Positions 1-64,000 of a stretch of 64,000 nucleotides of DNA are shown here, piece after piece. The translations under genes and the position numbers were made by a program. The notes under the pieces were generated by a model. The model did no database searches and was not told the origin of the DNA. It saw nothing but the letters and a program-made list of their open reading frames with translations. How positions within the stretch are numbered: position 1 is the stretch's first letter; every line of letters starts with the position of its first letter. The stretch comes from a virus (Duplodnaviria > Heunggongvirae > Uroviricota > Caudoviricetes), in the IMG/VR virus record IMGVR_UViG_3300024333_000003; one strand, given 5' to 3'.

Positions 1-651
1 AGTTTTATGTAACTTACGTGATATTTGTTGTAAGTTTAACTTCGGGGCCCCACCTATTCCAAACCAATACTCTATGACTTTTTGTTCTTCGGGGGTACTA
101 CTCCAATATACAAATTCTACGAGGTCTCTACTTGAATCTGTCATATTCAATTGACTATCAAAGAACGCCTCTTCCTTACCTTGTATGACGTTTAAGTCGG
201 CGCGTAATTCAGCCTGCATACGTTCTACTTCTGCAGGCGACCACTGTAGTTCATCGGCCAGTTCTATTACTGTTGGCTCACGATTTAGTGATTCGGTTAA
301 GTTGGCCTTTATATTTTTAAATTTACTTATGGCTATACCTCGGTTTTCGGGTATTTTTCCAACGTTTTGATACTCAAGCACATATCTATGTAAATGCTTT
401 AACTCATGACCAACATGCGTATTTAATTGCGTACCCATCGTCGGCTTAAAGGTGCTAAACGCCTTTAAAGCCAAAATACGTGCCTGGCTTTCAATTGCGG
501 GTCTAGGTAACGGCGCACCAGTATATTTATTTACATATGATTGTAAAAATGGATCCATTGAACGCAACAACTGATTGGCGAATTGAGGATCACCTGTATG
601 CTTCCATCGCTTCCAAATTGCTATCTCGTTTTGTTTTAAATTATTACTCAT
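1..651 (-). CDS. RNA polymerase sigma-factor-like protein (5' part; runs off window start)
   Basis: Reverse-complement ORF starts ATG at 651-649 and is open to position 1. Translation begins MSNNLKQNEIAIWKRWKHTGDPQFANQLL... It has sigma-70 region-2-like and region-4 HTH-like (EEQKVIEYWFGIGGAPKLNLQQISRKL) segments. Absent from the ORF track because no stop lies in the window. Confidence 0.45.
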   Translation of the reverse strand, partial: MSNNLKQNEIAIWKRWKHTGDPQFANQLLRSMDPFLQSYVNKYTGAPLPRPAIESQARILALKAFSTFKPTMGTQLNTHVGHELKHLHRYVLEYQNVGKIPENRGIAISKFKNIKANLTESLNREPTVIELADELQWSPAEVERMQAELRADLNVIQGKEEAFFDSQLNMTDSSRDLVEFVYWSSTPEEQKVIEYWFGIGGAPKLNLQQISRKLHKT

Positions 652-1630
652 TTTTTAGTGCTTTTCTATATTCATTCAAATATGCAGAATATGCTGCATC
701 CCGGTCTTTCTTCAACTTATCTAGTTTATCATCTGTCATACCTGTTCCTGCTTCGATGCCTATCGCTGCCTCGCGCTTTTCAGTAATTAGTTTAGCTTCG
801 GCTTCCGTTACCTGAGCAACTAAATCATTGTATATCTTTAATAAATTATTCAAAGTTGTTTTTAAAGTCTTCGATGTTGCTATTCCTGGAGTATACTGAT
901 TACGAACATAAGCGTTATAAAAGTTTTCTTCCATTACAGCCCAAGTCATTTGAAACTGTACCAAATACTGATTATTGGTATCTCTAGTTAATTGTAATTG
1001 TACCGGATAACCAATAATTGATGACCGTTCAAAAAACAAGCCTGCTATATTATTCTGTTCCACTAGTTTTGTACCGCGCAACTGCTCATCGTAAAACATT
1101 TGAAATGAGGTAGACCAACGATACTGATCGCGAGTACGCAAAGAAAACATTCTGTCGACATCGGCCAAGCCCAATTCGACCGCCATTAATTCACCGTATA
1201 TGTTGTCATTTGTATAACTTGAGTCTAATGCCTCAATAAGCATACCTTGAATTGTATATACCTTAGTACGCTCGCCGAAGAAAAATAATTTCGATTCTCG
1301 AAATGTCTCAATTATTTGAAATCGCTCCAATTTAGGTTTTGTTATACTTTGCAGAAAGAAATTTTTAGTCATATATTTAATACGACGATCAGTAGCATTA
1401 AATATTGATATAACTGCCGGTTGTTTTATCTCCGATAAATTTATTGTATGAGATTTTTCATTTTGTTCTGTTGAAATCGTTAAAGCATCGTCTGCATCTG
1501 GAGTAACCTGACTTTTTTCGGGTACAGTCATTATACTATTAAGTGAACCACCGGTAGCAGTAACTTTTGAATAAGTATTACTAATTACCGCAGGTATATA
1601 AAATAATGGCATTATTCTAATCCTTTCCAA
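644..1630 (-). CDS. virion structural protein (hypothetical, 328 aa)
   Basis: Long minus-strand ORF co-oriented with and overlapping the adjacent large structural ORFs; no recognisable motif. Confidence 0.5.
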   Translation of the reverse strand: MERIRIMPLFYIPAVISNTYSKVTATGGSLNSIMTVPEKSQVTPDADDALTISTEQNEKSHTINLSEIKQPAVISIFNATDRRIKYMTKNFFLQSITKPKLERFQIIETFRESKLFFFGERTKVYTIQGMLIEALDSSYTNDNIYGELMAVELGLADVDRMFSLRTRDQYRWSTSFQMFYDEQLRGTKLVEQNNIAGLFFERSSIIGYPVQLQLTRDTNNQYLVQFQMTWAVMEENFYNAYVRNQYTPGIATSKTLKTTLNNLLKIYNDLVAQVTEAEAKLITEKREAAIGIEAGTGMTDDKLDKLKKDRDAAYSAYLNEYRKALKNE

Positions 1631-3984
1631 ACAGCTACGGCCGGGTTTGTAGCTTTAAAAATATTTAATATCATGTTTTGTCGTTCTCGTATAAAAGGTC
1701 TAGGAGAATCCATGTCAACTTGCCCTACGAAGTAAGGTTTTCCTGCGGAGTCACATAGTGATCTAGCGGTTAGTTTATCTACTGCATTTGATAATCCAGA
1801 CATTAATTCTTTTAACGTAGCTAATCGTCGATATGTCAAATCATCTGTGAACTTTTTTAGGGTCGCCGTATCTTTTATAACATTGTATTTTTCTTGTAAT
1901 TTTGCGGCGCATTTACTTGTAGAAAGTGGATCTATATCTTCGCCCCTAGCGTTTAATTGTAAATTATTAACACAATAATCATAAACTGAACTATCTGAGC
2001 GTCCAGTCAAATACACGTATAACCTTCCACCAACTTCTTTAACATTAAATTCAGATAATGTCGGTGGCAATATGTCTTTATATGGATCAAGGAAATCGGC
2101 GTAACTTTCTGTCGGTAGAGATGTATCAACACAAGATACGTGTGATAAATTTATATTTTGTACTGCTTCTCCTTGCGCACTGATATTTATAATATTTGTA
2201 GTAATTACACCAGTGAGTGGACCAAAGTCTTTTAACAATAATAACGATTGTGCACCACACACTCGATATGGCGAAAAAGTAACACGCAAAGCAGCGGTTC
2301 TGCCTATACGACGCTTCTCTACGTAAATAGTTTCAGCAAGTTGCATTTTATAATTCATTAATGCTTCAGAACCATTACCCATATTCATGCGATCAAATAA
2401 TTTTTTATCTGTATCTATCTTTTCGAAATTTTTATCAGAAGAAATTGCTGCAGGAGATTCAACTTCGGTAGATAACGAATCTTTTACCGCATTCAATAGG
2501 AATGCTTGTTCTAAAGCGCTATCATCTTTTTCCACCAATGACACGACACCACGCATTGCCTCTTCATTGGTGTATTTTAATATATCAATAACATCTTTAT
2601 TTAATACGGCATTATCATTAGATATAGTTTTATTTTGTGACAAAGTTTTAATTTGCTCATTTTCAGTGCTCGCTAATCCAATAGTTTTCTGGTTTTTAAA
2701 AGATTTTATATATTTGTCAAATGTATCCACAACCCAACGTTCGGATTCTTCAGATTTCACGGCGCCTTCTCGCAACGCTTTTCTTGAAGACGCAGTTAAC
2801 TTTGAAAGTTTATTTATTACATCACTGACCAGTATTTTTGCTGGCACAATAATAGCCAACATAGCATTTATAATGATGTTGCCGCTTTCGTCTTTGGTTG
2901 GAATTGTATTGGAAGTATAAATCAATCTAGTTGGTTCATTTCTCCAAGAACGATTCATTTGTATTGTTTCGACGTCATCATCGAAAAATACATTATTGGA
3001 TATGGGCGCCAACAGATTACATTCTGGTGCAACAATAACTTTAGACAAAGTTAATTCAGCAATGTCGCTTAAAGCATCGATTGTTAGAACCGGCGCCGCA
3101 AATTCCTGAAAAGTATATTTAAACGGCTCTAAAATTTTTCGGATAGCTGATGAAACAGGCATTGATCCTGAACTTGCGATACCACGTATACGTTCTTTTA
3201 GATATGCTAGCACGGCAGTACTCTTTGCAAGATTTTCCATAGTGCCAGACCCGATATAATTTATCATTGAATCAAATAATAAACTTTGCATCAAGCCATT
3301 TAAAAACGGGCCATACTTAAACAAAAAGTGATTTATAACTAGTGCAATTCTTGCACGCAATTTTGTACCGCGGTGAAATTTAAAATCCGGCCCCTCCGGC
3401 GGATTATTTTTCCAATATGCTTTTAAACCTGCCATTAATTTATTACGACTATTTGTCGAGCCTAAAACTTGTTCATAATCTTTTATAGTTTTGTCGTCTT
3501 TGGTTGTATCCATAAAGTTCACAAGACTAAGTAATAGTGAAGGAAACTTACTATAATATATCCCCTTTCCATCTGCCCCAGTATTAGTAAAATAATTTAT
3601 ACCGAGCATAACGGATTCAGCTGCCGTTGGGATAGTAGCATCTATCGGTACTATCGGATTTGTATCCCAATTACCTGTAAATCCAGTAAATGTTAACTGC
3701 ACTTCGGATGAGGTCGCTGTACGATTCAGCCCGTTATCAGTGTATTCACCAAAAAATATAACCACTTCTTCATATACAGGTATTCCATCTTTATAACTTT
3801 TAATTTCTTCCAAGGTTATAACACAAATAGTCTTCGGTAAAATATTAAAGATATTTTTTATAGGAACCACATTTATGATAGCGGTTGGTGGTGTTCCGAT
3901 TTGTTCGATTATATGTATATTTGAAAAATCAATTTCTACATTTTCAAGATATACATGACATTTTATTTTTGATGCTGATAGCAT
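1612..3984 (-). CDS. large virion structural protein (790 aa; baseplate/tail component candidate)
   Basis: 790-aa ORF immediately downstream of the tape measure gene on the minus strand, the usual place for distal tail or baseplate proteins. Confidence 0.5.
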   Translation of the reverse strand: MLSASKIKCHVYLENVEIDFSNIHIIEQIGTPPTAIINVVPIKNIFNILPKTICVITLEEIKSYKDGIPVYEEVVIFFGEYTDNGLNRTATSSEVQLTFTGFTGNWDTNPIVPIDATIPTAAESVMLGINYFTNTGADGKGIYYSKFPSLLLSLVNFMDTTKDDKTIKDYEQVLGSTNSRNKLMAGLKAYWKNNPPEGPDFKFHRGTKLRARIALVINHFLFKYGPFLNGLMQSLLFDSMINYIGSGTMENLAKSTAVLAYLKERIRGIASSGSMPVSSAIRKILEPFKYTFQEFAAPVLTIDALSDIAELTLSKVIVAPECNLLAPISNNVFFDDDVETIQMNRSWRNEPTRLIYTSNTIPTKDESGNIIINAMLAIIVPAKILVSDVINKLSKLTASSRKALREGAVKSEESERWVVDTFDKYIKSFKNQKTIGLASTENEQIKTLSQNKTISNDNAVLNKDVIDILKYTNEEAMRGVVSLVEKDDSALEQAFLLNAVKDSLSTEVESPAAISSDKNFEKIDTDKKLFDRMNMGNGSEALMNYKMQLAETIYVEKRRIGRTAALRVTFSPYRVCGAQSLLLLKDFGPLTGVITTNIINISAQGEAVQNINLSHVSCVDTSLPTESYADFLDPYKDILPPTLSEFNVKEVGGRLYVYLTGRSDSSVYDYCVNNLQLNARGEDIDPLSTSKCAAKLQEKYNVIKDTATLKKFTDDLTYRRLATLKELMSGLSNAVDKLTARSLCDSAGKPYFVGQVDMDSPRPFIRERQNMILNIFKATNPAVAVWKGLE

Positions 3985-3993
3985 ATATCCTCG

Positions 3994-6765
3994 TTACCAA
4001 TGTACTTTAACATTTATATAACCAGTGGCTTGATCAGCAGCTTTTTTCAGCGTAGCTGTGTTTGTAATAATTTCTTTCAATGCCGCTGCCTGCGCAGCGT
4101 TACTTTGTGCTTGCATCGTTGCTTCAGGACTTAGTCCTCCAGTCATACCTATTGCGCCGAACTGTTTCATTTGTTTTGCTATTAGATCCAGTTGGTCATT
4201 TACCTTTTTTTGATCTTTCAGCTGATCGTCTACTTTTGCTTTCTCGGCACTAATTCCTGATTCTTGTAATAGATCACTGGTTTGAGAATTGAAAGTATCG
4301 GCACCAGTACCTCGTCCGATAAGCTCGGCGGCGCCACGAGCGACCACAGCGCCAGCGCGGTTTAATGTGGCTGTCAGCCATTTATTTGCTCGAAATGTCT
4401 TACTAACTTCAACACGCGATGCAATATCTTCACGTTCTAGCCCCCATTCATCTAGCCCCCGCGCTATTCCTCGTAAAAAAGAAACTTGCGGGCCTGCTAA
4501 TATATCACTTACTGTTTGCTCTTCTTGTGCCGCAGTAGTTTTGTTATACAATTGTGTTATTCTAGTTGCTTCCCCCTTAGTCATCCCGGGTTTAGCAAAA
4601 TCTTTTATATTTGACACCAACTTTTCATTTATAAGAAGTTGCATTTTTTCTTGTGTCATTGGCTCGGCAAGTCGTTCTTGCAGCGTCTTCTCCGCCGCCG
4701 TGGTTTTTGAATCAACTTGACGTAATTTATTTAAATTTCGATTTATAAAATATTCTCGTGCAAGAGTTGTTTGTTTGTCATTTGCGTCAGACACACTTTC
4801 AAGTATATTTTTTCGTTCATTTTCAGAAGCATATATTAAGTCGACCACCGCTTTTTCAGATCCAAGAACTTTTTGTAAATCATCGAAACGTTCGTGATCT
4901 ATTCCAGTGAACAGGGCGTTTATAGCAGAAGTGCGTGTACGTGTTATATAATCAGGCTCTCTCAATGTTGCGTTACCAAGTACTTTTTCAGCGTATTGTT
5001 CTAATCCTCGCAAAGCCGTAGGTAATCCTAGAAAGTTTCCTGTAGCAGCCATTGTATTACTAATGACATTTGTAAAACGATCAGACATCTGGGCAAGTGT
5101 CGATGGAGCCATATCAACCGCTGTTTGATAGCCGGTATTACGTAGTTTAGCTATATTAACCGTTGCACCTCCTGTAGCCATTCGATATGATGATTCGGCA
5201 TCTGGTAACGACACCCCTAGTGTTGTCTGCGCAAATCCCATAAAATTTTCCATTGTAGGATTTATATTTAACATCTTCATAACTGATGCTATATCTAATC
5301 CGCGCATAGCCGCAAGGACTGTGGGATTTTCATTACTGATTAATTTACCCATACGACCCTGCATTCCCAATATGCCTTCGATTCCCCCGGCACTAAGATT
5401 TGCAACTGCGGTACCAATCGCTTCTTGTGGACTCATACCAACGGTACCCATTAATCCGCCCGATGTCATACCCGCAGCAAAACGAGTAAAGCCATTCATA
5501 CTATTAGCCCATTCGTATCCCATACGAGTTGTATTTAATGTATATTGTTGTATTCCACCATACTGTTGTATTAGTTCCATCGGAACGGTGCCTGCTTCGA
5601 CAAATGATTTAGTACGTAATAATGCATCCATTCCTCCCGCAAACGCTGACCCTAAATTTATCCCGGTACCACGTACCATCTCCGCAGCTTGTTGTGCAAA
5701 TGACATAAATTCTTTTGGTGTATAACCAGCAGCATATGCCATTGTAGCTGTACCTATTGCTGAATTACCGGTTATAGGTCGTCCATACATTTGCATGGTA
5801 TTCATATACTGTAAAGCGTCTTCTTCAGTAAGACGTAATATCTGCATTACTTTGCGATGATTCTCAATCATATCTTTTGCACGAGTTCGATATTCTTCTG
5901 CTGATCTTACAGTATCGAACCCACCAATAGCGGTATATTCCTGCATTACACGTTGTACATCAGTATTTGTAACACCATATCCAACCAATGCCTCGCTTCT
6001 TGCTACAGTTGATAAATCCTGGCCAATCTGTAAAGCTTGCTGTCTTGTGAATCTTCCAGCAAATGTACGCCAAGAAGTATTATATGCAAAATCACGGATT
6101 GCGCTTGCTTGTTCGTAATCTCGTAATATGGTAGTTCCTGCGACATCATATGCCATATCACCTACCATACCTCCGAGTACAGTTCCAATAACACTTCCAA
6201 AAGGTATTGGAGTTAGGCTTCCTGCTATACCACCAAGCATTGAACCGCCTATTCCAAATGTTAACCTGCCTGATTGATTAGCAAATTCATAGCCTGCGCG
6301 TCGTCGGAACTCTCCTGGCGTAAGTGACATTGATGGGTCATATCCCAAACCAATAACATTGGCGGTTAAGTTTTGAAAAACACCGCGGTTATGAAATGAC
6401 GGTATTGGCGCACCTTGTGCAGATGCAAACATGGGTACATCAACCTGTGATAAATAAGATGTCATTACATCGTTATTAAATTTCTGAAATCCAAGACGCA
6501 TGGATTGCATTGCACGATGTACATCGTTCTGCGCATTCTGTGCCGCGCTTATTGTATTATTTATATCTTGCCCTAGCGATATTTGTGCATTTGCCAGCGC
6601 TTGCTGCATTGGGAAAGCAAAAGCTGCGGGTTGTGTTGAAGGAGTAATTGTATTAAATACTTGCGCACCGAGGGCCTGGTCGATTTGTGCGCGTACCTGT
6701 TGTAGTTGAGAAGCTAAATCACTTGTGTCTATTTTTAGTCTATATTCAAGATCTTGATCTGCCAT
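3994..6765 (-). CDS. tail tape measure protein (923 aa)
   Basis: Very long ORF with Gly/Ala-rich hydrophobic core (GGIAGSLTPIPFGSVIGTVLGGMVGD) and extended coiled-coil-like N and C regions. It follows the frameshifted chaperone gene. Confidence 0.6.
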   Translation of the reverse strand: MADQDLEYRLKIDTSDLASQLQQVRAQIDQALGAQVFNTITPSTQPAAFAFPMQQALANAQISLGQDINNTISAAQNAQNDVHRAMQSMRLGFQKFNNDVMTSYLSQVDVPMFASAQGAPIPSFHNRGVFQNLTANVIGLGYDPSMSLTPGEFRRRAGYEFANQSGRLTFGIGGSMLGGIAGSLTPIPFGSVIGTVLGGMVGDMAYDVAGTTILRDYEQASAIRDFAYNTSWRTFAGRFTRQQALQIGQDLSTVARSEALVGYGVTNTDVQRVMQEYTAIGGFDTVRSAEEYRTRAKDMIENHRKVMQILRLTEEDALQYMNTMQMYGRPITGNSAIGTATMAYAAGYTPKEFMSFAQQAAEMVRGTGINLGSAFAGGMDALLRTKSFVEAGTVPMELIQQYGGIQQYTLNTTRMGYEWANSMNGFTRFAAGMTSGGLMGTVGMSPQEAIGTAVANLSAGGIEGILGMQGRMGKLISNENPTVLAAMRGLDIASVMKMLNINPTMENFMGFAQTTLGVSLPDAESSYRMATGGATVNIAKLRNTGYQTAVDMAPSTLAQMSDRFTNVISNTMAATGNFLGLPTALRGLEQYAEKVLGNATLREPDYITRTRTSAINALFTGIDHERFDDLQKVLGSEKAVVDLIYASENERKNILESVSDANDKQTTLAREYFINRNLNKLRQVDSKTTAAEKTLQERLAEPMTQEKMQLLINEKLVSNIKDFAKPGMTKGEATRITQLYNKTTAAQEEQTVSDILAGPQVSFLRGIARGLDEWGLEREDIASRVEVSKTFRANKWLTATLNRAGAVVARGAAELIGRGTGADTFNSQTSDLLQESGISAEKAKVDDQLKDQKKVNDQLDLIAKQMKQFGAIGMTGGLSPEATMQAQSNAAQAAALKEIITNTATLKKAADQATGYINVKVHW

Positions 6766-7050
6766 TGCGTTTTACATAGTTTTTAGGAAACTTCTTTTCA
6801 AGCGCGGATAATTTTTTTATTTTATCTTCAAATTCCTGCTTGGGTAACTTCGTTTTTTGGTATCGTTCGGGAAATGTCAGCTCATCCAAGTGTTGTTGTA
6901 TCTCATTTAGATTTTTTACTTCAGCCGCATTTTCACGATCTACTATTGCCGCATATTTTTGCAGCGAACTATGTATATACGCTAATAGATCTTGTCGTTG
7001 TAATTCATTTAACAGTACATATTCCCGTACTGATCCTTTGCCCCCAGGAT

Positions 7051-7491
7051 TTATACCTTTGATGTAGAGTTGGAGTCTGCGCCTGTTCCTGGGGTCGTAG
7101 TAAAATTTTCCTGTAATGTCTCCGGGGTAATTAATTGCTTCAATTCTTTTTCGAATTTAGTTTGCACTTGTATCATTTCATCGATAACTGCAGTAGGGCG
7201 GTTTTTTACAAACTCCAATGCTACTGCTGTACTGTCGAAGACGGTCTTTTTATCCTTTGTTTCATAAGCTTTTAATACCTGTGCCAACGTTTGAATCGCA
7301 AAAGAATGCAAAACATACACCGAAGCACCTTCAGCCGGTATAGCTTGTTCAATTGCCAGCTGTGTTCCACCTACTAATGAGGCGATAGTTATCTTGGCTA
7401 AACCGCGAATTATTTCTTCGGTAGTAGTTGTTTGACCGTTTATAACAAGATCTTCTAACCACTTTTGTTGTTTTTCTGTTAATTGTGTCAT
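7051..7491 (-). CDS. tail assembly chaperone (G-like); -1 frameshift would extend product to ~6746
   Basis: 146-aa acidic ORF directly upstream of the tape measure gene. Slippery heptamer A AAT TTT in frame (plus coords 7102-7108). The -1 frame stays open ~115 codons with no Met, to a TGA at 6748-6746. Confidence 0.6.
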   Translation of the reverse strand: MTQLTEKQQKWLEDLVINGQTTTTEEIIRGLAKITIASLVGGTQLAIEQAIPAEGASVYVLHSFAIQTLAQVLKAYETKDKKTVFDSTAVALEFVKNRPTAVIDEMIQVQTKFEKELKQLITPETLQENFTTTPGTGADSNSTSKV

Positions 7492-7601
7492 GTATTCTCC
7501 TTATGATATGATTATACTGTTTTTTATAATCAAATGCAAGACTATTATGGTATAAGATTATTGAGTTTCAGGTGTTTTATTATTATAATTAATGAAAAGA
7601 A

Positions 7602-8221
7602 TTGATGAATGTAAATATAAGTGGTGAATTAACCATAACCGATTACACAGAAGACGAGGCACACCAGATAAAAGCGAGCCTTGTGACCGAAAATCCAACC
7701 TGGGTAACGGCTATGAGTATGAACAAAAGTCTGTGGGGGATCGAACCAAAGCTTCGATTTTACACAGAAGCAAACAATACAATAACCGCCCCCGTTGGTT
7801 TCCTTTCGTCATTGAAGATAATAAATCCTAATTTACAGATTGATGATAATCGCTATTATAGCAAAACTCCTATACAAATAGAATTTACCGGGGAGTTACG
7901 AGATTATCAAAAAACTGCAGTAGATGTATTAAGTAATACAACAAACGGGGTTTTATGCTCTATCACGGCTTCAGGAAAAACCGTTATAGCCTGTGCGTTA
8001 CTTGCAAAACTAAAACAACCTACATTGATACTGGTAGATACTATAGAACTTGCGCATCAATTTATTGCGCGATTAAAACAGTTCACCTCAGTAAAGAATA
8101 TAGGAAAAATCGGCGCGGGCGAAAGAAAAATAAAACCAATAACTGTAGGGCTATTACAAAGCGTAAAAAAAATTGATCAATCAGAATTAAATAAATTCGG
8201 AATGATAATATGCGATGAGGT
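7602..8221 (+). CDS. SF2 DEAD/DEAH-box helicase, exon 1 (ends inside motif II DEV|H)
   Basis: Walker A-like TASGKTVIACAL and motif II ...IICDEV. The ORF as tracked runs on into intron sequence (…LTRSTYYV*). Confidence 0.6.
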
Positions 8222-9227
8222 ATTGACAAGGTCCACATATTACGTATAATAACTTATGAAAAATAAAATTAAGATATTATATAAAAGTGGGTTGTCGGCT
8301 TATCAAATAATGCAAAAACTACACATTGCTTCAAAAGAATTAGTATACAATGTTATACATGAAGAAAAATTAACTAGGGACTACGAAGAATGCAGACACC
8401 CTGGTTTGAATAGTCGTTATTTTAAAAATATAGATACAGAAGAAAAAGCGTATATACTTGGATTAATATTCGCCGACGGTTGTGTTAGAAAAAATCGCCC
8501 AGGCATGACCTTAGCACTACATCCGAATGATCTGTACATGTTGCGACGGATTAAAGATATTTTAGGAACCAAGGCAAAGATTCAAATATCAAAACAACCT
8601 TTAGCGGTGTATTATATAAATAATAAACAAATGAGATTAGACGTCATAGCTAAAGGGTGCTTGCCACAAAAATCTCTACGAGGTGGAAAACCCAAAAATA
8701 TTCCTATAAAATACACACATCATTTTATTAGGGGTATATTTGATGGTGATGGTTCGATATATATAAGAAAAGTTCCTCATCTTAGATACTGTTTTGACAT
8801 ATCTGGCAATATCGATGTTGTTTCTTGGTGCCATAAAAGATTAAAACTTTATACTAAGATAACAAAACACCGCTCAATATTTAGATTAGAGACGACTAAT
8901 TTAATTGAAGTTGTTAGAATATTTAATTATTTATATAAAGACAGTACAATTTTTCTAAAGAGAAAAAAAGCATTATTTGAAAAAGCTTGTGCCGCACTTG
9001 ATCGTAAGATCAAAGGTGTAAATCAAGGAAAAACGGTAAAAACCCGTGATGGGCAATACCGTGCTAAACGCAAGGATAGCAAACAGGCCCTGCGCAGTGT
9101 AGAGCATAGGAATTGAATAAATATAATATTCCCAAGAGTCCTTGACATCCTTATAGGATGAAAATATATGCCGAGCTACAAAGTAATTTGTAGAAATTGA
9201 GATAACAACCTCAATGATAACAAAATG
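8222..9227 (+). mobile_element. putative self-splicing (group I-type) intron carrying a LAGLIDADG homing endonuclease
   Basis: Joining gt(8220-8221)+a(9228) restores codon GTA, giving ...ICDEV|HIVPAKTYAEVISKIPAKYKYGLSATPER (motifs II and III). 5' exon ends in U, intron ends in G (9227). An in-frame TGA sits immediately before exon 2. Confidence 0.55.
8256..9116 (+). CDS. LAGLIDADG homing endonuclease (intron-encoded)
   Basis: Two LAGLIDADG motifs: ILGLIFADGCV and IRGIFDGDGSI. Confidence 0.8.
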   Translation: MKNKIKILYKSGLSAYQIMQKLHIASKELVYNVIHEEKLTRDYEECRHPGLNSRYFKNIDTEEKAYILGLIFADGCVRKNRPGMTLALHPNDLYMLRRIKDILGTKAKIQISKQPLAVYYINNKQMRLDVIAKGCLPQKSLRGGKPKNIPIKYTHHFIRGIFDGDGSIYIRKVPHLRYCFDISGNIDVVSWCHKRLKLYTKITKHRSIFRLETTNLIEVVRIFNYLYKDSTIFLKRKKALFEKACAALDRKIKGVNQGKTVKTRDGQYRAKRKDSKQALRSVEHRN

Positions 9228-9924
9228 ACACATCGTACCAGCAAAAACATACGCTGAAGTTATTTCAAAGATACCAGCAAAATATAAATATGGATTATCA
9301 GCCACACCAGAACGAGCTGATGGTCTTACTAAAGTAATATTCTGGTTAACCGGCCCATTGGTACATCAGGTTCCAGATGCCGCTGTTGCAGATAGAATTG
9401 TAAAACCTGTATATGAGTATATAAAAACTTCATATACGTATCCATTATTTGATACGTCAGAATATGGTATCATGATAACGGATATGGGTACTAATGACAT
9501 AAGAAATAAATTAATAGTTGACACCGTAAATAAATATAAAACACAACAATGTGTTCTATTGTGTCATAGACAAGAACATGCTCAGAGACTGGGTGCGTTA
9601 CTACCGGACTCCGTAGTTTTATTATCCAGTGTAAAGAAAAAAGATCGCGCCGCTATTATGCAGCAACTTGAAAGCGGTAAAAAGCGTATTGTTGTTACTA
9701 CCTGGCAATTGTTTCATAAAGGCATCGATCTGAAGGAGCTTGAGATCTTATTTATATGCGCACCAACACGAAGTAAAGTGTGGTTAAAACAAAGCGCCGG
9801 CAGACTAATGCGAGTTTCAAATAAGATAAAAAAGAATCCAGTCATTATTGATTTTGCGGATGTAAATATAGATTTACTAAAATTCCAATGGTATGCAAGA
9901 AAGAGAGTATTTACACAACTATGA
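9228..9924 (+). CDS. SF2 helicase, exon 2 (motif III LSATPER plus helicase C-terminal domain)
   Basis: Frame open from 9229 with no stops. Contains GLSATPER and C-terminal helicase motifs (VVTTWQLFHKGIDL, QSAGRLMR). Confidence 0.6.
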
Positions 9925-10116
9925 TTATGACCAAGTACAGACGCAATTTTACAACATGCAAAATAATATTGAAACCAGAAGAATCACACTGTTTATTAAT
10001 ATATATTCTTTACTTTCTTGGAATAAAAATTACTACTATAAAAGAAACATATAACACGTTATTGGACGCTGAAAATGCGTATGATTATTTATGTAAATAT
10101 CATGAAAGGTTAAAAT

Positions 10117-10560
10117 ATGGTTGTGTCGATAAATAAAGCAGATAACGAGGCACAATTGCGGATATTACGAACACCAGCTACTCGTGGTGAAGTGGGCCCA
10201 GCGGCCTTGTTGGCAGTAGATTTAATAGACACCGCTAAGAACTATGAAATATGTATGGGGCTGGCAAGTAATCAAATCTGGACAAAAGAAAATGAGCCCA
10301 TACCGCATGTATTTGTAGTAAATATTTCTGATAATTGGAAAGTATTTATAAATGCAACGGCAAAAAGATCGGGTAAATACTTCTCGTTTGAAGAAGGATG
10401 TATGTCAAAACCCGGGTATAAGAAAAGATGTATTCGTCGAGAAATCGTTACCGTATCATATATGGATGAGGAAGGTACTCCACACGTTGATAAATTTGTC
10501 GGTATGCCGGCAATTATTATACAACATGAGTTGGATCATATGACCGGAAAATTAATTTAA
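10117..10560 (+). CDS. def: peptide deformylase
   Basis: GLASNQIW (GxGxAAxQ-like), EGCMS (EGCLS) and QHELDH (HExxH) motifs. Confidence 0.8.
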   Translation: MVVSINKADNEAQLRILRTPATRGEVGPAALLAVDLIDTAKNYEICMGLASNQIWTKENEPIPHVFVVNISDNWKVFINATAKRSGKYFSFEEGCMSKPGYKKRCIRREIVTVSYMDEEGTPHVDKFVGMPAIIIQHELDHMTGKLI

Positions 10561-11780
10561 GGACTTAAATGACTGAAATTATAAAAGAAGTATTAAGAAA
10601 ATATCCGACTGCAAATTTAGCGTCAGAGAGCACTATCGAAGAAATAGCGGATAAGATCGAAGCAAGATTTGACGAGTTATTACAAGACAAAAGCAATATA
10701 CCAAAAGCAGTATTTACGCAACAAATGTTATATGTTTTCAAACAGGTGGCGCAACAACTAGAGAATGCAAATCAATTAGACGCTATAAAGGTTCTTTATG
10801 AGGAACTAGTACAAGTCTGTAAATATTATAATAACGGACAGAATTTATTAGGACTTTCCGAAGCATTGTCGGAATTAATAGCCACAGCTGCCGAAGCCAC
10901 ATCAGAACTAGAATCATGCGCTACGAACAAAAGCTAACAAGTGGAATTGTTTTTTATTACGAGATAACCGGCAAACAGGTAGATAAGTTGTTTGCCGTTT
11001 ATTTTAGTTACGGCAGCGTAAAAGATGAGACAGATTTTCAGTTTCACCAAGAATTTTTAAAGCGAGATTCGTTTAGTAGTATGCAAAGTACTATTGAAGA
11101 ACTAAAAAAATATTGTACTAATAAAGGATTTAAACATGTCTCTACCAAACACTGATTATACGCCGCCAGGGTATCAGGTCGCTAGAGCGTGTGGCAATTG
11201 TTTATATTATAGAAAAGTAACTGTTTCACACGGCACATGTCGACTAGAAACACTAGCTAACCCGACAGCTCCAAAGCGACCGACGCATCTAATTTGTACT
11301 TGTGATGCGCATGTTTTTAAAAATCACAGCGTGACTATACATAGGATACACCATGATTTCAATGCAGCCATTCCAGATGACAGACAACTATGACTGCTTT
11401 CAGTTTGCATTCAGAGATAAATTTGATTATGTAGCGAAACAACTCGAGATTGCTACAGCATTGGACTCCAGTAAAATCTCCGTGCCTTTCTCCGTTGTAC
11501 ATTTAAATAATTTTTGGTTATTCTTACCAAGTACACAGCATGATGATACGCATCATATGATTATTACAAATGTAGTTTCATCGCTCGCACATGTATTTTT
11601 ATCAAGAATACGTATGCGTGTACATTACACAAGACCACAGTCTATCAATGTCATAGGAATTATAGAGGGCCATATTGGATTGAATTCACGACGATTATTT
11701 AATTCTATAAGTATGCAACCAGATATGTTTATGAAAGCACCGACATATGAAACTATGCGAGAAGACTTAAGAACCGGTTT

Positions 11781-12848
11781 ATGGATAACAACTTAATCTT
11801 TGCTATTGAAAAACTAGGGGCCACGATCTACTTATTTGGTGAATGTGTTTGGGCAACAGCATTAAAAATAAAAGTGCAGTATTATAAGTTAGCTATAATT
11901 GGAGTAACCCGCGAACAGGTAATTCCATTGTTAGATAACTATACATTGCACAGAACAAAACCAACACTGCAGATAAGTGACGGTGACACAACATATGAAT
12001 TGTATTTTTTGAATAGTATAGATAGTGTACCATTTGATCCTATATCGATAAACAATGCTATTCTCAGTCTGGATGGCAAGGTATTTCGCGCCGATGATTT
12101 AAAGAATAAACTCATTCGTGCCAATACCTCCACATTTCTCGATTACCCCGAAGAGTTATTACGGATATGTCGCATTGCTGCGCAAACCTCTTTTGCCGTA
12201 GATGTCCCAACGTGGGTAACAATGTACGAACATTCACGATTGATCAAGAATGTAGTAAAGAGCAACCCAGCATATATTGGAAAACAATTGCAACAAATAA
12301 TTATGTCAAAAAATCCGGGGCATGGTTTTCGTTTGATGTTAGAGACCAACGTACTACAATATATTTTTCCAGAGTTAGCACGTTGTAACAATATTCGTCA
12401 AACACGTCGGGGCGAAGGCATCAATGTATTTGAACACATATTGTTGGCTATAAATGCGGCAGCACTTGAAGAAGAAATCAGATGGACTATGTTATTTCAT
12501 GATATGGCAAAACCAACTACTATGGATATTACTTCCGATGGTAAAATGCATTTTTTCAAACACGAATTTGTAGGCGCCGAGCTCGCTGTAACATACATGA
12601 CAAAATATAAATTACCGCCGTCTCTAATACAAACTGTAAAGATATTAATAGAGAATCATATGTTTGACGCGGACCCGAAGTTAACCGTAAAGGGCGTGCG
12701 TCGTCTAATTAAAAGAGTCGGCAAAGAAAACATATATCAACTTATAAAAGTGCGAGAAGCGGATAGACGTGGTACCATGGTTCCACCGTCAAATGATAAG
12801 ATAGAATTGTTAAAAACCAAAATCGAAAAAGAATTATCAAATGTTTAA
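11781..12848 (+). CDS. CCA-adding-enzyme-like protein with degenerate nucleotidyltransferase head and HD domain
   Basis: FLDYPEELLRICRIAAQTSF resembles the EDPLR(I/M)LRA(I/A)RF motif. HD motif MLFHDMAKP. The GGxVRD...DxD head motif is replaced by GECVWATAL. Confidence 0.5.
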   Translation: MDNNLIFAIEKLGATIYLFGECVWATALKIKVQYYKLAIIGVTREQVIPLLDNYTLHRTKPTLQISDGDTTYELYFLNSIDSVPFDPISINNAILSLDGKVFRADDLKNKLIRANTSTFLDYPEELLRICRIAAQTSFAVDVPTWVTMYEHSRLIKNVVKSNPAYIGKQLQQIIMSKNPGHGFRLMLETNVLQYIFPELARCNNIRQTRRGEGINVFEHILLAINAAALEEEIRWTMLFHDMAKPTTMDITSDGKMHFFKHEFVGAELAVTYMTKYKLPPSLIQTVKILIENHMFDADPKLTVKGVRRLIKRVGKENIYQLIKVREADRRGTMVPPSNDKIELLKTKIEKELSNV

Positions 12849-13263
12849 CACCTATATCATAATTATTGTTACAACGTTAATTATTGCCTTAATTTATACG
12901 GCATTCTTTTACAGGGTGCAATATTTAAAGATATATCGACAAAAGAAAGCATCAGAAGTCCGCCTGGGACAAATAGCCGAACATTTGGTTCCGTATCTGA
13001 AACATTTTCAATATGATCCAAAAAGAGCTCATTTTTTAGGGATGCCTGTAGATTATATTGTATTTGACGATAATGCAATAATATTTTTAGAAATTAAAAC
13101 TGGAGCGTCAGGACTAAATCGTACACAACGCAACATAAAAAAATTAATTGATGATGGTAAGGTTAGATGGGAAGAATTACGATTAACTTCGAATTCTATG
13201 TATCCTAAAGACGACCAAAAACATAGCTTTGACTTATTAAAAAGAGCAGGAGTAGAATTATAA
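12841..13263 (+). CDS. PD-(D/E)xK-type nuclease-like protein with N-terminal TM segment
   Basis: VDYIVFDD...IFLEIK (D...ExK pattern). Confidence 0.35.
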   Translation: MFNTYIIIIVTTLIIALIYTAFFYRVQYLKIYRQKKASEVRLGQIAEHLVPYLKHFQYDPKRAHFLGMPVDYIVFDDNAIIFLEIKTGASGLNRTQRNIKKLIDDGKVRWEELRLTSNSMYPKDDQKHSFDLLKRAGVEL

Positions 13264-14003
13264 GTTTAATTTGCTTTTAATACACAAATTTAGTATATTT
13301 AAGCAATGACAGACTTTAGTAAATACTTCGACAAATATATAGTTTTAGTGACAAACTACACCACATCTCCCCAAGAATTAAAATCATTAAAAAGCGAACA
13401 ATACGATATAAAAATAGTTAAATATAACGATAAGTATGTATGCGTACGCAGTTTGAAAGAAGATGATTTGCGGGATGAAGACTATGTTATTTGGCTGCAA
13501 ACAATGTGGCAAATCGAAGAAGACATAACACTTTTCTTGAGGAATAGCAAAGAATGGATCGAAAAAGATCTAGTCAGAACATCACAAAAACAGCCTTAAA
13601 ACCATACACACGCCTAAAACGCAAATATCATTCAGTCCAGGTACAAACTTTTTTGATAATGGTAACCACGGAAAACGTCGAATCAGACGCAAATAAAAAA
13701 TTTGATCATACCGGCTTTACATTAAAAGTTGTTGAAAGAGGTATCGATAATTACTATGGTGTGCGCACACAAGAATTATCGTATACCAAAAGCGGTCATG
13801 TTGCATATCCGATTTTCACTGATTTTTCACGAACTACCGTTCTTGATACATTGCGTACACTAGGAAATACACCGTCTCCTGTAATACACCGCTTGATACG
13901 AATAGGATTAAGCGCCAGGCAAATAGGTCAAATACGAAGATGGCATATTTCCGACTGGCGGGTATTACCCGTAAAAATACATTTTAGTAAATAGGATTAA
14001 GTA

Positions 14004-14753
14004 ATGAAAATATTACCTGTGGGTTCCTCGAGTTCCGGGAACTGCACATTAATTTATAACGATAATACACGCATCTTAATCGATTGCGGTATATCGGCAA
14101 AAAGGGTTTTTGAGAAAACAGGGCACAAGGAATTCAGCGCCCTGTTTATTTCTCACGAACATAGCGATCATATTGTTGGCGCAGGCCCTGTTGGGCGTAA
14201 AACCAAAGTTCCTATATATATTCATGAAGCTGTTTTCAAAGCAAAAGAAACAGATTTAAATGATTGTGAAATCAAATATATAAATGAGACATCTGTACTG
14301 CAAATTAAATCTTTGATAGTTAAACCTTTTTCAACAAAACACGACGCAAAGTTTGCACTGGGTTTTATAATTGAAGAGCCCGCTACAAATACGTTTCTCT
14401 GCTATTTAACCGATACTGGCAGCATCAGCAAAACTATGCGAGAACGTACAAAACATTGTAACGCCTTTTTCATCGAATGCGATTATGACGATGAATTATT
14501 GGCAACTTACGACGGATACGACCAATTATTAAAGGATCGTATTAGCTCCAACTTTGGTCACCTTAGTACATCACAGGCTTTAGAATTTTTATCTGAGTTT
14601 GATTTGACTAAGACAAAGGGAATAGTTATTGGTCATATAAGTCCAAGGACTAATTCGCCCGAAAAAGTTAAGGAGCATTTTATGAAGAAATTTGCAACAC
14701 TTGAAAATAAATTTCATATTGCTCCATTTGATGCCCCCTTAGAATTGACATGA
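14004..14753 (+). CDS. metallo-beta-lactamase-fold hydrolase
   Basis: HEHSDH (HxHxDH) motif. Confidence 0.6.
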   Translation: MKILPVGSSSSGNCTLIYNDNTRILIDCGISAKRVFEKTGHKEFSALFISHEHSDHIVGAGPVGRKTKVPIYIHEAVFKAKETDLNDCEIKYINETSVLQIKSLIVKPFSTKHDAKFALGFIIEEPATNTFLCYLTDTGSISKTMRERTKHCNAFFIECDYDDELLATYDGYDQLLKDRISSNFGHLSTSQALEFLSEFDLTKTKGIVIGHISPRTNSPEKVKEHFMKKFATLENKFHIAPFDAPLELT

Positions 14754-15086
14754 TATATAAAACATTCTTTAAATCGGTTTATTCACTTGGGCAACATTCC
14801 GACGACTACAAAAAGTTGATTGGCAAACGTGTCGGCAAAGTATACGAATATACATCATCGTCAGACACCATTATTGTGCATCTTGGCAATACCTATCTTC
14901 ATATAGCAGTTGGTAAAGATGTTCAGGCGCCGGTATTAAAGAACTTAATAAGCGTTGCATTAACCCACAAGAAACCAGTGAAGTTGGAATTCTGTGAAAA
15001 CTTGCAGAACCTTCAGATGGTGGATCAGGTAGTTTTAAAAATAAATGAGTATTTAGGATTTCAAGATATTTTAATATAAGGTATAA

Positions 15087-15755
15087 ATGGTTTTTCAAAA
15101 AGATACAACTGTTTTTAATAAACAATTAGCCTTCGACATCGAAACCATCCCTACGCGGGATGTTGTGCCCGATGAACTAGAAGAACTGATAACACGTAAG
15201 ATAGAAAGGGCACAGAAGTCAAATCCACTGCTCAATGTTACAAGCGAACGCCGTAAAATTATGGCTACTGATCCTTTGTTAGGACAAATTATTTGTATAG
15301 GTATGTATTACTCTACAAGTGACACAAAAGTGGCACTCACCGATTCTTCTGAAAAAGTTATTTTAGAAAAATTTTGGAAAGCAATTAGTGTATTTAATGG
15401 TGTTTTCGTTGGGTTTAACTCAGTTAGATTCGATGTCCCCTTTATTATTAGACGAAGTATGTTACATAGGATAATACCTACGAATTCGTCTTTTCTGCAA
15501 TATACACGCTTTGATCCATTTCCTCCTCATTTTGATGTAATGCTTCAATTGTCTGGACGAGACGGATTTTTAAGTTTAAAAAATGCATGCGCGGCATTCG
15601 GTATTCCATCACCAAAAAACGGCAAGATACACGCAGAAAATGTCGAACAAGCATATAATGAAGGAAAAATAAAAGAGATCGCCGAGTATTGTTTAGGCGA
15701 TGTTGTGGCTACTCACAAGTTATACGAAATTATAATCGATTATATAGTAAAATAA
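15087..15755 (+). CDS. DEDD-family 3'-5' exonuclease
   Basis: LAFDIETIP (Exo I) and YCLGDVVATHKLY (Exo III YxxxD). Confidence 0.6.
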   Translation: MVFQKDTTVFNKQLAFDIETIPTRDVVPDELEELITRKIERAQKSNPLLNVTSERRKIMATDPLLGQIICIGMYYSTSDTKVALTDSSEKVILEKFWKAISVFNGVFVGFNSVRFDVPFIIRRSMLHRIIPTNSSFLQYTRFDPFPPHFDVMLQLSGRDGFLSLKNACAAFGIPSPKNGKIHAENVEQAYNEGKIKEIAEYCLGDVVATHKLYEIIIDYIVK

Positions 15756-15758
15756 TTA

Positions 15759-16280
15759 ATGAGCTTATTTAAAAAACCAACTAAAGACGATAGACGGTTA
15801 AAGATGTATGTATTCGGCGAAAGCGGTGTTGGGAAAACGCTAACTTCGCTATACTTTCCATCTCCTGCCGTAGTCGACATCGAAGGTGGCACACATTTTT
15901 ATGTCGACAAATTTGAAATGACGCGATTACTTACAACGGATATAGATGAAATAAATCGAGCCGTCGATGAGTTAATCGAAGATCCCACAGGAATAAAAAC
16001 ATTTGTTTTGGACAGTATGACCGCATACTGGGACTTGTTGCAAGACAAACACCTAAAACGTCTAAGGGTGAAAAAGGCAAAGCCTGATTATACATTTCAA
16101 CCGATGGATTATCGGTTGCTTCAGGCTGATTTAAAATCCTTTATAAACAAGTTGTTAGCATTAGATCTTAATATCATTGTAACAGCTAAATCAAAAAATG
16201 AATATTCTGCAGAGAGCAGTGAATTCATGAAAATAATTGGTAAAAAACCAGACGGTCCAAAGGAAGTACCGTTGACATGA
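15759..16280 (+). CDS. P-loop ATPase (RecA-fold, Sak4-like annealing protein candidate)
   Basis: Walker A GESGVGKT and Walker B FVLDS. Confidence 0.5.
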   Translation: MSLFKKPTKDDRRLKMYVFGESGVGKTLTSLYFPSPAVVDIEGGTHFYVDKFEMTRLLTTDIDEINRAVDELIEDPTGIKTFVLDSMTAYWDLLQDKHLKRLRVKKAKPDYTFQPMDYRLLQADLKSFINKLLALDLNIIVTAKSKNEYSAESSEFMKIIGKKPDGPKEVPLT

Positions 16281-17391
16281 AAAGAAAATATACTGGTCCA
16301 ATTCGTTTTTAAAATAAATATGTTTATCTTGAAATTACAGATAAAAACACGAATATTGGATAAAATAGCGGCCTATGTAGAGAAATCTTATAGGAAAATC
16401 GGGAATAACGGAGAAACTCCTTAACCAGTAAGGACAATTCCGTAGCGGAAACGCTCGAACGACTGACAACCGACTTCAAGTATGAAGATGATACAGTCTG
16501 CTCTATAGATATATATAAAACTATAGCTAACACATGGATTTATTTGACATAGTCCTTGAACTTATGTTTGGTCCAAATGATACCAGAATAGCAAAAGTTA
16601 TAAAAGATCGTACTAACACATTACCAAAAGAGTTTGAATACACATATCAAGAGTTAACGAAGTACTTGGATATGAAAGAACTAGAGCGTGAACCTGTTGC
16701 ACTCCGTGCGGTACAACGCTTGAATCAAGTTTCTAACCGTACCGTTGCTATAACACTAGATGGTCAAACCGTGATGACCGGCGGTATAACAGTAGAAACT
16801 TTCACAAAACTTCGTGACATTATTCCACATTTTGAGGAACGGGAATTAAAAGATAAATTACAGGAGGACTATTATGTTGGTTCTCTACTCGATCTGAAAG
16901 AAGACGAGGCAAAGCAGTTCCTTACTGATCTACAAGCAAAACTAGGTATTAATAATTAATGAGCTATAACTTACGCGATGTTAAGGGATCGAGTTTTGAT
17001 CCTATTCCAGAAGGCCGTTATAACCTAACGGTGGATAAAGCAGAGTTAACAACTGCAAAAGATAGTGGTAATCCTATGATCAAAGCGACTTTGAAGATTC
17101 TCGATGGAGACTTTAAAGGTCGTTTAGTATGGGATAATTTTGTATTAACAGATAAATCCCTGTGGAAGTTAAAGGGAATTCTAGAAGCAATTGGTAGTAA
17201 TATTGCTGAATCTGTAAATGCTACTGAACAAGATATAGCCAATGCATTACAAGGTGCAAAGGTGAATGCTTGGTTAGAAATTCGTATTGGTCCAAACGAT
17301 CAAACATCAAATACAGTAAAAAACTACGCCAAAATAACCGAAGAAACGGTTGCAAGCAAAAAGAACAGTCTTTTAGCTTAATAGCTTTATT

Positions 17392-17413
17392 GGCCTCGGT
17401 AAATATCGAGGCC
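17392..17413 (+). terminator. hairpin terminator candidate
   Basis: GGCCTCG-gtaaatat-CGAGGCC immediately after the ORF ending at 17381. Confidence 0.35.
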
Positions 17414-17423
17414 TTCATGTATT

Positions 17424-18146
17424 ATGGATAAATTCATACAAAGAGCTTTAACACGTTCACAAATAAATGAGATACTACAATTTTTGTCGTATCATTTAGG
17501 GTATACGCCGCCGCAAAAGTTTACTATAATTTTTGCTAAGACTCCAGAACAATTCGCAAAGTTGCATGGAACAGAGCCGGGCCAAACGACGGTAGAGGAA
17601 ATAAATTCAGCTGTACCTACGTTACCGGCAATATTTGATCATGGAACGAATACGGCGGTATTTCAAGGATTTTCTTACGTTCAAGGTCTTGCGGTACCGC
17701 ATTTCATAATACCTATGGCCACAATCTTACATGAATGTATACACTTTTACCAGTATTCCGCCGGAAATTTTGGGTCGTGGCAAACAATGTACGAAGGAAC
17801 CAGCGAAATATTGGCTTGCTTCTTTGCCGATGATTACCAGTTCGATTACAAGAACGAAGTCATATATAGCTTTAACTTGGCAATGATCATCAACGATAAT
17901 AATTTCTGGGAAGCAATGAACTGGATAAAACGCTACACTGTTCATAGTGATAAAAATGGATTCGTAGCACGTAGTATTTTACAGACACCCACATTTGCAA
18001 AATTTAGACCGACTAATTTGATGCGGTGGTTAGATGCTAATACGTTACATAAGATTAAAAACGAAGAGATACGAAATTTATTTACAAAGTACAATCTTTC
18101 GTATATTAAAAAACAATTACATAAGAATCGTCAACTAATTTCATGA
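17424..18146 (+). CDS. HExxH zinc metallopeptidase-like protein
   Basis: LHECIHF (HExxH). Confidence 0.4.
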   Translation: MDKFIQRALTRSQINEILQFLSYHLGYTPPQKFTIIFAKTPEQFAKLHGTEPGQTTVEEINSAVPTLPAIFDHGTNTAVFQGFSYVQGLAVPHFIIPMATILHECIHFYQYSAGNFGSWQTMYEGTSEILACFFADDYQFDYKNEVIYSFNLAMIINDNNFWEAMNWIKRYTVHSDKNGFVARSILQTPTFAKFRPTNLMRWLDANTLHKIKNEEIRNLFTKYNLSYIKKQLHKNRQLIS

Positions 18147-18152
18147 GGTAAT

Positions 18153-18389
18153 ATGAAGCTCACGATGCCATGCCCGGGCGGATGTAACGGTACAGGAAAA
18201 ATAAAAGCATTACGAAGACGATGTGGTACATGTCACGCAGAGGGAGAGATCACTCTGACAAAATATCATAAAATACTAGGTAATTATACAGAACTTAGGA
18301 ATGTATTAGCTTTTGAAGAATTCCTGGCTGATCAAAAACGAAAAAAGCATGAAATTTCAGTACAAGATAAACGGCAACCACAGGGGTAG
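18153..18389 (+). CDS. DnaJ-type zinc-finger protein
   Basis: CPGGCNGTGK and CGTCHAEGE (CxxCxGxG repeats). Confidence 0.45.
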   Translation: MKLTMPCPGGCNGTGKIKALRRRCGTCHAEGEITLTKYHKILGNYTELRNVLAFEEFLADQKRKKHEISVQDKRQPQG

Positions 18390-19137
18390 CCGTGATACAA
18401 AGGATAGTGCGATAAGAGCAGCCCGAAAAGCTGCTCTTTCCATTTCAGACAGAGGTATAATTCATGTAGAGGTAGTAGACGAAGCTTCTGAAAATGTCAT
18501 ACATAGAGACATGGTTTTAGATGAAAATATAAAATCATTAGAAACAGATGATTTAGCTTCGATCGGCATGATAGTACCTGGAACATACAAAATAAATAAC
18601 GACATCAAACCAAAAGCTGCAGAAAAATTATTTAAGATTGGTGACTATACAAAGTTAAATAATGAACTGTATAAAATAATATCAGTATCGGAATCCTGCG
18701 CTCGCGCGCAACCGGTATTAAAGAAAAAAGTAAAAATAAAAGATAAACTTACAGATAAAGAACGAGAGTTCTCCATAACTCGCCGTGCTGTATCATTAGC
18801 TCCTTCAGCAACAAATGTTTTAACTACGGAAGAAGTAGAAAAAGAATTAAAAAGAATAAAGGAATTAGAAAATGGAAATAGTAACACAAATAGTGGAGTC
18901 GATCGAAGCAATAGTAAACTCATTGCACAGCCAAAAGGAAAAAATTCTGGAACTGGTGGACACAGGAGTAAAAATAGCAGAAAAAATAAAGTCCGAGGAA
19001 AAAGATGAACGACTTACTGATCCAAATTAAAGTTATAGAGGACGCCGCTGACTTTGTCACTAATCCTAATACACAAAAGAAACTCTTGGATATATTATAT
19101 AAAATATTCCAAGATAGAGGAATCGTAGTATCAATCG

Positions 19138-19650
19138 ATGTCAATGAATCAACTAGAGAAGAGGATACAACAAGCCAATCTTAAGTACCGCAAAAATAAA
19201 GTTGCGGTAATCAATAAGGTTGAAGTTCCTATTCTCCTTACCAACCAAGGGCTCATACCAAAACAAAGTACAGTAGATTTCACAGGTATTTATAAAAGAT
19301 CAATGAAAGAACATAATAAGTACTCTTCCATTGATTATGACGAAATCGTTGTAGGGCAAGGTATAGCCTTTGATGCAAAAGAAACGTTAAGTAAAACTTC
19401 GTTTCCTCTAAATAATATTAAACAGCATCAATTAATATTTTTGGAGTATTTTGAAGACTGTGGAGGAACAGCCTTTTTTCTGATACATTTTAAGAAACTA
19501 CATGTCGATCATGCGTTTGTCACGCCACTTGCTTTTGTCAAAAAATATTGGTATGATGAATCCTCACGCCGAAGCCTTCCTTATGCTGAATTCGACCAGA
19601 AATGGCTTACGGAAATCGATAATTATTTAAAGTATTTTAATGACATTTGA
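19138..19650 (+). CDS. recU: RecU-type Holliday junction resolvase
   Basis: FDAKETLSKTSFPLNN closely matches the RecU core FEAKETKNKTSFPLQN. Confidence 0.7.
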   Translation: MSMNQLEKRIQQANLKYRKNKVAVINKVEVPILLTNQGLIPKQSTVDFTGIYKRSMKEHNKYSSIDYDEIVVGQGIAFDAKETLSKTSFPLNNIKQHQLIFLEYFEDCGGTAFFLIHFKKLHVDHAFVTPLAFVKKYWYDESSRRSLPYAEFDQKWLTEIDNYLKYFNDI

Positions 19651-19850
19651 CACTTTTAACAATGAATGTTTAGGTATTGTTATACAAGATTGGCCACACA
19701 TGTCTATTGGTATGTTTATGGCTATAGATGTAGAATGGGGAAAATTATCTCCGATTCCAACAACTAATCCACTATCGAAAGAATGGGCCTGTGTTGATTC
19801 CGATCTTTATATACGCTTAGACAAAATAAAATTAATTAAACATATAAAAT

Positions 19851-20315
19851 ATGCAGAAAAACTCAAACAAGAAACAAAAAGTATCTTCGACGATAACAGT
19901 CCCGGTAAAAGTGCTATCGGATAAAGCTATATTACCAACTAAAACACATGATACAGACGCATGCTACGATTTGTATTCTGTAAAGCAAATCAGACTAGCT
20001 GCGAATGGCTTTGATGCCGTTCAGACTGGGATCGCGTTCAATATTCCAAAAGGATATTTTGGCAAAATATATGAACGCAGTGGAGTATCGTTACAACGTC
20101 CTATAACAGTGAAAGCTGGGGTTATAGATGCTGGATACACCGGTGAAGTAAAGGTGATCGTACACAATCACGGTGATTATCCAGAAATGATCGATGCTGG
20201 TACAAAATTGGCGCAAATTGCGTTTCATGCGGTACCTGACATCGAATTAGTTAAGGTAGATGAATTTAAAATCACCGCACGTGGTGATAAAGGATTTGGT
20301 AGCAGCGATCAATGA
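19851..20315 (+). CDS. dut: dUTPase
   Basis: ACYDLYS, GVIDAGYTGEVKVIVHN and C-terminal RGDKGFGSS dUTPase motifs. Confidence 0.75.
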   Translation: MQKNSNKKQKVSSTITVPVKVLSDKAILPTKTHDTDACYDLYSVKQIRLAANGFDAVQTGIAFNIPKGYFGKIYERSGVSLQRPITVKAGVIDAGYTGEVKVIVHNHGDYPEMIDAGTKLAQIAFHAVPDIELVKVDEFKITARGDKGFGSSDQ

Positions 20316-22435
20316 ATTATTTAGAGGAATTATCCAATTTTATTTTTACGAGCAAATATGCTCGTTACAATGAAAAAGCTGGTCGTAGAGAGTCTTGGGA
20401 AGAGGCTATAAAACGACTTGAATCCATGCACAAAAAACACTATTCATTTCTATCTGATGAAGATAAAAAAGAAATCGAATGGGCTTTTGACCTTGTGCGT
20501 GTAAAACGTGTAGTACCGTCAATGAGATCAATACAATTTGGTGGCAAAGCGATTGAAGCACATCAATCACGTATTTTCAATTGTGCTTGTCGCCATGTTG
20601 ATTCTCTTCGTGCGTTTTCGGAGATATTTTATTTGTTATTATGTGGTAATGGCGTAGGAATTGGTTTATCAAATATGTTTCTTAGCCGATTACCTAATTT
20701 AGTAACTGAAAAAGACAAAACAGGCACAATCATTACTTACGCAGTAGAAGATACCATCGAAGGATGGGCCGACAGTTTAGAAGCGTTGTTGAACTGTTAT
20801 TTTAAAAATACTGCATACACAGGTAGAAAGATTGTGTTTGATTACAGTAAAATACGTTCTGCCGGCACTCCGTTAAAAACGGGTGGTGGCCGTGCTCCCG
20901 GATATAGAGGTCTAAAGAATGCTCATAAAAAAATAAAACTTTTATTAGACCATATTATCGAGGATTTGCATCAATTAAATTTAAAATCTATCAATGCATA
21001 TGATATATTAATGCATGTAGCCGACGCAGTAATAAGTGGAGGTATTCGTCGAAGTGCTACGTTAGTATTATTCGATAAAAACGATATTGATATGATAAAT
21101 GCAAAAGCATTCTTTACTGTACATAAAAAAGGTCGTTTTGAGCTAAACGCGAAAACAAATAAACACGAAGGTTATGTAATACTAGAAGATCCTGCATACC
21201 CAGGCAAACAAAAAATCGAGGTAGAACTAGATGACTGGGCTTTATCTGATTTGCAACAGAATCAACGTATAAGTTGGTTTGATGTTTATAAACATAGAGC
21301 AAGAAGTAATAATAGTGTTTTGTTACTTCGAGACCAGTTAACTTCAGAAGAGTTTAAAGAAATATTCGAACGAACAAAAAATTTCGGTGAACCCGGGTTT
21401 ATATTTGGTAACCATCCATGGATGAGTACTAATCCATGTGCAGAGATCGGCTTTATTCCGGTAACTGATGATGGTGTTTGTGGCGTACAATTTTGTAATT
21501 TAACTTCCATTAATGGTGCAGAAATACATACACTAGATGATTATTTAACTTGTGTAAAAGCTGCCACAATCATTGGGACACTACAGGCCGGCTACACATA
21601 TTTTCCTTATTTATCACCGGCCGCAAAAAAACTAACTGAAGATGAAGCATTGCTGGGTGTATCAATGACCGGTATGATGGATAATCCTCAAATATTATTG
21701 AATCCTGCGTATCAAAAACAAGCTGCGCAATTAGCAGTTGCAACAAATAAAGTGTGGGCAGAGAAACTTTATATAAAACAAGCTGCCCGCGTGACGTGTA
21801 TAAAACCAGAAGGAACCGCAAGTTTAGTATTGGGAAGTGCGTCTGGTATACATGCACATCATGCAAAAAAATATTTTCGACGGGTGCAAGTAAATAAACT
21901 TGATCCGGTATATATGCACTTCAAAATCGCAAATCCGCACATGAGCGAAGAGTCGGTTTGGAGCGCAAATAAAACAGACGATGTAATCACCTTTCCTATA
22001 GAGGTTCCGGAAGGGGCGATAGTAAAAAAAGATCTAGATGCCATAGCGCATTTAGACCTCATTAAATCAACACAACAAAACTGGGTATTACCAGGAACCA
22101 GTGTTGCTAATAGAAAAAATGTTACGCATAACGTATCATGTACAGTCATAGTAAAAGCTGATGAATGGGACAAGGTGCGTGAGTATTTATTTAATAACAA
22201 AAATAATTTCGCCGCTGTAGCATTGTTGGCACAAACAGGTGATAAAGATTTCAAACAACCGCCACTTGAAGCTGTGATAACAGAGCAAGATAAACAATTG
22301 TGGGATACTATTATAACTTCGTTCAAATCTGTAAATTACAAGACACTAAAAGAAGAAGAGGATAGTACTACATTACAGCAAGAATTAGTATGCGCAGGCG
22401 GACAATGTGAATTACCAATTTTAAGTAACGGATGA
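20312..22435 (+). CDS. ribonucleotide reductase large subunit-like (NPCAE active-site loop; class II-like)
   Basis: 707 aa with STNPCAEIGF (NPCxE motif) and Cys-containing N-terminal region. Confidence 0.5.
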   Translation: MNYLEELSNFIFTSKYARYNEKAGRRESWEEAIKRLESMHKKHYSFLSDEDKKEIEWAFDLVRVKRVVPSMRSIQFGGKAIEAHQSRIFNCACRHVDSLRAFSEIFYLLLCGNGVGIGLSNMFLSRLPNLVTEKDKTGTIITYAVEDTIEGWADSLEALLNCYFKNTAYTGRKIVFDYSKIRSAGTPLKTGGGRAPGYRGLKNAHKKIKLLLDHIIEDLHQLNLKSINAYDILMHVADAVISGGIRRSATLVLFDKNDIDMINAKAFFTVHKKGRFELNAKTNKHEGYVILEDPAYPGKQKIEVELDDWALSDLQQNQRISWFDVYKHRARSNNSVLLLRDQLTSEEFKEIFERTKNFGEPGFIFGNHPWMSTNPCAEIGFIPVTDDGVCGVQFCNLTSINGAEIHTLDDYLTCVKAATIIGTLQAGYTYFPYLSPAAKKLTEDEALLGVSMTGMMDNPQILLNPAYQKQAAQLAVATNKVWAEKLYIKQAARVTCIKPEGTASLVLGSASGIHAHHAKKYFRRVQVNKLDPVYMHFKIANPHMSEESVWSANKTDDVITFPIEVPEGAIVKKDLDAIAHLDLIKSTQQNWVLPGTSVANRKNVTHNVSCTVIVKADEWDKVREYLFNNKNNFAAVALLAQTGDKDFKQPPLEAVITEQDKQLWDTIITSFKSVNYKTLKEEEDSTTLQQELVCAGGQCELPILSNG

Positions 22436-23488
22436 TTAGTGAGATATGAATGTGTACGGGATGATATTCCTGTAAAATGGCATGAATTGGATTTACTACC
22501 CGGATTAAATAACGAGTGGATACTAATTCAGTCAAACGGTATCGTAGATCCTTCTAAAACAGAATTAATTAGGAACCAACCGGCTGCCGAGTTTCGTGGA
22601 ACCTTTGAACAAGCTAATATAGAATTAGAAAAACGTATAAAAACGCTTGAGCAGCTAGGTTACGTTAAAGTCGAAAAAAAGACGGATGATACAGAATTAT
22701 TACAACCTTAAAATAGGTTGTCCATTAAAAAAAGTAACAATTGAAAACCTAGAAATACGCCGCCCTATGGGGCGAAATAAGTTATATCTTAAAGTAACTG
22801 ATGGGCAGCGCTCATTCACTGTAAACGAAATATGGTGTAAAGATGATAACAAACCTACACAAGGCTTATGGATGGATTTTGACCAAGACGGTCAAATTTT
22901 TGCTACAAGCGACTTGGCTCGATTACTTGCTTCTTTGGATATTAGTTCAATTGGCGAATTAATCGGCAAAGTTATAACAGTGAAACCAAAAAATAATGGA
23001 TTTCTTTGTGTAAAAATAGGTGCCTGACAACAGGCACCACCAAAAAAAATGACTATACAAAAAGCTATTACGTTGATTCCCGATGAAGAGTTGAGAAAAA
23101 TGTTTTATACCTTTCTTGACAAACATAAACTTCTTGATCATGAAGTAATTACTTGTTACCAAAACATGGGCGGGATTATATATATTGAACCATTTACTGC
23201 AATCGTTAAAAATAATCGTACAACACTTTCGCCTGTTCCATCATATCATGTATCCGGAGGATACCATGGGCCGAATCAGGAGTTAATGTGTTTATATGGT
23301 TTGATGTCGATTTTGCTTGACACTAAATAAAAAATTACGTATATTAATACATGCAATTCTTCGAACAAAAATATCGCACATTTATTGTAGGACTTGATAA
23401 CCCATCTGTCATGCCCTGTGGGTGGTATTTATGTTCACCATCCAGACCCCATCTATGGGGCGTACTGACAAGGTCCGTGAACTAAACC

Positions 23489-23561
23489 GCCGCTATCATC
23501 TAGTGGCCCAGGATATAAGATTCTCAATCTTAATACACGAGTTCGAATCTCGTTAGCGGTA
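23489..23561 (+). tRNA. tRNA-Glu (anticodon CUC, tentative)
   Basis: Cloverleaf with acceptor GCCGCUA/UAGCGGU, T-loop UUCGAAU and anticodon loop UUCUCAA. Confidence 0.65.
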
Positions 23562-23837
23562 CAAAAATTACAAGAGAACCCGTTACACCACGGTGAGGAA
23601 CTTCAGCTCATACAAAGAAGCGAGTGGGAGAAGAATGTGACCAAGATATACTGAGGAAGTTTGTGGCTATCTTTCCGAACGTAATTCAAAGCCATCACAT
23701 TATTCGTTCGCACCACCAGCAAGTATGCAACTCAAACAGACCCAGGACGGCACGCTTCTTGTCTAATAACGGTCGGGTAGAGGCCAATAGAGAAATGACG
23801 GGATAAAACAAAAAGCTGGGTAAGCTCGGTAATAAAT

Positions 23838-23910
23838 GGCGCTATCGTCTAGTTGGTTAGGACACGACTCTTTCAAGGTCAAAAGGCCGGTTCAATCCCG
23901 GCTAGCGCTA
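23838..23910 (+). tRNA. tRNA-Glu (anticodon UUC)
   Basis: Acceptor GGCGCUA/UAGCGCU, T-loop UUCAAUC, anticodon loop CUUUCAA. Confidence 0.65.
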
Positions 23911-24416
23911 CTAATGAAACAGAAAGAACCGAATTTCATAGCTCCGAAGTTTAAATGTACTTGCGGACAAAAATTAAAAGCAACAGACCCCGAAGCATTC
24001 TTTAATACTGCATATACATATATTTATAAATGTCCGGTTTGTGGAATAAAGTGGATAGTAACCTGCGAAGAATCTGGAAATGATTATGAAAATGGTATTA
24101 ATCTTTTGACAGGTGTTATAGAAGAATAATATTAATGTATTTACAAGATGAAGAACTTCAAAAATGGATTTCACAAAAAACAGGGCTTGCTTTTGACTCA
24201 ATAAGTGAAATCGATTTATTACAAATTATACATAAAAAACATTGGAATTGCTATGTAAGTACGATAGGATATGCCAGCGAGGCGCGGGTTGATGTTGCAC
24301 ATCTTTATTCTTTATTAATGGATCCTAGACAATATTATTATCGTATTTTAACCTGTACGGGCGTACAAATTTGTCATTATAATAAATTATTTCCATGTTT
24401 GGTACATGGTGCAATT

Positions 24417-24490
24417 GGGGCGTTAGTGTAATTGGTTAACACGCCTGCCTGTCACGCAGAAGAGTACGGATTCGAGTTCCGTACGCCCCG
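24417..24490 (+). tRNA. tRNA-Asp (GUC)
   Basis: Acceptor GGGGCGU/ACGCCCC, T-loop UUCGAGU, anticodon loop CUGUCAC. Confidence 0.8.
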
Positions 24491-24715
24491 CATGAAACAC
24501 AACAGAGACAAAGATGAATTAAAGGTTTTAAAACGTAAAAGAGTTTGGGATAGATTTAAGTGGTGGTATAATAATCAAACGAATAGGTTGTTTAAAAATC
24601 ATTGGTTGAAAGATAGTTGTAGTATGTGTAAATATGAACAAGCTATCAAATATCGCGAACATACTATACAACGCAGAAAAGATAAAAAAGTCATTAATGA
24701 ACAATTAAATGACAT

Positions 24716-24789
24716 GGAGACATAGCTCAGTCGGTAGAGCTCTAGGCTGAAGACCTGGGTATGCACTGGTTCGATTCCGGTTGTCTCCA
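24716..24789 (+). tRNA. tRNA-Phe (GAA)
   Basis: GGAGACA/UGUCUCC acceptor, D-arm GCUCAGUCGGUAGAGC, anticodon loop CUGAAGA. Confidence 0.85.
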
Positions 24790-24796
24790 CAATAAA

Positions 24797-24871
24797 CGAC
24801 GCGTAGCTAAATTGGTGACGGCAGCCGCCTTATACACGGAAGATATGTGGGTTCAAGTCCTACCGCGTCGA
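24797..24871 (+). tRNA. tRNA, anticodon unresolved (loop contains UAU)
   Basis: Perfect 7-bp acceptor CGACGCG/CGCGUCG and T-arm GUGGG-UUCAAGU-CCUAC. D and anticodon arms irregular by eye. Confidence 0.5.
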
Positions 24872-24889
24872 CTAAAAAATACAATAAAT

Positions 24890-24961
24890 TCAGCAGTAAC
24901 TCAACGGTAGAGTGCCTGGCTGTTAACCAGGATGTTGAAGGTTCGAGCCCTTCCTGCTGAG
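24890..24961 (+). tRNA. tRNA-Asn (GUU)
   Basis: Anticodon arm CCUGG-CUGUUAA-CCAGG, T-loop UUCGAGC. Confidence 0.85.
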
Positions 24962-25101
24962 CTAGCGGGTCGATAGATGTTAGTTATCGGTTAAAGCATA
25001 TATCTCAAAAATATAACACTCTAGGTTCAAGTCCTAGCGCGTATGAAAATACGTAGTAGCTAAATTAAAAACACTGACGTCGCTTAAATTACCCGCGATA
25101 T

Positions 25102-25184
25102 GTATCTGTTGAGCAACTGGCTGGCTCGCCTGACTGTAGATCAGGTCCCCTTTGGGCGTGGGGGTTCGAATCCCTCCAGATACA
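25102..25184 (+). tRNA. tRNA-Tyr (GUA), class II
   Basis: Anticodon arm CCUGA-CUGUAGA-UCAGG with long variable arm; acceptor GUAUCUG/CAGAUAC. Confidence 0.8.
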
Positions 25185-25186
25185 CT

Positions 25187-25261
25187 GTGGCCGTAGGACA
25201 ATTGGCTTAGTCCGACAGGTTGTGGCCCTGTACGTTATGGGTTCGAATCCCATCGGTCACC
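25187..25261 (+). tRNA. tRNA-His (GUG)
   Basis: Anticodon arm ACAGG-UUGUGGC-CCUGU, T-loop UUCGAAU. Confidence 0.8.
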
Positions 25262-25318
25262 TACATTCCCCTTGTGTCCCTGAAGAAATTCAAACCTTGG
25301 GTAGAAAGGAAAAACATC

Positions 25319-25985
25319 ATGAGTAACATTTTATTGGAATTACAAGCTGGCGAGGGTGGAGCGGATGCAAAACTCCTCGTCGAGGATCAATTAAGTATTT
25401 ATTTAAAAGTCGCGTATAAACACGGACTTTGAGGCAATTCCAATATATGTTAGTGATGGGTTTGCTTCAGTTCAGGTTATCGGACAAAGAGCAAAGGAAT
25501 TATTTGAAAACGAGGGTGGTGCGCACCAATGGCACAGAGTTCCTCCTACAGAAAACCGAGGACGAACACATACCTCTGTTGTAACAGTTGCAGTGTTGGA
25601 TCTTATAGAACTTCCCGAGGTCAGTATAAATTTTAATGACGTTGAAGTTACAACCACTAAAGGAAGCGGTCCTGGAGGACAGAATCGTAATAAAGTTGAA
25701 ACAGTTGTTGTATTAAAACATAAATCAGGGTTAACTGTTCGTTGCGGTTCCGAAAGATCCCAGTACCAAAACAAACAACTTGCTTTTGAAATATTATATT
25801 CTAAGTTACAACGTATCGCTAAATATAATCATCAAAAACAAGCGGCCCAAAATAAACGATTGCAGATGGGGTCGGGACATCGAGCAGAAAAAATTCGTAC
25901 TTATATGGTAAAACATAATTTATGGATTGACCATAGAACAAACGAGCGACGCGATCTGAAAGCGTGGATAAAGGGTAAATGGTAA
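25319..25985 (+). CDS. class I peptide chain release factor-like protein (RF/PrfH-like, lacks domain 1); needs programmed +1 frameshift at CUU UGA G (25427-25433)
   Basis: Frame 0 (25319-25432) gives MSNILLELQAGEGGADAKLLVEDQLSIYLKVAYKHGL* (RF domain-2 start). The +1 frame continues ...GGAHQWHRVPPTENRGRTHTS...SGPGGQNRNKVETVV... with GGQ, through to 25985. Confidence 0.7.
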
Positions 25986-26240
25986 TAGCATAGACATAAT
26001 GACAGACATTATATCTACGTTACGATCTTTGAAAATAGAGTACCAAATATGTTTGAATCAATGTTGCGCATGGTTTGCCCAGCAATATACATTGTCGTAA
26101 AAGGTACAAAGCTATAATAGCTACTCGTGCATACGCATAAAAATATAATTAATGGACTGCGGCTTTAATTGAAGTATTTTATGCCTGGAAATGAAACGTT
26201 CCATTAAGAGTAACCGCAGAGTCACAGCTATTATAGTTAT

Positions 26241-26315
26241 GGGAGATTAGCTCAGCTGGTTTAGAGCGTCGGTCCTACAAACCGAAGGTCCACGGTTCGA
26301 TCCCGTGATCTCCCA
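26241..26315 (+). tRNA. tRNA-Val (UAC) with C at position 33 (tentative)
   Basis: Anticodon arm UCGGU-CCUACAA-ACCGA, T-loop UUCGAUC. Confidence 0.6.
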
Positions 26316-26837
26316 CACATATGGAAAAGACAGACAATACAATCACTGTCGATATGCGCAAACATTTTAGCAGGCGTCTTCGAGAGGCTGCTAATAAAAA
26401 ACTTGCTTCCATAAAGCAAGAGTACGGCGATCTCGACAAACACATGTACGATTATAAGGATGAACGGGACACGGCTGCTTTATTACCATTAATCCTAAGC
26501 AAAGAAATTACGGTTGCGGATATAGATATATCCAAACTAATCAATCCTTTAAAAGAAGCCATAGATGAAATTTATTCTCCAAGTATCGATATCCTCGATC
26601 TTTTCGGTTCCACGGCATCGGCAAAAATAAGTAAACAAGGAAAGCAGTTACTACTTAAACATAAGGCGGCATTAGCTGAATGTGCAAAACGTGAAAATGC
26701 CGTCGAGAAGGAAATAGCCCGTATTGAGGATAAATTATTTTTTGGTGGAAGCGGAAAATCATTATTAAAGCTTCTAAAAGAGTTCATTGCAAAAAAGTTT
26801 TAAATAACAACCGACAACATCATTGATGTTGTCTTAC

Positions 26838-26911
26838 CGGAGTGTAGCGTAGTTGGCTAACGCACATGCCCTGGGCGCATGGGATCGCTGGTTCGAGTCC
26901 AGTCACTCCGA
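26838..26911 (+). tRNA. tRNA-Pro (UGG) (tentative)
   Basis: Anticodon arm CAUGC-CCUGGGC-GCAUG, T-loop UUCGAGU. Confidence 0.6.
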
Positions 26912-27801
26912 CACTATAAATAACTAATGTTAAACAATTTCTTGGTTTAATTTGACAACTTATAAGAAAACCGTTCATGATTTAGAAAGACGTTTTAAGG
27001 TAGCAGAAATTTTTATATCTACATTAAATGCACATAGGTATCATGTCACAAAAGAATTAATTCCGTCGTTATTAGAGGTTGGAACTTATTTTGAATATTA
27101 TGGAACAGTTTTGGGACATACATTATTGTTAGGAATATTTCGACACATTAGTGGAGCAGCTACGTATGATGTAGAATCAGGTGAGGATAATTTTCAATTT
27201 AGTCAGGCTAATTTTTTAAGAACGTGTGTTTTTGCAGCTAGATGTTTATACAGGTCAGATCAAAAAATAAATTACAGGTACGAAATTCCCGGTATTCCGG
27301 AAACTTACTTCTGTCAAACAATTCATTGTTATTCTATAGCAGATATAATAAAGGCGATTGATGATAATCATGCATTTAGACGACCACTTTCAGCGGCTGC
27401 AAATAAACGTGGTCTTTACACATTAGAAGATCGAAAACGTGTTGCACCTGAATGGTTTGATAAGCATCCTCACGAAGAATCCGTAATTTTAGCGAAAGAA
27501 AAATATGTAAAGACCAAGATGCTTATTATTACTGATACACCAAAAAAAATTATATCAGCACCAGAACTTCTTATGGATGCCGAATTATGTGATTCGCTGG
27601 AAAGAATATATCCAGATCTTGAATTAATATTAAAATTCACAGGTATTGAATCCCCATTCATACGAAAAGGATTTGATGCTAAAAAAAGTGAGGACGGAAA
27701 ATTAATAATCGCTAGCGGAGAAGGATATTTCAATTTTCATGCTGATGAAATGATTCGTGCATTAGTCCAATTAAAAGAACAGGGGCTGTTTTAAAATTAA
27801 A

Positions 27802-27876
27802 CGGAATATGGGCCAATTGGTAGGCCACCAGTTTCGGGAACTGGACATCGTGTGGGTTCAAGCCCCACTATTCCGA
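27802..27876 (+). tRNA. tRNA-Pro (CGG)
   Basis: Anticodon arm CCAGU-UUCGGGA-ACUGG, T-loop UUCAAGC. Confidence 0.7.
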
Positions 27877-28294
27877 CAAATGCCAAAACAATACAAGATA
27901 TTGACAAGCCGAGGTATACATTTATCGTTTAGAAAAGGCATACTTGCGGGAAATAGGAAATTAAAAATTTACGGAACATTAGATTGTTATAGCGGCAAAC
28001 GTATGAAAAAAAAGAATCGAGTATTTTTTCTTACAGAACTAGATGCATTACAATGTAGTTATCGCCCCTGTAAAATTTGTATGTATAAATGAATTATTAT
28101 AAACAAGTAAAAATACAATATGATGATGGTGCATTTGAAATATGTTGGATACCTGAAGAATTTGCACACAAGCATCGCCGAATTATAGTAGATGATAAAT
28201 ATGCTAGAGTATTAATAATCTATATGGACATTCGTTTGACTGAAGATCTTATTGAAATAAATCAAAAATTTCCGTTACGGAAAGCAACCGATAT

Positions 28295-28903
28295 ATGAAA
28301 CAATATCCAGAAATTCCTAAAGATGTGCCATCTTTTAATGCACACGTGTTCGATAAAATAGATGGTAGTAACTTACGTTTTGAATACAGCAAAAAACGTG
28401 GTTGGTTTAAATTCGGTACGCGCACAAGATTATTTGACCAATCAGATGACGTATTTGGATCAGCAGTTCCTTTATTTCACGAAACGTTGTTATTCCCGCT
28501 TACCCAAATTATGATTGATAACCGATTTGAACATGCGGTAGTGTTTGCAGAATTTGCTGGGAAAAGAAGTTTTGCTGGACAACATGAAAAAGATGATGTG
28601 AAGACACTGACGGTGTTTGATGTGGCCTTAGATAAAAAAGGATTCGTATCTCCTAAGATGTTCATAAAATTATTTGACGGTAAAGTACTGATACCAAAAT
28701 ATCTTGGATATTATCGCTGGAATAAAGAATTTACCACTAAGATCTATTATAATGAAATAGAAGGAATCACTTTTGAAGGAGTCGTCGGCAAAGATGGGGA
28801 GGGGACGCACTACAATATGGCAAAAGCTAAGACATTGCAGTGGTTAAATAAAGTACATGCTTTATATTCAGATAATCTAGCAGATAAGATAATAAATAGT
28901 TAA
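28295..28903 (+). CDS. RNA-ligase-like nucleotidyltransferase (KxDGxN motif I)
   Basis: DKIDGSN (motif I), EGVVGK (motif IV), KAK (motif V). Confidence 0.55.
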   Translation: MKQYPEIPKDVPSFNAHVFDKIDGSNLRFEYSKKRGWFKFGTRTRLFDQSDDVFGSAVPLFHETLLFPLTQIMIDNRFEHAVVFAEFAGKRSFAGQHEKDDVKTLTVFDVALDKKGFVSPKMFIKLFDGKVLIPKYLGYYRWNKEFTTKIYYNEIEGITFEGVVGKDGEGTHYNMAKAKTLQWLNKVHALYSDNLADKIINS

Positions 28904-29463
28904 TGGAACAACTAATCTGCGGTAAAAACCATAAGAAGATCGGGGTAACTCCTTCGATCGTACTAATTAATCCTAAATATCCAAGAAACGTTGGCGCAAT
29001 AATACGTGCTGCATCTTGTTTTGGTATAGCCCAGGTTTGGTACACCGGCAATCGTGTATCAATGACACCAACAAAAGATTATCGTTTACCAAGAGAAGAA
29101 CGGATGAAGGGTTATAAAGAAGTTACACTCACACAATTTGATTATCCGTTTGATATGTTTGAAAAAGCAATTCCTATTGCAATTGAAGTGCGAGAAAACT
29201 CTGAAAACTTATTAGACTTTGAACATCCATATAATGCAGTGTATGTTTTTGGTCCAGAAGATGGTGGTATTGAACGAGTACATATGCAACACTGCCATCG
29301 AATTGTCACTATACCCACGAAACATTGCACAAACTTGGCAGCGGCTGTTTATCTTACTTTATATGATAGATATGCCAAACGAGTACGTGCAGGAAAAGAT
29401 CAAATATTCAATATAGGAAAAAATGAACAACGAGGTTATGAAGAAGGGGCTGAATTTGGATGA
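28903..29463 (+). CDS. SpoU/TrmH-family RNA 2'-O-methyltransferase
   Basis: NVGAIIRAASCFG and YVFGPEDGGI SPOUT motifs. Confidence 0.7.
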   Translation: MEQLICGKNHKKIGVTPSIVLINPKYPRNVGAIIRAASCFGIAQVWYTGNRVSMTPTKDYRLPREERMKGYKEVTLTQFDYPFDMFEKAIPIAIEVRENSENLLDFEHPYNAVYVFGPEDGGIERVHMQHCHRIVTIPTKHCTNLAAAVYLTLYDRYAKRVRAGKDQIFNIGKNEQRGYEEGAEFG

Positions 29464-29945
29464 TACCAAAAGAAATTGAATATAAATTTTTGTTCTTTGA
29501 TGAGAATGTTGTGCTTCCACAGCTGGCTCAAGCTAGTAAATCAATAAAATTAATGCAGGGTTATACAATAGATGGGATTAGGTTTACTCAACGAGTACAT
29601 GAAGATAATACAAAAGATTATAAAATAAATTATAAATTAGGAATGGGTGTAGTTCGGGACGAAGCACAATGTCAAATAGATGAAAATGTGTTTATTGCAA
29701 TTTGGCCCTTAACAATTGGTCGACGTGTTTACAAAACACGTTATCACTTTCCACTGGAATCTGGTCTTATATTAGAATTAGATGTATATCAACATTCGAG
29801 GAAATGGCCATTGATCACTGGAGAAATAGAGTTTGCTACGGAAGAGGAAGCAGATAATTACTCAGACACTGAATTGGGGCGCTTCGGCAGTTTTTTATAT
29901 GTAACTGGCGACTCTGAGTATCTGAATATAAACTTAGCCTGTTAA
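29460..29945 (+). CDS. CYTH-domain (triphosphate tunnel) protein
   Basis: N-terminal EIEYKF (EIERKF-type) signature. Confidence 0.45.
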   Translation: MIPKEIEYKFLFFDENVVLPQLAQASKSIKLMQGYTIDGIRFTQRVHEDNTKDYKINYKLGMGVVRDEAQCQIDENVFIAIWPLTIGRRVYKTRYHFPLESGLILELDVYQHSRKWPLITGEIEFATEEEADNYSDTELGRFGSFLYVTGDSEYLNINLAC

Positions 29946-29953
29946 TAAATTAT

Positions 29954-30027
29954 GCTCTCGTACATCAATTGGACAGAGCTGCGCCTTCTAAGCGTGAGCG
30001 TTGCGAGTTCGAGTCTCGCCGAGAGTA
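29954..30027 (+). tRNA. tRNA-Arg (UCU), irregular D-arm
   Basis: Anticodon arm UGCGC-CUUCUAA-GCGUG, T-arm GCGAG-UUCGAGU-CUCGC. Confidence 0.55.
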
Positions 30028-30070
30028 CAAGATGCCCCTTAGCGTATTTTCATTCATAAGGAGAAAATAT

Positions 30071-30523
30071 ATGCTACCTATTTTAAAAAGAGACTTTGCC
30101 TCTGATATAGAATATTGGCTTAATGATATTAGAAAAGCCTTTGAGGAGGCAGCAAATTTGGAACTATGTTTTGAACCTATTGGTCGAGCATTTCCAAAAG
30201 TAAACATTTCCGAAACAGACAAGGAATTTGTCATAGAAGCGGCTTTGCCTGGTTATGGAAAAGATCAAATTAAATTAGAAGTTACAAATGATAAAGGAAG
30301 AAAGTTTCTTACTGTAAAAGGTGAGAAATCTGGGAAGGCTTCTAAGAAAGATACACGTTATCTTGCTCAAGAAGTACATTTTTCCTCGTTTCATCGTTCC
30401 TGGGCGCTTCCAGCCGATGTAGATGTAGATGCCATCAAAACTAATATGGATAGTGGAGTTCTTACTATCGAACTTCCAAAAACAAGTCCAAGCATCGACA
30501 AAAAAGAAATAACTATTAGCTAA
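30071..30523 (+). CDS. Hsp20/alpha-crystallin small heat-shock protein
   Basis: Alpha-crystallin domain FVIEAALPGYGKDQIKLEV...GVLTIELPK. Start ATG 30071 preceded by AAGGAG; the track ORF start overlaps the tRNA. Confidence 0.7.
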   Translation: MLPILKRDFASDIEYWLNDIRKAFEEAANLELCFEPIGRAFPKVNISETDKEFVIEAALPGYGKDQIKLEVTNDKGRKFLTVKGEKSGKASKKDTRYLAQEVHFSSFHRSWALPADVDVDAIKTNMDSGVLTIELPKTSPSIDKKEITIS

Positions 30524-30546
30524 CTACGCTCAAGGGGCATCACTTT

Positions 30547-31158
30547 ATGACAATACATATAATTGGTGATATACATGGATTATACACAGAAATATATTTG
30601 CCTATGATCAAGAAGATTGATGGACCTTCAATTCAATTAGGCGATATGGCCCATGGATTCCCAAATACATTTTTACCTGAGTTGCCGTCTCAACATAAAT
30701 TTATCCGCGGTAATCATGATAATCCAGAACTATGTAAAACACATCCTAATTATCTTGGAGAATTTGGATATATCGAAGAATGGGATATATTCTATCTAGG
30801 GGGTGGTTGGTCGACAGATTGGGACAGTAGAATTCCTGGTGTATCTTGGTGGTATGATGAGGAACTGTCAATGCGACAATGTTATGAAGCCTTAAAATTA
30901 TACGAGGTGTCAAAACCACGAATAGTGCTTTCACATGATTGTCCGGAAATAGCAAAGATAAGTATGCTGATATATTTATACGGAAAACATGCGTATAATC
31001 AACCTTCCAGAACAAATCAATTATTGCAAGCCATGTTTGAACTTCATAATCCATCTTATTGGTGTTTCGGTCATTTCCATCATACACGAAAATTTATAAT
31101 TCACAAAACTGCCTTTCAGTGTTTAGGAAAGGCACAATACACAACAATAGAGGTTTAA
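30547..31158 (+). CDS. calcineurin-like metallophosphoesterase
   Basis: GDIHG, GD...GNHD motifs. Confidence 0.65.
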   Translation: MTIHIIGDIHGLYTEIYLPMIKKIDGPSIQLGDMAHGFPNTFLPELPSQHKFIRGNHDNPELCKTHPNYLGEFGYIEEWDIFYLGGGWSTDWDSRIPGVSWWYDEELSMRQCYEALKLYEVSKPRIVLSHDCPEIAKISMLIYLYGKHAYNQPSRTNQLLQAMFELHNPSYWCFGHFHHTRKFIIHKTAFQCLGKAQYTTIEV

Positions 31159-31160
31159 CA

Positions 31161-31877
31161 ATGCACGAACTAGTAAAAAAGGCACGAAGCTTTGCAGAGA
31201 AACGACATGCAGGACATAAATATGGTACATTGCCAGTGGATATTATAGTACATCTTGATAACGTTTATCATGTTTTAATGGAATTTGGCGAAACCGACCC
31301 ATCGATGTTAGCGGCAGGATTCTTACATGATATATTAGAAGACACAAAAACTTCGCAAGAGGAACTGCAAGAAGAATTTGGTATGATAACTACTGCATTG
31401 GTTTTAGCGGTTACTGATGGAGAAGGTAAGAATCGTAAGGAACGCAAAGAAGCAATGTACAATAAAACGGCGGGTCATTTGCGATTCACACGTTTAAAAT
31501 TAGCTGACCGTATAGCAAACATGCGGTATTCCAAGGCTGAAAAGTCTCCGCAGCTGACAATGTATATGAAGGAGTATCCAGAATTTAAAGCTCGCTTATT
31601 CTTTGCGAACGATGGTAACGAAAAAATGTGGGAAACATTAGACGCTTTAATGAAAAGTGTGATTCCACGGACATTCAAATTGAGTCGTGAAAAAGATGTT
31701 AGCGGTGTTTCTGGAAAAGGTATAGTAGGAGAAGGAGTTATATTTACAAACGGTAAATGCGTAGTAACATGGTATGGAAAAATAGCATCAGTCACTGTTT
31801 ATAACACATTCGAGGATTGTGAGCAAATACATGGACACGAAGGAGCAACAAAATTTGTATTCGATAACAAGTTTTAA
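31161..31877 (+). CDS. Rel/SpoT-type HD hydrolase (small alarmone hydrolase-like)
   Basis: RHAGHKYGTLP...HLDNV...AAGFLHDILEDT matches the (p)ppGpp-hydrolase HD domain. Confidence 0.6.
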   Translation: MHELVKKARSFAEKRHAGHKYGTLPVDIIVHLDNVYHVLMEFGETDPSMLAAGFLHDILEDTKTSQEELQEEFGMITTALVLAVTDGEGKNRKERKEAMYNKTAGHLRFTRLKLADRIANMRYSKAEKSPQLTMYMKEYPEFKARLFFANDGNEKMWETLDALMKSVIPRTFKLSREKDVSGVSGKGIVGEGVIFTNGKCVVTWYGKIASVTVYNTFEDCEQIHGHEGATKFVFDNKF

Positions 31878-32307
31878 GGACGAGTGGGAATTCTTATCAA
31901 ATTTCTATCCAGCCCCCATCACATATGATGGCGCTGAATATCCTACGGTTGAACATGCTTTTCAGGCGGCCAAAACATTGAATCCTGCGCAGCGCGAAGA
32001 AATTCGAGTTGCACCGACTCCGGGTAAAGCAAAACAGTTAGGACGAATAGTTGATCGTCGTCCTGATTGGGAACTTATAAAACAAACTGTTATGGCCCAG
32101 TTGTTGGCGGCCAAGTTCACTAATTACCCCGAATTACGAAAAAAGTTAATAGCGACGGGTAATCTTTTTCTTGAAGAAGGTAATACTTGGCATGATAATT
32201 ACTGGGGAGCATGTACGTGTGATTACTGCAAAACTCAATACAAGTATAATATTCTGGGTACGTTATTAATGACAACTAGAGTATTTTTGCAATTGGATTT
32301 GGCATGA
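31819..32307 (+). CDS. NADAR (YbiA-like) domain protein
   Basis: FLSNFYPAPI...YPTVEHAFQAAK hallmark. Confidence 0.7.
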   Translation: MSKYMDTKEQQNLYSITSFKDEWEFLSNFYPAPITYDGAEYPTVEHAFQAAKTLNPAQREEIRVAPTPGKAKQLGRIVDRRPDWELIKQTVMAQLLAAKFTNYPELRKKLIATGNLFLEEGNTWHDNYWGACTCDYCKTQYKYNILGTLLMTTRVFLQLDLA

Positions 32308-32329
32308 AAGGATTGTGAATAATATTAAA

Positions 32330-32403
32330 CGGCATCTAGCTCAACTGGTTAGAGCATTGGTCTGATAAGCCAAAGGTTCTGGGTTCAACCCCCAGGGTGC
32401 CGA
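32330..32403 (+). tRNA. tRNA-Ile (GAU)
   Basis: Anticodon arm UUGGU-CUGAUAA-GCCAA, T-loop UUCAACC. Confidence 0.75.
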
Positions 32404-32601
32404 CGATGAAAGCAAAAATCACATGGAGTATGGACGTTTATAAAGATCTCGACAAATTTGTAGACAGGTCCGCAAAAAATATTACGGACGAAATAGACAA
32501 AGCCTTTGTTAACATAATTACACGAGAATATTACAAAACAAATCCATTAGTATTTAAATTAAGTTACAGAACAACCTCTTTACAAGAATTCTTGAAAAGC
32601 A

Positions 32602-32675
32602 GCACTCGTAGCAAAACTGGATAATGCAGCGGACTTTTAATCCGTTAGGTGGAGGTTCGAGTCCTCTCGGGTGCA
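32602..32675 (+). tRNA. tRNA-Lys (UUU)
   Basis: Anticodon arm GCGGA-CUUUUAA-UCCGU, T-arm GGAGG-UUCGAGU-CCUCU. Confidence 0.7.
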
Positions 32676-32680
32676 CAAAT

Positions 32681-32815
32681 TATTACGGCGACAAAGGAGC
32701 GAGATAGAGTGCCGAAGGTCTGAAGTGGGTGAAAGGTAACGCAAGCAGACTGCTCAAAGCTCATAAGGGATAATGACTTTCACTACCCCCGATCCATATT
32801 TGAGCGCCGTAATAA
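32681..32815 (+). ncRNA. candidate structured small RNA closed by an 11-bp terminal inverted repeat
   Basis: AUUAUUACGGCG ... CGCCGUAAUAA flank a ~115-nt ORF-free segment between tRNA-Lys and the next ORF. Confidence 0.3.
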
Positions 32816-33055
32816 ATTATAAATTATGCTAGAACAATATAAACAAGAGGTGCGCAAGTATTTAACTTGGTGCTATAATTTAAAAGTTTCATATGGCTGG
32901 AATCCAGCATCAAAACTTGAATTCGATCAGTTCGAATTAAGTCCAAGAGATTATTTAATACTCCTTGAAAAAAATGCTTATCTAAAAGGTATGGAAGCAT
33001 TATTGAATCTTAATAACATAGATATTAAAAAAATATATGCAGAAGTAGAATTATC

Positions 33056-33136
33056 CGGGGGATGGTGAAATTGGCAGCCACATGGTCCTTAAAAGGCCAC
33101 GCGAACAGCATGAGGGTTCGAATCCCTCTCTCCCGA
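33056..33136 (+). tRNA. tRNA-Leu (UAA), class II
   Basis: Anticodon arm UGGUC-CUUAAAA-GGCCA with long variable arm. Confidence 0.75.
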
Positions 33137-33199
33137 CTATTAGGAGTTGCACAATAAGTGCACCTAATGCAACAAAACAACATAAAGGATCAAAGCAAC

Positions 33200-33406
33200 A
33201 TGGAACAAGGCACAGTCAAGTGGTTCAATAATGCCAAAGGTTATGGTTTCATAACCCGTGCCACCGGTGAAGATGTTTTTGTACATTACAAGGCAATCAC
33301 GGGTGATGGTTATAAATCACTAAAAGACGGCGAAGCGGTTAATTTCGACGTCGAGCAAGGAGAGAAAGGTCTCCAAGCGAAAAATGTTACAAAAGCAACT
33401 TCGTAA
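33200..33406 (+). CDS. cspA: cold-shock protein (CspA family)
   Basis: [15 protein letters not shown]...DVFVHY...KGLQAKNV. Confidence 0.85.
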
Positions 33407-33430
33407 CGACTGGTGGGAGTAATCCCACCT

Positions 33431-33511
33431 CGTCTCTTGGTGGAATTGGTAGACACAACGCGTCCAGAACGCGTCGCGAATAGCATGAGAGTTCGAGTCT
33501 CTCAGAGACGA
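33431..33511 (+). tRNA. tRNA-Leu (CAG), class II (tentative anticodon)
   Basis: Anticodon arm ACGCG-UCCAGAA-CGCGU; long variable arm. Confidence 0.65.
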
Positions 33512-33513
33512 CT

Positions 33514-33957
33514 ATGGAATGGTCTAAATATTTTTTTGATTTAGTAACTGTTATTAAAACAAAGTCCAAGGATCCCTCTACAAAGGTTGGATGTGTTATA
33601 GTTGGGCCGTATAATGAAATTATATCTACGGGTTTTAATGGTATTCCTAGATTAGTAAATGAATCTCCAGAACGATTCGAACGCCCGGCTAAGTATATGT
33701 ACACAGAACACGCCGAAAGGAATGCAATTTACTTAGCAGCACGTCGTGGCGTATCTCTAGATGGTGCACGTATTTACTTAAGTTGGTATCCATGTGCAGA
33801 ATGTGCCAGAGCTATAATTCAATCAGGTATCTGTGAAGTTTATATCGATAATACACGATGTGAAGATAACCCCGAAGCTAACGAGCGTTGGGGCGAAAAT
33901 TTTAAAGCGGCGTTAATAATGTTGAATGAAGCAAAAATACCGATTTATGTTATATAG
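33514..33957 (+). CDS. dCMP/cytidine deaminase
   Basis: HAERNAI and PCAECA zinc-binding motifs. Confidence 0.8.
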   Translation: MEWSKYFFDLVTVIKTKSKDPSTKVGCVIVGPYNEIISTGFNGIPRLVNESPERFERPAKYMYTEHAERNAIYLAARRGVSLDGARIYLSWYPCAECARAIIQSGICEVYIDNTRCEDNPEANERWGENFKAALIMLNEAKIPIYVI

Positions 33958-33963
33958 TGTTAA

Positions 33964-34043
33964 GGCCTTGTGGTGAAACTGGCAGACACAACAGATTCAA
34001 GATCTGTCGCGAAAGCATAAGAGTTCGAGTCTCTTCAAGGTCA
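33964..34043 (+). tRNA. tRNA-Leu (CAA), class II
   Basis: Anticodon arm ACAGA-UUCAAGA-UCUGU. Confidence 0.75.
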
Positions 34044-34360
34044 CTATGAAACAAATAAATCTAAAACCAAAATGGTTAAATAAGTATTCGCAAACTCCTT
34101 TACATAAAAAACTCTATGGCGAAGAAAAACAATATGACCATATGATAATTTGTAGTGCAGACCGTCGAAAACCAATAGGGTGTGATCTCTGTATATGTCT
34201 AAAATTTTTAAGAAAGGATGTAAAATGTTAGAACTATTACAATTCATTATGTCAGATTTTTGGATATGGTTAGGTACTTGTTTATTAATATTAGCTATAG
34301 GTGTTGCTATAAATAATATAATTGTCGGTTTTAAAGGCAAATGTGTAAATTGGAATTTCT

Positions 34361-34440
34361 AGCCTCTTGGCGTAATTGGCAGCCGCGTACGGCTTAGGAC
34401 CGTATTCTTCGGAGTAAGGGTTCGAGTCCCTTAGAGGCTA
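34361..34440 (+). tRNA. tRNA-Leu (UAG), class II
   Basis: Anticodon arm UACGG-CUUAGGA-CCGUA. Confidence 0.75.
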
Positions 34441-35082
34441 CACTATGAAAAAAATAAAAAATATATGGCCAGAGACTAAAGGCATGTCCTGGCGAGGTAA
34501 ATTATATGAATGGTGGTACTGGTTTATTGCTTGGAGACACCCCCATAATATACTGATTTTAAATCGACCACCAACATGGTGCGATAAGGACGAACTTATT
34601 CGTTTAGCAGTATTTGAATATCTCGTACGTTTCATTGAGGATGAGTTTGCAATGAATCGTGTTGATTGGGACAGTGATCCAAAACATCAAGAAGCTGCAA
34701 AGGCTTTATTAAAAGCATATAAATGGATAAAAGAGGAACGTCCCAAAGCAGTAGAAAAATACGAGACATTACTACACAATGTTTTTGGCAGTATTTCGTG
34801 GGAGGAACTAGATAAAATAAGCAAAAAAGATGCAGAATCTGTGCATAAAGCAGAAAGATTTTATGAAGCTAAAGACCAAGAAATTTTACATTTAATAATT
34901 CAATATCGATCTTACATGTGGACATAATATGAACCAATCAATAGATACCTACGGATGTTTTGATATGGATTTTAATTCACTCGAAATATCTAATAAACAA
35001 ATTATAACCGGTGTGATAATCGGCGTGACACTTTTAGGGTTAGGTATATTCCTTTATTATAAGTCACACAAATGAATATATG

Positions 35083-35154
35083 GCCGGAGTAACTCAGCGG
35101 TAGAGTACCTGCATGGTAAGCAGGAGGTCATGGGTTCAAGTCCCATCTCTGGCT
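35083..35154 (+). tRNA. tRNA-Thr (GGU)
   Basis: Anticodon arm CCUGC-AUGGUAA-GCAGG. Confidence 0.8.
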
Positions 35155-35421
35155 CATGAAAAAAATAAGTTTCATATATACCAACTAATTCCAATCATAT
35201 AGTAATAAGGAAATCTAATGATACGTGTTGATTTACGTTTACCTGCTGGTAATGGCAGAGCTGTACTACATCAGTGTTTGCTTCCTGATACATGGGCGGT
35301 ATTAGGTAAATTTATTGATATAGAACTTGGTGGAGAAGTTAGGCATGTTGAAATATATAATATACATCAAGCCCTAGAAAAGTTTAAAGATAATAATGGA
35401 ATATTAATTCCAGATAATTAA

Positions 35422-35494
35422 GCATCCGTAACTTAATTGGTAGAGTGCCGGTCTCTTAAACCGGAAGTTACAGGTTCAAGTCCTGTCGGATGCA
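35422..35494 (+). tRNA. tRNA-Lys (CUU)
   Basis: Anticodon arm CCGGU-CUCUUAA-ACCGG. Confidence 0.85.
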
Positions 35495-35535
35495 CCTAAC
35501 TCACAATTTTCAAAAAATATAAAAGGAATAACTCA

Positions 35536-36411
35536 GTGGAAAATCAACAAGATGCGTTGTTAGATACTTCTAACACGTCATTGATTAACATGGCCGATAC
35601 CAGACCTATAGCTTTTTGGGCCGATAACAAAAAGAACGAATTCTTAAAAACGTTTAAAGAACGTGTTGAAGTGGCAGCGTGGTTATTGGAACATACAGCG
35701 CACGTAATTATAGATAAAGCGATTGATCGCAAATTTATAAGTAACAAACATACAAGAAATATACAATGTGTGAGTGCAGTTATTACTAATAGTAACTGCG
35801 GTTCTTTGCACGGTAGAAATTGGGATGAGTTACAAAAAATTGCCGAAGAACGTGCCAATACCGTGCTAAAAAAACTACCGATCTTAAAAAATGCCATTAA
35901 AGTAGTTGATGCAGAAACATTCAAACTATTGGAGCAATATGATAGAGATCAAAAATCCCTACAAGAAAAGAAAGATACGTTGGATGAATTGTCTGGTACA
36001 ATAGATATGAATGAGCTAGATCAAAACATGACAATCGGTGCTTTCAGAAAATATGTCAAAAAGATCGAAGCTGATCGTGCTTCATTATTGGCTCAGCTTT
36101 CACGGGAAGGACGTGCTTTGCAAGAATTAGATGTTACTATTTCTAAACGACTATATGCAGGTATTCCTGGAATATCGGAAGCTATCATTAAAGTTATAAA
36201 TCAACATTATGAACGTATCACTGCGTTGCAGGCTATGACACGGCGTGTGGAAGAGCAAGTGAAATTCGGTGACAGTGCACAAGCTCTAGAATTATTAAAG
36301 CATTTTGAAAAAGATGAGGCAATAGTTTCCGATACAGTACAGGCGGAGTTTGACGAGGCGTTGAAGAAATTAGCGTTGTATAAAAAACCTAAAACAAAAG
36401 GTAAAAAATGA
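35536..36411 (+). CDS. hypothetical protein (291 aa, coiled-coil rich)
   Basis: ORF flanked by tRNA-Lys and downstream ORFs; no motif recognised. Confidence 0.4.
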   Translation: MENQQDALLDTSNTSLINMADTRPIAFWADNKKNEFLKTFKERVEVAAWLLEHTAHVIIDKAIDRKFISNKHTRNIQCVSAVITNSNCGSLHGRNWDELQKIAEERANTVLKKLPILKNAIKVVDAETFKLLEQYDRDQKSLQEKKDTLDELSGTIDMNELDQNMTIGAFRKYVKKIEADRASLLAQLSREGRALQELDVTISKRLYAGIPGISEAIIKVINQHYERITALQAMTRRVEEQVKFGDSAQALELLKHFEKDEAIVSDTVQAEFDEALKKLALYKKPKTKGKK

Positions 36412-36637
36412 CTTATTGTTTGGATAATGATAAATTCACTGACTGCTATAAGTCCATGGTGCGCCCCACGGGATACGAACACCACAACTTCGACGCTCCT
36501 TTTCATATCACACACAAGGGTAATGTAAAAGCTTTCATACGTGGCACCACCGTAGACAGTGATGGTGAAGTGTGTAAGAGTAATGCCATTATTGAGCATA
36601 ATTGGTTATATAATACACAAATAATAAGGATAAAAAT

Positions 36638-38035
36638 ATGAACTACGGGTTATACACAGATATGTATCAACTTGTTATGGCACAAGGATATTTCCAGATG
36701 AGCCGCCATAATGACCGAGCCACGTATGATTATTTTTATCGACGTAACCCATACGGCGGCGGTTATGCATTATTTGCCGGATTAAGTGAGTTGTTAGATA
36801 TCTTAAAGAATTGGAAATTTACCGAAGAAGATACAACGTATTTATTTCATCAAGGAATTTTTCACGCAGGCTTTTTGAGTTATTTACGTGACTTTCAATT
36901 CAAAGGCGATATCTATTCTGTGCGTGAGGGCGAAGTTGTTTTTCCAAATGAACCTATACTGCGAATTGAAGGTGGTTGGCTAGAGTGTCAATTATTAGAA
37001 ACTCTGTTGCTCAACATTATCAACTTCAGTACATTGATCGCAACTAAAGCAGCACGTATAAAACAAGTTGTAAACGAACGACCTATAATTGATATGGGAT
37101 TACGACGTGCACAGGGGTTGGGAGGTATTTTGGCGAGTAAAGCCGCTATTATTGGTGGTGCAACTTCAACTTCTAATGTTTATGCCGCAAAGAAATACGA
37201 TCTCTTAGCGGTAGGTACAATGGCTCATGCCTGGATACTTGGTTTTGAAAACGAGTTAACTGCATTTCGTGCGTTTGCTAAAGAATATCCGCACAACACA
37301 GTGTTGCTAGTTGATACTTATGATACATTAAAAAGTGGTGTGCCGAATGCAATAATCGTAGCTAAAGAACTTGAAGCCAACGGATGTAAATTACATGGTA
37401 TCCGATTAGATAGCGGCGACTTTGCGTACCTAAGCAAAAAAGCAAGAAATCTTCTTGATGAGGCCAATTTGTCTTATGTAAAAATAGTTGCATCTAATCA
37501 ATTAGATGAATATGTAATTCGTAGTCTAGAAGAACAGGACGCTCCTATTGATATTTATGGTGTAGGCACAAATTTAATTATCGGTGCTGGCGCTGGAGCT
37601 CATGATGGTGTATATAAACTATCATCGATTCAAGGACAGCCGAAAATGAAATTTTCAGATAATCCTGAAAAAGCTACATTACCCGGACCAAAAGATCTGT
37701 ATCGTTATTATAATAACGACGGCACTTTTTATGGCGACGGTATTACTTGCGCAGGAATGCCTCCACCGAAGAAGTTGTATGATCCTGTTTATCCAGATAG
37801 ATTATCAGATGTTGGAGATCTAAAAAACGAAGCGCTTTTAATAAAGTGCGTGGAAAATGGAAAGGTTGTAATAACTAATCCTATCGTACGTACATCAAGA
37901 CTTTATGCGGAAAGTCGTCTGCAGAGCTTAGGAAAAGAATTCACTAGATTTGAAAACCCACATATCTATAAAGTAGGTGTAAGTGATATATTACTTAAGC
38001 ATAAAACAGATATGATTGCCGCACTTAGAAAATAA
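36638..38035 (+). CDS. nicotinate/nicotinamide phosphoribosyltransferase (PncB/NadV family)
   Basis: 465 aa; N-terminus TDMYQLVMAQGYF and overall length match the NAPRTase/NAMPT family. Confidence 0.6.
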   Translation: MNYGLYTDMYQLVMAQGYFQMSRHNDRATYDYFYRRNPYGGGYALFAGLSELLDILKNWKFTEEDTTYLFHQGIFHAGFLSYLRDFQFKGDIYSVREGEVVFPNEPILRIEGGWLECQLLETLLLNIINFSTLIATKAARIKQVVNERPIIDMGLRRAQGLGGILASKAAIIGGATSTSNVYAAKKYDLLAVGTMAHAWILGFENELTAFRAFAKEYPHNTVLLVDTYDTLKSGVPNAIIVAKELEANGCKLHGIRLDSGDFAYLSKKARNLLDEANLSYVKIVASNQLDEYVIRSLEEQDAPIDIYGVGTNLIIGAGAGAHDGVYKLSSIQGQPKMKFSDNPEKATLPGPKDLYRYYNNDGTFYGDGITCAGMPPPKKLYDPVYPDRLSDVGDLKNEALLIKCVENGKVVITNPIVRTSRLYAESRLQSLGKEFTRFENPHIYKVGVSDILLKHKTDMIAALRK

Positions 38036-38062
38036 ATTTTACGAGCCGAAGTATATCGTTAT

Positions 38063-38105
38063 CAAAGAACTGTGTGTCGTAGGTCCGAATCCTACTCTCT
38101 CCACC
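38063..38105 (+). pseudogene. tRNA 3' half (anticodon-stem 3' strand, T-arm, acceptor 3' strand and discriminator)
   Basis: ACUGU-GUGUC-GUAGG-UCCGAAU-CCUAC-UCUCUCC-A-CC. Acceptor and anticodon-stem strands are complementary to the 5' half at 38206-38237. Confidence 0.5.
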
Positions 38106-38205
38106 CTGAAAGATAGTTGGTCCCTTTTGTTGAATGATTAAATTCATTTTATGGTATAGGACATGACAATATAAAAGAAGCCTCCTATAACTATCTTTCT
38201 GGTTG

Positions 38206-38237
38206 GGAGAGATAGCTCAGTCGGTAGAGCAACAGTA
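38206..38237 (+). pseudogene. tRNA 5' half (acceptor 5' strand, D-arm, anticodon-stem 5' strand) located downstream of its cognate 3' half
   Basis: GGAGAGA-UA-GCUC-AGUCGGUA-GAGC-A-ACAGU, then no T-arm follows. Pairs with 38063-38105. Confidence 0.5.
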
Positions 38238-38375
38238 TAAAGATGGTATATGACCATTTGCTCGTAATTTAATTTTATTATGGCTCATTCTCTAAGGTAA
38301 GCTGTAACGAGCACGCTTCAGCCATAGATAGCTATCTATGTTAAATCAAAGCACGCATATGGAATGAGTTATTTC

Positions 38376-38447
38376 AGGGCGTTCGGTTAATTGGTAAACC
38401 AACGGTCTCCAAAACCGTGACTACGGGTTCAAGTCCTGTACGCCCTG
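38376..38447 (+). tRNA. tRNA-Trp (CCA)
   Basis: Anticodon arm ACGGU-CUCCAAA-ACCGU; acceptor AGGGCGU/ACGCCCU. Confidence 0.75.
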
Positions 38448-38611
38448 CTATGAAATATCACTTATATGAAGAAAAAACTGTGTGTTGTGGAACAACAGTC
38501 ATACGGAAATTAAGTGCCAACATTTGTTGTAATTGTCGTAAAATTTTAACTCTTTCAGATACTTATATTACTTTAGCAGTACGTAAATTCACATTAACAA
38601 AAAGAAAAGAT

Positions 38612-38684
38612 GTCAAGTTGGCCGAGTGGTTAAGGCATAGGTCTGCAAAACCTATATGCGTCGGTTCGAATCCGACACTTGACT
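38612..38684 (+). tRNA. tRNA-Cys (GCA)
   Basis: Anticodon loop CUGCAAA; T-arm GUCGG-UUCGAAU-CCGAC. Confidence 0.75.
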
Positions 38685-38712
38685 CATGTAAAACTAATTA
38701 GGACATGATTTT

Positions 38713-39813
38713 ATGGGACGAAAAACTATTAGCCGACTGCAAGAAAAAATGCGTAGGCTAGCTTCATTCGATAACACGCTAAAAACATATAAATCGGTCA
38801 AACCAGCAAAAAGTAAAAAACTCACTGGTGAAGAAGTATATAAATTGATGCCAGCTTTGACAAATTATTCGAAATTTTTCATAAATAATCTTTCTTTATG
38901 GAAATGTCCATCATATAATACAGATCGGCAGAAAACCAGTCTCATACGATTTTTGCTTTTTAAATATCCGGTACATGATATGTTTATCAATGCTTTCTTA
39001 ACTACCCCAAAAGAAATAAATACGTTCGTTCAAGAACTATTCTATTGGGCGATAGATCTCGGCCAAGGGCGCTCTATAAAAGATCGAGTGAAGGGAATAT
39101 TTACGGCAAAAGAGCTGCATTGGTTTTTAAACGGGCCTAAAAATAACGTGTTCTACAACAGTTGGTATGCAAAATGTAGGGCGCGTCATTGGCCTACTAA
39201 TCTAATTAATTCGTTTGCCAACCGGTTAGGTCCATTTCCTATACATGATTGGAAAGAAGTTGCTTATTGGGACAAAATAATACAATTCTTTACAAACTAT
39301 TTGGAAGAGTTGGACTCGGATATGTTATCTGAACTGTTGGATTTTATAAAATATGCCCATGACTACGAAAATTTTCAAATTGAGGGACGTACATTATCGT
39401 CCCTTATACGATTTTCTAATCGTTGGCATATGGGTCGTAGATTAACCGGCAAGTCAATTATTGAAGGCACATGGATGCCAATGAATATCCCGACATGGGA
39501 ATATTATGATAAGGTCACGAAGATACATTGGAAGATTCATCAGTTATTGACCGGAAAAGATCTTGCATATGAAAGTAAGATACAACACCATTGTGTATGG
39601 TCGTATTCTCAGGCATGCGTGCGTGGACAAAGCAGAATATTCACTTTGCATAGTATCGATGGGATAGGCGACGAACGAAAGCATCTTACCATAGAAGTGT
39701 CTCCACAAGATAAAATGGTCAGACAGGTCCGTGGAAAATTAAACCGTAGGGCGACCAACGGAGAAAGAAATATTTTGTACAAATGGATTGATCAGTATAA
39801 ACTAATTTATTAA
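38713..39813 (+). CDS. hypothetical protein (366 aa)
   Basis: ORF with RBS-like GGA upstream; no motif recognised. Confidence 0.4.
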   Translation: MGRKTISRLQEKMRRLASFDNTLKTYKSVKPAKSKKLTGEEVYKLMPALTNYSKFFINNLSLWKCPSYNTDRQKTSLIRFLLFKYPVHDMFINAFLTTPKEINTFVQELFYWAIDLGQGRSIKDRVKGIFTAKELHWFLNGPKNNVFYNSWYAKCRARHWPTNLINSFANRLGPFPIHDWKEVAYWDKIIQFFTNYLEELDSDMLSELLDFIKYAHDYENFQIEGRTLSSLIRFSNRWHMGRRLTGKSIIEGTWMPMNIPTWEYYDKVTKIHWKIHQLLTGKDLAYESKIQHHCVWSYSQACVRGQSRIFTLHSIDGIGDERKHLTIEVSPQDKMVRQVRGKLNRRATNGERNILYKWIDQYKLIY

Positions 39814-39820
39814 GGATAAA

Positions 39821-40411
39821 ATGAAACCTACTGAAATAATTGTTGTAATCGATCGCTCGGGATCGATGTCTGGATTTGTGGCTGACACAATAGGTGGTTA
39901 TAACACATTTATTGATGAGCAGAAAAAACTCCCTGGCGATGCAAAAATAACTACTGTTTTATTTGACACTGAATATGATGTATTTGAAGATGGTGTAGAA
40001 TTGCAAAAAGCTGTACCACTTTCACGTATATCTTATGTGCCAAGAGGCAATACTGCATTGTTAGATGCCATTGGTGATGCCGTGAAACGCGTTGAGGATC
40101 GTCAAGCAAAACTTCCGGACGATCAAAAAACTGATCACGTGATTATGGTAATCATAACCGATGGGCAAGAAAACTCAAGCGTGAGGTTTTCGAAAGATCA
40201 AATTAAAGATATCATTACGGCAAAAACAGCGCTTGGATGGAAATTCGATTTCTTCTCAGCAAATATGGATGCTATAAATGATGCTACACGTTCATATGGA
40301 TTTGATAGCAAAAACGTATTGTGTTTTGCAGCAAACACAGATGGTTTTCAGAAGAGTTATAAGTCAATGAATATCTCTACAAGTAATTATCGTTTGGACA
40401 AAGATTCATAA
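39821..40411 (+). CDS. von Willebrand factor type A domain protein
   Basis: MIDAS motif IVVIDRSGSMSG and ...ITDGQENSS. Confidence 0.65.
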   Translation: MKPTEIIVVIDRSGSMSGFVADTIGGYNTFIDEQKKLPGDAKITTVLFDTEYDVFEDGVELQKAVPLSRISYVPRGNTALLDAIGDAVKRVEDRQAKLPDDQKTDHVIMVIITDGQENSSVRFSKDQIKDIITAKTALGWKFDFFSANMDAINDATRSYGFDSKNVLCFAANTDGFQKSYKSMNISTSNYRLDKDS

Positions 40412-40420
40412 TGTCCAAAT

Positions 40421-40494
40421 GCGGGTATCGCCTAGTCGGTATGGCACCACGCTTCCAACGTGGAATAAGGCCGGTTCGAGACCGGTTACCCGCT
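40421..40494 (+). tRNA. tRNA-Gly (UCC)
   Basis: Anticodon arm CCACG-CUUCCAA-CGUGG. Confidence 0.8.
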
Positions 40495-42110
40495 CTATGG
40501 AAACAATAAAAAAAGCATTGCAGCAGCCATGCAAACGATGTAATGAGGTTAAACTTGCATATATTTCGGCAAGATGTAAAGACATGTGTTTCTTTATTAC
40601 GTATCAAGACTCTTACGAAACTGTAAACGAGTTTAGTAGTTTTGAAAGTTACCCACCAAGGGATGTAGGTTTAATGGGGGATGGTGATAACGTAACATTT
40701 ATTTATTGTCTAAATTGTGGACAAATACAAGGACAATTTCCAGTATGACCTACACAATATATTTAAATTGGTGGTATGGTTCCCAGGAAGAGGAATCAGT
40801 GTTAAATCGCAGCGGTTATCCCGTACGCACAGAATTCCAGACTGACGAAGATCCATTCGAGATTGCGAGAAAATTATATGCAAACAATGTGACTGTTGTT
40901 ATACATAAAGTACAAGAATTATATCATGGGTCGAAATATGTAATTTCGGTATGTGATGATTCTAGACCAGGACAAAGATGAGATCCATCGTTTTTCATTT
41001 TCCAACTGAATTACCATATAATGCAATCAGATATGAATTAAAATGTGATTGGGGTTTGTATTACAAATGTCGCACACAACAAGAATTTGAACAATTAGAT
41101 CCGCACCTGATAATACAAGAAGGTTGTTTGATTCAGGCAATAGGTATTGATGATAATGTTATTGCAAACTGGCACTATGAGAAGAACAAATGGATAAAAA
41201 ATTAGAATTTGTTTGTTATTTTCGGTATACAAAATGGTATTTTATCAGTTTAGGACTTCATTTGAGTTTAAAACCATTTAATATTGAAATACATTTACCT
41301 GCAGGATTTATACGTATAGGAGTGGAAGAACGATATCCAACAGCACCGATAAATTGGCAAGAATGTGATAAAAAGTGTTTTGGAAAAAGAATAACATATT
41401 CTCTAAACGAAAAAGAACTAGTTACTAAACTACACGCGTTTATTCTTGTGCAAGATTCTCTGTCTTCAATAAAGGACGCGCGAAAACGTCATAGCGATGC
41501 TATGGAACTATTGCATAGATATAAAATGCTAGAACGGGAATATTTACAAAATAAATATTCTGTGCCCAATGAGTTAATAACTGCAAAGAACTTTTTACTT
41601 AGAGACGAACTAGGAGTACAAATTTGTCAAACTTAAAAGACGATATCGATTTACCATTGGTAAAAACCATTGCTTATTTAAACTTATTAGGTATCAAAAC
41701 ACTTTGGTCGTGTTGCGGATATAATTATCCTGAACAACCTGCGCATAAGGCGCACCAAATCGGTCAAATAAATATTTCAATGGAATTTTCTGATAAGGCG
41801 GCCTCAGTCGGTATTTATATTTTACAACTTAATTATGAATGGGCTTTAAAATGTCAATTAGTGAATCCTGCTCCATTACGAGCATATATTATATATAGTG
41901 ACATTAAAAGATTTCATCCTAATTGGGATGAAAACTCCGTACATTATCATGAGCATCCTTCACAGATGATTAATGGGTTGGAAAAGCGTTTGTATAAACT
42001 AAAGGATCAATTTATGGATGAAGTAGTATTAACTGATACAAACCACGCATCAAAACAAGCAAATCCCTATTGGGCTTATCCAGGGAGTGATCCATGGGTT
42101 ATACGAAAAA

Positions 42111-42458
42111 ATGATTTTATTTGTTGATGATGAAAAACAACCGGAGTGGTTTGATTTAAACCGCACCAATATTCATGTAGCCACAACATTTGAAGATGCG
42201 TTGAAATTAATTCAGAAAAATGTATATGACATTATTTACATGGATCATGATCTTGGAGATAGTTGTCATGATGGTTCTCATTTAATAACCGAATATGGCA
42301 AAGCAGGTAAGTCAATACAAAAAGTTTGTTGTATTTCGTGGAATCCACTTGGAGTAGAACGAATACGACTTGCTTGTAAAGATTTTAATATACCTTTCGA
42401 ATCACATGGTATGCGTATATTTGATTTGTTTCCAGTTATAGATGGACAATCTCACTAA
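42111..42458 (+). CDS. stand-alone CheY-like receiver domain protein
   Basis: MILFVDDEKQ...DIIYMDHDLGD acidic pocket pattern. Confidence 0.45.
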   Translation: MILFVDDEKQPEWFDLNRTNIHVATTFEDALKLIQKNVYDIIYMDHDLGDSCHDGSHLITEYGKAGKSIQKVCCISWNPLGVERIRLACKDFNIPFESHGMRIFDLFPVIDGQSH

Positions 42459-42851
42459 ATTTTCAACTTTTATAAAGGATCACATATATGAAAACATATT
42501 TTAATAAGATCAAATTATTTAAAAGTAATTCTGACAGCCCGGAAAAAATATTAAAAGAAGTAACTGAATTTGCAGCTACTCAAAATATTTCGGCACATAG
42601 CTTAGGTGTGGAATATGTAGAACCCCTTGATCAACTAATTATCAGTTTGGGATACAGAGAAGAAGACGATCCCACATCGATAGAAATAATTCAACATACT
42701 ATCGGAAATATATCAACCAACAGTTTGGCTGAGCTGGAGAGTAACTTTAAAAAGATACTTGATACTTTTGAAAAACCTATCTGTCATGAATTTTTCGTAA
42801 ATAACGCTTTCGATCTTATCGGAATCTTTATGATAGAAAAGTAATAATTAG

Positions 42852-42925
42852 GCGGTTGTCGCATAGAGGCCTAGTGCGTCTGCTTGCCATGCAGAATCTC
42901 GTGGGTTCGAATCCCATCAACCGCT
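42852..42925 (+). tRNA. tRNA-Gly (GCC)
   Basis: Anticodon arm UCUGC-UUGCCAU-GCAGA. Confidence 0.8.
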
Positions 42926-43371
42926 CTATGGTTCAAATAATATATGTATTTCTCGCAGCATTTGTGCTCGGCTTTTTATATTCATATTATATACGACGCA
43001 CAGCACATGCGCAAACTTTAAAAAAACAACTACAAGCGGCAAGCTCCGGTTCAGTATTATATTTGCTTGGCGCGGTAATTGTTATATCATATGTAAGTGA
43101 CCCTTGGCTATTAATTCCCGCCTGTGTGGGGGATTGGCTAGGATCCCTACTACAACTAAGGATCGATATGAATAAAGAACAATACGAAGAAAACTTAAGA
43201 CGAATCCAAAAACAACATTTGGAAAATATTCAAAAACATACACATTGGCAGCCATGCATGCACGACCAATGTACAGAATGTCATGGTACTGGTATGAAAC
43301 TAGATGGGACTCCCTGTGTACACGGTATAAGTTGCCCATGCCCAAAATGTAGTCCACGATGTAACACCTCC

Positions 43372-43446
43372 ACCCTCGTAACTTAAATGGAATAGAGTCA
43401 GTCCCTCCTAAGGACTTGTGTGTGGGTTCGACTCCCATCGAGGGTA
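43372..43446 (+). tRNA. tRNA-Arg (CCU)
   Basis: Anticodon arm AGUCC-CUCCUAA-GGACU. Confidence 0.7.
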
Positions 43447-43449
43447 CAT

Positions 43450-43523
43450 GCTCCTATAGCTCAATTGGATAGAGCGCTTCGCTACGAACGAAGAGGTTGT
43501 AGGTTCAAGTCCTATTAGGAGTA
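43450..43523 (+). tRNA. tRNA-Arg (ACG)
   Basis: Anticodon arm CUUCG-CUACGAA-CGAAG. Confidence 0.8.
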
Positions 43524-44098
43524 CTATGATAGCACAATTACTATTTCAAATACTACAGTTTATAGCTATTTCACTTTTTGACTTGTGGCAAATGGCTAAA
43601 AAAGAATTATTATATTGGGAAGCAATAATGGATACATTACCGTTTTTACCTCCCGACGTTGAAGAAGATACATTAATACTAAAAAACACTGCATCAGAGA
43701 ATATATCTGTGGGCCAATTTATATTTTGGTTTGCTGAAGTCGCATTAATGTTAATATTCTGGAGTGGTTATACATTTGTATCGCTTGTAATGTTTCTATG
43801 TACGGTATTTTTATTCTATGCGGGGGTTGAAGACTTAATGTTCTTTTTGTTTTCTCGTTGGATAAAATTACCGGAAAGTTGGTGGCGCTCTCGAGAAGTT
43901 ATTCACATTCTAGGATTTCGTTTACCAAAATATATGCCTTGGTTACCAAGAACGCGCCAAATCGGAAAGTTAAAAATACCTAGTTATTGGATGAAATTTT
44001 TCGGCGGAGAGGTTGGTGATACCGTTGAATTATATAAAGGTGGAATTATTGCTTGGATATTAGTTATTGCTATAATAAGTTTGGTATAAGATAATTAT

Positions 44099-44172
44099 AC
44101 CCCTATAGTCTAATTGGATAAAACGTCGCGCTTCGGACGCGAATAGTGCGGGTTCGAGTCCTGCTGGGGGTA
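44099..44172 (+). tRNA. tRNA-Arg (UCG)
   Basis: Anticodon arm UCGCG-CUUCGGA-CGCGA. Confidence 0.75.
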
Positions 44173-44711
44173 CATGTTTAAGGCATATGAACAAATAGAA
44201 TTAGCAGTTATTACTACCGCTGCTATAAAAAAATTATTCTTTGACGATTACTCAACTCTCACTTTCACAATCAAACCTATGGAACAACATATAACAGATA
44301 TAGAAAATTTTATACACAATGCTACAACAGACAAATGTGTAGAATTGTTAAGGACGTTGTCCAAAGATATAGAACTTGCTATTAAACCGGACGCCATACA
44401 TGTTAAACTGAGGGCGTTGGCGCTAGAAATGGATTTAGAAGATTACCGAAAATTATTATTAACACAGTTACTCAATTCAATGGCCGCCGTAAAAAGCAAA
44501 TTACATACTAATTTGGGAATTAAAGAATGAGAAAAATAACAGTAGAAAAAGCAGATAATACCAGACATTGTCATAAATGTCAAGCAAAGATAATAAAAAA
44601 TGAAAAATTTGTACTTTGCACTAATGATGCTTATATACCTGTTTATTGTAATATTTGTTCAATTTGTATGACAAATCTAACTAATAAGGTGCTCGGATTA
44701 AAAAATTAACT

Positions 44712-45926
44712 TTGTACCAAAAAAGCAAAACAGGAAAAATTAAAGTATTAGAATTCTGGACTGTAAAAGAAAAATTCTATACTCGTTGGGGGCAATTAAA
44801 CGGTAAACAGCAAGAAACTGTGAAGGTATGTGTGGGAATGAATATCGGTAAAGCTAATGAAACTACACCTGCAGAGCAGGCATTGGCAGAGATGGAAGCC
44901 AAGATCGTAATTAAGAAAAAAGAAGGTTACGATACAAAGATGCCTTCAGTTACCTCATCAATAGTGCAAACTGTTATTGATCTGGATAATATACCAGAAG
45001 CATTTTGTCCTAATAAACCTATATCTAAAACACCACAATCAATTATTGATGGTAAAAATACGTATGGACAAAGAAAATTCGATGGGCATTGCTTATTCTT
45101 GGTTAAAGGCAAAACTACCGAAAAAGTATTTTCACGTCGTATGGAAGATCGTACAGACGTATTAATACAGTTACCGCCTATAAAAAAATTATTGGCTATA
45201 CTACCAAGTGAAACGTTTTTATTAACCGAATTTATATATTATAACAACACAACAAAACGTGAATCGCCTAGACATGTAGCGCAGGTTGTTCGTAAAGATG
45301 ATGCTGCGGAGGCTATATCGCGTTATAACGAGTTATCAAAAGATGGACAATTCAACTGTATCCCCTTCGATGTCCTATTCTTCAAAGGAGATTTTGTCGG
45401 AAATAGAGAATATACTAAACGATTCGAATTACTCAAATCTATCAATATCAACGTGCCCCCCATATACACAGATTGGAAGGAGCTACTTCAATTTGCCGAA
45501 GAAGAAAATTGGGAGGGTTTTGTCCTTCGTGTGCCAGGTGAGAAATCATATATCTCTTATACAATGGATGGAGAAGCACATCGAGCGGGAAGTTATAAAT
45601 ACAAATTTCTCAAAACTGATGACTTTTTTGTCACAGAATGGCTTAAGGGAAAATCCGGAAAACACGCCAATTTTTATGCGAAGTTTGCTGTGGCACAATA
45701 CGACTCCAAAGGCACCATTATCGATCGTGGATATGTCGGCCCTGGTAAACTAACTCACGATGAACTAGCACAACTTACAAAGGATCTAAATTCTGGTAAA
45801 GTAAAAAAGAACTTTGTAATCGAAGCTGAATATCAGGATATTCAAGATTCTGGAAAATTACAGTTTGGAATAATTCAGCGACTACGACCAGATAAAATAC
45901 ACACAGAATGCGTGGTTGAAGAATGA
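44712..45926 (+). CDS. ATP-dependent nucleotidyltransferase ligase (DNA or RNA ligase)
   Basis: KFDGHC (motif I KxDG), EGFVLRV (motif IV), YKYKFLK (motif V). Confidence 0.6.
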   Translation: MYQKSKTGKIKVLEFWTVKEKFYTRWGQLNGKQQETVKVCVGMNIGKANETTPAEQALAEMEAKIVIKKKEGYDTKMPSVTSSIVQTVIDLDNIPEAFCPNKPISKTPQSIIDGKNTYGQRKFDGHCLFLVKGKTTEKVFSRRMEDRTDVLIQLPPIKKLLAILPSETFLLTEFIYYNNTTKRESPRHVAQVVRKDDAAEAISRYNELSKDGQFNCIPFDVLFFKGDFVGNREYTKRFELLKSININVPPIYTDWKELLQFAEEENWEGFVLRVPGEKSYISYTMDGEAHRAGSYKYKFLKTDDFFVTEWLKGKSGKHANFYAKFAVAQYDSKGTIIDRGYVGPGKLTHDELAQLTKDLNSGKVKKNFVIEAEYQDIQDSGKLQFGIIQRLRPDKIHTECVVEE

Positions 45927-46086
45927 ATGGAAAACGAGCTAAGGCTTTGCGTAAGAAAGCCTATAAAATAACAAAAGATGCGCCTTGGGTAGAATATTAC
46001 GATAAAAAATCAGTTCCATTAGTAATGAAACCCACTTGCACAAGAAAAGTGTATCAACTATTGAAAGCCAAATAATTGGCTTTCTT

Positions 46087-46173
46087 GGAGAGTGTCCGGT
46101 TTGGTCGAGGAACCAATCTTGAAAATTGCGCGCGGCATTATGTCCGTCTGGGGTTCGAATCCCTAACTCTCCG
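46087..46173 (+). tRNA. tRNA-Ser (UGA), class II
   Basis: Acceptor GGAGAGU/ACUCUCC, anticodon loop CUUGAAA, long variable arm. Confidence 0.75.
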
Positions 46174-46177
46174 CATA

Positions 46178-46266
46178 GGAAAGTCTGACCTCATTGGTGC
46201 GGGGCCTGGTCTCGAAAACCAGTAGGCGTGTAGTGCGCCATAGGAGTTCGAATCTCCTACTTTCCG
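46178..46266 (+). tRNA. tRNA-Ser (CGA), class II
   Basis: Anticodon arm CUGGU-CUCGAAA-ACCAG. Confidence 0.75.
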
Positions 46267-47006
46267 CATGAGACAATATCTTATTATAAAAACTAAAACA
46301 AATGGTATAGTGGCAATAGTAGCCTCGGAAAATAATGTATTACGTGTAGTATTTGCATATACTAATAATTTAAGAATTGCGTTGGAAGAGACTATTAAAC
46401 ATGGTCTACATAAAAGAAGATTCGTCACGAAAACTAAATTGATAACTATTAATGCATCACCAAAAGACGCCGACTTTTTGAAAAAGCTAAAACAATATTT
46501 AATATTGTCGTTTGATTATGACGTAAAATTAATGGAGATAAAAAATGAACATATACAGCATGACGACAGAAAACATGACTGAGTTTGCAAACCAAGTAAA
46601 GGAAGTGCTTGTTAACAATCTATTAGAAAATAAAGTTATAACTAAAGAACAACATGCACTCGTATCAGAAGATTATTGTGTAGTAGTTACACCTAAAGAC
46701 ATATTAGGACGAGTTTTTGATAAAGTACGAAATCGGAAAGATACAGAAAAGCTACTAATAACTGTTTTAAAAGGACAGCATGTAAAATGAGTACATTGTT
46801 GGCTACATTTCATAAACCAATAAATTGTCGGGCGATAAATCCAAAATTCCAGGACGAAGAATCTGCAAAAGTGATTGCAATACAAACAGAAACGGGCACC
46901 GACAAAAATGGTACATTAAATATTTATACTTCATATTTAGTAGTATTTCATAATATGAATTTGTGGATGGATAGCATAGAAGTTAAACTGCAACCTTAAA
47001 ATAAAA

Positions 47007-47088
47007 GCGCAAATGGTGGAACTGGCAGACACACCATCTTGAGGGGGTGGCGGAGAAATCCATAAGGGTTCGAGTCCCTTTTTGCGCA
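47007..47088 (+). tRNA. class II tRNA, probably Leu (GAG)
   Basis: Acceptor GCGCAAA/UUUGCGC, anticodon arm CCAUC-UUGAGGG-GGUGG (one G-U pair), long variable arm. Confidence 0.55.
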
Positions 47089-47641
47089 CAATCATAAACT
47101 AAATAAAAAGGTATATTATGGAAAGCAAAAGATTGTTATTTCAACGTGAAATAGAAACATCTATCAACGATATTCGGGATTACAGTGATTTTATATTTGC
47201 AGTTGGTTTGGATATAAAGGAACTCACACCAGAGGTGTTGAAACTAGATATTATACCAACAATGATAATTTCAACATCCGCGTTTAACGCATTGGCCAAA
47301 ATGAATATCCCAAAAGATTTTCTGGATAAATTAAAACAGGCTTCAATGTATACTTGTCCTTGGACTGAAAATACGTATTTCGGTACATTACCGATAGCAG
47401 TGGCAACATTTAATAAAAACAATTATAAAGACTTATTAACGGATTATCAATTAGACACCGAATTTCATCTCAGTATGAATGGCGGCGATGTTAAGAAATT
47501 ACTTATTCCAAACCTTGTAGAATTATCATTTATAGGGCATGGTTATACGTCTGCAACACTTCCCAGCGATGGTTCCCATACACTAGTACTTTGTACGATT
47601 GAATTACCTAATAAAGATTTTGCTATCTGTTTAACTTATGC

Positions 47642-48355
47642 ATGGCACAACAAATGATCAGAATATTTCAAGTTGGTGGTAGTGTTAGAGATTTAATATT
47701 ACGCGTTAAGTCAAAAGATATTGATTATGCAGTAGTAGCAGTTTCTTGGGAAGAAATGAGAAATTATATTCTTGCCAAAGGCAAAATATATCTCGAGACC
47801 CCAGAATACTTCACTATCCGTGCTCATATAGATGGTTTTGGTGATGCTGATTTTGTGTTATGTCGAAAGGATGGTAACTATTCAGACGGTCGTAGACCTG
47901 ATACTGTTGAGTTGGGCACATTGTATGACGATCTAGCCAGACGTGATTTCACAATGAATGCTATTGCGATCGACATGCAAGATCCAAAGCGTCCTTTTAT
48001 TGACCCGCATGGTGGGTTGATTGACATACAAAATAATCTCATTAAATGTGTTGGTAAGCCCGAAGATCGCTTCAATGAAGATGCTTTACGCATGCTACGC
48101 GCGTTAAGATTTGCCGTAACCAAAAAAATGCAGATCGACTTATCAGTAGAAGCATGTTTTGGTAATCGTGAGTTATTAAACAAATTGAATAATCGTATTT
48201 CTTGGGAACGTAAAAAAGACGAATTGTTTAAAATGTTCAAAACAAGTACAACACGAACTTTTGAATTGTTTGATCGATACCCATCAATGCGCGACGTATT
48301 ACTTTCTGATGACAAACCTTTGTGGCTTGAACCAACTTTACGAGCACGCCCATGA
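47642..48355 (+). CDS. tRNA nucleotidyltransferase (CCA-adding enzyme head domain)
   Basis: GGSVRD...DID nucleotidyltransferase motif, RRDFTMNA, EDALRMLRALRF. Confidence 0.7.
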   Translation: MAQQMIRIFQVGGSVRDLILRVKSKDIDYAVVAVSWEEMRNYILAKGKIYLETPEYFTIRAHIDGFGDADFVLCRKDGNYSDGRRPDTVELGTLYDDLARRDFTMNAIAIDMQDPKRPFIDPHGGLIDIQNNLIKCVGKPEDRFNEDALRMLRALRFAVTKKMQIDLSVEACFGNRELLNKLNNRISWERKKDELFKMFKTSTTRTFELFDRYPSMRDVLLSDDKPLWLEPTLRARP

Positions 48356-48918
48356 AACTAGGAATATTTGGTGGCAGTTTTGATCCGCCGCACGCTGGAC
48401 ATTTATGGTTGTGTAGAAGTGCTCAGGAATTATATCATTTGGATAGTATAGCTATGGTGCCTAATGCGCTTTCTCCATTAAAGGATCATAAACATACAGA
48501 AGCTCATCATATAGTCGCTATGACACGATTAACGGCGTTCGAATGCGAAAGTACTTATTGTGATACAACAGAGATTTGCCGTGATAAGGTATCATATACT
48601 ATAGACACTGTAAAATTATTTAAAGATCATTATCCAGAAGATGATTTATATTTGCTGTTAGGTGGTGATTCATTATTAGATTTTTACCGTTGGAAGGACC
48701 CTAATGAACTTGTAGAGATTATCGGGCACGAACATATTTTAGTGGCTGAACGAAGTACTGCACCTCTGATGGCACATAAGTTTCGGTCGCTACCTATGCC
48801 CTACATACAAGTGAGTTCAACGGATATTCGTAATCGAATAAAAAATCATTTGACAATAAAAGGATTAGTAGTTGATTCGGTGCGTGAATATATAATCGAA
48901 CGTAAGCTGTATCTATAA
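48352..48918 (+). CDS. nicotinate/nicotinamide mononucleotide adenylyltransferase (NMNAT/NadD-like)
   Basis: GGSFDPPHAGH (T/HxGH) motif. Confidence 0.75.
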   Translation: MKLGIFGGSFDPPHAGHLWLCRSAQELYHLDSIAMVPNALSPLKDHKHTEAHHIVAMTRLTAFECESTYCDTTEICRDKVSYTIDTVKLFKDHYPEDDLYLLLGGDSLLDFYRWKDPNELVEIIGHEHILVAERSTAPLMAHKFRSLPMPYIQVSSTDIRNRIKNHLTIKGLVVDSVREYIIERKLYL

Positions 48919-48922
48919 TTAT

Positions 48923-48996
48923 AGAGCTATCGTACAATTGGTTTAGTACACAAGACTTTGGATCTTGGAATCGGAGTTCGAATCTCTGTAGCTCTG
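48923..48996 (+). tRNA. tRNA-Gln (UUG)
   Basis: Anticodon arm CAAGA-CUUUGGA-UCUUG. Confidence 0.8.
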
Positions 48997-49003
48997 CATT
49001 TTT

Positions 49004-49076
49004 TGGGATGTAGTTCAATTGGTGGAACGTCAGTCTCTGGAACTGAATGATAAAGGTTCGAGTCCTTTCATCCCAG
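49004..49076 (+). tRNA. tRNA-Gln (CUG)
   Basis: Anticodon arm UCAGU-CUCUGGA-ACUGA. Confidence 0.8.
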
Positions 49077-50125
49077 CGTATGAAACAAATTTTATATTAT
49101 GAAATGGACTACATGGAATTTGATAAATTAGTTAATAAACATATTCCAGCGTTTAAAGGTGATTACGAATTTGTGGCCTGTCATGAAGCAAATAATTATG
49201 CAGCATATACTTTTAATGTTGAAATGCCTAAAGATGACAAGTCATATTTAGATATTGAGCGTAAAATCCTATTAGGAGAAGATCGATATACGCGTTATAT
49301 ATTAATGTATTTGGTAAAACTCGGTGTACTGGCGCCAGGAAATTATTTAATAAACGTATTTTGGTAATTGCAAAAGATCGTCTAATATGAATAAGACAGC
49401 GGAGTACATCCGCTAAATAGTAGATTCAAAACCTACCTTTTGCTTCATGTATAATTTTAAACGTGGTGATAAGGTTGTAGATATATTAGACGGTCAGAAA
49501 GGCATTGTTATGCGTTATGCTTCTGAAGACCGTGATAATTATACTTATGTACAAGTAAGATGGGAAAATGGTGATACAACAATAATAAGAGAAATGGAAT
49601 TAGTATATGATAAACACTAAACAATCCTGCGGCGAAGCAAAGGCTACAAACATAATGGAAGGTAGTTTGTATAAACTGCAGACATTACAAGATGAAACAC
49701 AGGCAATAATTAACACGATCGCAGAAAAAACCGAGTCAATTCGGCAACAATTGCCGAAGGAAGCTATATTGGATATGGGATGCAATAAAGGTATAAATAC
49801 TTCAAAAATACAAAATATACTACAAGATCGTATTAGTCAACAAGATCTTATCGTAAAATTATTGCAGGAATTACTTTCAGAGTTAATTATATAATACAAT
49901 ACATAGAATACGAGTATAGACGAACTGGAAAATTTCTCGTAGCGTAGAGTCACTCCATAACGCCCAGATATACACGGAATCTGGGGTCGCGGTCAAAGCC
50001 CTAAATGCAATGCATACCTGAGTCCAGTTAGGCTGTAATTAGATAATGGTTATAATTACAATTGACAGGCCAATAGGGAGGAGAAAACCTTTTCACGGTG
50101 ACATCGGAAATCCGTGACTATGTGT

Positions 50126-50197
50126 GCCGGCTTAGCTCAGCGGTAGAGCAGGGCACCTGTAATGCTCAGGTCGGGGGTTCAAATCCCTCAGTCGGCT
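50126..50197 (+). tRNA. tRNA-Thr (UGU) with C33 (tentative)
   Basis: Anticodon arm GGGCA-CCUGUAA-UGCUC. Confidence 0.6.
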
Positions 50198-50219
50198 CAG
50201 AAAAATATACAATTGTATA

Positions 50220-50292
50220 GCCAGCTTAGCTCAATTGGTGGAGCAGTGCTTTCGTAAAGCAAAGGTCAAGAGTTCGACTCTCTTAGTTGGCT
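50220..50292 (+). tRNA. tRNA-Thr (CGU)
   Basis: Anticodon loop UUCGUAA; T-loop UUCGACU. Confidence 0.7.
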
Positions 50293-50629
50293 CGTTATGA
50301 AATTCCACATACCAAAAGAAAACATACCTTATCGTATTATGCGAGATATTGAAATAGAATTAGTGGGTCTTGATAGTGATAGTCGAAAGAAAATGCAGAC
50401 GCGTGGATTTCAAGAGACATTTCACACTGATCCTTTTTACTTACATGCGAAAGATATAATAAAAATCACTACTTGGAGCAATAAACAGGAATATGTGAAG
50501 ATTCGTATATTATCCTCTAGTGATAAACTATATGAAAAATTATGTGGATATGTTCGAGATCCTTCGAATGATCCAAGTTCAACATTTGACTTTTTAAATG
50601 ATGTTGAAATAGAAGAAATTCCGGTATAA

Positions 50630-51190
50630 GATTATGTGGCAGAGGCGACTCTACCGCACTTGCGTTTAATGTATTAATTTAGTATATTAATTTGGGCTCG
50701 ACAGGAATCGATTGAATGAGATGTAGTATAAATGCATAGCGTCAGTGAACCGATGACGTAAAATCCGTTTAAACAATAAGTGCAGAAGAAAAATCTGACA
50801 TGACTTTTGAACAGGCTTTGGCACTAGTCGAAGTACCTGTAGCCGTAATGGCCTAATCGCTGACAAGAGAACTCGATAGCAAGGCCCCAATTGCTATGAG
50901 TGCGATAAACGGGGATGTAGGCCACTTGTCCGAATACAAGTAAGTCCTAAGTATGTAGTTGTAGCAGACGACCGACTAAAAATACAACTAACTATGTGAA
51001 TGAATTTTTATTAAATCCATGCAAGACCGGGGTTCGACTTAGTATTAGGTCGCTTATATAGAAATATATATGACAAAAGAAAGCTCAAACGGCGAAACCC
51101 CTGCTAATAGCGAGGTAACACCGTCGGGTATGTAAAGAAATTTAACAGCTCGCTATCGACTTATAGAACTCTAAAGTATAAAAACTATGA
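50630..51190. ncRNA. ~560-nt ORF-free structured region (candidate ribozyme/ncRNA)
   Basis: Stops in all frames and many local hairpins. AAUUGC and CCGACUAAAAAU / UAGGUCGC motifs loosely resemble group I P and R/S elements. Confidence 0.3.
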
Positions 51191-51194
51191 GTTA

Positions 51195-51641
51195 CTAGGA
51201 TAGTTGGAAAAATTCTTTTTCAAATTGTTTTTTTCGTCGTATTTGTTCTTTGGTGTATTTACCGTTGCGAACAGTCAATTTAGCATAATATCTTATAATG
51301 AATTTCATCCGACGTGATTTCTTTGGATGTCTAATATAAGGCAATAATTTATGCATTACGTCTATTGCATCAGCACGAGTTATTTTCCAACTATATGCAA
51401 TCATGTAATTTCGCTTTTGACGGCCATGATTACAAATAATTCCGCCAAAATATCGTTGTAACGGTAATAAAATTTCTAAACACGTATTAGCTACAGATAA
51501 CACAGGTGATCTGTACTCTCCGGAGTGATTATGTGTTAATGTAACTGAACCCTCACCATCGACGATGCCGGCGGTCCAACTATAAATGCTTTCTATCTTC
51601 GTAGTCTTTTTGGACATGGTAATCTTTTCTCCTATATCCAA
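51195..51641 (-). CDS. LAGLIDADG homing endonuclease (free-standing, single motif)
   Basis: AGIVDGEGSV motif. Confidence 0.7.
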   Translation of the reverse strand: MDIGEKITMSKKTTKIESIYSWTAGIVDGEGSVTLTHNHSGEYRSPVLSVANTCLEILLPLQRYFGGIICNHGRQKRNYMIAYSWKITRADAIDVMHKLLPYIRHPKKSRRMKFIIRYYAKLTVRNGKYTKEQIRRKKQFEKEFFQLS

Positions 51642-51784
51642 AATATACTAAAAGATAAGGGAATAGTCAAGTCTAAAATGAAAATTTTAGAGTTACTGCC
51701 CCGCGAGTCCACCAAGGAGGTTTCTTTTCGTAGTACGTTATACTTCCTCCGTTCAAAATAAATAAAGGAAAACGTACCAAGACT

Positions 51785-51857
51785 GCGGGGTACGTTGGAA
51801 ATGGTCCCCACGAGAGTCTCATAAGCTCTGCATGCAGGTTCAAGTCCTGTCCCCGCT
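51785..51857 (+). tRNA. tRNA-Met (CAU)
   Basis: Anticodon arm AGAGU-CUCAUAA-GCUCU; acceptor GCGGGG/CCCCGC. Confidence 0.65.
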
Positions 51858-52565
51858 ACAAATCGGCCGGATCGAGATTGTTATCATAGATTCGACTTCT
51901 ATTTCTCCCGCCAAGAAAAAATTTGGGAGAAAGCGCAATGGACGCACTCAGTCTCACAACATTGCCGATCTATTTTTAAGGAAAATAAATGACTGCGTTA
52001 TTCGTTATTTTCACTATAATTGTTTCAGTGCTTATTGATCTGGCTGTTCAAGCACATCGTAAACATAAATCATTAAAAACAAAGCCAGAGATTTATTTAC
52101 ATGATCCAACACTCACTATGTGTGATGGCGGACAATTAAAGGAACAAGATATGAAATAGGGCTATATCAATACCTCGTAAACTCACCAGTTTATAATATT
52201 AATAACCGCGACAATAAGTCGCTATATATTTTTACTAAAACTGGAGTTTACAATGACAAAAGAACAATACAATCAACTAAAATCCGAGCTTAAAATCTTA
52301 GCTCAATTTCTTCATTACGACAACTATAATTCACGTGCCTACCAATCACAAAATGCCGGTGGCAAAAAGAAACCAAAAGAAATACCAGAACAATTAGAAA
52401 AGCAATTTAAGGAATTAAATATAAGTCCTTGGAGAGCTCACTATGAGTATAGACATAAACACATATTTATGTCTTTACAACGTGGTAAAAAACGTGAACA
52501 AATCGAAAGACCAAGACAAGGTAACGAACCCGATGAAAATTACATCAAAAAACTTGTGGAGCAGT

Positions 52566-52865
52566 ATGAAACAGTTGAACAGACTGTATGTGTTAGTGCG
52601 TGAAGACTTAAATCTTACATACGCTGGAGTTCAAGCTGGACATGCAGTAGCAAAATTTATGTTAGAATTCCCAGGTATATGGTGTAATACTACACTTATA
52701 TATTTGCGGATAAAGAATGAGGATAAGCTTATAGAATGGCGTGACAAATTAATTGTCAGAGGTATTCCGTATGCTTTATTTAGAGAACCTGATTTAATGA
52801 ATCAGGCAACTGCCGTCGCTGTATTGAGCGATGGTAATATATTTAAAAATGTAAAATTATTGTGA
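52566..52865 (+). CDS. Pth2-family peptidyl-tRNA hydrolase
   Basis: YVLVREDLNLTYAGVQAGHAVAKF matches the PTH2 core LVVRTDLxMxxGKxAAQCxHA; ATG 52566 with GGAG upstream. Confidence 0.55.
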   Translation: MKQLNRLYVLVREDLNLTYAGVQAGHAVAKFMLEFPGIWCNTTLIYLRIKNEDKLIEWRDKLIVRGIPYALFREPDLMNQATAVAVLSDGNIFKNVKLL

Positions 52866-52949
52866 CAGTAAAAAATGAAACTATGCAGTTAAAACCACCA
52901 AATGGGCCGGGGATCCATAGCCTCGTTAACCTCCTTTGGGCTGGCGTGT

Positions 52950-53700
52950 TGCCCATTAACCTTATTGGTTAGCTATGAACAATCATAGTACTGTTCGCCA
53001 GAACTGCATTCCAGAATGATTTAGGTTAATTGCGAAAGCCCCTGGAACAGGGGAGTCCTACGCATACTTACCCGTCGTAGGTGAGCCTGTCTAATTATGG
53101 GTTAGACCCAGGGTCGATCCAAAAGGTAAGCTCGATCGAAATTAACTATTGTCTGCGTGGCCGAGAACGAAATAAGCACTAGTCTCTAAAACTAGTTACA
53201 CGGGGTCGTTCCCCGTCGCAGACACTTATTCCTCTGTGGTGAAATGAAAAGAGATGTATATTTGTTACGTATTAATATACATTACTAAGTCACTAGATTG
53301 AATTAGTAGGTGACAGCATCGAGTTACCAGTATAGACTGTTCTTTATGGTCAAGTTCAGAGCAAGTGTATTGGAAGAATAACTAGGATGAAGCGATTAAA
53401 CCAATTGTCATGCGACGAACGTTTAGTTGCGTAGCGGCTGAATATTCAATTGAAAATTAGAATGGGATCTTTACTACTCCCTGTCGAACGCTTACAAACG
53501 GAACTGACTGTCAGTAGACTAAAAGTAATGCTGCAGGTTTGAGTCCTGCCAGAGGGATAAATTTTTATCCGGACGGCGTATTATTCTCTCGACGCCTAAT
53601 AAATATGGGGAGATTATCAGTCCTGTCATAAACAATTCCGCTCAATGAGCACCGGAGCCATTTGATAGGACTTTTGCATTATATATGGCTCCGCCACGAT
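52950..53700 (+). ncRNA. group I intron-like ribozyme core in an ORF-free region
   Basis: P4-P6-like UUAAUUGCGAAAGCCCCUGGAACAGGGGAGUCCUACGCAUAC (~53024-53065). R-like CAGUAGACUAAAAG (~53515-53528) and S-like AUUAUCAGUCC (~53609-53619) can form P7. Confidence 0.45.
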
Positions 53701-53728
53701 TACAAAAAACTTTATATCAGGAGATATA

Positions 53729-54397
53729 ATGAATGTACTAAAGAAGGCGCTATCCCCGTTCTGGAATTTTGCTCCAGATTCTGGGCAAGAAACCCCTTCT
53801 GCTGATGAGCAGCTGGCCACGCCCGAAAAAATGGCAACGCCCGCACAAAAAAGTATTAAGCCTGGACGTCAGACAGTTGATGAAGAAATTCTGCAACAAA
53901 TAGTTGCAGATGTTGATAAAGCAACGCCATCAGTCCTGTCGGATTTTTATGGTCTTGTCGAGTCATTATCGGAAGCTATTGCCGATGAGTCTGCTAGATT
54001 TAAATCTGCTTTTATTGCTTTGCAAAAACAAGGAAAAGCAAGTGTAGAAATTTTATTAAATGCTATTACCGCAAAATTCAGTGCTGTAGATGCGGCATCG
54101 GAGCAATTTGATGCTGAATTGTCCGAATCGCAAAAAGGTATTGATACAAAAAGACATCAAGCGGCAAAGATCGATGATACCATTGCAGAATTAAATGATC
54201 AAATCGAGAAGCTAAAAGTACAAGCTAATGATTTATTGGTTGGTGCCGCACAAGAGGAGCAACAATTGTCTGCGCAAAAAGATGTATTTACTGCTACGCT
54301 CGATTCGGTACGTACTGCAATTAGAGAGCAAGAAACAAAAATAAAAACATATCTAGCAACACAAACAACTTCAACGCAAAAGAGAAAGGCACGTTAA
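53729..54397 (+). CDS. coiled-coil protein (222 aa)
   Basis: Strong RBS AGGAG 8 nt upstream; heptad-rich sequence. Confidence 0.5.
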   Translation: MNVLKKALSPFWNFAPDSGQETPSADEQLATPEKMATPAQKSIKPGRQTVDEEILQQIVADVDKATPSVLSDFYGLVESLSEAIADESARFKSAFIALQKQGKASVEILLNAITAKFSAVDAASEQFDAELSESQKGIDTKRHQAAKIDDTIAELNDQIEKLKVQANDLLVGAAQEEQQLSAQKDVFTATLDSVRTAIREQETKIKTYLATQTTSTQKRKAR

Positions 54398-55440
54398 TGA
54401 CACCAGGATTATCTGATGGTCTCGCGAAGTCATTCTGGCAACGCAAAGAGGGCACATTTGGTATGATTGTCGCAGTAGCATTAGCGGCGGCAGCTTTATA
54501 CGGACTAAATCTAGCATTACCATTTATTATTGGTTTGTTAGAAAATACATTAACGGCAGCGTTTCTTTTTATGACTGTAGTTATTGTAGGTACGATCTTA
54601 ACAAGTAAGCGATTTTGGACCTTATTTTTTGGTTCATTTAAACTTATTATGCGTTGGGTCACTGGGATTTTCATTACTATTGATCCGATCGGTATATTAA
54701 AAAATTATGTAGATAAATTAGCTGATAAACTTGTCTTAATTGAAAAACAAATAAAGAATCTCCGAGGTCAGATGGGGCAATTAAAAGTCACCATTGACAC
54801 CAACGAGAGAGATCGTCAGCGGTCTATTTCGATGGCAAAGGCGGCAAAAACTTCTGGTAAAAAAGCGGCATTAGTATTAAATGCACGTAGTGCTGGAAGG
54901 TTGAAAGAATCAAACATCACGTTACAGCAGCTCTACACAAAGCTGGAGAGTTTGATGCGTATGTTGAACAAGATGCGAGAAGTCTCTGAATTTATGTATG
55001 AAGACATCAAACAAAATGTAGATACTCTCGAGCGACAAACCGCGGCAGTAACCACTGGTCACAAAGCCATGACTGCGGCAATGTCCTTTATTCGCGATGC
55101 ATCTGATGATAAAAAGCTATATGATCAAACAGTTGAAAATCTACTCAATGATTATGGGCAGAAACTTGGAGAAATCGATCAATTCATGGAAGTTGCAACT
55201 CCATTTATTGAGGGTGTTGATCTAGCTAATATGGCCTTTGAAGCAGACACATTAAAGGAACTTGAATTATGGGAAAGCAAAGTAGATAGTTTGTTGCTAG
55301 GCGACACAAAAGCATTACTTGTCGGTAATGAAGAACTCGCTCCTTTGTTAAACGAATTACCCTCGGCGCAACAAGTGCCAATAGAATCAAAATCACAATC
55401 AACCACAACATCCAAATATTTACGAAAGAATCGATCATGA
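54397..55440 (+). CDS. membrane protein with coiled-coil C-terminal half (347 aa)
   Basis: 2-3 N-terminal TM segments then a long coiled coil; translationally coupled to the flanking genes. Confidence 0.5.
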   Translation: MTPGLSDGLAKSFWQRKEGTFGMIVAVALAAAALYGLNLALPFIIGLLENTLTAAFLFMTVVIVGTILTSKRFWTLFFGSFKLIMRWVTGIFITIDPIGILKNYVDKLADKLVLIEKQIKNLRGQMGQLKVTIDTNERDRQRSISMAKAAKTSGKKAALVLNARSAGRLKESNITLQQLYTKLESLMRMLNKMREVSEFMYEDIKQNVDTLERQTAAVTTGHKAMTAAMSFIRDASDDKKLYDQTVENLLNDYGQKLGEIDQFMEVATPFIEGVDLANMAFEADTLKELELWESKVDSLLLGDTKALLVGNEELAPLLNELPSAQQVPIESKSQSTTTSKYLRKNRS

Positions 55441-57227
55441 ACGAAGGAACCGGAATACGCCCAGCCGGAAGGCTGCTTATTATTATGGCAATAGTTGGAA
55501 CATTATTCTATTTGTTATTTTTTGGACCTCTTAACCAATATATTCCCGGCAAAGAACCCGCCAAGGCAGTTGTAGCAAAAAGGGTAAATCTGGGAAATAT
55601 TGCAAATACAAAAAGTATTGCAGCGGAACTTCCGCTTCCGTCGGCAGACCCAGCACCTGCTACAAACACAACTTTCAAGTATGAAATAATGGCCTGGAAT
55701 TCACAGTTTTCTCTGATGCTTGCCAATGGTGGTATTGTTACCACATCGGGGTCGCTTATGGAAAAGTACGGGGTTAATATTACACTAGAGCGACAAGATG
55801 ATTGTGAAAAAATGAAGGCAGACCTAGTGGCATTTGCAACTGAGCTCAAAGACGGAAATCCATATCCATCAGAAAAACCTGCATTTGTTGCTGTAATGGG
55901 AGATGGTGCTGCACAATTTATAGCCGCACTCAATCCAGTACTAGAAAAACTCGGCACTGAATATCGTGCTAAAGTCATAGGTTCAGCCGGTTATTCTTAT
56001 GGTGAAGATAAATTGATGGGGCCACCGGAGTGGAAAAAGAATCCTGGGTCTATGCGCGGTTGTGTCATATCCGGTTATCTACGAGATGGCGACTGGAATA
56101 TTGCAATGAAATATACTGGTGACAACGGCATTCCAAATAATCCTGATGAAACCACTTACGATCCTAATGCTGTAAATTGGGTTGCTGCTAATGACTTTTT
56201 AGATGCGCCAGCTAAATTAATTGCGGGATATGAAGAAGATCGTCCAGTAGTTATTAATGGCAAGAAAACTGGAAAAACACAACGTATCAAAGTTCAAGGT
56301 ACAGTTACTTGGACTCCTGGTGATGTGAATGTCGTCGAACAATGCGACCAAGATATCATAAATATCGTAAGCACACGTGAATATGCGGGGCAAATGCCAA
56401 ATGCTATTATTGGGATCGATGTGTGGTGCAAAGACAATCGTAAAATGGTTGAAGGAATGCTTCGAGCTATTGGCGAAGCCGGAGATCAAATAAAAAGATA
56501 CGATGCCGCAAAACAACGCGCAGCAGAAATCTCGGCCAGTGTATATAAGGAGAAGGATGCTGAATACTGGTTACGATATCATGATGGTACAGAAGAACTA
56601 AATAAACACGGTTCAGTAGTGCAATTAGGCGGTTCAAAACCAAACAATATTGCAGATATGGTACTTTTGTTTGGTCCTTCGGGATTATTTAAATCTACCT
56701 ACGTCGCATTTGGTAATGTTGTAATTCAGCAATATCCAAAACTTGTACCAAGCGTACCAGCGCCAGAAATCGCTATCGATGGTTCGTATGTATTAGCTGT
56801 TGCAAAAGAAACCAACACAAATACCTCTACGGCAGATCGTTTTACGTTCAAAAAGGGAAGTACCTTAAAAGAAGTTGTCGGCAAACGTAAATATAGTATT
56901 CAATTCGAAATCGGTAGATCAGCTATACGTGCAGGCCAAGAGAACACTCTCGAAGCATTAAAAGATGAGCTTGCGGTCAGCTTGTCATTGAAAGCTGTAA
57001 TTCATGGACATACTGATAATACTGGTACTCCTGAAGGAAATATGCGTTTATCGGCAGATCGCGCACAAGCTGTACAGTATTGGCTTGAAGGGAAATACCA
57101 AGATTTATTCCCGGAAGGTCGATTAAATATTGTTGCACACGGTCAAACCCGGCCAGTGGCTGACAATGATACAGAGACAGGACGTGCCAAAAACAGACGT
57201 GTCGAAATAGTAACTGGCACAGAGTAA
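55437..57227 (+). CDS. membrane-anchored substrate-binding-like protein with C-terminal OmpA/MotB peptidoglycan-binding domain
   Basis: N-terminal TM, a central region resembling NitT/TauT-family periplasmic binding proteins, and C-terminal NTGTPEGNMRLSADRAQAV...RRVEIV OmpA-like motif. Confidence 0.5.
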   Translation: MNEGTGIRPAGRLLIIMAIVGTLFYLLFFGPLNQYIPGKEPAKAVVAKRVNLGNIANTKSIAAELPLPSADPAPATNTTFKYEIMAWNSQFSLMLANGGIVTTSGSLMEKYGVNITLERQDDCEKMKADLVAFATELKDGNPYPSEKPAFVAVMGDGAAQFIAALNPVLEKLGTEYRAKVIGSAGYSYGEDKLMGPPEWKKNPGSMRGCVISGYLRDGDWNIAMKYTGDNGIPNNPDETTYDPNAVNWVAANDFLDAPAKLIAGYEEDRPVVINGKKTGKTQRIKVQGTVTWTPGDVNVVEQCDQDIINIVSTREYAGQMPNAIIGIDVWCKDNRKMVEGMLRAIGEAGDQIKRYDAAKQRAAEISASVYKEKDAEYWLRYHDGTEELNKHGSVVQLGGSKPNNIADMVLLFGPSGLFKSTYVAFGNVVIQQYPKLVPSVPAPEIAIDGSYVLAVAKETNTNTSTADRFTFKKGSTLKEVVGKRKYSIQFEIGRSAIRAGQENTLEALKDELAVSLSLKAVIHGHTDNTGTPEGNMRLSADRAQAVQYWLEGKYQDLFPEGRLNIVAHGQTRPVADNDTETGRAKNRRVEIVTGTE

Positions 57228-57296
57228 TTCACAAGTAATCAAAAATTTCGGGCAACCGTCAGTAATCCTGGCGGTTGCTCTAATTCAAGGAATAAA

Positions 57297-58082
57297 ATGA
57301 ACCTTACATTGGAAATGTTTTCACCAAACAAGGTTATGTCCAAATCAATTATGACTTCTATGGCAGCAATTCAACTTGCCATAGCTGTTGCAGTATGGTG
57401 GATTTGGCCCTCATACGTGGTTCCTAAACCATTAGAAGTTTTAGCTAGCTTTAGCAAGATATGGTACAATGGTTTCGGGCAAGAACTTATCACAAGTTTT
57501 ATTTTATGTTTGCAAGCGATAGGTATTACATTGATCGTTTCATTAGGATTGACATATGCAACAGTAATGCCTTTTTTCAGACCTATAGCAATGTTTGTGA
57601 CAAAAGGTCGTTTTTTAGGACTAGTTGGTTTTACATTTTTATTTACGTTAATCGCTAGTGGTGGGCACCAACTTAAATTGATGTTGGAAGTATTTGGTAT
57701 GTCCGTGTTTTTCGTCACTTCAATGATGGCGGTTATAGAAGCAATTCCAAAAAGTGAGTTCGACTATGCACGTACATTACAAATGAACGAATGGCGCGCA
57801 GTATTTGAAATCATTGTTTTGGGGCGCGCTAGCGATGCAATCGAGGTATTACAACAAAACTTTGCTATGGGATGGATGATGCTTACTATGGTTGAAGGAG
57901 TTGCTAGATCCGAGGGCGGTGTAGGTAAATTTTTACTTGATAGTAACAAACATTTTGAATTAGCAGATATTTTTGCTATTCAAATAACTATCTTTGTATT
58001 AGGTTTATTTATTGATTATGCTATCGGTGCTCTAAATAAAACTATTTGTCCATACGCATTTATTACGAGGGAAAGAACATGA
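57297..58082 (+). CDS. ABC transporter permease (multi-TM)
   Basis: 261 aa with ~6 hydrophobic segments; 4-nt overlap with the downstream ATPase gene. Confidence 0.5.
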   Translation: MNLTLEMFSPNKVMSKSIMTSMAAIQLAIAVAVWWIWPSYVVPKPLEVLASFSKIWYNGFGQELITSFILCLQAIGITLIVSLGLTYATVMPFFRPIAMFVTKGRFLGLVGFTFLFTLIASGGHQLKLMLEVFGMSVFFVTSMMAVIEAIPKSEFDYARTLQMNEWRAVFEIIVLGRASDAIEVLQQNFAMGWMMLTMVEGVARSEGGVGKFLLDSNKHFELADIFAIQITIFVLGLFIDYAIGALNKTICPYAFITRERT

Positions 58083-58873
58083 AACGGATAACAAAAGAAA
58101 CTTTGCTTCGTATAGAAAACGTTTCTTTAACATACGGCAATCGACAGATTCTCAAAAATGTAAACGGCGAAATTAAAAATAACGTCGGACATGGGCAAGT
58201 TGTAGGATTATTGGGCCCATCAGGAATAGGCAAAACTCAACTATTTCGTATACTATCTGGTCTGCAGAAGCCCACGACAGGAACAGTTCGTATCACTGAG
58301 AAAAATATAGAAGTAACCCCCGGCAGTGTTGGCGTCGTAGCTCAGAACTATCCTCTCTTCGCACATCGCACAGTTATTTCCAATTTACTGTTGGCTGGGC
58401 GAAATAGAAAGGATACTCCTGAAAAAGCACGTATATTTCTGGAGCGGTTTGATTTAAAAGCACAGACACATTTATACCCATCACAGTTATCTGGAGGACA
58501 GCGGCAACGAATAGCCATCATACAACAATTACTATGTAGCGAACATTTTTTATTGATGGATGAACCCTTTTCTGGACTTGATCCTTTAATGATAGATGAA
58601 ATCTGTACATTAATAACCGAAGTCGCAAACCTACATGAATTAAATACCATTATAGTAATCACACACGATCATCGGGCAGCTATTAAAGTCTCCGATATTC
58701 TGTGGTTAATGGGGCGCGATCGTGATGAAAACAACAAAGCAATACCAGGAGCTTATATTAAACATACTTATGATCTTGTAGAAAATGGGTTGGCCTGGCA
58801 AACAGATTTATCATCTTCGCCAGTATTCACGTCATTTGCGAAGATGATAAAAGAACAATTTAAAACACTTTAA
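58079..58873 (+). CDS. ABC transporter ATP-binding protein
   Basis: Walker A GPSGIGKT, signature LSGGQRQR, Walker B LLMDEP. Confidence 0.8.
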   Translation: MKRITKETLLRIENVSLTYGNRQILKNVNGEIKNNVGHGQVVGLLGPSGIGKTQLFRILSGLQKPTTGTVRITEKNIEVTPGSVGVVAQNYPLFAHRTVISNLLLAGRNRKDTPEKARIFLERFDLKAQTHLYPSQLSGGQRQRIAIIQQLLCSEHFLLMDEPFSGLDPLMIDEICTLITEVANLHELNTIIVITHDHRAAIKVSDILWLMGRDRDENNKAIPGAYIKHTYDLVENGLAWQTDLSSSPVFTSFAKMIKEQFKTL

Positions 58874-58909
58874 TAAATAGCGAACAATAATCATTATATA
58901 AGGAACAAT

Positions 58910-59548
58910 ATGAAACGCATATTTATTTTTTTATTTTTATTGTTATTTATATCTATCGGACAAGCGCAATTTAATTCTGGTGCTTGTTTCAAATCACAGT
59001 ATGTAATAAAAGGTATACAGCTGTGTGCAACACCTACAATTGGAGGCTATCTTGAATATTCTACCAAAAACTTTATCGCCAATATTACCGCAGATGCAAG
59101 TATATCTGAACGCTTCTCCGAAAATACTGTTACATTCGCTTGGAGTTTGGTCAATGACGGGTCAATTTGGCTTTGCGACTATTACTATCCGTATCCCGCC
59201 AATAAATATGGGAACTTTGCCAATAAAAATCTGGGCGCACATTTTATTGAAATCGGAGGAAGGTACAATTATGCGGGGTTTGAATTTATGGCGACAGGTA
59301 ATGTTTACAACGACACTACACACAGCAAATACTTACAAATCAACCGAATTATCCGATTACCTGCCGAATCCGGCCAATTATCCTTCTTTATAGGTGCCGC
59401 CATAGGAAAAGCCTTTTTCTATAATACTGAAAAAGGATTGCATGTTATAAATGTTGGAATGAGCCATCAATATAAAAAACTTGTTGTTACATATTATGTT
59501 AATCCAACTGCCGAAGAAAGCAGTGTTATTGTTACTTACAATCTATAG
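58910..59548 (+). CDS. secreted/outer-membrane beta-barrel-like protein
   Basis: Signal peptide MKRIFIFLFLLLFISIGQA, alternating aromatic/hydrophilic strands, C-terminal ...VTYNL. Confidence 0.4.
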   Translation: MKRIFIFLFLLLFISIGQAQFNSGACFKSQYVIKGIQLCATPTIGGYLEYSTKNFIANITADASISERFSENTVTFAWSLVNDGSIWLCDYYYPYPANKYGNFANKNLGAHFIEIGGRYNYAGFEFMATGNVYNDTTHSKYLQINRIIRLPAESGQLSFFIGAAIGKAFFYNTEKGLHVINVGMSHQYKKLVVTYYVNPTAEESSVIVTYNL

Positions 59549-59562
59549 TTTATATATTTATT

Positions 59563-59644
59563 AGAGGTATGTGGGTAACTGGGCATCCCAGCAGAATCAT
59601 AATCTGCCGCGAAAGCCTTGAGGGTTCAAGTCCCTCTACCTCTA
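59563..59644 (+). tRNA. class II (long variable arm) tRNA with CAU anticodon, A73
   Basis: Acceptor AGAGGUA/UACCUCU, anticodon arm GCAGA-AUCAUAA-UCUGC, 12-nt variable arm CGCGAAAGCCUU, T-arm GAGGG-UUCAAGU-CCCUC. Confidence 0.55.
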
Positions 59645-59660
59645 CGAAAGGAGAAATCAT

Positions 59661-60290
59661 ATGTCAATAATGGACAAAATTTTAGTATTAAAGTTAAATA
59701 GATCTTGGATGCCCGTAGGATTTTCTACGATCGCTAAGGCTGTTGTAGATTTATGTGCTGACATAAACTGTTATGCACTTGACATTCAATATGAACTTGT
59801 TGAAGGTCAACCAGATCTCGATAAGCCTATAAGTATGAATCCTGTTACATGGGATAATTGGATACAATTACCCGTACGACCATGGGACATACCACTGCAT
59901 TCACCAAGTATTACTGTGCGGGCACCAACGGTTCTTATAGCAAGACATTTTGACGCCATGCCTATTATTGCATATGGTACTTATCCTACCACACGTCAGA
60001 TCCAAGAACGAGATGAATTTACTGATCAATACACCGGAAGGAAACTCGCTCCCGCTGAGATGTCGATAGATCATGTTGTGCCAGTATCGAAAGGTGGTAA
60101 ACATACTTGGGACAATATGGTATTAACACATAAAGATATTAACTTTAAAAAAGGTAATAGATTAAATAAAGAAGTAGGTTTAAAGTTAATAAAACAACCT
60201 GCCAAGCCCAGGCCTGTTGCTATAAGTTCTTTGATTCGTGAAGTACGACATGCGGATTGGAAGCATTTTTTGTTGCACAAAATAAAGTAA
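59661..60290 (+). CDS. HNH homing endonuclease
   Basis: IDHVVPVSKGGKHTWDNMVLTHKDINFKKGN (HNH). Confidence 0.7.
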   Translation: MSIMDKILVLKLNRSWMPVGFSTIAKAVVDLCADINCYALDIQYELVEGQPDLDKPISMNPVTWDNWIQLPVRPWDIPLHSPSITVRAPTVLIARHFDAMPIIAYGTYPTTRQIQERDEFTDQYTGRKLAPAEMSIDHVVPVSKGGKHTWDNMVLTHKDINFKKGNRLNKEVGLKLIKQPAKPRPVAISSLIREVRHADWKHFLLHKIK

Positions 60291-60395
60291 TGGTATAAGA
60301 ATTTGTTGTTTCCTAGTTTATTAAAACTAGGTGGCGGCGGGGAGTAATCCCTCCGGGTTGTCGACGTTTCCTGCAGCTTGACTGTTAAAAACGTC

Positions 60396-60475
60396 GTATC
60401 CACGGATCGTTTAATTGGCAAGATACTGGCATTACCTGTCAGAGACTACATGGTTCGAGTCCTGTTCCGTGGACA
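60396..60475 (+). pseudogene. tRNA-like element with defective T-arm
   Basis: Acceptor UCCACGG/CCGUGGA and UUCGAGU T-loop, but flanking T-stem strands CAUGG/CCUGU do not pair. Confidence 0.25.
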
Positions 60476-60904
60476 ATGAAACCCTACCGAAAATTTCGTT
60501 TATTCCAAATAAGATGGAAAGAAAAATTAGGATATCCTGACTGTCCATATTTACATAGATGGACATTATTAATATTTGGATATTCTGTACGATTACACCA
60601 TTGGATGAAATCTGATGACAGGAGATTCTTTCATGATCATGCATGTAATTTCATATCGATAGTATTAAAAGGTCATTATACTAATGTCACACCAGAAGGT
60701 AGTTTCAATGTAAAAGCCTTTTCAATTTGGAAATCTACTGCGTTAAAAAAGCATTATCTGGATATACCAAAAGGTGGTGCATGGACATTATTACTATGTG
60801 GACGACCTTATCATAAATGGGGATTTTATGTTAATGGCCATAAATGGAGACCATTGCGATATTTCCATAAATTTGGTATTATACAAACAAAGGATTATCA
60901 ATAA

Positions 60905-60995
60905 GGAGAGTTGAGTGAGTCCGGTTTAAACTAACGGTTTGCTAAACCGTCGCCAGTCGAAAGACTGGCCACAGGTTCGAATCCTGTACTCTCCG
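60905..60995 (+). tRNA. tRNA-Ser (GCU), class II
   Basis: Anticodon arm ACGGU-UUGCUAA-ACCGU, long variable arm. Confidence 0.8.
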
Positions 60996-61003
60996 CAAGC
61001 ATT

Positions 61004-62947
61004 ATGAGTAAAATATTAATAAAAAACCTACAGATTTATAACGACATTTATGGCCTTAATATAACAGAAATAGAGCGTGATTTATTTGACGCTTTATTCA
61101 CAATGTTTAAAGGCTCAAATCTTACATATATTTATAACTCCGGACCAAATAATAAGGATTTGGTATTACGTTTTAACGGGTATGATGATGCCTTATATCT
61201 TGAACTACCGGACGCAACTGCTAAAAAATTTGGATATAAATTATTTAAATTACGCAATGCGCGATATTATTTAAAATTCGTACCAAAGCAGGAAGATATA
61301 AAATATATTAATATTATCGGGGACATTGGAAATAAAGAACAACAAGCAAAAGAGTTTTCGACCCTAGACGATCTAAAACAACACATTCTAGATAATGACT
61401 TACCGTCATTTCTTAGTAACTTTGCTTTGACACAAATAAAAATAGAAACTCTATATTGGCTTTGTAATAAACTAGATCAATATAAACCATCATTATTTAA
61501 TGATCCTAATAAATATGAAAAATTGCCTGACTACATTCATTATATTGTAGACGTTATACAATTAATGGATGATACCAGAATAGCTTTATATGCAGAAGTA
61601 AATCATGGCTGTAGAACAACTATGATTGGTTACTCCATAAAATTCTATATTACAAAACCGGATAATGCTTCATATAATTGGACTGACCCTGATAGGTATT
61701 GTAGTAATGAGAATGAGAAGACTGGCCAACCTAAGGTATTCTATATTGGCCCCGATCCTGAATTTCCCGAAGAAGAAGCATTAAATAAATATATACGTGG
61801 CCATGAACATATTGTAATTGAAAATTCCACTCTAACTATGATAGCAAAGCGTGATGAACGAAAGAAAATAGAAGATGCGGTAGTAGAAAAGGCACAAGCC
61901 GGAATACAAAAGAAACTCACTGATAAGATAGCTGAATTAGAAACTGGTGGAGAGTTCACGTTTAATGACGTAACATTTAAAGCGCATTCTATTGAATATG
62001 AATCTCATATAATAAAAAGTAATAATGTGAAAGTTAAATATCTCCTTGGTAACTTTATACGCAATCTTCGGGATGATTCGTTCAATTTTGAGAATATATT
62101 TACTGCATTCTGCAAAACAGTAATTACGGAAGCACAAAATTCCGGCAGAGTGAAAATGCAGATTGGGAACATTAATGTTACTTTGGAAGTTCGTAAAAAG
62201 GTAAATTCAGCCGGAACCACAATGGTCACCAACTATATAAATGACTACCGCATAAATAAAGACGAACTTGTCGACGTATTACCGAGAGCGCTATGTTACA
62301 ATAAAGATGAGGACTACGATAACTACCTGGAAAGCGTTAGTAAGTGTTCACTAAGATATCATCGCGCGATAGCAGCCGGTATAATATTACAAGCACTCGA
62401 CGAAATAACTGGGGAAACCGTTGACTTCAAAATTGGATTGGAAAGAGATAAAAATAGAAATTATATCTCATTTGGAGACAAATCAAAATATGTGGTAAAA
62501 GACTCCAACAAGCTGCTCAATTTGATCGGTGTAACCTCAATGAGTCGAATAATTGATATATTAGTAGATCCGGATATAGTAGGAATTACTGGATCCGACA
62601 TCAAATATATTATCGAGACTGGGCGTAAGGTATGGGCTGAGGAACGCACTAAAGAACAAGAAATGCTTTCACAGACTATTGCTTTATTTAACTGTCAAAA
62701 AATGGAAGATGCTTTACTAGACAACGGGCGGGTCGTCAGTGGTTACACTGTTAAAGGTAAATTAAGAGAATATATTGTAGAGACTTCTACAATAAGAGTT
62801 TTTGAATATCCAAGTGGGAAATATTTATGCATGGTTGACAAAGGACAAAATGAGCATGCAAATATCGCACGATTAGTTAATAGAATGTTTGCGTTAGCAA
62901 ATGATTCTAGATTGGCTAATGAAATTACAACTTTACAAACTAAATGA
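61004..62947 (+). CDS. hypothetical protein (647 aa), first gene of an operon with the GG-ended small protein and E1-like enzyme
   Basis: Stop overlaps the start of the next ORF (ATGA). Confidence 0.45.
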   Translation: MSKILIKNLQIYNDIYGLNITEIERDLFDALFTMFKGSNLTYIYNSGPNNKDLVLRFNGYDDALYLELPDATAKKFGYKLFKLRNARYYLKFVPKQEDIKYINIIGDIGNKEQQAKEFSTLDDLKQHILDNDLPSFLSNFALTQIKIETLYWLCNKLDQYKPSLFNDPNKYEKLPDYIHYIVDVIQLMDDTRIALYAEVNHGCRTTMIGYSIKFYITKPDNASYNWTDPDRYCSNENEKTGQPKVFYIGPDPEFPEEEALNKYIRGHEHIVIENSTLTMIAKRDERKKIEDAVVEKAQAGIQKKLTDKIAELETGGEFTFNDVTFKAHSIEYESHIIKSNNVKVKYLLGNFIRNLRDDSFNFENIFTAFCKTVITEAQNSGRVKMQIGNINVTLEVRKKVNSAGTTMVTNYINDYRINKDELVDVLPRALCYNKDEDYDNYLESVSKCSLRYHRAIAAGIILQALDEITGETVDFKIGLERDKNRNYISFGDKSKYVVKDSNKLLNLIGVTSMSRIIDILVDPDIVGITGSDIKYIIETGRKVWAEERTKEQEMLSQTIALFNCQKMEDALLDNGRVVSGYTVKGKLREYIVETSTIRVFEYPSGKYLCMVDKGQNEHANIARLVNRMFALANDSRLANEITTLQTK

Positions 62948-63153
62948 TAAAATATCAACTTATAACATCAACGGGTATGGATATCCGTGAAAAGAACGAT
63001 GAAGAAGCTCTTAAAGATATACAAACAATAGTAGAGCGTAACCATCGTTGGCTGTTTTTGGATGGACAGGAAGTAAATGCAAAAACAGTAACATTGGAAC
63101 AATTGCAGCAAGCACAAATAATAACACTTACTCATACAACATTAGGCGGTTAA
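62944..63153 (+). CDS. ThiS/MoaD-like ubiquitin-fold protein ending in Gly-Gly
   Basis: 69 aa ending ...ITLTHTTLGG*; stop is immediately followed by the E1-like gene ATG. Confidence 0.55.
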   Translation: MIKYQLITSTGMDIREKNDEEALKDIQTIVERNHRWLFLDGQEVNAKTVTLEQLQQAQIITLTHTTLGG

Positions 63154-63759
63154 ATGCCAAAGCGTGTAAACGTTATGATAGCTGGGGCCGGAGGTATAAA
63201 TTCTTGGCTTATACAGCTAATAGCGGATTTGATCACGAAAGAACAAATACCGTTATTTTGGGAATTTACCGTATTTGATGGTGATGAGGTAGAAAAGAAA
63301 AATTTACCTTATCAAAATTTTCAATTTGAAGATCAATTGGAAAATAAAGCCGAAGTACTGGGTAAGCGTTATGGCATGGCATTTAAGAAAAAATATATAA
63401 ATACAAAAAAAGAGTTCGATCCTTACGACTTTGTTATCTGTGGTGTAGATAATCGGGAGTTCCGGGCGATGTTATTTGAATACATGGATGAGCATACTGA
63501 TAAGCAATGGATAGATCTAAGATCAGAAGGAAAATCAATAGCAGTCTTCGCAAAAAATCCGAAAAATACTTTAGCTGAACTTAAAAACACCTTAGGTTCG
63601 GCAGAAGATTCGGGTTCGGGAAGCTGTCAATTAGCTTTCGAACTATCAGCCGGTATTGTACAACTGGGTAATCGTATAGTTGCTAATATCGGGGCTCAAT
63701 ACCTCCTTAATGTGGTCCGCGGAGAGCAAAATACCGCTTCCTTTGTGAGACGATTTTAA
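63154..63759 (+). CDS. E1/ThiF/MoeB-family adenylyltransferase-like protein (short)
   Basis: VNVMIAGAGGINSW Rossmann loop and FDGDEVEKKNLPYQNF (DxDxVExSNLNRQ-type). Confidence 0.6.
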   Translation: MPKRVNVMIAGAGGINSWLIQLIADLITKEQIPLFWEFTVFDGDEVEKKNLPYQNFQFEDQLENKAEVLGKRYGMAFKKKYINTKKEFDPYDFVICGVDNREFRAMLFEYMDEHTDKQWIDLRSEGKSIAVFAKNPKNTLAELKNTLGSAEDSGSGSCQLAFELSAGIVQLGNRIVANIGAQYLLNVVRGEQNTASFVRRF

Positions 63760-64000
63760 GGAAATCCTTTATATAATTGGAACAAGTTGAATATATTTGT
63801 TGGGTTGCCGCCAACAAAAAAAATTTTCACACCTATTAGGTTATAACGCTTGGCGGACTAATTTAGTTCGCCAAGTCATATTATATAAAGTTTATATATA
63901 AGAGGAGAAAATGGCAACTAGACTTAAAATAATTTTAATTATCTGTGCATGTATTTTGGTAACAGCATTAGTGATATTTGTATCAACATCGAATACAACA

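Follow-up and report, generated by a model that had tools for sequence, protein, structure and literature searches.

Organization of the interrupted helicase gene

On the plus strand of the window (the whole 64-kb stretch of viral DNA analyzed here), an SF2 helicase is encoded in two parts. Exon 1 (7605..8221), delimited from the list of open reading frames (ORFs), an orthologue alignment and Pfam, carries the N-terminal domain, motif I (GKT) and motif II as far as D-E-V(gt), and exon 2 (9228..9924, stop codon at 9922-9924), placed by translation, Pfam and orthologues, supplies the H of DEVH, motif III (SAT) and a Helicase_C domain with QSAGRLMR. The intervening 1006 nt (8222..9227) were assigned from the reading frame, the intron-less allele, same-site relatives and the core model described below to an IA-like group I intron with P7.1, holding in its P1 loop a LAGLIDADG homing endonuclease gene of 286 aa (8256..9116). 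A sequence-only reading of this DNA had proposed a group I intron with a homing endonuclease that splits the helicase inside DEVH, a proposal borne out by the core found at 9021-9221 through covariation and a model built without the window. That reading had the feature running from 7602 to 9924; the end stands, whereas the helicase start is ATG 7605 and not TTG 7602, judging by the orthologues, which begin MNV.

The intron is inserted after the second base of the Val codon in motif II (DEVH). Exon 1 ends with ATA TGC GAT GAG GT at 8221 (IICDEV), and its frame runs on into the intron as LTRSTYYV and then TAA TAA (8247-8252). The Val codon is completed by A9228, followed by CAC ATC GTA CCA (HIVPAKTY...GLSATPER); the exon 2 frame has a TGA at 9226-9228, directly before H207, and its first ATG, GTG or TTG in the sequence comes only at 9358, past motif III (SAT). 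T8221 and G9227 border the intron, in keeping with the group I pattern of a U before the intron and a G at its end. The exon ends, the bordering U and G and the stop directly before exon 2 had all been noted in the earlier reading and are confirmed by the sequence. The junction is ambiguous by one base, A8222 being identical to A9228, and this is settled because the group I rule requires a U before the intron and a G at its end. The predicted ligated junction is GATGAGGT followed by ACACATCG, i.e. GAGGT/ACACAT.

When exon 1 and exon 2 are joined, they encode a 437-aa SF2 helicase matching the Pfam domains ResIII (3.9e-26; ResIII/DEAD domains) and Helicase_C (7e-9), with GKT at 124-126, DEVH at 204-207, SAT at 230-232 and QSAGRLMR corresponding to motif VI (QxxGRxxR), so that SF2 motifs I, II, III and VI occur in one polypeptide only after splicing. 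The comparison with intron-less alleles that had been suggested earlier showed the joined helicase to be colinear with uninterrupted orthologues of 438-442 aa (61-71% identity), with no indel across the junction in the alignment to nine orthologues; the gene is likewise uninterrupted in a syntenic phage contig, L015. Both exons are free of stops and frameshifts, and the orthologue alignment shows all invariant helicase residues to be kept. The correct helicase product is one 437-aa protein, where standard annotation would yield two helicase fragments and a “hypothetical” or “endonuclease” gene; in the related public records examined, the homologous places are unannotated, named “hypothetical protein” or “endonuclease”, or given as two gene fragments.

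The intron-encoded endonuclease

The endonuclease ORF (supported by Pfam, the I-MsoI motif, same-site orthologues and tblastn) is full length and contains two LAGLIDADG motifs, YILGLIFADGCV and FIRGIFDGDGSI (LGLIFADG and RGIFDGDG), so that both catalytic Asp motifs are present, as expected from the double-LAGLIDADG enzyme proposed earlier. Pfam recognizes the first domain only (LAGLIDADG_3, 33.3 bits against a cut-off of 22.5, 5.9e-8), and the second motif aligns to I-MsoI. The N-terminus, as read from its sequence, holds a putative helix-turn-helix-like region. The best tblastn matches, to places annotated as intron-encoded or DOD homing endonucleases in Staphylococcus (Kayvirus) and Bacillus phages, reach 27-34% identity over 65-86% of the query; they share the motifs of the window enzyme but are distant in sequence, and all true orthologues came from uncultivated phages, where they occupy this position in the helicase gene.

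Only 34 + 111 = 145 nt of the intron are non-coding, in agreement with the earlier estimate, and the ribozyme core does overlap the ORF, as had been deduced from that figure: about 126 nt of RNA structure, comprising the guide, P2, P3-P6 and the 5' strands of P7 and P7.1, lie within the ORF, whose stop codon (9114-9116) falls in the P7.1 loop. The ribozyme core encodes the C-terminal tail of the endonuclease, 38 aa in length. Because the ORF reads through the guide, P2-P6 and the 5' strands of P7 and P7.1, translation and ribozyme folding are mutually exclusive on one RNA.

Structure of the ribozyme core

The core (P3-P9.1) spans 9021..9221 and rests on a covariance model (R1, see below), covariation and a minimum free energy (MFE) z-score of -4.7. 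It is preceded by a P2 hairpin, UUGAUC/GAUCAA with a GUAA loop (8998..9013), seen in the sequence and in the MFE fold, at the place of which same-site and family relatives have different hairpins. The helices P3-P9 occur in canonical order with the P3/P7 pseudoknot, and all are present and intact in the window copy: P3 (9023-9028/9140-9145), P4 (9033-9038/9057-9062), P5 (9043-9045/9051-9053), P6 (9063-9065/9096-9098), P6a (9069-9075/9088-9094), P7 (9102 and 9104-9108/9167-9172, with A9103 bulged), P7.1 (9109-9113/9128-9132), P8 (9146-9150/9156-9160), P9 (9176-9182/9187-9193, with a GUAA loop) and P9.1 (9196-9201/9210-9215). The guanosine-binding site is the G9104-C9171 pair in P7 adjoining the bulged A9103, and J8/7 reads AAAAUA.

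This structure was confirmed in a structure-blind MAFFT alignment of 36 family members, in which 97.5% of cells in P3-P9.1 were paired, compared with 33-41% for controls with slid partners. Double-sided changes were seen in 46 of the 56 pairs, including P3 and two P7 positions, a result reached by none of 500 shuffles; specifically, the P7 closing pair 9102-9172 covaries within the family (GC 18, AU 13, CG 5), as do all five pairs of P7.1. The window P7.1 is a single hairpin with the conserved 14-nt loop UGAAUAAAUAUAAU; P7.2, which in subgroup IA2 accompanies P7.1 between P7 and P3', is absent from the window, and in some relatives (L009, L011 and L014) an extra hairpin lies inside the P7.1 loop. 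In a few places the window copy departs from its family, with the P6 loop reading AUAGCAAACAGG against the nearly invariant AUUrCGAAAGG and P6a containing one A-C mismatch. Two hand readings were discarded: a pairing of the segment before P8 with that after P7' (GUUC/GAAC) showed no covariation in L010, the true partner being the upstream P3 5' strand, and P6/P6a had initially been read as P4/P5.

Guide sequence and predicted splicing pathway

Inspection of the intron 5' end (8222-8255) revealed no guide sequence; the internal guide, UGU-GCCGCA (8988..8996), sits past the bulk of the ORF and was read from the sequence. Of its bases, GCC (8991-8993) pairs with exon GGU (8219-8221) to form P1, with a U8221-G8991 wobble, G8220-C8992 and G8219-C8993, and UGU (8988-8990) pairs either with the opening bases of the intron, as part of P1, or with ACA (9228-9230) of exon 2, as P10. 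One guide thus serves P1 and P10, an arrangement that L153 and L155/L156, with introns at this same site, also keep, and a homologous UGUGCCGU lies in the same endonuclease codons (K-A-C-A) in L153 and L155. P1 is weak, with three exon pairs followed by an A8218-G8994 mismatch at position -4, and its strands are about 770 nt apart; the occurrence of the mismatch in the relatives whose guide was read (L153 and L155/L156) suggests that it is tolerated. The 3' splice site is marked by the terminal G of the intron (omega G, 9227), and all same-site relatives likewise end in G directly before ACA. At its 5' end the intron is 11 nt shorter than in these relatives.

The architecture is that described above, and the splicing chemistry would follow that of known group I introns. 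The helicase pre-mRNA would be transcribed through the intron, exon GGU would pair with the guide some 770 nt downstream, leaving the U-G wobble at the splice site, and the P3-P9.1 core would fold so that the guanosine-binding G-C pair adjoins the bulged A in P7. A free guanosine could then attack after U8221, after which G9227 would take the G site, P10 would position exon 2 and the exons would be ligated, restoring GAG GTA CAC (E-V-H) and the 437-aa helicase. The TAA TAA just inside the intron would keep exon 1 ribosomes off the core.

Family model and the Rfam result

A megablast search of the region against phages gave a single 36-nt match, which was the lead to a wider family. The covariance model R1 was trained on 35 relatives, not including the window, and matched the window at 9021-9221 with 164.8 bits (E 2.5e-44); it found no second copy elsewhere in the 64 kb and none in the intron-less loci. 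In Staphylococcus phage Twort, R1 matched 17019-17227 (44.2 bits, E 1e-10) and 17297-17536 (30.8 bits, E 6e-7), which we take to be the orf142 introns that were shown experimentally to self-splice.

The Infernal scan with group I and II models that the sequence-only reading had suggested was carried out with Rfam and gave no match to either class in the window, whether on the whole window at gathering, on 8100-9400 at E <= 10 or on 8975-9240. The gathering score of RF00028 (Intron_gpI) is 50 bits, a curated detection threshold and not a structural definition. An ORF-less relative from Staphylococcus phage vB-SscS-F1 (L005) is aligned by Intron_gpI one element at a time in the same way, with a sub-threshold 17.7 bits (E 0.019). 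Taken by itself, the Rfam outcome would have been a false negative for the window, and it is overturned by the comparative analysis. Weak or partial RF00028 matches have been reported for phage introns split by endonucleases (PMC11878797).

The family signature was present in at least 119 viral contigs of IMG/VR, and among GenBank phage records the core also matched crAss-like, Staphylococcus, Oenococcus, Leptolyngbya and Yersinia phages. Host genes of the family include terminase, DnaB-like helicase, polymerase and capsid genes. The family is missed at the gathering score of Rfam, and searches with a purpose-built model such as R1 would bring many split genes of phages to light.

The same helicase site in other phages

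Four viral contigs (L153-L156) carry an intron of the same family (137-186 bits) at exactly the same site of helicases that are 42-51% identical to that of the window, with orthologous endonucleases (among them those of L153-L155), the L153 copy being truncated at 196 aa. Among helicase loci in IMG/VR, 4 of 24 were interrupted at this site, the rest being uninterrupted or otherwise changed. About 20 other helicase loci lack the intron, some with a near-identical target such as TGTGATGAGGT followed by ACACAT in L140; the intron-less target sequence of L140 reads TGTGATGAGGTACACATATCGCC. This sporadic intron-plus/intron-minus pattern at one conserved site is the one expected of a homing endonuclease. 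From it we infer mobility by homing, in which the two-motif LAGLIDADG endonuclease would cut helicase alleles that lack the intron, at the conserved sequence coding for DEVH, and repair from the intron-bearing copy would then insert the intron. Provided that it is active, the enzyme would recognize a new and long site around GATGAGGTACACAT.

Two further candidates from this search were rejected: the split orthologous helicase of L137, taken as a second intron, is caused by a run of N in the scaffold, and a partial match in L152 is an intein. In one orthologous helicase the Walker A motif holds an intein, which means that one helicase protein is struck by two kinds of element.

Comparison with known group I introns

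Among the closest known systems are the orf142 introns of Twort, which belong to subgroup IA2, self-splice as demonstrated experimentally and have provided a crystallized ribozyme. Each of P3, P4, P6, P8, P9 and P9.1 aligns with its counterpart in the window, as does the 3' tail ...GUAAC, and in both cases phage-borne IA-type introns lie in protein-coding genes. However, the host genes differ, the P7.1/P7.2 region is unalignable, and the orf142 introns have no ORF, whereas the window intron has a LAGLIDADG ORF in its P1 loop.

Introns of the same family are also known from other phages. In the crAss-like phage cr6_1 (NC_055894, L001), an unannotated intron in a DnaB-like helicase has 36 nt identical to window positions 9104-9139, also carries in its P1 loop a LAGLIDADG ORF that runs through the guide, and also interrupts an NTPase motif (Walker A, between GSG and K), but the helicase superfamily and the motif are different, the endonuclease lacks the N-terminal extension and the ORF stops in the P6 loop. 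In vB-SscS-F1, the intron follows an identical octamer, GATGAGGT, at the Walker B D-E-V codons of the terminase large subunit, and the same splice-site rule gives an in-frame terminase junction. Unlike that of the window, this intron is only 251 nt long, has no endonuclease, has a guide (GCCUC) that pairs perfectly and resides in an unrelated host gene. The window intron is a further case of a selfish element aimed at the most conserved NTPase codons.

The T4 td intron with I-TevI resembles the window in being a mobile phage group I intron that interrupts critical-residue codons of an essential enzyme gene and has an in-frame stop soon past the 5' splice site. It also resembles the window in that endonuclease expression must be kept from disturbing folding (PMC3984707). 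The two differ in that I-TevI belongs to the GIY-YIG class and has its gene in the P6a loop, away from the core, while the window enzyme is a LAGLIDADG protein encoded in the P1 loop with the overlap of about 126 nt.

Alternative explanations

The locus is very probably a mobile phage IA-type group I intron with a P7.1 insertion, related to the Twort orf142 introns and residing in the Val codon of the SF2 helicase DEVH. The other possibilities are that the element is a decaying relic, that the gene is split without splicing or that the interruption is of another kind. If it were a relic, the ribozyme, the endonuclease or both would be dead and the helicase a pseudogene or very poorly expressed; the short P1 exon pairing with its A-G mismatch, the divergent P6 loop, the A-C mismatch in P6a, the 11 nt missing at the 5' end and the known degeneration within the lineage (the truncated L153 endonuclease) all point that way. 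Against this, all core helices are intact and the score of 164.8 bits falls among those of the relatives (137-186), the endonuclease retains its full length and both catalytic motifs, and the exons are undamaged with their invariant residues kept; moreover, the P1 mismatch is ancestral and not a new lesion, as it is shared with L153 and L155/L156. Decay is thus considered very unlikely.

T4-like phages contain genes whose two halves are separated by an endonuclease, and this precedent, together with the stops of exon 1 at 8247-8252, would allow for a free-standing homing endonuclease that divides the gene, with two associating helicase polypeptides and no splicing. Such an arrangement is hard to reconcile with a second half that has a TGA directly before H207 and no in-frame start until past motif III, with a break inside a codon of DEVH, with a complete group I core, closed by a G, right up against exon 2 and with the recurrence of this intron at one and the same position in four more phages, and we regard it as extremely improbable. 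Nothing beyond the interruption itself speaks for a group II intron, an intein or a translational bypass, and these are ruled out by the sequence. There was no group II match with Rfam in the window, the intron starts AUUGAC and ends AAAAUG, where a group II intron would have GUGYG and AY, and its ORF is of the LAGLIDADG type, with no reverse transcriptase; an intein is contradicted by an insert that is out of frame, contains many stops (such as the TAA TAA) and splits a codon; and 1006 nt is far above any known bypass. The chance of any such element is negligible. As a selfish element, the mobile group I intron is well supported yet of an ordinary kind, and it belongs to a widespread phage intron family.

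A promoter-like sequence at the intron 5' end

A perfect match (12/12) to the sigma-70 consensus, TTGACA-N16-TATAAT, lies at 8223..8250 on the plus strand, within the first 29 nt of the intron, and is a putative intron-internal promoter. It is the sole perfect occurrence in the 64 kb, where 0.11 would be expected, and 5 nt separate the end of its -10 box from the ATG of the endonuclease, upstream of which no Shine-Dalgarno-like sequence was seen by eye. The exon 1 frame meets the TAA TAA (8247..8252) 26 nt inside the intron, and a role for such early in-frame stops in phage introns has been described (PMC3984707). We tentatively suggest, while considering it rather doubtful, that two transcripts may resolve the clash between endonuclease translation and ribozyme folding. 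In that case a leaderless or near-leaderless mRNA, without the 5' splice site and so unable to splice, would serve for endonuclease synthesis, whereas on the helicase pre-mRNA ribosomes would halt at the TAA TAA and, with no Shine-Dalgarno-like sequence before the ATG, the core would remain ribosome-free and could therefore fold. L153, L154 and L155 keep hexamers resembling the -35 and -10 boxes in the corresponding position, and the distance to the ATG is 8 nt in three same-site relatives.

Helicase exons and their junction

Comparison of the sequences indicates that the two helicase exons, both on the + strand at 7605–8221 and 9228–9924, belong together. Exon 1 was read directly and in translation as ending ...ATA TGC GAT GAG GT (I-C-D-E and two-thirds of V) at 8221, and exon 2 starts at 9228 with A|CAC ATC GTA CCA GCA..., which finishes the Val codon and yields HIVPAKTY...GLSATPER, both as described in the sequence-only reading. 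The region start placed there at 7602 is indeed an in-frame TTG, but the helicase itself starts at ATG 7605, orthologues beginning MNV. The exon 1 frame runs nine codons into the intron to TAA TAA (8247–8252), and the stop reported directly before exon 2 is the TGA at 9226–9228 in the exon 2 frame, where no ATG, GTG or TTG occurs before 9358, past motif III. The joined product of 437 aa contains ResIII (3.9e-26), DEAD and Helicase_C domains. In a large collection of proteins, 246 relatives were found. The nearest ones, 438–442 aa long, share 61–71% identity, and their alignment was gap-free over the exon junction, with D204, E205 and H207 invariant or nearly so. The proposed comparison with an intron-less allele was made using the relative on a window-syntenic contig (L015), which has the same neighbors on both sides of the helicase, peptide deformylase gene included; this relative is uninterrupted and reads GTT GAT GAA ACT CAT ATA GTG.

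An orthologous helicase in an ENA scaffold (L137, ~3480–3500) also looks split; an intron was rejected here, the break being a run of N (scaffold gap), and automated screens for split genes should allow for such cases.

The group I core

The intervening sequence (8222–9227, 1006 nt) is identified from its sequence as a group I intron. Using sensitive blastn, window positions 9009–9228, covering the end of the ORF and the 3' non-coding part, resembled sequences in many unrelated phages, and a 36-nt segment was identical by BLAST in crAss-like phage cr6_1. In those phages the element interrupts essential genes, pieces of which flank it: those for the terminase large subunit, DnaB-like helicase, polymerase/primase, DNA polymerase and major capsid protein. 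Of the IMG/VR contigs, at least 119 carry TGAATAAATATAATNNNNNCAMGAG, a family signature taken from the most conserved part; the window has it once, against 0.03 expected. The elements are ordered guide, P2, P3, J3/4 (AAAA), P4, P5, P6/P6a and J6/7, followed by P7 (one bulged base), P7.1, P3', P8, J8/7, P7', P9, P9.1 and a final G.

Covariation was tested on a MAFFT alignment of 36 members built without reference to structure. In the proposed structure 97.5% of cells were paired, compared with 33–41% in slid-partner controls and 70% in shuffles; changes on both sides were found in 46 of 56 pairs and, for P3, in 6/6, and 0/500 shuffles attained the observed values. The P7 pair closing over the bulge also covaries (G-C 18, A-U 13, C-G 5). 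A covariance model made from the other 35 sequences, leaving the window out, matched 9021–9221 with 164.8 bits (E 2.5e-44); no other match in the window exceeded 16 bits. Covariation and model match thus uphold the core of what had been read as a group I intron with a homing endonuclease, splitting the helicase in DEVH. The MFE fold of 8985–9227 recovered P2, P3, P4/P5, P7.1, P8, P9 and P9.1 (z-score −4.7). The suggested Infernal-type Rfam scan was run, and relaxing the cutoff to E <= 10 still brought no Intron_gpI match in the window; this miss fits a recent survey of phage introns in which Rfam often gave only partial matches when the core is broken up by an endonuclease loop (PMC11878797). 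For the 251-nt ORF-less terminase intron of Staphylococcus phage vB-SscS-F1, the Rfam Intron_gpI alignment, sub-threshold at 17.7 bits (E 0.019), agreed on P2, P3, P4-P6, P7, P3', P8, J8/7 and P9.

The 14-nt P7.1 loop (9114–9127, UGAAUAAAUAUAAU) is invariant in most members, partly by construction as it was the search pattern; variants found by BLAST (L009, L011, L014) keep UGAA...AAUAUAA and have an extra P7.2-like hairpin within this loop.

Splice sites, endonuclease ORF and proposed mechanism

The guide, 5'-UGU GCC GCA-3' (8988–8996), is placed downstream with the ORF reading through it, so that the ORF occupies the P1 loop. On the exon side, P1 comprises U8221-G8991, G8220-C8992, G8219-C8993, an A-G mismatch, G8217-C8995 and U8216-A8996, and on the intron side A8222-U8990 and U8223-G8989, while P10 pairs A9228, C9229 and A9230 with U8990, G8989 and U8988. 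The last intron base is G9227, as anticipated for group I. The splice-site assignment is supported by the ORF-less terminase intron, where pairing by the same guide rule (GAGGU with GCCUC) leaves the joined exons in frame.

The ORF at 8256–9116 encodes 286 aa with the two LAGLIDADG motifs previously noted (Pfam LAGLIDADG_3, 5.9e-8), the second aligning to I-MsoI. The estimate of about 145 non-coding nt was exact (34 + 111), and the predicted overlap of ribozyme core and ORF was found: from the guide through the 5' strand of P7.1, the ORF includes ~126 nt of RNA structure, and it stops at 9114–9116 in the P7.1 loop, so that a ribosome translating it would unfold the core.

The architecture comes from the present analysis, and the splicing steps are deduced from how group I introns are known to work. 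The pre-mRNA would fold and an external guanosine would attack after U8221; G9227 would then replace it at the P7 site, and joining of the exons would restore DEVH. Expression of ORFs overlapping the core is known to be tightly controlled, and ribosomes coming from the exon are halted by in-frame stops downstream of the 5' splice site (PMC3984707). Both features are visible here, in the tandem TAA and an unexpected putative promoter inside the intron, a perfect sigma-70 consensus (TTGACA-N16-TATAAT; 8223–8250, + strand) with 5 nt between its -10 box and the endonuclease ATG. This is its sole instance on both strands of the 64-kb window (0.11 expected), and -35-like and -10-like hexamers occur at the same place, 8 nt from the ATG, in three contigs with the intron at the same site (L153, L154, L155). 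The putative promoter suggests, as a hypothesis, a separate leaderless endonuclease transcript.

Same-site relatives and homing

A helicase-alignment scan of IMG/VR gave 24 loci. In four (L153–L156) the match was limited to residues 207–437, beginning at H of DEVH, and the family model matched directly upstream with 137–186 bits. Their junctions read GA(Y)GAGGT|A...G|ACATAT, with a guide, UGUGCCGU, readable in L153 and L155/L156. Their ORFs are orthologues of the window endonuclease, including the N-terminal MKNxIxxLYxxGxSAYxIM. The ORF ends directly after the guide in L155, continues to the ...SVEH stop region in L154, as in the window, and is truncated in L153; such a spread would be expected if these homing endonuclease genes go through the usual cycle of invasion and decay. 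The remaining loci are intron-less, some with a nearly identical target such as TGTGATGAGGT|ACACAT in L140. These comparisons indicate that the intron is a homing element and its helicase insertion site a recurrent one; its endonuclease is predicted to cleave alleles lacking the intron where they encode DEVH, repair then spreading the intron.

An orthologous helicase of 793 aa (L152, IMGVR_UViG_3300013138_000869, 1103–3484) is interrupted in Walker A (TG|C...HN|SGKT) by an intein that contains LAGLIDADG motifs of its own. With an intein in motif I there and an intron in motif II in the window, one helicase family has been struck by both kinds of element.

Comparison with known introns

The element is assigned to the phage IA-type group I introns and would act like them. 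Its nearest characterized relatives are the Twort orf142 introns: the family model matched Staphylococcus phage Twort at 17019–17227 (E 1e-10) and 17297–17536 (E 6e-7), which we take to be these introns. They self-splice, and one has been crystallized. The logic resembles that of T4 td with I-TevI. The window intron differs in five respects: its enzyme is of the LAGLIDADG type, which is less usual in phage introns (PMC3984707); the ORF sits within the P1 loop; ORF and core overlap over a long stretch; P7.1 is one hairpin whose loop is conserved; and the host gene is another. Subgroup IA2 is at most a candidate for it, P7.2 being absent.

In vB-SscS-F1 (MW589261, 1887–2137) the family intron splits the terminase large subunit, annotated as two separate CDSs, after the same octamer as in the window, GATGAGGT (Walker B A-D-E-V). 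That two ATPases with no relationship share this octamer could stem from ectopic spread, or just from the guide preferring ...GGU. In cr6_1 (NC_055894, ~2143–3163) an intron of this family with a LAGLIDADG ORF interrupts Walker A (GSG|KSS) of a DnaB-like helicase, the pieces being labeled "hypothetical protein", "endonuclease" and "DNA helicase", and the cr118_1 helicase (L007) is apparently split likewise. In practice, the finding helps gene annotation and brings to light a large family of introns that Rfam misses at its gathering threshold.

Other features of the window

Relatives of the window phage are 99–215 kb contigs from metagenomes only. In the window, tRNA genes number 34, every one on the + strand, over ~37 kb (23489–60995), an unusually large set for a phage segment. 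Other genes encode peptide deformylase (10117–10560), an HD/poly(A)-polymerase-like (CCA-adding-like) enzyme (11781–12848), a class II ribonucleotide reductase-like protein (20312–22435), nicotinate phosphoribosyltransferase (36638–38035), an ATP-dependent DNA ligase (44712–45926) and a metallo-beta-lactamase-fold protein (14004–14753) whose syntenic counterpart in L015 matches Anti-Pycsar Apyc1.

Follow-up and report, generated by a model that had tools for sequence, protein, structure and literature searches.

Big phages with large tRNA sets are already known. The locus described here raises the question of what such a set does, and how it is expressed, when its genes lie mostly one by one between protein-coding genes. 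The window (the whole 64,000-nt stretch that was analysed) is clearly phage DNA, and its source is an uncultivated jumbo myovirus-like phage with contigs up to 215 kb, for which there is no cultured relative. Its tRNA and tmRNA genes all have the same orientation and are interspersed over ~38 kb with accessory genes, genes of nucleotide metabolism and anti-defence genes. The features that set this array apart most are start codons abutting tRNA 3' ends, a C74 without CCA, and the tmRNA.

Inventory and layout of the tRNA array

To establish the inventory we used ARAGORN and Rfam. ARAGORN called 37 tRNA genes between 23489 and 60996, all on the + strand, and 34 matches to RF00005 in the window reached the Rfam gathering score. 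In E-value mode Rfam added a tRNA-Val(UAC) at 60400 (40.7 bits), a CAU tRNA at 59565 (27.8 bits), the tRNA-Sec-like tRNA-Ser(CGA) at 46178 (46 bits) and a type II tRNA at 46086-46173, which relaxed ARAGORN reads as tRNA-Ser(UGA) at 46087-46174. With this third tRNA-Ser the total is 38. A preliminary description of the sequence had given the same limits, around 38 genes and tallies of five Leu, four Arg, three Ser, three Thr and two each of Gln, Gly, Lys, Glu and Pro; these tallies are correct, and neither scan returned far fewer tRNAs. Besides tRNA-Ser(UGA), the relaxed scans yield a tRNA-like gene with CAU as well as two degenerate copies; in all we count 39 probable tRNA genes in the region, one tmRNA, two decayed copies and a tRNA that reads amber codons. 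The set covers 19 amino acids with 37 different anticodons, while ARAGORN and Rfam scans of the window found no tRNA-Ala. The order of the tRNAs is kept across five related genomes.

The dense cluster noted earlier at 23.5-25.3 kb is real, with eight good tRNAs and one degenerate one (bit scores here and below are from Rfam, and all tRNAs were called by ARAGORN unless stated). It comprises tRNA-Glu(CUC) (23489..23562, 61.4 bits, ending A73-C74), tRNA-Glu(UUC) (23838..23911, 55 bits), tRNA-Asp(GUC) (24417..24491, 66.1 bits), tRNA-Phe(GAA) (24716..24790, 62.3 bits), tRNA-Ile(UAU), which reads ATA (24797..24872, 47.4 bits), tRNA-Asn(GUU) (24890..24962, 68.8 bits), the type II tRNA-Tyr(GUA) (25102..25185, 50.6 bits) and tRNA-His(GUG) (25187..25261, 57.7 bits), which has a U at -1 rather than an encoded G-1. 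The degenerate copy with a CAA loop (24973..25045, 31.1 bits, ARAGORN at relaxed threshold only) has a broken acceptor stem without C74 and is probably a pseudogene. The cluster is not the only close grouping, however, as four tight pairs occur elsewhere (43372/43450, 46087/46178, 48923/49004 and 50126/50220). The remaining genes are scattered, as had been described. Outside the cluster lie, among others, tRNA-Pro(UGG) with C33 (26838..26912, 59.6 bits), tRNA-Leu(UAA) (33056..33137, 47.1 bits), tRNA-Thr(GGU) (35083..35155, 68.1 bits), the type II tRNA-Ser(UGA) (46087..46174, relaxed ARAGORN, tRNA-Sec-like at 29.5 bits, orthologs in L018, L028 and L029), tRNA-Gln(UUG) (48923..48997, 60.7 bits) and tRNA-Thr(UGU) with C33 (50126..50198, 63.2 bits).

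Start codons at tRNA 3' ends

At 18 of the 37 tRNAs an ORF of 50 aa or more has its ATG within 0-4 nt of C74, against a random expectation of 3% (binomial P 3e-18), and this abutment is not due to chance. The ATG follows C74 directly at tRNA-Asp(GUC) (ORF 24492-24725), tRNA-Arg(UCG) (44099..44173, 58.9 bits; ORF 44174-44530) and tRNA-Ser(CGA) (46178..46267; ORF 46268-46582). It lies 1 nt past C74 at tRNA-Ile(GAU) (32330..32404, 66.4 bits; ORF 32406-32624), tRNA-Leu(CAG) (33431..33512, C33, no Rfam match, orthologous tRNA in L018, L027 and L028; dCMP-deaminase ORF 33514-33957), tRNA-Leu(CAA) (33964..34044, 49.9 bits; ORF 34046-34231), tRNA-Trp(CCA) (38376..38448, 58.5 bits; ORF 38450-38701), tRNA-Gly(UCC) (40421..40495, 53.7 bits; ORF 40497-40748), tRNA-Gly(GCC) (42852..42926, 57.8 bits; ORF 42928-43386), tRNA-Arg(ACG) (43450..43524, 68.4 bits; ORF 43526-44089) and the second Val(UAC)-type tRNA, with C37 (60400..60474; ORF 60476-60904). 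The distance is 2 nt at tRNA-Glu(UUC) (ORF 23914-24129), tRNA-Pro(CGG) (27802..27877, 59.7 bits; ORF 27880-28092) and tRNA-Gln(CUG) (49004..49077, 68.4 bits; ORF 49080-49367), 3 nt at tRNA-Leu(UAG) (34361..34441, 51.1 bits; ORF 34445-34927) and tRNA-Thr(CGU) (50220..50293, 59.9 bits; ORF 50297-50629), and 4 nt at tRNA-Val(UAC) with C33 (26241..26316, 66.4 bits; ORF 26321-26803). Even a degenerate tRNA-like element seen by relaxed ARAGORN only (49370..49444) fills an intergenic gap, with the next ATG 2 nt on.

Public gene calls place nine starts exactly at such junctions. The Pfam domain of the dCMP deaminase aligns from residue 1, and the L018 ortholog of ORF 42928-43386 aligns from Met1 and likewise starts 1 nt past its tRNA. 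Orthologs of ORF 50297-50629 also align from Met1; the L007 ATG again lies at 3 nt, and in L006 tRNA-Thr(CGU) has an encoded CCA with the ATG 20 nt away. The overlaps of tRNAs with ORF starts that had been reported earlier are products of longest-ORF calling, the real ATGs lying 0-4 nt past the tRNA, but in several cases an ORF does run 2-23 nt into a tRNA. Six or seven upstream ORFs have ends inside a tRNA, among them those entering tRNA-Asp(GUC) by 15 nt, tRNA-Phe(GAA) by 10 nt (stop TAG), tRNA-Lys(UUU) (32602..32676, 65.2 bits) by 23 nt and tRNA-Arg(CCU) (43372..43447, 53.7 bits) by 15 nt.

Away from these junctions the phage uses Shine-Dalgarno (SD) sites: of 74 other genes, 30 carry GGAG, GAGG or AGGA between -17 and -6, versus 4.9±2.2 for random positions. 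For 17 of the 18 junction ORFs there is no room for this motif and no alternative SD-preceded start within the first 35 codons. After tRNA-Arg(UCU) (29954..30028, 37.3 bits) there is an in-frame ATG at +3 that probably does not serve as a start, as the HSP20 start at 30071 has AAGGAG. The gene 28 nt after tRNA-Leu(GAG) (47007..47089, 45.4 bits) has an SD-like AAAAGG, and AAGGAG precedes the ORF 15 nt after a type II, Leu-like tRNA with a long variable arm and a CAU anticodon (59563..59645, 27.8 bits), which is kept in relatives and is 71% identical to tRNA-Leu(CAA). Downstream of tRNA-Cys(GCA) (38612..38685, 69.1 bits) a mini-ORF (ATG-TAA) is followed by an SD-type leader to a PcfJ-like gene. 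A 647-aa ORF (61004-62947) starts 7 nt past C74 of tRNA-Ser(GCU) (60905..60996, 54 bits) without an SD.

Abutting starts might simply reflect compaction, with real and useful tRNAs filling intergenic space and no link to RNA processing; the downstream genes would then be read from transcripts that are unprocessed or partly degraded, with SD-independent or standby initiation or with the help of purine runs in the acceptor strand. Consistent with this, the whole + strand block is tight: the window has only 22 non-coding gaps of at least 50 nt in 56 kb, and none across the 11.5 kb that hold 14-16 tRNAs. ORF stops adjoin tRNA 5' ends as well, directly at the first base of tRNA-Lys(CUU) (35422..35496, 73.5 bits) and of tRNA-Ser(GCU). 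Furthermore, at five of the nine publicly called junction starts the 3' strand of the tRNA acceptor stem contains an SD-like run of purines, counted with a looser motif set than the 74-gene statistic, and about half of the non-junction genes also lack an obvious SD. Compaction, however, predicts a continuum of short spacers, whereas at nine loci the distances from tRNA to ATG form two groups, with 55 between -1 and 4 nt, only three at 5-14 nt and all others 15 nt or longer. Both groups hold in five related genomes despite differing downstream genes, non-orthologous genes beginning 0-3 nt past the same tRNA, and an SD usually reappears where a gene lies more than 15 nt from a tRNA. From what is established about translation initiation, an acceptor stem immediately before the AUG would also be expected to block 30S binding unless it is removed. 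We therefore consider compaction by itself a rather unlikely explanation.

Possible roles of the tRNA set

The set might compensate for codons that an AT-rich phage favours and its host decodes poorly. GC3 is 0.28, the most frequent Ile codon in the phage, ATA, is matched by tRNA-Ile(UAU), and tRNAs for TTA, AAA, GAA, CAA, ACA and AGA exist. Classical compensation is nevertheless quite improbable, as tRNAs are also kept for the rare codons CTC, CTG, AGG, GAG, AAG and CCG, and Ala, at 6.7% of phage codons, has none. The rare-codon tRNAs are easier to reconcile with a set that replaces host tRNAs than with one that compensates selectively. The independence from host codon usage proposed in the preliminary description has indirect support in the 19 amino acids, 37 anticodons and rare-codon tRNAs, but the set is not fully host-independent because tRNA-Ala is absent.

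The same description suggested counter-defence against tRNA-cleaving systems, which is plausible on sequence grounds, and cases have been published (PMC10264068, PMC11464382, PMC11555353). As the main role, the phage tRNAs would replace host tRNAs cleaved by anticodon nucleases and would themselves be resistant thanks to altered anticodon loops, 2'-O-methylation and repair by a ligase. Four of the 37 tRNAs here, and different ones in relatives, have C33 at a position where U33 is nearly universal, although this may merely mean relaxed constraint. An RNA ligase gene of the PF09414 family (28295..28903, +; Pfam 3e-7, 31.2 bits versus a cutoff of 27) overlaps at its stop (28903) the start of a gene for a SpoU-class RNA 2'-O-methyltransferase (28903..29463, +; Pfam 5.5e-19; weakly TrmJ/TrmL-like in NCBIfam). 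Two further genes give complementary partial matches to CCA-adding/repair enzymes. One (47642..48355, +, 237 aa; Pfam PolyA_pol) has only the catalytic head/neck part of a tRNA nucleotidyltransferase and matches the NCBIfam CCA tRNA nucleotidyltransferase at 6e-39 over positions 24-210 of 396, below the curated cutoff. The other (11781..12848, +, 355 aa; Pfam HD and PolyA_pol_RNAbd; PHROG 2244) corresponds to the body/tail and HD (repair) part of a multifunctional CCA-adding enzyme, at NCBIfam profile positions 114-350 of 409, also below the curated cutoff. Adjacent genes look anti-defence (Apyc1-like, Acb5/HD, NAD salvage), and Tpt1 occurs in relatives. On the other hand, a search for a polynucleotide kinase-phosphatase found none, and a 19-amino-acid set exceeds the need against any single nuclease. 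Counter-defence as the main role is possible, though we lean against it.

The preliminary description had seen no suppressor anticodons, which was wrong: an amber-reading, suppressor-type tRNA(CUA) lies at 53151..53225 (43.6 bits). Its T-loop is atypical (GUCGUUC) and its D-loop lacks GG; its orthologs in L006, L007 and L009 have canonical loops and acceptor stems that are changed yet complementary. Phages with a recoded genetic code and suppressor tRNAs have been published (bioRxiv 10.1101/2021.08.26.457843), and the retention of tRNA(CUA) in four genomes, with differing but complementary acceptor stems, could mark a TAG-recoded (code 15-like) phage whose array serves an alternative code in late genes. 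However, reading TAG as sense lengthens no large ORF in the window (part of a 215-kb genome) and on the + strand never links two pieces that are each 50 aa or longer, 7 of 83 ORFs end in TAG, and gene calling with the standard code gives an intact sheath gene and intact neighbouring late genes in relatives. Recoding is thus very improbable.

3' ends, the tmRNA and a model for processing

C74 is present in 36 of the 37 ARAGORN tRNAs, compared with a base frequency of 0.17, yet CCA is encoded in none and CC follows N73 once, in tRNA-Lys(CUU) (ACCU). The only tRNA without C74 is tRNA-His(GUG), with C73 and then U. RNase Z cuts past the discriminator and is inhibited by trailers starting with CC or CCA, and a C right after the discriminator is reported to lower its efficiency (PMC7479834); the near-universal C74 is for this reason not obviously an RNase Z preference. 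In P. acnes, cleavage between C74 and C75 has been observed in vivo (PMC3848588). Since CCA is not encoded, it must be added after transcription.

The tmRNA, which the preliminary description had missed together with the abutting start codons and the C74 without CCA, does encode CCA. Its 5' part (50694..51039, +; Rfam RF00023, 37.4 bits, E 2e-11, below the gathering score of 47) contains the acceptor 5' strand, a tag frame AEEKSDMTFEQALALVEVPVAVMA ending in a stop, pseudoknots, and the T-stem 5' strand and T-loop. The 3' part (51699..51714, +) supplies CCCCG (T-stem 3' strand), CGAGUCC (acceptor 3' strand, giving G3:U70), A73 and CCA. Between them, in the T-arm, lies a 659-nt insertion (51040..51698, +), after removal of which ARAGORN called a 362-nt tmRNA; L006, L008 and L009 have intact orthologs. 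The boundaries are group-I-intron-like (5' exon ending in U, insert ending in G), and the insertion gave no Rfam intron match at E<=5 that would confirm a ribozyme core. Antisense to the tmRNA it carries a homing-endonuclease ORF (51195..51641, -; PHROG 5046, 4.4e-18; Pfam LAGLIDADG_1 at 7e-4, below cutoff). The tRNA-like gene that follows (51784..51859, +; CUCAUAA anticodon loop, U1:U72 mismatch, A73-C74; 18.7 bits, relaxed ARAGORN) is, from its alignment, probably the ortholog of the tRNA-Met(CAU) found 3' of the tmRNA in L006.

We propose that the tRNAs punctuate the transcripts of this region, a model to which we give an even chance of being correct. The tRNAs and ORFs would be transcribed together as long precursors, as the compactness of the array suggests; matches to sigma-70-like promoters show no enrichment (60 and 63 versus ~75 expected). 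Host RNase P would cut each tRNA 5' end and an RNase Z-type endonuclease the 3' end, past N73 or the conserved C74, after which the missing CCA (or CA) would be added, probably by a phage nucleotidyltransferase. The mature tRNAs would form a nearly host-independent decoding set that may keep translation going when host tRNAs run short, are degraded or fall to defence nucleases that cleave them. The same cuts would define the mRNAs, as excision would leave 17 genes leaderless or nearly so, to be translated from a 5'-terminal AUG. For transcripts whose upstream ORF ends inside a tRNA, excision and complete translation would be mutually exclusive. It also counts against punctuation that the 5' end of most junction mRNAs would lie 1-5 nt ahead of the AUG and not exactly at it, and that purine runs in the acceptor 3' strand could act on unfolded precursors.

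The arrangement differs from that of T5, where CCA is encoded on 23 of 23 tRNAs (none of 37 here) and spacers between a tRNA and the next ATG ORF are 11-74 nt, mostly 11-34, compared with 0-4 nt at 18 of 37 tRNAs in this phage. Genes that begin at tRNA ends instead hint at an RNA processing like that of mitochondria, whose tRNA punctuation the proposed scheme, inferred from the DNA, would resemble.

tRNA inventory, tmRNA and tRNA(CUA)

The tRNA content of the window was determined with ARAGORN, which called 37 tRNA genes spread over 23489-60996, every one on the + strand, and with Rfam, where 34 matches to RF00005 (31-73.5 bits) reached the gathering score of 29 bits. Further genes emerged at relaxed settings. 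Rfam E-value mode revealed a second Val(UAC) at 60400 (40.7 bits) and a type-II CAU tRNA at 59565 (27.8 bits, under the RF00005 gathering score), while Ser(CGA) at 46178 and a type-II tRNA at 46086-46173 were scored there by the tRNA-Sec model; relaxed ARAGORN calls tRNA-Ser(UGA) at 46087-46174. Leu(CAG) is an ARAGORN-only call outside the RF00005 gathering set. Relaxed ARAGORN also detected two decayed tRNA copies (24973-25045 and 49370-49444), and a CAU tRNA-like gene at 51784-51859 (18.7 bits in Rfam, under the gathering score) appears from its sequence to be the counterpart of a tRNA-Met located 3' of the tmRNA in a relative. The preliminary description had put the number of tRNA genes at around 38, lying at 23489-60995, and had named an automated inventory as the check; judged by ARAGORN, Rfam and the relaxed scans, its count, limits and per-amino-acid tallies are right. 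We regard it as virtually certain that the tRNA genes are genuine. Together they serve 19 amino acids. No tRNA-Ala was found in the window at any threshold, with Ala accounting for 6.7% of codons; tRNA-Ala(UGC) is present upstream of Val in one relative.

Several of these tRNAs have unusual features. Val(UAC) at 26241, Pro(UGG) at 26838, Leu(CAG) at 33431 and Thr(UGU) at 50126 carry C33 instead of the near-universal U33, and in relatives C33 sits in other, non-orthologous tRNAs (Phe, Tyr, Cys, Gly, Lys, Gln, Leu and the CUA tRNA). The tRNA-His at 25187-25261 has U at -1 and C73, so that G-1 is not encoded. Thg1-like tRNA-His guanylyltransferases are found in two related loci (L018, 9249-9992; L028, 13230-13985), and the annotated part of the window showed none. 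The type-II CAU tRNA (59563-59645, with a long variable arm) combines a Leu-like body and A73 with its CAU anticodon and has orthologs in three related loci (L006, L007 and L009). If LeuRS charges this tRNA, AUG (or AUA after modification) would be read as Leu.

A tmRNA gene starts at 50694 (Rfam RF00023, 37.4 bits, E 2e-11). Its score lies under the gathering score of 47 because 659 nt (51040-51698) interrupt the gene after the T-loop; the 3' piece, CCCCG-CGAGUCC-A-CCA, follows at 51699-51714. When 51040-51698 was removed in silico, ARAGORN called a 362-nt tmRNA with the tag AEEKSDMTFEQALALVEVPVAVMA*. The joined gene has the tRNA-like domain of a tmRNA, with G3:U70, A73 and CCA, as well as a tag frame with a resume codon, and the tag is homologous to the 24-27-residue tags of the uninterrupted tmRNAs in L006, L008 and L009. 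Inside the insertion and antisense to the tmRNA is a homing-endonuclease ORF of LAGLIDADG/HNH type (51195-51641). U is the last base of the 5' exon and G that of the insert; the fit to a group I intron is limited to these boundary nucleotides and the opposite-strand endonuclease ORF, and no Rfam intron match to a group I core was found in the insertion at E<=5.

The preliminary description had reported no suppressor anticodons. This does not hold, as a tRNA(CUA) is located at 53151-53225 (43.6 bits). Orthologs with canonical D- and T-loops are present in L006 (2742-2815), L007 (3243-3318) and L009 (2030-2103), and their acceptor stems differ yet pair; the tRNA is therefore maintained. A maintained tRNA(CUA) raises the possibility of TAG recoding. 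Recoding of TAG, TGA or TAA in the window gave no TAG-specific gain, with nothing lengthened by a sense reading of TAG, and joined no + strand ORF pieces, and the late genes of five related loci (L006-L010) are called intact, with no in-frame TAG signal there or in the window. The search for a parent of tRNA(CUA) returned an identity of 0.6-0.7 to all phage tRNAs with none clearly closest, and the impression of a Trp-like anticodon arm failed in the overall comparison. ORF-free stretches border the gene on both sides (52866-53150 and 53226-53728), with much shorter gaps in the closest relatives. Neither stretch gave evidence of structured RNA (z-scores of just -1.8 and -2.1; no Rfam match), and a T-arm-like GCAGGUUUGAGUCCUGC lies near 53530.

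tRNA 3' ends and the start codons beside them

The discriminator base is followed by C (position 74) in 36 of the 37 tRNAs, the exception being tRNA-His with C73-U. CC is encoded once (Lys-CUU) and CCA never (0/37), and relatives have the same C74 pattern with a few encoded CCAs. The tRNAs thus have to receive their CCA post-transcriptionally, a conclusion in which we have high confidence. From sequence matches, the CCA-adding enzyme seems to be divided between two partial genes that complement each other and lie 35 kb apart: a 237-aa protein (47642-48355) matches the catalytic head of CCA-adding enzymes and only that part, and a 355-aa protein (11781-12848) matches the body/tail together with the HD repair part. 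RNase Z cleaves after the discriminator and is inhibited by trailers opening with CC or CCA (PMC7479834), and in P. acnes the in vivo cut falls between C74 and C75 (PMC3848588). Given these published properties, we infer that keeping C74 without C75 may balance cleavability against the need to be recognised by RNase P or the CCA enzyme.

For 18 of the 37 tRNAs, the ATG of an ORF of at least 50 aa sits 0-4 nt after position 74, an arrangement found at 3% of random positions (P 3e-18). One of the 18, the HSP20 gene behind tRNA-Arg(UCU) (29954-30028), has a better start 39 nt further downstream, preceded by AAGGAG; the remaining 17 junction ORFs have no alternative start with a Shine-Dalgarno (SD) sequence within 35 codons. 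Four lines of sequence evidence indicate that the junction ATGs are real starts. Public gene calls place nine starts exactly at junctions and three more inside the tRNA. The Pfam domain of a deaminase runs from residue 1 of its junction ORF. Orthologs of the proteins encoded after tRNA-Gly(GCC) and tRNA-Thr(CGU) align from Met1 onward. Finally, SD sequences are used elsewhere in this phage: of 74 other genes, 30 have GGAG, GAGG or AGGA between -17 and -6, where chance would give 4.9±2.2, and G peaks between -13 and -8. For annotation, it is relevant that gene callers set several starts inside tRNAs in this phage. An ORF at 38450-38701, which starts 1 nt after tRNA-Trp, reads straight through tRNA-Cys (38612-38685), and a mini-ORF, ATG-TAA, directly follows tRNA-Cys.

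The 5' sides of the tRNAs are similarly close to coding sequence. The stop of the upstream ORF either precedes the tRNA by 0-10 nt or falls 2-23 nt into it, and about 20 such stops are placed between -10 and +23 nt relative to a tRNA 5' end, besides the 17-18 tight 3' junctions. Since ORF ends and starts adjoin the tRNAs, the tRNAs fill the intergenic spaces almost exactly. Pure compaction with SD-independent initiation is a rival reading of such packing. A comparison of nine loci, drawn from the window and from five related genomes, shows that tRNA order is kept. Two groups of tRNA-to-ATG distance stand out in these loci: 55 distances are between -1 and 4 nt and three between 5 and 14 nt, and all others measure at least 15 nt. 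Tight spacing holds with differing downstream genes, as in L018, where Thg1 follows tRNA-Cys and ThyX follows tRNA-Ser(UGA), and unrelated proteins also start tightly after tRNA-Trp and after tRNA-Leu(CAA). L006 provides a natural contrast, with CCA encoded in its tRNA-Thr(CGU) and the orthologous ORF beginning 20 nt away. The resulting clade-wide sequence rule, in which CCA is unencoded, C74 is fixed and the next start lies 0-4 nt off without an SD, predicts a testable mechanism of RNA processing and translation.

Transcription, proposed processing and possible roles of the tRNA set

There are 22 non-coding gaps of at least 50 nt in 56 kb of + strand genes, and none over 26241-32676 (six tRNAs) or over 38376-49894 (14-16 tRNAs and ~30 ORFs). 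Sigma-70-like promoter sites are not enriched in the window, where the phage may use its own sigma factor; scans for sigma-70 promoters and terminators were uninformative, and the non-coding gaps of the window share no common promoter motif or repeats. With so few gaps, it is likely that tRNAs and ORFs are co-transcribed.

We propose that RNase P and an RNase Z-type activity would cut long co-directional precursors, that CCA would be completed after cleavage, probably by the phage enzyme, and that the phage tRNAs would keep translation going independently of host supply. The same cuts would yield leaderless or nearly leaderless mRNAs for 17 genes; translation of the junction genes as leaderless mRNAs is a possibility that we rate somewhat below an even chance. 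The full proposal, which we put forward tentatively and consider rather unlikely to hold in every part, is a mitochondrion-like punctuation operating in a bacterium, by which this jumbo-phage clade would express some of its accessory genes. Excision of a tRNA by a cut at or just after C74 would create the leaderless 5' end of one mRNA and the 3' end of the mRNA upstream, coupling tRNA maturation to accessory-gene expression. Where an ORF stops inside a tRNA, RNase P cleavage would leave a non-stop mRNA, to be handled by the phage tmRNA and by ArfB-like and PTH2-like factors, and ends with C74 only would create a dependence on the phage CCA enzyme. Genes for such factors belong to a larger stock of tRNA- and ribosome-related genes in the relatives, including Thg1, Tpt1, an ArfB-like protein with an RF-1 domain (L027, 2613-3014) and a PTH2-like protein (L009, 1687-1989; a weak match) adjoining the tmRNA region. 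In the window, a peptide deformylase gene (10117-10560) lies upstream of the tRNA array.

GC3 is 0.28, and the preferred codons ATA, TTA, AAA, GAA and ACA have matching tRNAs, as classical codon compensation would predict. tRNAs are also retained for codons that are rare in the phage (CTC, CTG, AGG and GAG), and a set this close to complete is more in keeping with a substitute for the host's tRNA pool than with selective compensation. Compensation is compatible with the processing model, and so is a third reading, in which counter-defence is the chief driver. The tRNA set is likewise compatible with an escape from tRNA-cleaving defences (PMC10264068, PMC11464382, PMC11555353), and the C33 tRNAs, an RNA ligase/2'-O-methylase pair, the HD-type part of the CCA enzyme, the tmRNA and the tRNA- or ribosome-related genes of relatives provide circumstantial support for it. 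The genes for the RNA ligase and the SpoU 2'-O-methyltransferase (28295-29463) overlap at ATGA, and the pair recalls RNA repair with protective methylation (Pnkp/Hen1). No polynucleotide kinase, as in T4-type Pnkp + Rnl repair, was identified alongside the RNA ligase, a metallophosphoesterase (30547-31158) and an HD domain.

Between the tRNAs lie genes with accessory, anti-defence, RNA-related and nucleotide-metabolism functions, encoding HSP20, the metallophosphoesterase, SpoT-like HD/Acb5, NADAR, a cold-shock protein, dCMP deaminase, NAPRTase, NadD, an ATP-dependent DNA ligase, the RNA ligase and the SpoU methylase, and an Apyc1-like MBL protein is encoded upstream of the array. NAPRTase, NadD, SpoT-like HD/Acb5, NADAR and the Apyc1-like MBL protein (36638-38035, 48352-48918, 31161-32307 and 14004-14753) are candidates for NAD salvage or anti-defence. 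TadA was considered for the deaminase encoded after tRNA-Leu(CAG); NCBIfam favours dCMP/ComEB-type deaminases, and we therefore make no claim of tRNA editing.

Relatives and known systems

Metagenomic contigs as long as 215 kb encode identical proteins; this, together with the many tRNAs, places the window among the tRNA arrays of jumbo phages (viral genomes > 200 kb). Syntenic relatives share 37-67% protein identity and encode a tail sheath, DNA polymerase A, a sigma factor and homing endonucleases; the sheath is distantly related to sheaths of jumbo phages, and its matches to Salmonella phage Arash, Vibrio phages and phage G show only 26-32% identity. No close cultured relative was found in INPHARED by megablast of 20 kb or by tblastn of a 923-aa and a 647-aa ORF, and a PcfJ-like protein had no match in IMG/VR and JGI metagenomes. 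The family of the 647-aa ORF (61004-62947), downstream of the last tRNA, Ser(GCU), has only distant relatives in IMG/VR/JGI (~37% identity), with no nearby tRNAs; it is also found on a few short contig fragments (42-72% identity), the tRNA scan covering the distant relatives only. The only pointer to a host comes from NAPRTase, whose nearest cellular homologs (55-58% identity) belong to Balneolaceae and Bacteroidota.

Two other loci in the window deserve mention. A DEAD/ResIII helicase gene (7605-9924) is apparently split by a homing-endonuclease gene: the N-terminal part (7605-8249) is followed by the endonuclease (8256-9116; PHROG 4645, 1e-47), a 241-nt non-coding stretch (9117-9357) and Helicase_C (9358-9924). 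On the - strand at 1612-6765, the 923-aa ORF and a 790-aa ORF lie in the same frame, separated by one TAA and three codons. Neither has a match in Pfam or PHROG, and the two could be one readthrough gene, or their shared frame could be due to chance.

Big phages are known to hold large tRNA sets, and how these are expressed and why they are retained is still debated. Large complements of tRNAs and tmRNA are already known from huge phages and cluster C1 mycobacteriophages, and interleaving of tRNAs with small ORFs from T5. Cluster C1 mycobacteriophages also carry a tmRNA, and the huge phages of Al-Shayeb 2020 reportedly have up to ~67 tRNAs. The C1 phages have ~33 tRNAs each (PMC10264068), and, like the phage studied here, they and the huge or jumbo phages, including phage G (PMC12484599), combine big tRNA sets with tmRNA and translation-related enzymes. 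T5 (AY543070, 28-41 kb) resembles the window in that an early or accessory block has about two dozen tRNAs on one strand, intermixed with small ORFs, homing endonucleases and stable RNAs. However, all 23 ARAGORN tRNAs of T5 encode CCA, whereas here CCA is never encoded and C74 is nearly universal. The next ATG ORF in T5 is 11-74 nt off (mostly 11-34), with annotated CDS starts 13-34 nt after the tRNA, where an SD fits, whereas half of the tRNAs here abut the next ATG.

Two further phage systems share single elements with this one. Theta ribozymes, which are minimal HDV-like ribozymes, remove phage tRNA 3' trailers, often beside suppressor tRNAs (bioRxiv 10.1101/2023.06.13.544163). They have G1 at the tRNA end within non-coding DNA, whereas C and then an ORF follow here, and no HDV-like Rfam match was found after the tRNAs of the window. 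Stop-codon-recoded phages (bioRxiv 10.1101/2021.08.26.457843; PMC9523058) likewise have a tRNA(CUA), but in contrast to them no in-frame TAG signal was seen in the window or in the late genes of relatives. In the literature searched, we found no description of a one-by-one punctuated layout with start codons at tRNA ends, or of conserved C74 without CCA combined with starts abutting tRNA 3' ends.

By its layout, the nearest analogue is the tRNA punctuation of mitochondria (Ojala, Montoya and Attardi 1981; reviewed in PMC8348895 and PMC11469412). In both, ORFs are directly abutted by tRNAs at 0 to a few nt in one direction of transcription, a pattern kept in the relatives of this phage, and excision of the tRNAs would give leaderless mRNAs. 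Mitochondria have their own RNase P/Z and ribosomes specialised for leaderless mRNAs, whereas the phage would use bacterial enzymes. Unlike in mitochondria, only about half of the junctions are tight here and other genes keep SD leaders. If the proposed processing is true, it would offer a rationale for phage-encoded CCA enzymes and tmRNAs and would make this array, with natural leaderless mRNAs arising from tRNA excision, a bacterial-virus counterpart of mitochondrial tRNA punctuation.

Follow-up and report, generated by a model that had tools for sequence, protein, structure and literature searches.

The +1 frameshift at a CUU codon followed by a stop has until now been regarded as a hallmark of bacterial genes for release factor 2 (RF2), in which a slippery CUU precedes a premature stop, usually UGA. 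Other proteins bear on the gene described here as well. ArfB is a GGQ domain alone with a basic C-terminal tail and no decoding domains, PrfH (RFH) has a divergent decoding region with neither PxT nor SPF and an obligate RtcB partner, and RF1 touches both RF3 and the L11 stalk through its domain 1. Across 12,753 genomes, a survey found prfA without a programmed frameshift and detected no TAG at the prfB site (PMC12421855), and all CUU-stop entries in RECODE are prfB according to a paper on a frameshift-prediction tool (PMC10274946). RF1 truncated to remove domain 1 still releases peptides in vitro and is functional in vivo, and stimulation of RF3 requires the domain (PMC1586002). Among viruses, huge phages and stop-codon-recoded phages carry RF1 and RF2 genes along with many tRNAs, and these release factors have been read as part of a code-change module (Al-Shayeb 2020, PMC7162821; Borges 2021 preprint); a term search of the two papers returned no mention of frameshifting. 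The class I release factor of Mimivirus and Megavirus has an mRNA that itself needs frameshift and readthrough at internal stops (PMC3521657). No description of a frameshift-gated RF1-type phage factor was found in the literature searched.

The window, which is the whole 64,000-nucleotide stretch of phage DNA that was analysed, contains a release-factor gene of 667 nt. This gene very probably uses a programmed +1 frameshift to express an RF1-type factor without domain 1, the output of which would rise when UGA termination is poor, as judged from sequence comparison and a structure model (Table 1). Relatives have AGGAG-type sites at the position matching the AAGGA of the window. Frame 0 encodes only 37 residues (MSNILLELQAGEGGADAKLLVEDQLSIYLKVAYKHGL) before it stops at CUU UGA G, as the earlier note stated, and past the TGA it reads GNSNIC and then TAG TGA, the seventh and eighth codons after the TGA; the TAG that the same note had cited against plain readthrough sits where it had been placed. 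The +1 frame is open from 25407 onward, and codons 38-92 cannot be translated without a shift because they have no start codon of their own. The frame does continue to a TAA, although the joined product has 221 residues and not the 222 first given, since the +1 segment has 184 sense codons and a stop. The predicted tryptic junction peptide of the shifted product is HGLEAIPIYVSDGFASVQVIGQR. A longer listed ORF from TTG 25220 is spurious, as it begins inside a tRNA-His gene.

Table 1. Coordinates of the release-factor gene, its shift site and other features of the window
Feature	Position	Strand	Remark
Peptide deformylase	10117-10557		
Nucleotidyltransferase, CCA-adding type	11781-12845		
tRNA-His	25187-25261		ends 57 nt upstream of the gene
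Shine-Dalgarno-like AAGGA	25306-25310	+	8 nt 5' of the start; read directly
Frame-0 segment, codons 1-37	25319-25429	+	start codon ATG 25319-25321, read directly; first strand and helix alpha-5 of RF domain 2 (ELQAGEGGADAKLLV...)
ACGGACTTTGA	25422-25432	+	11 nt; no longer stretch of the gene is invariant in the window's subclade
Shift site CUU UGA G	25427-25433	+	CTT 25427-25429, TGA 25430-25432, G 25433
+1-frame segment, 184 codons and TAA	25431-25985	+	starts at GAG 25431; TAA 25983-25985
PPT tripeptide, RF1-type PxT codon-reading motif	25542-25550	+	counterpart of PVT in RF1 of T. thermophilus and T. maritima
GTG, first possible +1-frame start codon	25593-25595	+	no start codon from 25407 to 25593
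GGQ catalytic motif	25674-25682	+	read directly; invariant in both alignments made
RNA ligase, PF09414	28295-28900		
SpoU methylase	28903-29460		
Hsp20	29969-30520		
Metallophosphatase	30547-31155		
HD domain protein	31059-31874		
Cyclic-phosphate-processing receiver domain	42087-42455		
tRNA-Leu (GAG)	47007-47089	+	ARAGORN; can read CUU, putatively also at the shift site
Nucleotidyltransferase, CCA-adding type	47642-48352		
Weak Pth2-like ORF	52443-52862		PF01981 E 0.0045, 17.6 bits vs cutoff 23
tRNA with anticodon CTA	53151-53225		amber-suppressor type; ARAGORN label Pyl

The interruption recurs in independent assemblies. Near-identical copies with the same split (99% identity) occur in a 214.5-kb ENA contig (L106) and in L107; an exact look-up of the 130-aa ORF of the window itself (P0001) gave no contig, and P0002, its relative at 99%, gave one. 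Four further relatives from different samples, at 67-83% protein identity, have the same split (L099 on a 197-kb contig of an NCBI assembly, L103, L104 and L105), and each close relative has a 37-codon ORF, then A(A/C)ACGGA CTT TGA, then a +1 ORF. Because close and distant relatives in independent assemblies keep a CTT TGA or CTT TAG interruption, a sequencing indel, which the earlier note had named as the finding that would overturn its reading, is excluded, and the interruption is, on this comparative evidence, not a sequencing error. The invariant run at the shift site was counted over 5 unique subclade sequences, in which 54% of alignment columns are invariant overall. In pairwise comparison, codons 1-37 read in frame 0 have a dN/dS of 0.16, and in the +1 frame the ratio is 0.23 over codons 38-92 and 0.06 over codons 93-221, so that each half is under purifying selection in its own frame; every wrong frame has 2-4 stops. 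These ratios and the missing start in codons 38-92 indicate that both halves are translated and can be joined only by a +1 shift. Transcriptional slippage was ruled out by the run of only three T at the site, and an intron or intein by the halves being offset by one base and co-linear.

The joined product has the features of a release factor of the RF1 type. Its frame-0 part aligns with residues 107-140 of T. thermophilus RF1, and the +1 segment completes domain 2 and supplies domain 3, which has the GGQ motif, and domain 4, which has the switch-loop region. Pfam assigns PCRF (profile positions 100-194 of 194) and RF-1. The NCBIfam RF1 profile (NF001859 / TIGR00019) matches residues 2-219 on positions 104-329 of 347 in one stretch at 175.7 bits, and the curated RF1 cutoffs are not reached (175.7 bits vs 400; 170 vs 423.25). 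With the RF2 profile (TIGR00020) the score is only 120 bits (cutoff 370), and the tripeptide is PPT, not SPF. The ArfB match is confined to residues 99-134 (37 bits), and the joined protein has domains 2 and 4. Among solved structures, T. maritima RF1 (E 4e-39, residues 88-300) and T. thermophilus RF1 (residues 107-325) match best; both alignments are single and cross residue 37/38. Aligned elements include the helix alpha-5 tip (GG-A-D vs GG-E-E), the tripeptide (PPT vs PVT), HTS, GGQ and the GSGxRxEKIRTY region. Uninterrupted homologues align with the joined product without a gap at the junction, so that the co-linearity proposed as a check in the earlier note is found with RF1 profiles, RF1 chains and homologues alike. 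An AlphaFold (AF2) model of the joined product, built from 36 sequences, has a mean pLDDT of 92.5 (about 97 around the junction) and a pTM of 0.79; the junction sits between a helix at 14-34 and a strand at 38-45, after a first strand at 2-10. The top Foldseek match of this model is ribosome-bound T. thermophilus RF1 (TM 0.93, rmsd 1.7 A).

Domain 1 is absent, as had been noticed from the sequence, since the RF1 profile match begins only at position 104. There is no room for it, because the upstream neighbour is a tRNA gene, and relatives also have stops just 5' of their starts. By alignment and predicted fold, the protein is thus an RF1-type factor with domains 2-4 and without domain 1. Its PPT tripeptide, described as RF1-like from the outset, is borne out by the alignment to the solved RF1 chains and makes the product look UAA/UAG-specific and not UGA-specific. 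The helix alpha-5 residue equivalent to E119 of T. thermophilus RF1 is an invariant Asp across the phage family, compared with Glu in RF1 and RF2, and the equivalent of Q181 is His in the window's subclade; we take E119 and Q181 to bear on codon specificity. Two frameshifted relatives (L006 and L017) have a shortened or lost codon-reading loop (WQHAPTGKVHTS and VQRTSNGRIHSS) and keep CTT TGA and GGQ; their stop-codon specificity may have changed or been lost.

Comparison was extended to a wider phage family. A megablast search of 24700-26400 against phage records gave no match, and relatives were therefore sought by protein patterns; scans of IMG/VR gave 250 relatives, and about 130 loci were examined. 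Among these, 47 unique loci, on contigs of up to 480 kb and with GC contents of 0.33 to 0.68, pass from frame 1 into frame 2 just behind the counterpart of L37. In all 47, frame 0 ends with the codon CTT, followed by TGA in 41, TAG in six and TAA in none, and the base 3' of the stop is C (29), G (14, as in the window), A (3) or T (1). A CTT and stop at the homologous codon in 47 of 47 loci is, on these counts, far beyond chance. A GGAGG-like element lies upstream in 37 of the 47, and the family consensus reads C-G-G-A-G-G-G-G-T-CTT-TGA-C. If GGAGG is taken as the core that pairs, 3 nt separate it from CTT (GGAGG-GGT-CTT register), a layout in line with that of E. coli prfB. Examples are GGAGGGGT CTT TGA C in L002 and CTT TAG in L001. 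The internal Shine-Dalgarno element is absent from the window (aaacacGGA CTT TGA g) and from its subclade (A(A/C)ACGGA CTT), and no downstream stimulatory RNA structure was detected in that subclade (alifold -12.7 kcal/mol; single-sequence z -1.4 to +0.4). Frameshift efficiency in the window may therefore be low.

The tripeptide is PPT or SPT in most relatives. Eleven of the frameshifted genes end their full-length frame in TGA, and TGA is therefore a working stop in those phages. In a neighbour-joining tree, which has no support values, the family groups with E. coli RF1 with RF2 as the outgroup, and the frameshifted members form a broad grade, not one tip clade. Two loci (L026 and L027, 451-660) have a second partial copy of the N-terminal part of the factor (residues 1-75) about 1 kb upstream of the full gene.

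The window itself uses the standard code. Reading TAG or TGA as sense does not lengthen its long ORFs, and TAA, TGA and TAG end 49, 32 and 10 of its 91 predicted genes, respectively. Near-identical contigs of ~215 kb indicate a jumbo phage, and a helicase, an endonuclease and a polymerase exonuclease subunit are the replication and nucleotide-metabolism ORFs with matches to phage protein families. The release-factor gene is flanked by tRNA genes within a tRNA-rich region (23489-60996), in which ARAGORN finds 37 tRNAs where the earlier note had counted about 38. Genes of RNA repair and RNA modification alternate with these tRNAs, namely the RNA ligase, SpoU methylase, metallophosphatase, HD domain protein, cyclic-phosphate-processing receiver domain and second CCA-adding-type enzyme of Table 1. 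One of the tRNAs is of the amber-suppressor type, with anticodon CTA; the window shows no sign of TAG recoding despite it, and an amber suppressor alongside an RF1-type factor is an odd pairing. The Pth2 gene that had been listed beside the factor is less secure: among the 30 ORFs scanned none matches Pth2 at E <= 0.001, and the only candidate is the sub-threshold PF01981 match in Table 1.

In the proposed mechanism, ribosomes would start at the ATG, translate 37 codons and arrive with CUU in the P site and UGA in the A site. With slow UGA termination, the peptidyl-tRNA-Leu would re-pair from CUU to UUU, GAG would be read next and the remaining 184 codons would be translated, whereas only a 37-residue fragment would be made where termination wins; the amount of factor would rise as UGA termination worsens. 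In most relatives, pairing of the upstream GGAGG with 16S rRNA would promote the shift. That slippage occurs, and how efficiently, we infer from the sequence. The UGA at the shift site would be decoded by host RF2, and the gate would then sense RF2 activity and not the level of the product itself. Because the product is predicted to read UAA and UAG and the gate is UGA, cross-regulation through host RF2, rather than self-regulation of the prfB kind, would be the most likely logic. The factor could serve to top up UAA/UAG termination of the phage without dependence on RF3, and its manipulating or repairing host termination, as suggested in the earlier note, is speculation.

The conservation of a premature stop across the family, as TGA as well as TAG, would also fit a negative feedback like that of prfB, in which the phage factor itself recognises the premature stop through a broadened or omnipotent specificity and so limits its own synthesis. 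The hybrid SPT tripeptide of some members and the invariant Asp in helix alpha-5 are in keeping with this reading, and for the six members with UAG, ordinary RF1 specificity would be enough for self-regulation. Feedback is nevertheless unlikely, because the tripeptide of the window follows the RF1 pattern, sequence and fold overall are nearest to RF1, and tripeptide type is uncorrelated with the stop at the shift site. A site that is no sensor and merely holds a potentially harmful factor at a low and constant level would agree with the harm that release-factor overproduction causes in bacteria (PMC12421855) and with the lack of stimulators in the window, which suggests low efficiency. Such fixed-ratio attenuation is likewise rather improbable: a weak start site or weak promoter would do equally well, and what the site shows, a strictly kept CTT and stop, no TAA and a weak +4 base (C or G in 43 of 47), suggests a tuned competition with termination.

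PrfH also lacks domain 1, and the earlier note had likened the product to PrfH-type rescue factors. On this reading the factor would rescue damaged or stalled ribosomes independently of codons, together with neighbouring RNA-repair genes, and an RNA ligase, a SpoU methylase and CCA-adding enzymes do lie in the same tRNA-rich region. Close relatives have an RNA 2'-phosphotransferase gene (PTS_2-RNA) directly upstream, in one case, or a SpoU methylase gene downstream (L103 711-1238; L099 3643-4287), and the association of the factor gene with RNA repair and modification thus recurs. The likeness to PrfH does not hold, however. The PrfH profile (TIGR03072) gives 75.4 bits against a cutoff of 166.65, far from the RF1 score; solved PrfH chains match only at E 1e-8, compared with 4e-39 for RF1; PrfH ranks 49th among the Foldseek matches with a TM of 0.66; the product retains PxT for codon reading, HTS and the switch-loop region; and no ORF scanned between 20 and 32 kb matches RtcB, which is also missing from the adjoining genes. 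By sequence and modelled fold the protein is not PrfH, and rescue of this kind is very improbable. That there is no frameshift at all, and that the locus makes a 37-residue peptide and a separate GGQ-domain protein (130 aa, from the GTG) or is a decaying pseudogene or assembly error, is scarcely credible even though gene callers annotate only the 130-aa ORF, given that codons 38-92 have a dN/dS of 0.23 and the PxT motif without a start codon, that 47 unique loci, drawn from many samples, are split in the same way and that the joined protein models as one confident RF1 body.

Premature stops are also common in homologues that stay in one frame. Only six of 43 unique single-frame homologues are without an internal stop. 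Two of the interrupted ones, 70% identical to each other, have an in-frame stop at the exact frameshift codon (TAT TAG ATG in L025 and CTA TGA CTG in L029, 1609-1614), which suggests that they are readthrough variants of the same gate; they lie on the same contigs as L114 and L113. A low-GC clade (L013-L016, L019-L090), which includes the 630-735-kb phages LR756501-04, has its stop at a fixed codon ('SI*L') ~14 residues past the shift codon. This codon is TGA in 30 unique loci, TAG in two (L022, L042) and never TGG, and a second TGA often occurs at residues 32-44. The 50 kb around the gene in LR756504.1 (545000-594999, L224) give no TGA-sense signal of the kind expected genome-wide: TGG occurs 154 times, the long ORFs stay as they are, and candidate TGA-containing ORFs are mostly spurious-looking. 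ORF-merging statistics on L025, L029 and the low-GC clade do not discriminate recoded genomes, especially at high GC. In all, 84 of 90 unique family loci have a premature stop within the first ~55 codons. If the in-frame stops are recoding sites and not reassigned sense codons, nearly the whole family would be gated by premature stops, a possibility that we hold only tentatively and incline to doubt. If it is true, synthesis of an RF1-type factor would be tied to termination failure, mostly of RF2-dependent UGA, as a cross-factor sensor; the phage could compensate for or exploit a loss of RF2 activity, and the arrangement could mark an intermediate step by which phages come to reassign UGA.

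From the sequences compared, the frameshift device of prfB is found here at a new position, in another paralogue and in viruses, and sometimes with TAG. This suggests an independent origin or recruitment of the cassette and an ability to tie the synthesis of one factor to the activity of another. Since gene callers annotate members of the family as fragments of 130-200 aa, release factors of phages are wrongly annotated and too few are counted. The family offers a compact and testable system for phage tuning of host termination, for a domain-1-less factor working alone and for the onset of stop-codon reassignment.

Among known systems, cellular RF1 (prfA) is the best match of the phage protein in profile, sequence and fold, and PxT, GGQ and domains 2-4 are common to both; the phage protein differs in having no domain 1 and in scoring far below the family cutoffs. 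A search of one genome per bacterial or archaeal species found no split RF1 gene among the best 80 matches, all of which are ordinary single-frame RF1, most with at least 100 open codons upstream, as domain 1 requires. Six copies from Patescibacteria/Saccharibacteria and other MAGs (L145, L151, L158, L187, L198 and L208) have too few upstream open codons for domain 1, and none is frameshifted; such copies could be cellular but short, or could come from phage DNA that was binned with a MAG. PrfH resembles the phage factor as a short class I factor without domain 1, but neither its divergent decoding region nor its RtcB partner is found with the gene of the window. In contrast to code-change phages, the window keeps to the standard code, in which TGA serves as an ordinary stop. 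The Mimivirus factor is the closest viral parallel, although it is of the eRF1 (eukaryotic/archaeal) type, belongs to a eukaryotic virus and is unrelated in sequence. Bacterial prfB shares with the phage site the slippery CUU and the premature stop and, with most phage relatives, a GGAGG-type internal Shine-Dalgarno element at compatible spacing and a C after the stop; the site of E. coli K-12, read from its genome, is CTT AGG GGG TAT CTT TGA C. The window's subclade, unlike prfB, lacks the internal element, and the base after the stop in the window is G where prfB typically has C. The phage gene is of the RF1 type, whereas prfB encodes RF2, and its site is not at the prfB position, as had been recognized at first reading: codon 38, where it lies, falls between helix alpha-5 and the strand that follows in domain 2, whereas the site of prfB is at codon 26, in domain 1. 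The premature stop is TAG in six of 47 phage loci, a stop not detected in prfB (PMC12421855). Self-regulation, which characterizes prfB, is doubtful in the phage gene, the product of which should not read UGA.

Follow-up and report, generated by a model that had tools for sequence, protein, structure and literature searches.

An Rnl2-like RNA ligase domain in the tRNA island of a huge phage and its possible place in a mix-and-match RNA-repair toolkit

The 202-residue protein lig202 most likely seals RNA in an ATP-dependent reaction and belongs to a large, uncharacterised family. Its gene lies in the window (the whole 64,000-nucleotide stretch analysed), which derives from a huge phage, and the locus sits inside an island of 37 tRNA genes. 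A role of lig202 in RNA repair is plausible. Comparison with related phages suggests that the RNA-repair genes are combined loosely, as a mix-and-match toolkit, and do not form a fixed four-gene cassette. The chances are about even that the locus is part of a tRNA and translation-support island in which lig202 serves as a component of a modular RNA-damage toolkit that is found across jumbo phages and has no fixed composition. RNA-repair gene sets of jumbo phages have already been surveyed (PMC7824862; PMC9503650).

ORF calling places all reading frames of the proposed cassette on the + strand. Their positions and types are those described in the earlier note; for the CYTH protein this is established by a profile of its homologues. 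The locus comprises the following features:

25593–25985, + strand: RF-1 (GGQ) domain protein, 130 aa, 2.3 kb upstream of lig202
27802–27877, + strand: tRNA-Pro(CGG) (ARAGORN), upstream edge of the protein-gene block
27808–28092: 94-aa ORF overlapping tRNA-Pro(CGG) (ORF calling)
28089–28298, + strand: 69-aa ORF with an ATGA overlap with the ligase gene
28295–28903, + strand: lig202, 202 aa, RNA-ligase-type covalent nucleotidyltransferase (PF09414, phrog_548)
28903–29463, + strand: SpoU/TrmH-class SPOUT RNA 2'-O-methyltransferase, 186 aa (PF00588)
29460–29945, + strand: CYTH/triphosphate-tunnel metalloenzyme of an NE1496-like subfamily, 161 aa (homologue profile)
29954–30028, + strand: tRNA-Arg(UCU) (ARAGORN)
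30071–30523, + strand: Hsp20 small heat-shock protein (PF00011, E 5.7e-20)
30547–31158, + strand: calcineurin-like metallophosphoesterase, phrog_1649 (PF00149, E 1e-8)
31161–31877, + strand: SpoT-like HD_4 hydrolase fused to an Acb5 (anti-CBASS) domain, neighbouring gene
31831–32307, + strand: NADAR domain protein (PF08719, E 1.6e-24), neighbouring gene

The ATGA overlap of the 69-aa ORF with lig202 is followed by TAATG and ATGA junctions through lig202, SpoU and CYTH, and this trio is placed between two tRNA genes. Together with the phosphoesterase gene it occupies 2.9 kb of one strand, the phosphoesterase being separated from the trio by a tRNA gene and Hsp20. Pfam and PHROG searches gave no match for the 69-aa ORF. 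A homologue of it is present in the relative L025, where no ligase adjoins.

The Pfam family RNA_ligase (PF09414) matches lig202 with an E-value of 3e-7 (31.2 bits, cut-off 27), and the PHROG match is phrog_548, 'RNA ligase'. The motif KIDGSN corresponds to residues 21–26. The family has at least 572 members, all of about 200 residues, in which Lys21, Asp23 and Gly24 (motif I), Glu86 (motif III), Asp109 (motif IIIa), Glu161 and Gly162 (motif IV) and Lys177 and Lys179 (motif V) are invariant. Foldseek searches with the AlphaFold model (pLDDT 93.7) are led by T4 Rnl2, trypanosome REL1 (TbREL1), Naegleria Rnl5 (NgrRnl) and archaeal Rnl3; in a second library, viral 'RNA ligase 2' proteins are the top matches. 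Below the RNA ligases rank DNA ligases and a few other proteins, unrelated or without a name, and no capping enzyme is found among the top 50 matches in either library. By fold, the enzyme falls on the RNA-ligase side and is Rnl2-like.

lig202 shares the nucleotidyltransferase fold of Rnl2 (T4 Rnl2 and the kinetoplastid editing ligases; PF09414) and of Rnl5 (E 1.7e-7 to 1e-5, TM ~0.6). Motifs I, III, IIIa, IV and V of these enzymes are likewise present, with the nucleophilic lysine in place. The identity is only ~16–18%, and by sequence, even with the family profile, no solved ligase is matched. lig202 lacks both the C-terminal domain found in Rnl2 and the N-terminal OB domain that Rnl5 (Naegleria, Deinococcus) carries, and the model contains no OB domain. 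As judged from this predicted structure, the whole protein is an Rnl2-like catalytic domain without an accessory domain; all catalytic motifs are present. The isolated N-terminal domain of Rnl2 adenylylates itself and seals pre-adenylylated nicks but cannot perform the full reaction, and in trypanosomes a partner protein supplies the ligases with an OB fold in trans. It is hence plausible that lig202 also relies on a partner.

The methyltransferase matches SpoU_methylase (PF00588, E 5.5e-19) and has at least 2,907 homologues with identities of 55–78%. The family consists of minimal proteins of ~190 residues, and its best matches lie mostly on large contigs (100–550 kb); among GenBank phages, LR756511 (595 kb) is the only one that has it. 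All three SpoU motifs are kept (Asn29/Arg35, Gly117-Glu119-Gly121, Asn144-Leu145). In the predicted model (pLDDT 87.6) the protein has the SPOUT fold and is about equally near TrmH, AviRb, TrmJ, TrmL and RlmB by Foldseek. It differs from these enzymes by a family-specific, strictly conserved insert (RLPREERMKGY) and scores below every orthologue cut-off; all NCBIfam matches are far below threshold, the best being the TrmJ/YjtD subfamily (49 bits, cut-off 167). Accordingly, it is a SpoU/TrmH-class 2'-O-methyltransferase that is no nearer to rRNA than to tRNA enzymes. SpoU has about five times as many homologues as lig202 and so mostly works without it.

The 161-aa CYTH protein has no direct Pfam or NCBIfam match. 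Its N-terminus carries the ExExK signature (EIEYK), which is kept together with the tunnel residues Lys59, Glu68, Lys92, Arg94, Glu106, Asp108, Glu122 and Glu124. A profile of its homologues matches Nitrosomonas NE1496 (2fbl/3typ) over the full length (E ~1e-52), and PF01928 is matched by 41 of 60 homologues; there are 1,246 homologues, 75 of them at an E-value of 1e-10 or better. JGI also names the ORF a CYTH domain protein. Judged by these sequence features, the CYTH assignment is correct despite the absent direct Pfam match, although the window protein represents a divergent phage subfamily. NE1496 is NeuTTM of Nitrosomonas europaea, an inorganic triphosphatase. Phage CYTH enzymes have been suggested to degrade NTPs (survey, PMC7824862).

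The phosphoesterase matches phrog_1649 with an E-value of 1.4e-28 and no NCBIfam model; its best PDB match is lambda phosphatase (E 0.2, weak). Phages of rhizobia, roseobacters and cyanobacteria with genomes of 139–490 kb carry homologues. With the Pnkp-type phosphatase of locus L227 it has the N-terminal metal motif alone in common and is thus not of Pnkp type. Directly downstream, the HD_4-Acb5 and NADAR genes look like anti-signalling counter-defence genes, and the phosphoesterase may belong with this set instead. The anti-CBASS function of Acb5 has been described (bioRxiv 10.1101/2025.07.12.664507), and the HD_4-Acb5 gene is probably a counter-defence gene. The NADAR gene also lies beside the HD gene in the relative L021. 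Hsp20 is missing in L021 and present in L025, and is probably outside any repair function.

Several further genes had been counted as parts of an RNA-repair system. The 404-aa ligase (44712–45926) is of DNA-ligase type: it matches PF01068 and NHEJ/ATP-dependent DNA-ligase models (NCBIfam), and its PDB matches are archaeal DNA ligases only. The two supposed CCA-enzyme paralogs are the following proteins:

11781–12848: PolyA_pol RNA-binding region and HD domain protein, 355 aa
47642–48355: PolyA_pol head-domain protein, 237 aa

The release-factor-like gene is real and is the RF-1 (GGQ) gene listed above. For Pth2, no PF01981 match is on record for any called gene in the window. The window has no polynucleotide kinase, and none of its scanned proteins matches the bacterial Pnkp model (NCBIfam), in line with the earlier note, which describes the parts as having no sequence relationship to Pnkp/Hen1.

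The set of ligase, SpoU, CYTH and phosphoesterase is seen only in the window. The two closest relatives (SpoU 78% and 70% identical) have SpoU, CYTH and phosphoesterase together in a different order, with no ligase nearby. A census was made of 65 independent phage loci of lig202 homologues, which are not phylogenetically independent and give small numbers. No fixed partner was found across these loci: among the 255 proteins encoded two genes to each side of lig202, the commonest Pfam families have three members, and a single partner class accompanies lig202 in ~5–9% of loci. Certain gene classes for RNA-end processing or ribosome rescue nevertheless recur within 3 kb, namely metallophosphoesterases of unrelated families, SpoU, other RNA ligases (6 of 65 loci) and truncated release factors (RF-1-domain genes in 3 of 65). 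Within 3 kb (376 kb searched) and in the ring from 3 to 10 kb (758 kb searched), respectively, 6 and 4 phosphoesterases, 6 and 1 RNA ligases, 3 and 2 SpoU genes and 3 and 0 RF-1 genes were matched. RlaP and CCA-adding enzymes are also found in lig202 surroundings. Linkage to lig202 thus recurs to some extent for the SpoU and metallophosphoesterase classes; the four-gene order is not conserved. In jumbo phages, accessory genes are clustered in any case. In cellular genomes, the neighbourhood of lig202 shows no conservation.

SpoU genes of three subfamilies lie near lig202 in independent phage lineages, in varying order. The subfamily of the window is found 0.4–4 kb upstream of lig202 in L042, L043, L045, L046 and L059. 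A second one overlaps lig202 or lies up to 2.3 kb upstream (L146, L162, L165), and a third is located 3.5 kb upstream (L226). Further cases of proximity are L022 (5.4 kb), LR756511 (7.3 kb) and L205 (0.9 kb); on at least four contigs the two genes are 31–105 kb apart. A tRNA gene is present within 10 kb in 29 of 60 lig202 loci and 34 of 60 SpoU loci, and at least four tRNA genes in 24 and 25 of 60, respectively. The eight tight pairs of the first two subfamilies have no tRNA gene within 10 kb, so the two genes are not paired simply because both are drawn to tRNA arrays. Unrelated metallophosphoesterases adjoin lig202 in L135, L140 and L159/L168. Additional to the census, stand-alone Pnkp-type phosphatases (bacterial Pnkp phosphatase module TIGR04075, E 1.5e-54 and 1.3e-72) lie upstream of lig202 homologues in L225 (0.3 kb) and L227 (1.4 kb). 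Outside the window, CYTH is linked to lig202 only in L184 and L227; the 65 unbiased loci contain no such case.

The gene identities, the folds of ligase and methyltransferase, the conserved active sites and the recurrent linkage of gene classes are shown by the analysis, whereas the RNA substrate, a coupling of sealing to methylation and any part played by CYTH, Hsp20 or the phosphoesterase of the window are inferred. In the course of events that is likely under the toolkit reading, host nucleases would break tRNA, or possibly rRNA, a phosphoesterase would clear the 2',3'-phosphate end, and lig202 would join the 3'-OH to the 5'-phosphate, probably with RNA-binding help in trans. SpoU would put a ribose 2'-O-methyl group on the same class of RNA and would thereby render the methylated site resistant to transesterifying nucleases. 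In the window phage, lig202 would be co-transcribed with SpoU and CYTH. From genome to genome, it would be paired with differing end-healing phosphoesterases, SpoU enzymes, RNA ligases, CCA-adding/RlaP nucleotidyltransferases and release-factor-like rescue proteins. Possible, though rather unlikely, is that the genes are not functionally coupled at all and are independent accessory genes packed in a tRNA/auxiliary island. SpoU would then modify tRNA of the phage or the host for unconnected reasons, nick sealing by lig202 would be independent of it, and CYTH, phosphoesterase, HD-Acb5 and NADAR would act on nucleotides or immune signals. The highly variable neighbourhoods, the large SpoU–lig202 distances on some contigs, the two relatives with altered order and missing ligase and the counter-defence types of the downstream genes are consistent with this. 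Start/stop overlaps are, furthermore, the norm in the densely packed window genome, and promoter and terminator signals are not above shuffled expectation. However, non-orthologous genes of the same class recur beside lig202 in independent lineages (three SpoU subfamilies, several phosphoesterase families), partner classes are concentrated within 3 kb relative to the surrounding ring, and tight SpoU–lig202 pairs occur away from tRNA arrays.

The heal-seal-methylate cassette of the earlier note, in which ligase, SpoU, CYTH and phosphoesterase form one Pnkp/Hen1-like pathway and 2'-O-methylation of the junction blocks re-cleavage, is unsupported as a four-gene unit and improbable in this strict form. 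The compact, partly overlapping arrangement on one strand, the RNA type of the ligase, the 2'-O-ribose type of the methyltransferase, the Pnkp-type phosphatases beside lig202 elsewhere and the recurrent SpoU–lig202 pairs argue for it. The common logic with Pnkp/Hen1 and with Pnkp1-Rnl-Hen1, the split-gene version with a separate ligase (PMC4411300), consists of a metallophosphoesterase, an ATP-dependent RNA ligase and a ribose 2'-O-methyltransferase. Yet the window lacks a kinase module, its phosphoesterase shows no match to Pnkp, the supposed second ligase is of DNA-ligase type and no Pth2 was found. Moreover, the genes do not form a conserved operon, and CYTH is almost never linked to lig202. 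The nearest structures of lig202 are of Rnl2, Rnl5 and Rnl3 type, with no Pnkp-type ligase among the top fold matches, and the methyltransferase has a SPOUT fold, whereas Hen1 is a Rossmann-fold enzyme with a ligase-activating domain. SPOUT enzymes are known to modify internal nucleotides of folded RNAs rather than 3' ends, where Hen1 acts, and Rnl2-type ligases require a nick with a 2'-OH; both count against the strict pathway. Hen1-like methylation of the repaired junction is speculative. None of the outcomes named earlier as contrary to the cassette (grouping of the ligase with DNA ligases, grouping of the methyltransferase with rRNA methylases, no synteny) was found. The observation is confirmed and its interpretation partly supported. 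By analogy to RtcB2-PrfH, lig202 might instead reseal cleaved rRNA alongside a release-factor-like rescue protein, with SpoU as an rRNA methyltransferase, which is quite improbable. The RF-1/GGQ gene upstream in the window, the RF-1-derived proteins (219–226 aa, without domain 1) 181 bp from lig202 in L109 and L178 and a SpoU fold as near to rRNA methyltransferases (AviRb, RlmB, RlmR) as to tRNA ones fit this possibility, for which PrfH-RtcB is a published precedent (PMC9304027). But lig202 is an ATP-dependent KxDG enzyme and not RtcB, the RF-1 link is rare, the release-factor-like proteins score under the PrfH cut-off and nearer to RF1 and are not PrfH orthologues, and linkage to CCA-adding/RlaP enzymes and tRNA arrays points more to tRNA. 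The chance is very slight that the overlapping trio is a cap-like 5'-end set in which CYTH would trim the 5' triphosphate, the KxDG enzyme transfer a nucleotide and the methyltransferase add a 2'-O-methyl group. The three enzyme classes fit capping logic, and in the capping systems of fungi and several viruses the RNA triphosphatases are of the tunnel type. Against this stand the lack of capping enzymes among the fold matches, the missing OB domain of lig202, the absence of an N7 methyltransferase, the NE1496/NeuTTM rather than Cet1 type of the CYTH protein and the occurrence of the trio in the window only.

A canonical Pnkp/Hen1 pair has been reported for phage XacN1 (ORF197/198; PMC5852040). 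The same phage also has a lig202 homologue.

The window has a G+C content of 35–40%, its + strand carries nearly all transcription and 37 tRNA genes lie between 23.5 and 61 kb. The same sequence is also found inside a 214.5-kb metagenomic contig. A near-identity DNA search of GenBank phages gave no close relative and the protein matches lead to huge phages of 385–642 kb. Thus, the region is a tRNA island of a huge phage. The earlier note had read an RNA ligase, a SpoU methyltransferase, a CYTH protein and a calcineurin-like phosphoesterase of this island as a possible heal-seal-methylate cassette with a Pnkp/Hen1-like logic. All genes of this cassette were found where it had placed them. They are listed here together with other genes of the window that bear on their function.

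14004–14753: homologue of the anti-Pycsar protein Apyc1
28295–28903, + strand: lig202, RNA-ligase-type nucleotidyltransferase of 202 aa with the motif KIDGSN (Pfam RNA_ligase, E 3e-7, barely over threshold; PHROG 548, 'RNA ligase')
28903–29463, + strand: SpoU methyltransferase (PF00588, E 5.5e-19)
29460–29945, + strand: CYTH open reading frame of 161 aa (family profile against 2fbl/3typ)
29954–30028, + strand: tRNA-Arg(UCU)
30071–30523, + strand: Hsp20
30547–31158, + strand: calcineurin-like phosphoesterase of 203 aa (PHROG 1649)
31161–31877, + strand: SpoT-like HD_4 hydrolase fused to an Acb5 domain, directly 3' of the phosphoesterase
31831–32307, + strand: NADAR protein, after the HD_4-Acb5 gene
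42111–42458: cREC_REC (PF20274) protein of 115 aa, 2.3 kb upstream of a 404-aa ligase

A 69-aa open reading frame and the ligase, SpoU and CYTH genes follow each other with overlaps of 1–4 bases at each junction, with tRNA-Pro before and tRNA-Arg after this block. Scans for promoters and terminators gave no signal over shuffled expectation. The anti-phage defence models of PADLOC matched neither the ligase nor SpoU, CYTH or the phosphoesterase; the NADAR neighbour was the sole match among six proteins scanned.

Motif I of lig202 (KIDGSN) comprises residues 21–26, of which K21, D23 and G24 are invariant among 61 family members. Motifs III, IIIa, IV and V are represented by E86, D109, E161-G162 and K177/K179, which are invariant in the family as well. 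An extra motif, S-x-x-G-x-H, is specific to the family. There are at least 572 homologues and essentially all of them have a length of ~200 aa (nearly all 182–219 aa among the best 120 of the 572, from which the lengths were taken). A protein search of GenBank phages located the family in huge phages only. Neither the single sequence nor a family profile matched the sequence of a solved structure, and the classification of lig202 therefore rests on its predicted fold. The structures nearest to the AlphaFold model (pLDDT 93.7) are T4 Rnl2, trypanosome REL1, Naegleria Rnl5 and archaeal Rnl3. The top 24 entries of the PDB fold ranking are RNA ligases, with DNA ligases from rank 25 down. Among viral models, a 204-aa member of the family is followed by many 'RNA ligase 2' proteins. 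With motifs I, III, IIIa, IV and V kept and a modelled fold nearer to RNA than to DNA ligases, lig202 is most likely assigned correctly to the class of ATP-dependent RNA ligases. An mRNA capping set, composed of triphosphatase, KxDG enzyme and methyltransferase, was also considered and rejected, as there is no capping enzyme among the top 50 folds and no OB domain.

All 202 residues of lig202 form the catalytic domain. The accessory domains of its structural relatives (the C-domain of Rnl2, the N-terminal OB fold of Rnl5 and the dimerisation domain of Rnl3) are absent. To our knowledge, an extra domain is present in every characterised RNA ligase family and holds the RNA in the known enzymes, which makes lig202 an architectural variant. 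The N-domain of Rnl2 in isolation carries out just part of the reaction, and trypanosome ligases take their OB fold from a partner protein. By analogy with these two cases, a helper that acts on lig202 in trans is plausible. Accommodated in very large phages for the most part, a family of this size raises the questions of how its members choose their substrates and whether they need a partner protein. The new element of the window is best classed as an Rnl2-like ligase family that consists of the catalytic domain only and is loosely linked, by functional class, to healing and methylating enzymes.

The family of the SpoU protein is very large and tightly conserved (at least 2907 matches at 55–78% identity). 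Many of the best matches sit on contigs of 100–550 kb, and a protein search of GenBank phages found the family in LR756511 only. All three SpoU motifs are kept and the insert RLPREERMKGY is invariant in the family. The protein has a SPOUT fold (structure matches at E 1e-9 to 1e-7), the predicted model being about equidistant from TrmH, AviRb, TrmJ, TrmL and RlmB. Its PDB profile matches are weak and mixed, and all NCBIfam scores are far below the cut-offs (the best, for TrmJ/YjtD, is 49 bits with a cut-off of 167). It is a predicted ribose 2'-O-methyltransferase, which these scores and fold matches assign to none of the substrate-defined groups (such as TrmH for Gm18, TrmJ for Nm32, TrmL for Nm34, and RlmB).

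Models of Pfam and NCBIfam gave no direct match to the CYTH protein and a word-indexed homologue search returned the query alone, while an exhaustive HMMER search yielded 1246 homologues. A profile built from 60 homologues matches the Nitrosomonas NE1496 protein (2fbl/3typ), the inorganic triphosphatase NeuTTM, with E ~1e-52. PF01928 is matched by 41 of the 60. The ExExK motif reads EIEYK, and the conserved residues are E5, E7, K9, R41, K59, E68, K92, R94, E122 and E124. On the basis of the profile match, the PF01928 matches and the retained tunnel residues, EIEYK had been read correctly as the signature of a CYTH protein.

PHROG 1649, the family of the phosphoesterase, has members in large phages that infect rhizobia, roseobacters and cyanobacteria. 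The window protein does not match the Pnkp model TIGR04075 (NCBIfam), and its match to lambda phosphatase is weak (E 0.2 only). Acb5, the domain encoded directly downstream, is an anti-CBASS cGAMP nuclease whose products are 2',3'-cyclic nucleotides (bioRxiv 10.1101/2025.07.12.664507). Given the HD-Acb5 and NADAR genes downstream and the Apyc1 homologue elsewhere in the window, the phosphoesterase could equally well be part of a counter-defence set of nucleotide-degrading enzymes. The HD-Acb5 fusion, the NADAR protein and the metallophosphoesterase, whose adjacency is kept in L021 (the closest relative by SpoU), may form a unit that degrades nucleotide signals.

Comparison with related loci argues against a four-gene operon for healing, sealing and methylation. 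The complete set was seen in this window alone. A single pathway of the four genes is not established, as each pairwise association is found in ~5–9% of loci, with small counts and loci that are phylogenetically non-independent. In six GenBank huge phages with lig202, none of the other cassette genes is located within 5 kb of it. L021 (SpoU 78% identical) has the order SpoU-CYTH-HD/Acb5-NADAR-phosphoesterase, with neither a ligase nor Hsp20 within 8 kb. The next closest relative, L025 (SpoU 70%), has the order SpoU-ORF280-Hsp20-CYTH-phosphoesterase and no ligase. A search for a degraded ligase remnant near SpoU in these two loci found none. SpoU, CYTH and phosphoesterase genes occur together in close kin only, so that shared descent explains their conservation, and the position of the ligase in the window is lineage-specific.

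The proposed parallel to Pnkp/Hen1 has its limits. Pnkp/Hen1 includes a P-loop polynucleotide 5' kinase module, whereas no such module is present among the window genes. Walker-A motifs were detected in the window only in an AAA_24 protein, in an ABC-type ATPase and, as one chance match, in an unrelated open reading frame (38698–39810), and the APS-kinase-like P-loop genes near some SpoU–lig202 pairs have no homologue in the window. Ends with a 5'-OH would have to be healed by the product of a gene outside the window, unless the breaks bear a 5' phosphate. Furthermore, Hen1 has a Rossmann fold and an N-terminal ligase-activating domain, whereas the methyltransferase of the window has a SPOUT fold. 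A split version, Pnkp1-Rnl-Hen1, has been described in bacteria (PMC4411300). The phage XacN1 has a canonical Pnkp/Hen1 pair (PMC5852040) and also encodes a lig202 homologue, annotated merely as hypothetical.

The surroundings of lig202 were surveyed with Pfam on the two genes either side of it in 65 non-redundant phage loci (255 proteins). No family dominates: Metallophos and RNA_ligase were counted three times each, and aminoacyl-tRNA synthetase, RF-1, NUDIX and DnaJ twice each. Within 3 kb of lig202 (376 kb searched), a metallophosphoesterase was matched in six of the 65 loci, another RNA ligase in six, SpoU in three and an RF-1-domain protein in three. The corresponding numbers for the ring at 3–10 kb (758 kb searched) are four, one, two and zero, and the density is accordingly greater inside. 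The phosphoesterases beside lig202 come from unrelated families. No conservation of the neighborhood was found in bacterial and archaeal genomes.

The most telling contexts are three loci with closer lig202 homologues (53–55% identity). L225 encodes a CCA-adding enzyme, a metallophosphoesterase, lig202, an AAA ATPase and RlaP, a nucleotidyltransferase already published as RNA-ligase-associated. In L227, CYTH, a CCA-adding enzyme and a metallophosphoesterase accompany lig202, and in L226 SpoU and a PolyA_pol-type protein (49% identical to that of the window). The metallophosphoesterases of L225 (4121–4861) and L227 (3913–4647) are stand-alone Pnkp-type phosphatases of 244–246 aa, encoded a short distance upstream of lig202. 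They match the phosphatase module of Pnkp alone (TIGR04075 positions 182–420, E 1.5e-54 and 1.3e-72, respectively) and have no attached kinase or ligase domain. A 186-aa neighbor in L227 was considered as a Macro domain, which Pfam did not support.

What recurs beside lig202 is a set of functional classes, each represented by different, non-orthologous proteins: phosphoesterases that heal ends, 2'-O-methyltransferases, further RNA ligases, enzymes that repair the 3' end of tRNA, and proteins similar to release factors. A modular RNA-repair guild would be expected to show such a pattern. The recurring repair classes are good contextual evidence for the predicted sealing of RNA by lig202.

lig202 often adjoins a second, longer RNA ligase paralogue (L001, L002, L022, L131, L132, L136, L153, L213 and L214), such as a PF09414 protein of 237 aa or one of 356 aa that was read by eye as similar to T4 Rnl1, a reading that no model confirmed. 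A second RNA ligase lies within 3 kb of lig202 in 6 of the 65 phage loci and in 3 cellular loci. Such pairs suggest a division of labor between the ligases. Truncated class-I release-factor homologues of 219–226 aa, which comprise the end of the PCRF domain and the RF-1 domain without domain 1, are encoded 181 bp downstream of lig202 in two independent loci, L109 (10812–11492) and L178 (10835–11494). In the window, a 130-aa GGQ-domain protein (25593–25985) is encoded 2.3 kb upstream of lig202. A release-factor-like gene near lig202 resembles the bacterial RtcB2-PrfH ribosome-repair pair, although the ligase chemistry differs.

Pairing of SpoU with lig202 was observed with different SpoU subfamilies. 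In 8 of the 80 IMG/VR loci of the SpoU family (5 distinct), lig202 is located 0.4–4 kb downstream of SpoU; CYTH is present in two of the 80 and the phosphoesterase in three. Among the 74 lig202 loci, a SpoU gene of a divergent type, confirmed by Pfam, is located upstream of lig202 in 8 (5 distinct); it overlaps lig202 in L146 and is separated from it by 0.4 kb in L162 and 2.3 kb in L165. A member of a third subfamily lies 3.5 kb upstream in L226. Further cases of proximity are L205 (0.9 kb), L022 (5.4 kb) and LR756511 (7.3 kb). None of the publications consulted mentions that SPOUT methyltransferases are linked to RNA ligases.

Should the pairing not be real, the region would be no more than an ordinary mosaic of accessory genes. 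In jumbo phages such genes cluster whatever their function, and SpoU and lig202 are 31–105 kb apart on at least four contigs that carry both. The greater density of repair-class matches within 3 kb of lig202 than in the surrounding ring speaks against a mere mosaic. Nor does a shared attraction to tRNA arrays explain the pairing, since no tRNA gene is found within 10 kb of the eight tight pairs.

Hen1-like methylation of the repaired junction by SpoU is speculative. SPOUT enzymes normally act at internal positions of folded RNA molecules, and a ligase of the Rnl2 type requires a 2'-OH where the strand is nicked. For these reasons, it is at least as likely that methylation follows sealing or that tRNA is methylated for protection independently of it. 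It is improbable, on present evidence, that the SPOUT methyltransferase and lig202 constitute a 'seal and immunise' module independent of Pnkp/Hen1 in which the methyltransferase is also the RNA-binding partner of the ligase. In such a module, the methyltransferase or another small neighbor would provide RNA binding in trans to the ligase, and the methyl mark on the repaired tRNA would block recutting by host anticodon nucleases. Healing would be left to interchangeable enzymes, either Pnkp-type or other metallophosphoesterases and possibly CYTH. RNA repair directed against host defenses that cut tRNA is established for T4 and predicted for jumbo phages. If the SPOUT pairing is a real pathway, it would represent a second, independently evolved route to repaired RNA that is immune to recleavage. 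A methyltransferase family that has thousands of members in huge phages would thereby receive its first function.

In the phage clade with tight pairs (L042, L043, L045 and L059), a PF15891 nucleoside 2-deoxyribosyltransferase-like protein of 169–187 aa (for example L042:12556–13092) is the third recurring neighbor. Other frequent neighbors are an APS-kinase/AAA_33-like P-loop protein (L042, L046) and a SLOG-family protein (L046). Open reading frames of L045 and L059 resemble PRPP synthetase by inspection of the sequence, with no model match. None of these four kinds of neighbor has a homologue in the window.

The wider inventory, taken in the earlier note as an extensive system against anticodon nucleases, was retained in part. 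The CCA-related genes and the gene with an RF-1 domain are real. The presumed second RNA ligase of 404 aa is of the DNA-ligase type, as it matches PF01068 and DNA-ligase models of NCBIfam and its sole PDB matches are archaeal DNA ligases. Pth2 was not recovered, with no PF01981 match on any called gene of the window. A 677-aa ligase with LigD_N, DNA_ligase_A_M and OB domains is encoded just past the 3' end of the window (L228:21485–21944). Counted with the 404-aa enzyme, this brings the DNA-ligase-type enzymes of the phage, in addition to lig202, to at least two. The divergent receiver domain cREC is predicted to act with RNA ligases in the processing of 2',3'-cyclic-phosphate ends (PMC7824862). 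Surveyed RNA-repair sets of jumbo phages include Rnl1, Rnl2, RtcB, kinase-phosphatases, RlaP, CCA enzymes and the cREC domain (PMC7824862; PMC9503650).

Interspersed with the tRNA genes are a peptide deformylase gene (10117–10560) and genes of NAD salvage, which encode a nicotinate phosphoribosyltransferase and a cytidylyltransferase-like protein, probably NMNAT (36638–38035 and 48352–48918). tmRNA genes within 10 kb of SpoU or lig202 in several related huge-phage loci (L039, L048, L062, L064, L089, L114, L116 and L118) are a further ribosome-rescue element of the same islands.

A suppressor tRNA with the anticodon CUA is located at 53151–53225 (labeled 'Pyl' by ARAGORN). Similar CUA tRNAs are found in L038, L052, L065, L076, L080, L083, L089, L116, L134 and L141, a UUA suppressor in L047 and a UCA tRNA in L086. 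These tRNAs suggest reassignment or read-through of amber stop codons in some of the genomes. The open reading frames of the cassette align with their homologues over the full length and are thus not affected by a possible reassignment.

A helicase is apparently split in the region 7602–9924, with the N-terminal DEAD/ResIII part at 7605–8249 and the Helicase_C part at 9358–9924. Both halves are separated by a 286-aa open reading frame (8256–9116) with a faint LAGLIDADG match. This arrangement suggests an inserted homing-endonuclease gene or an intein.
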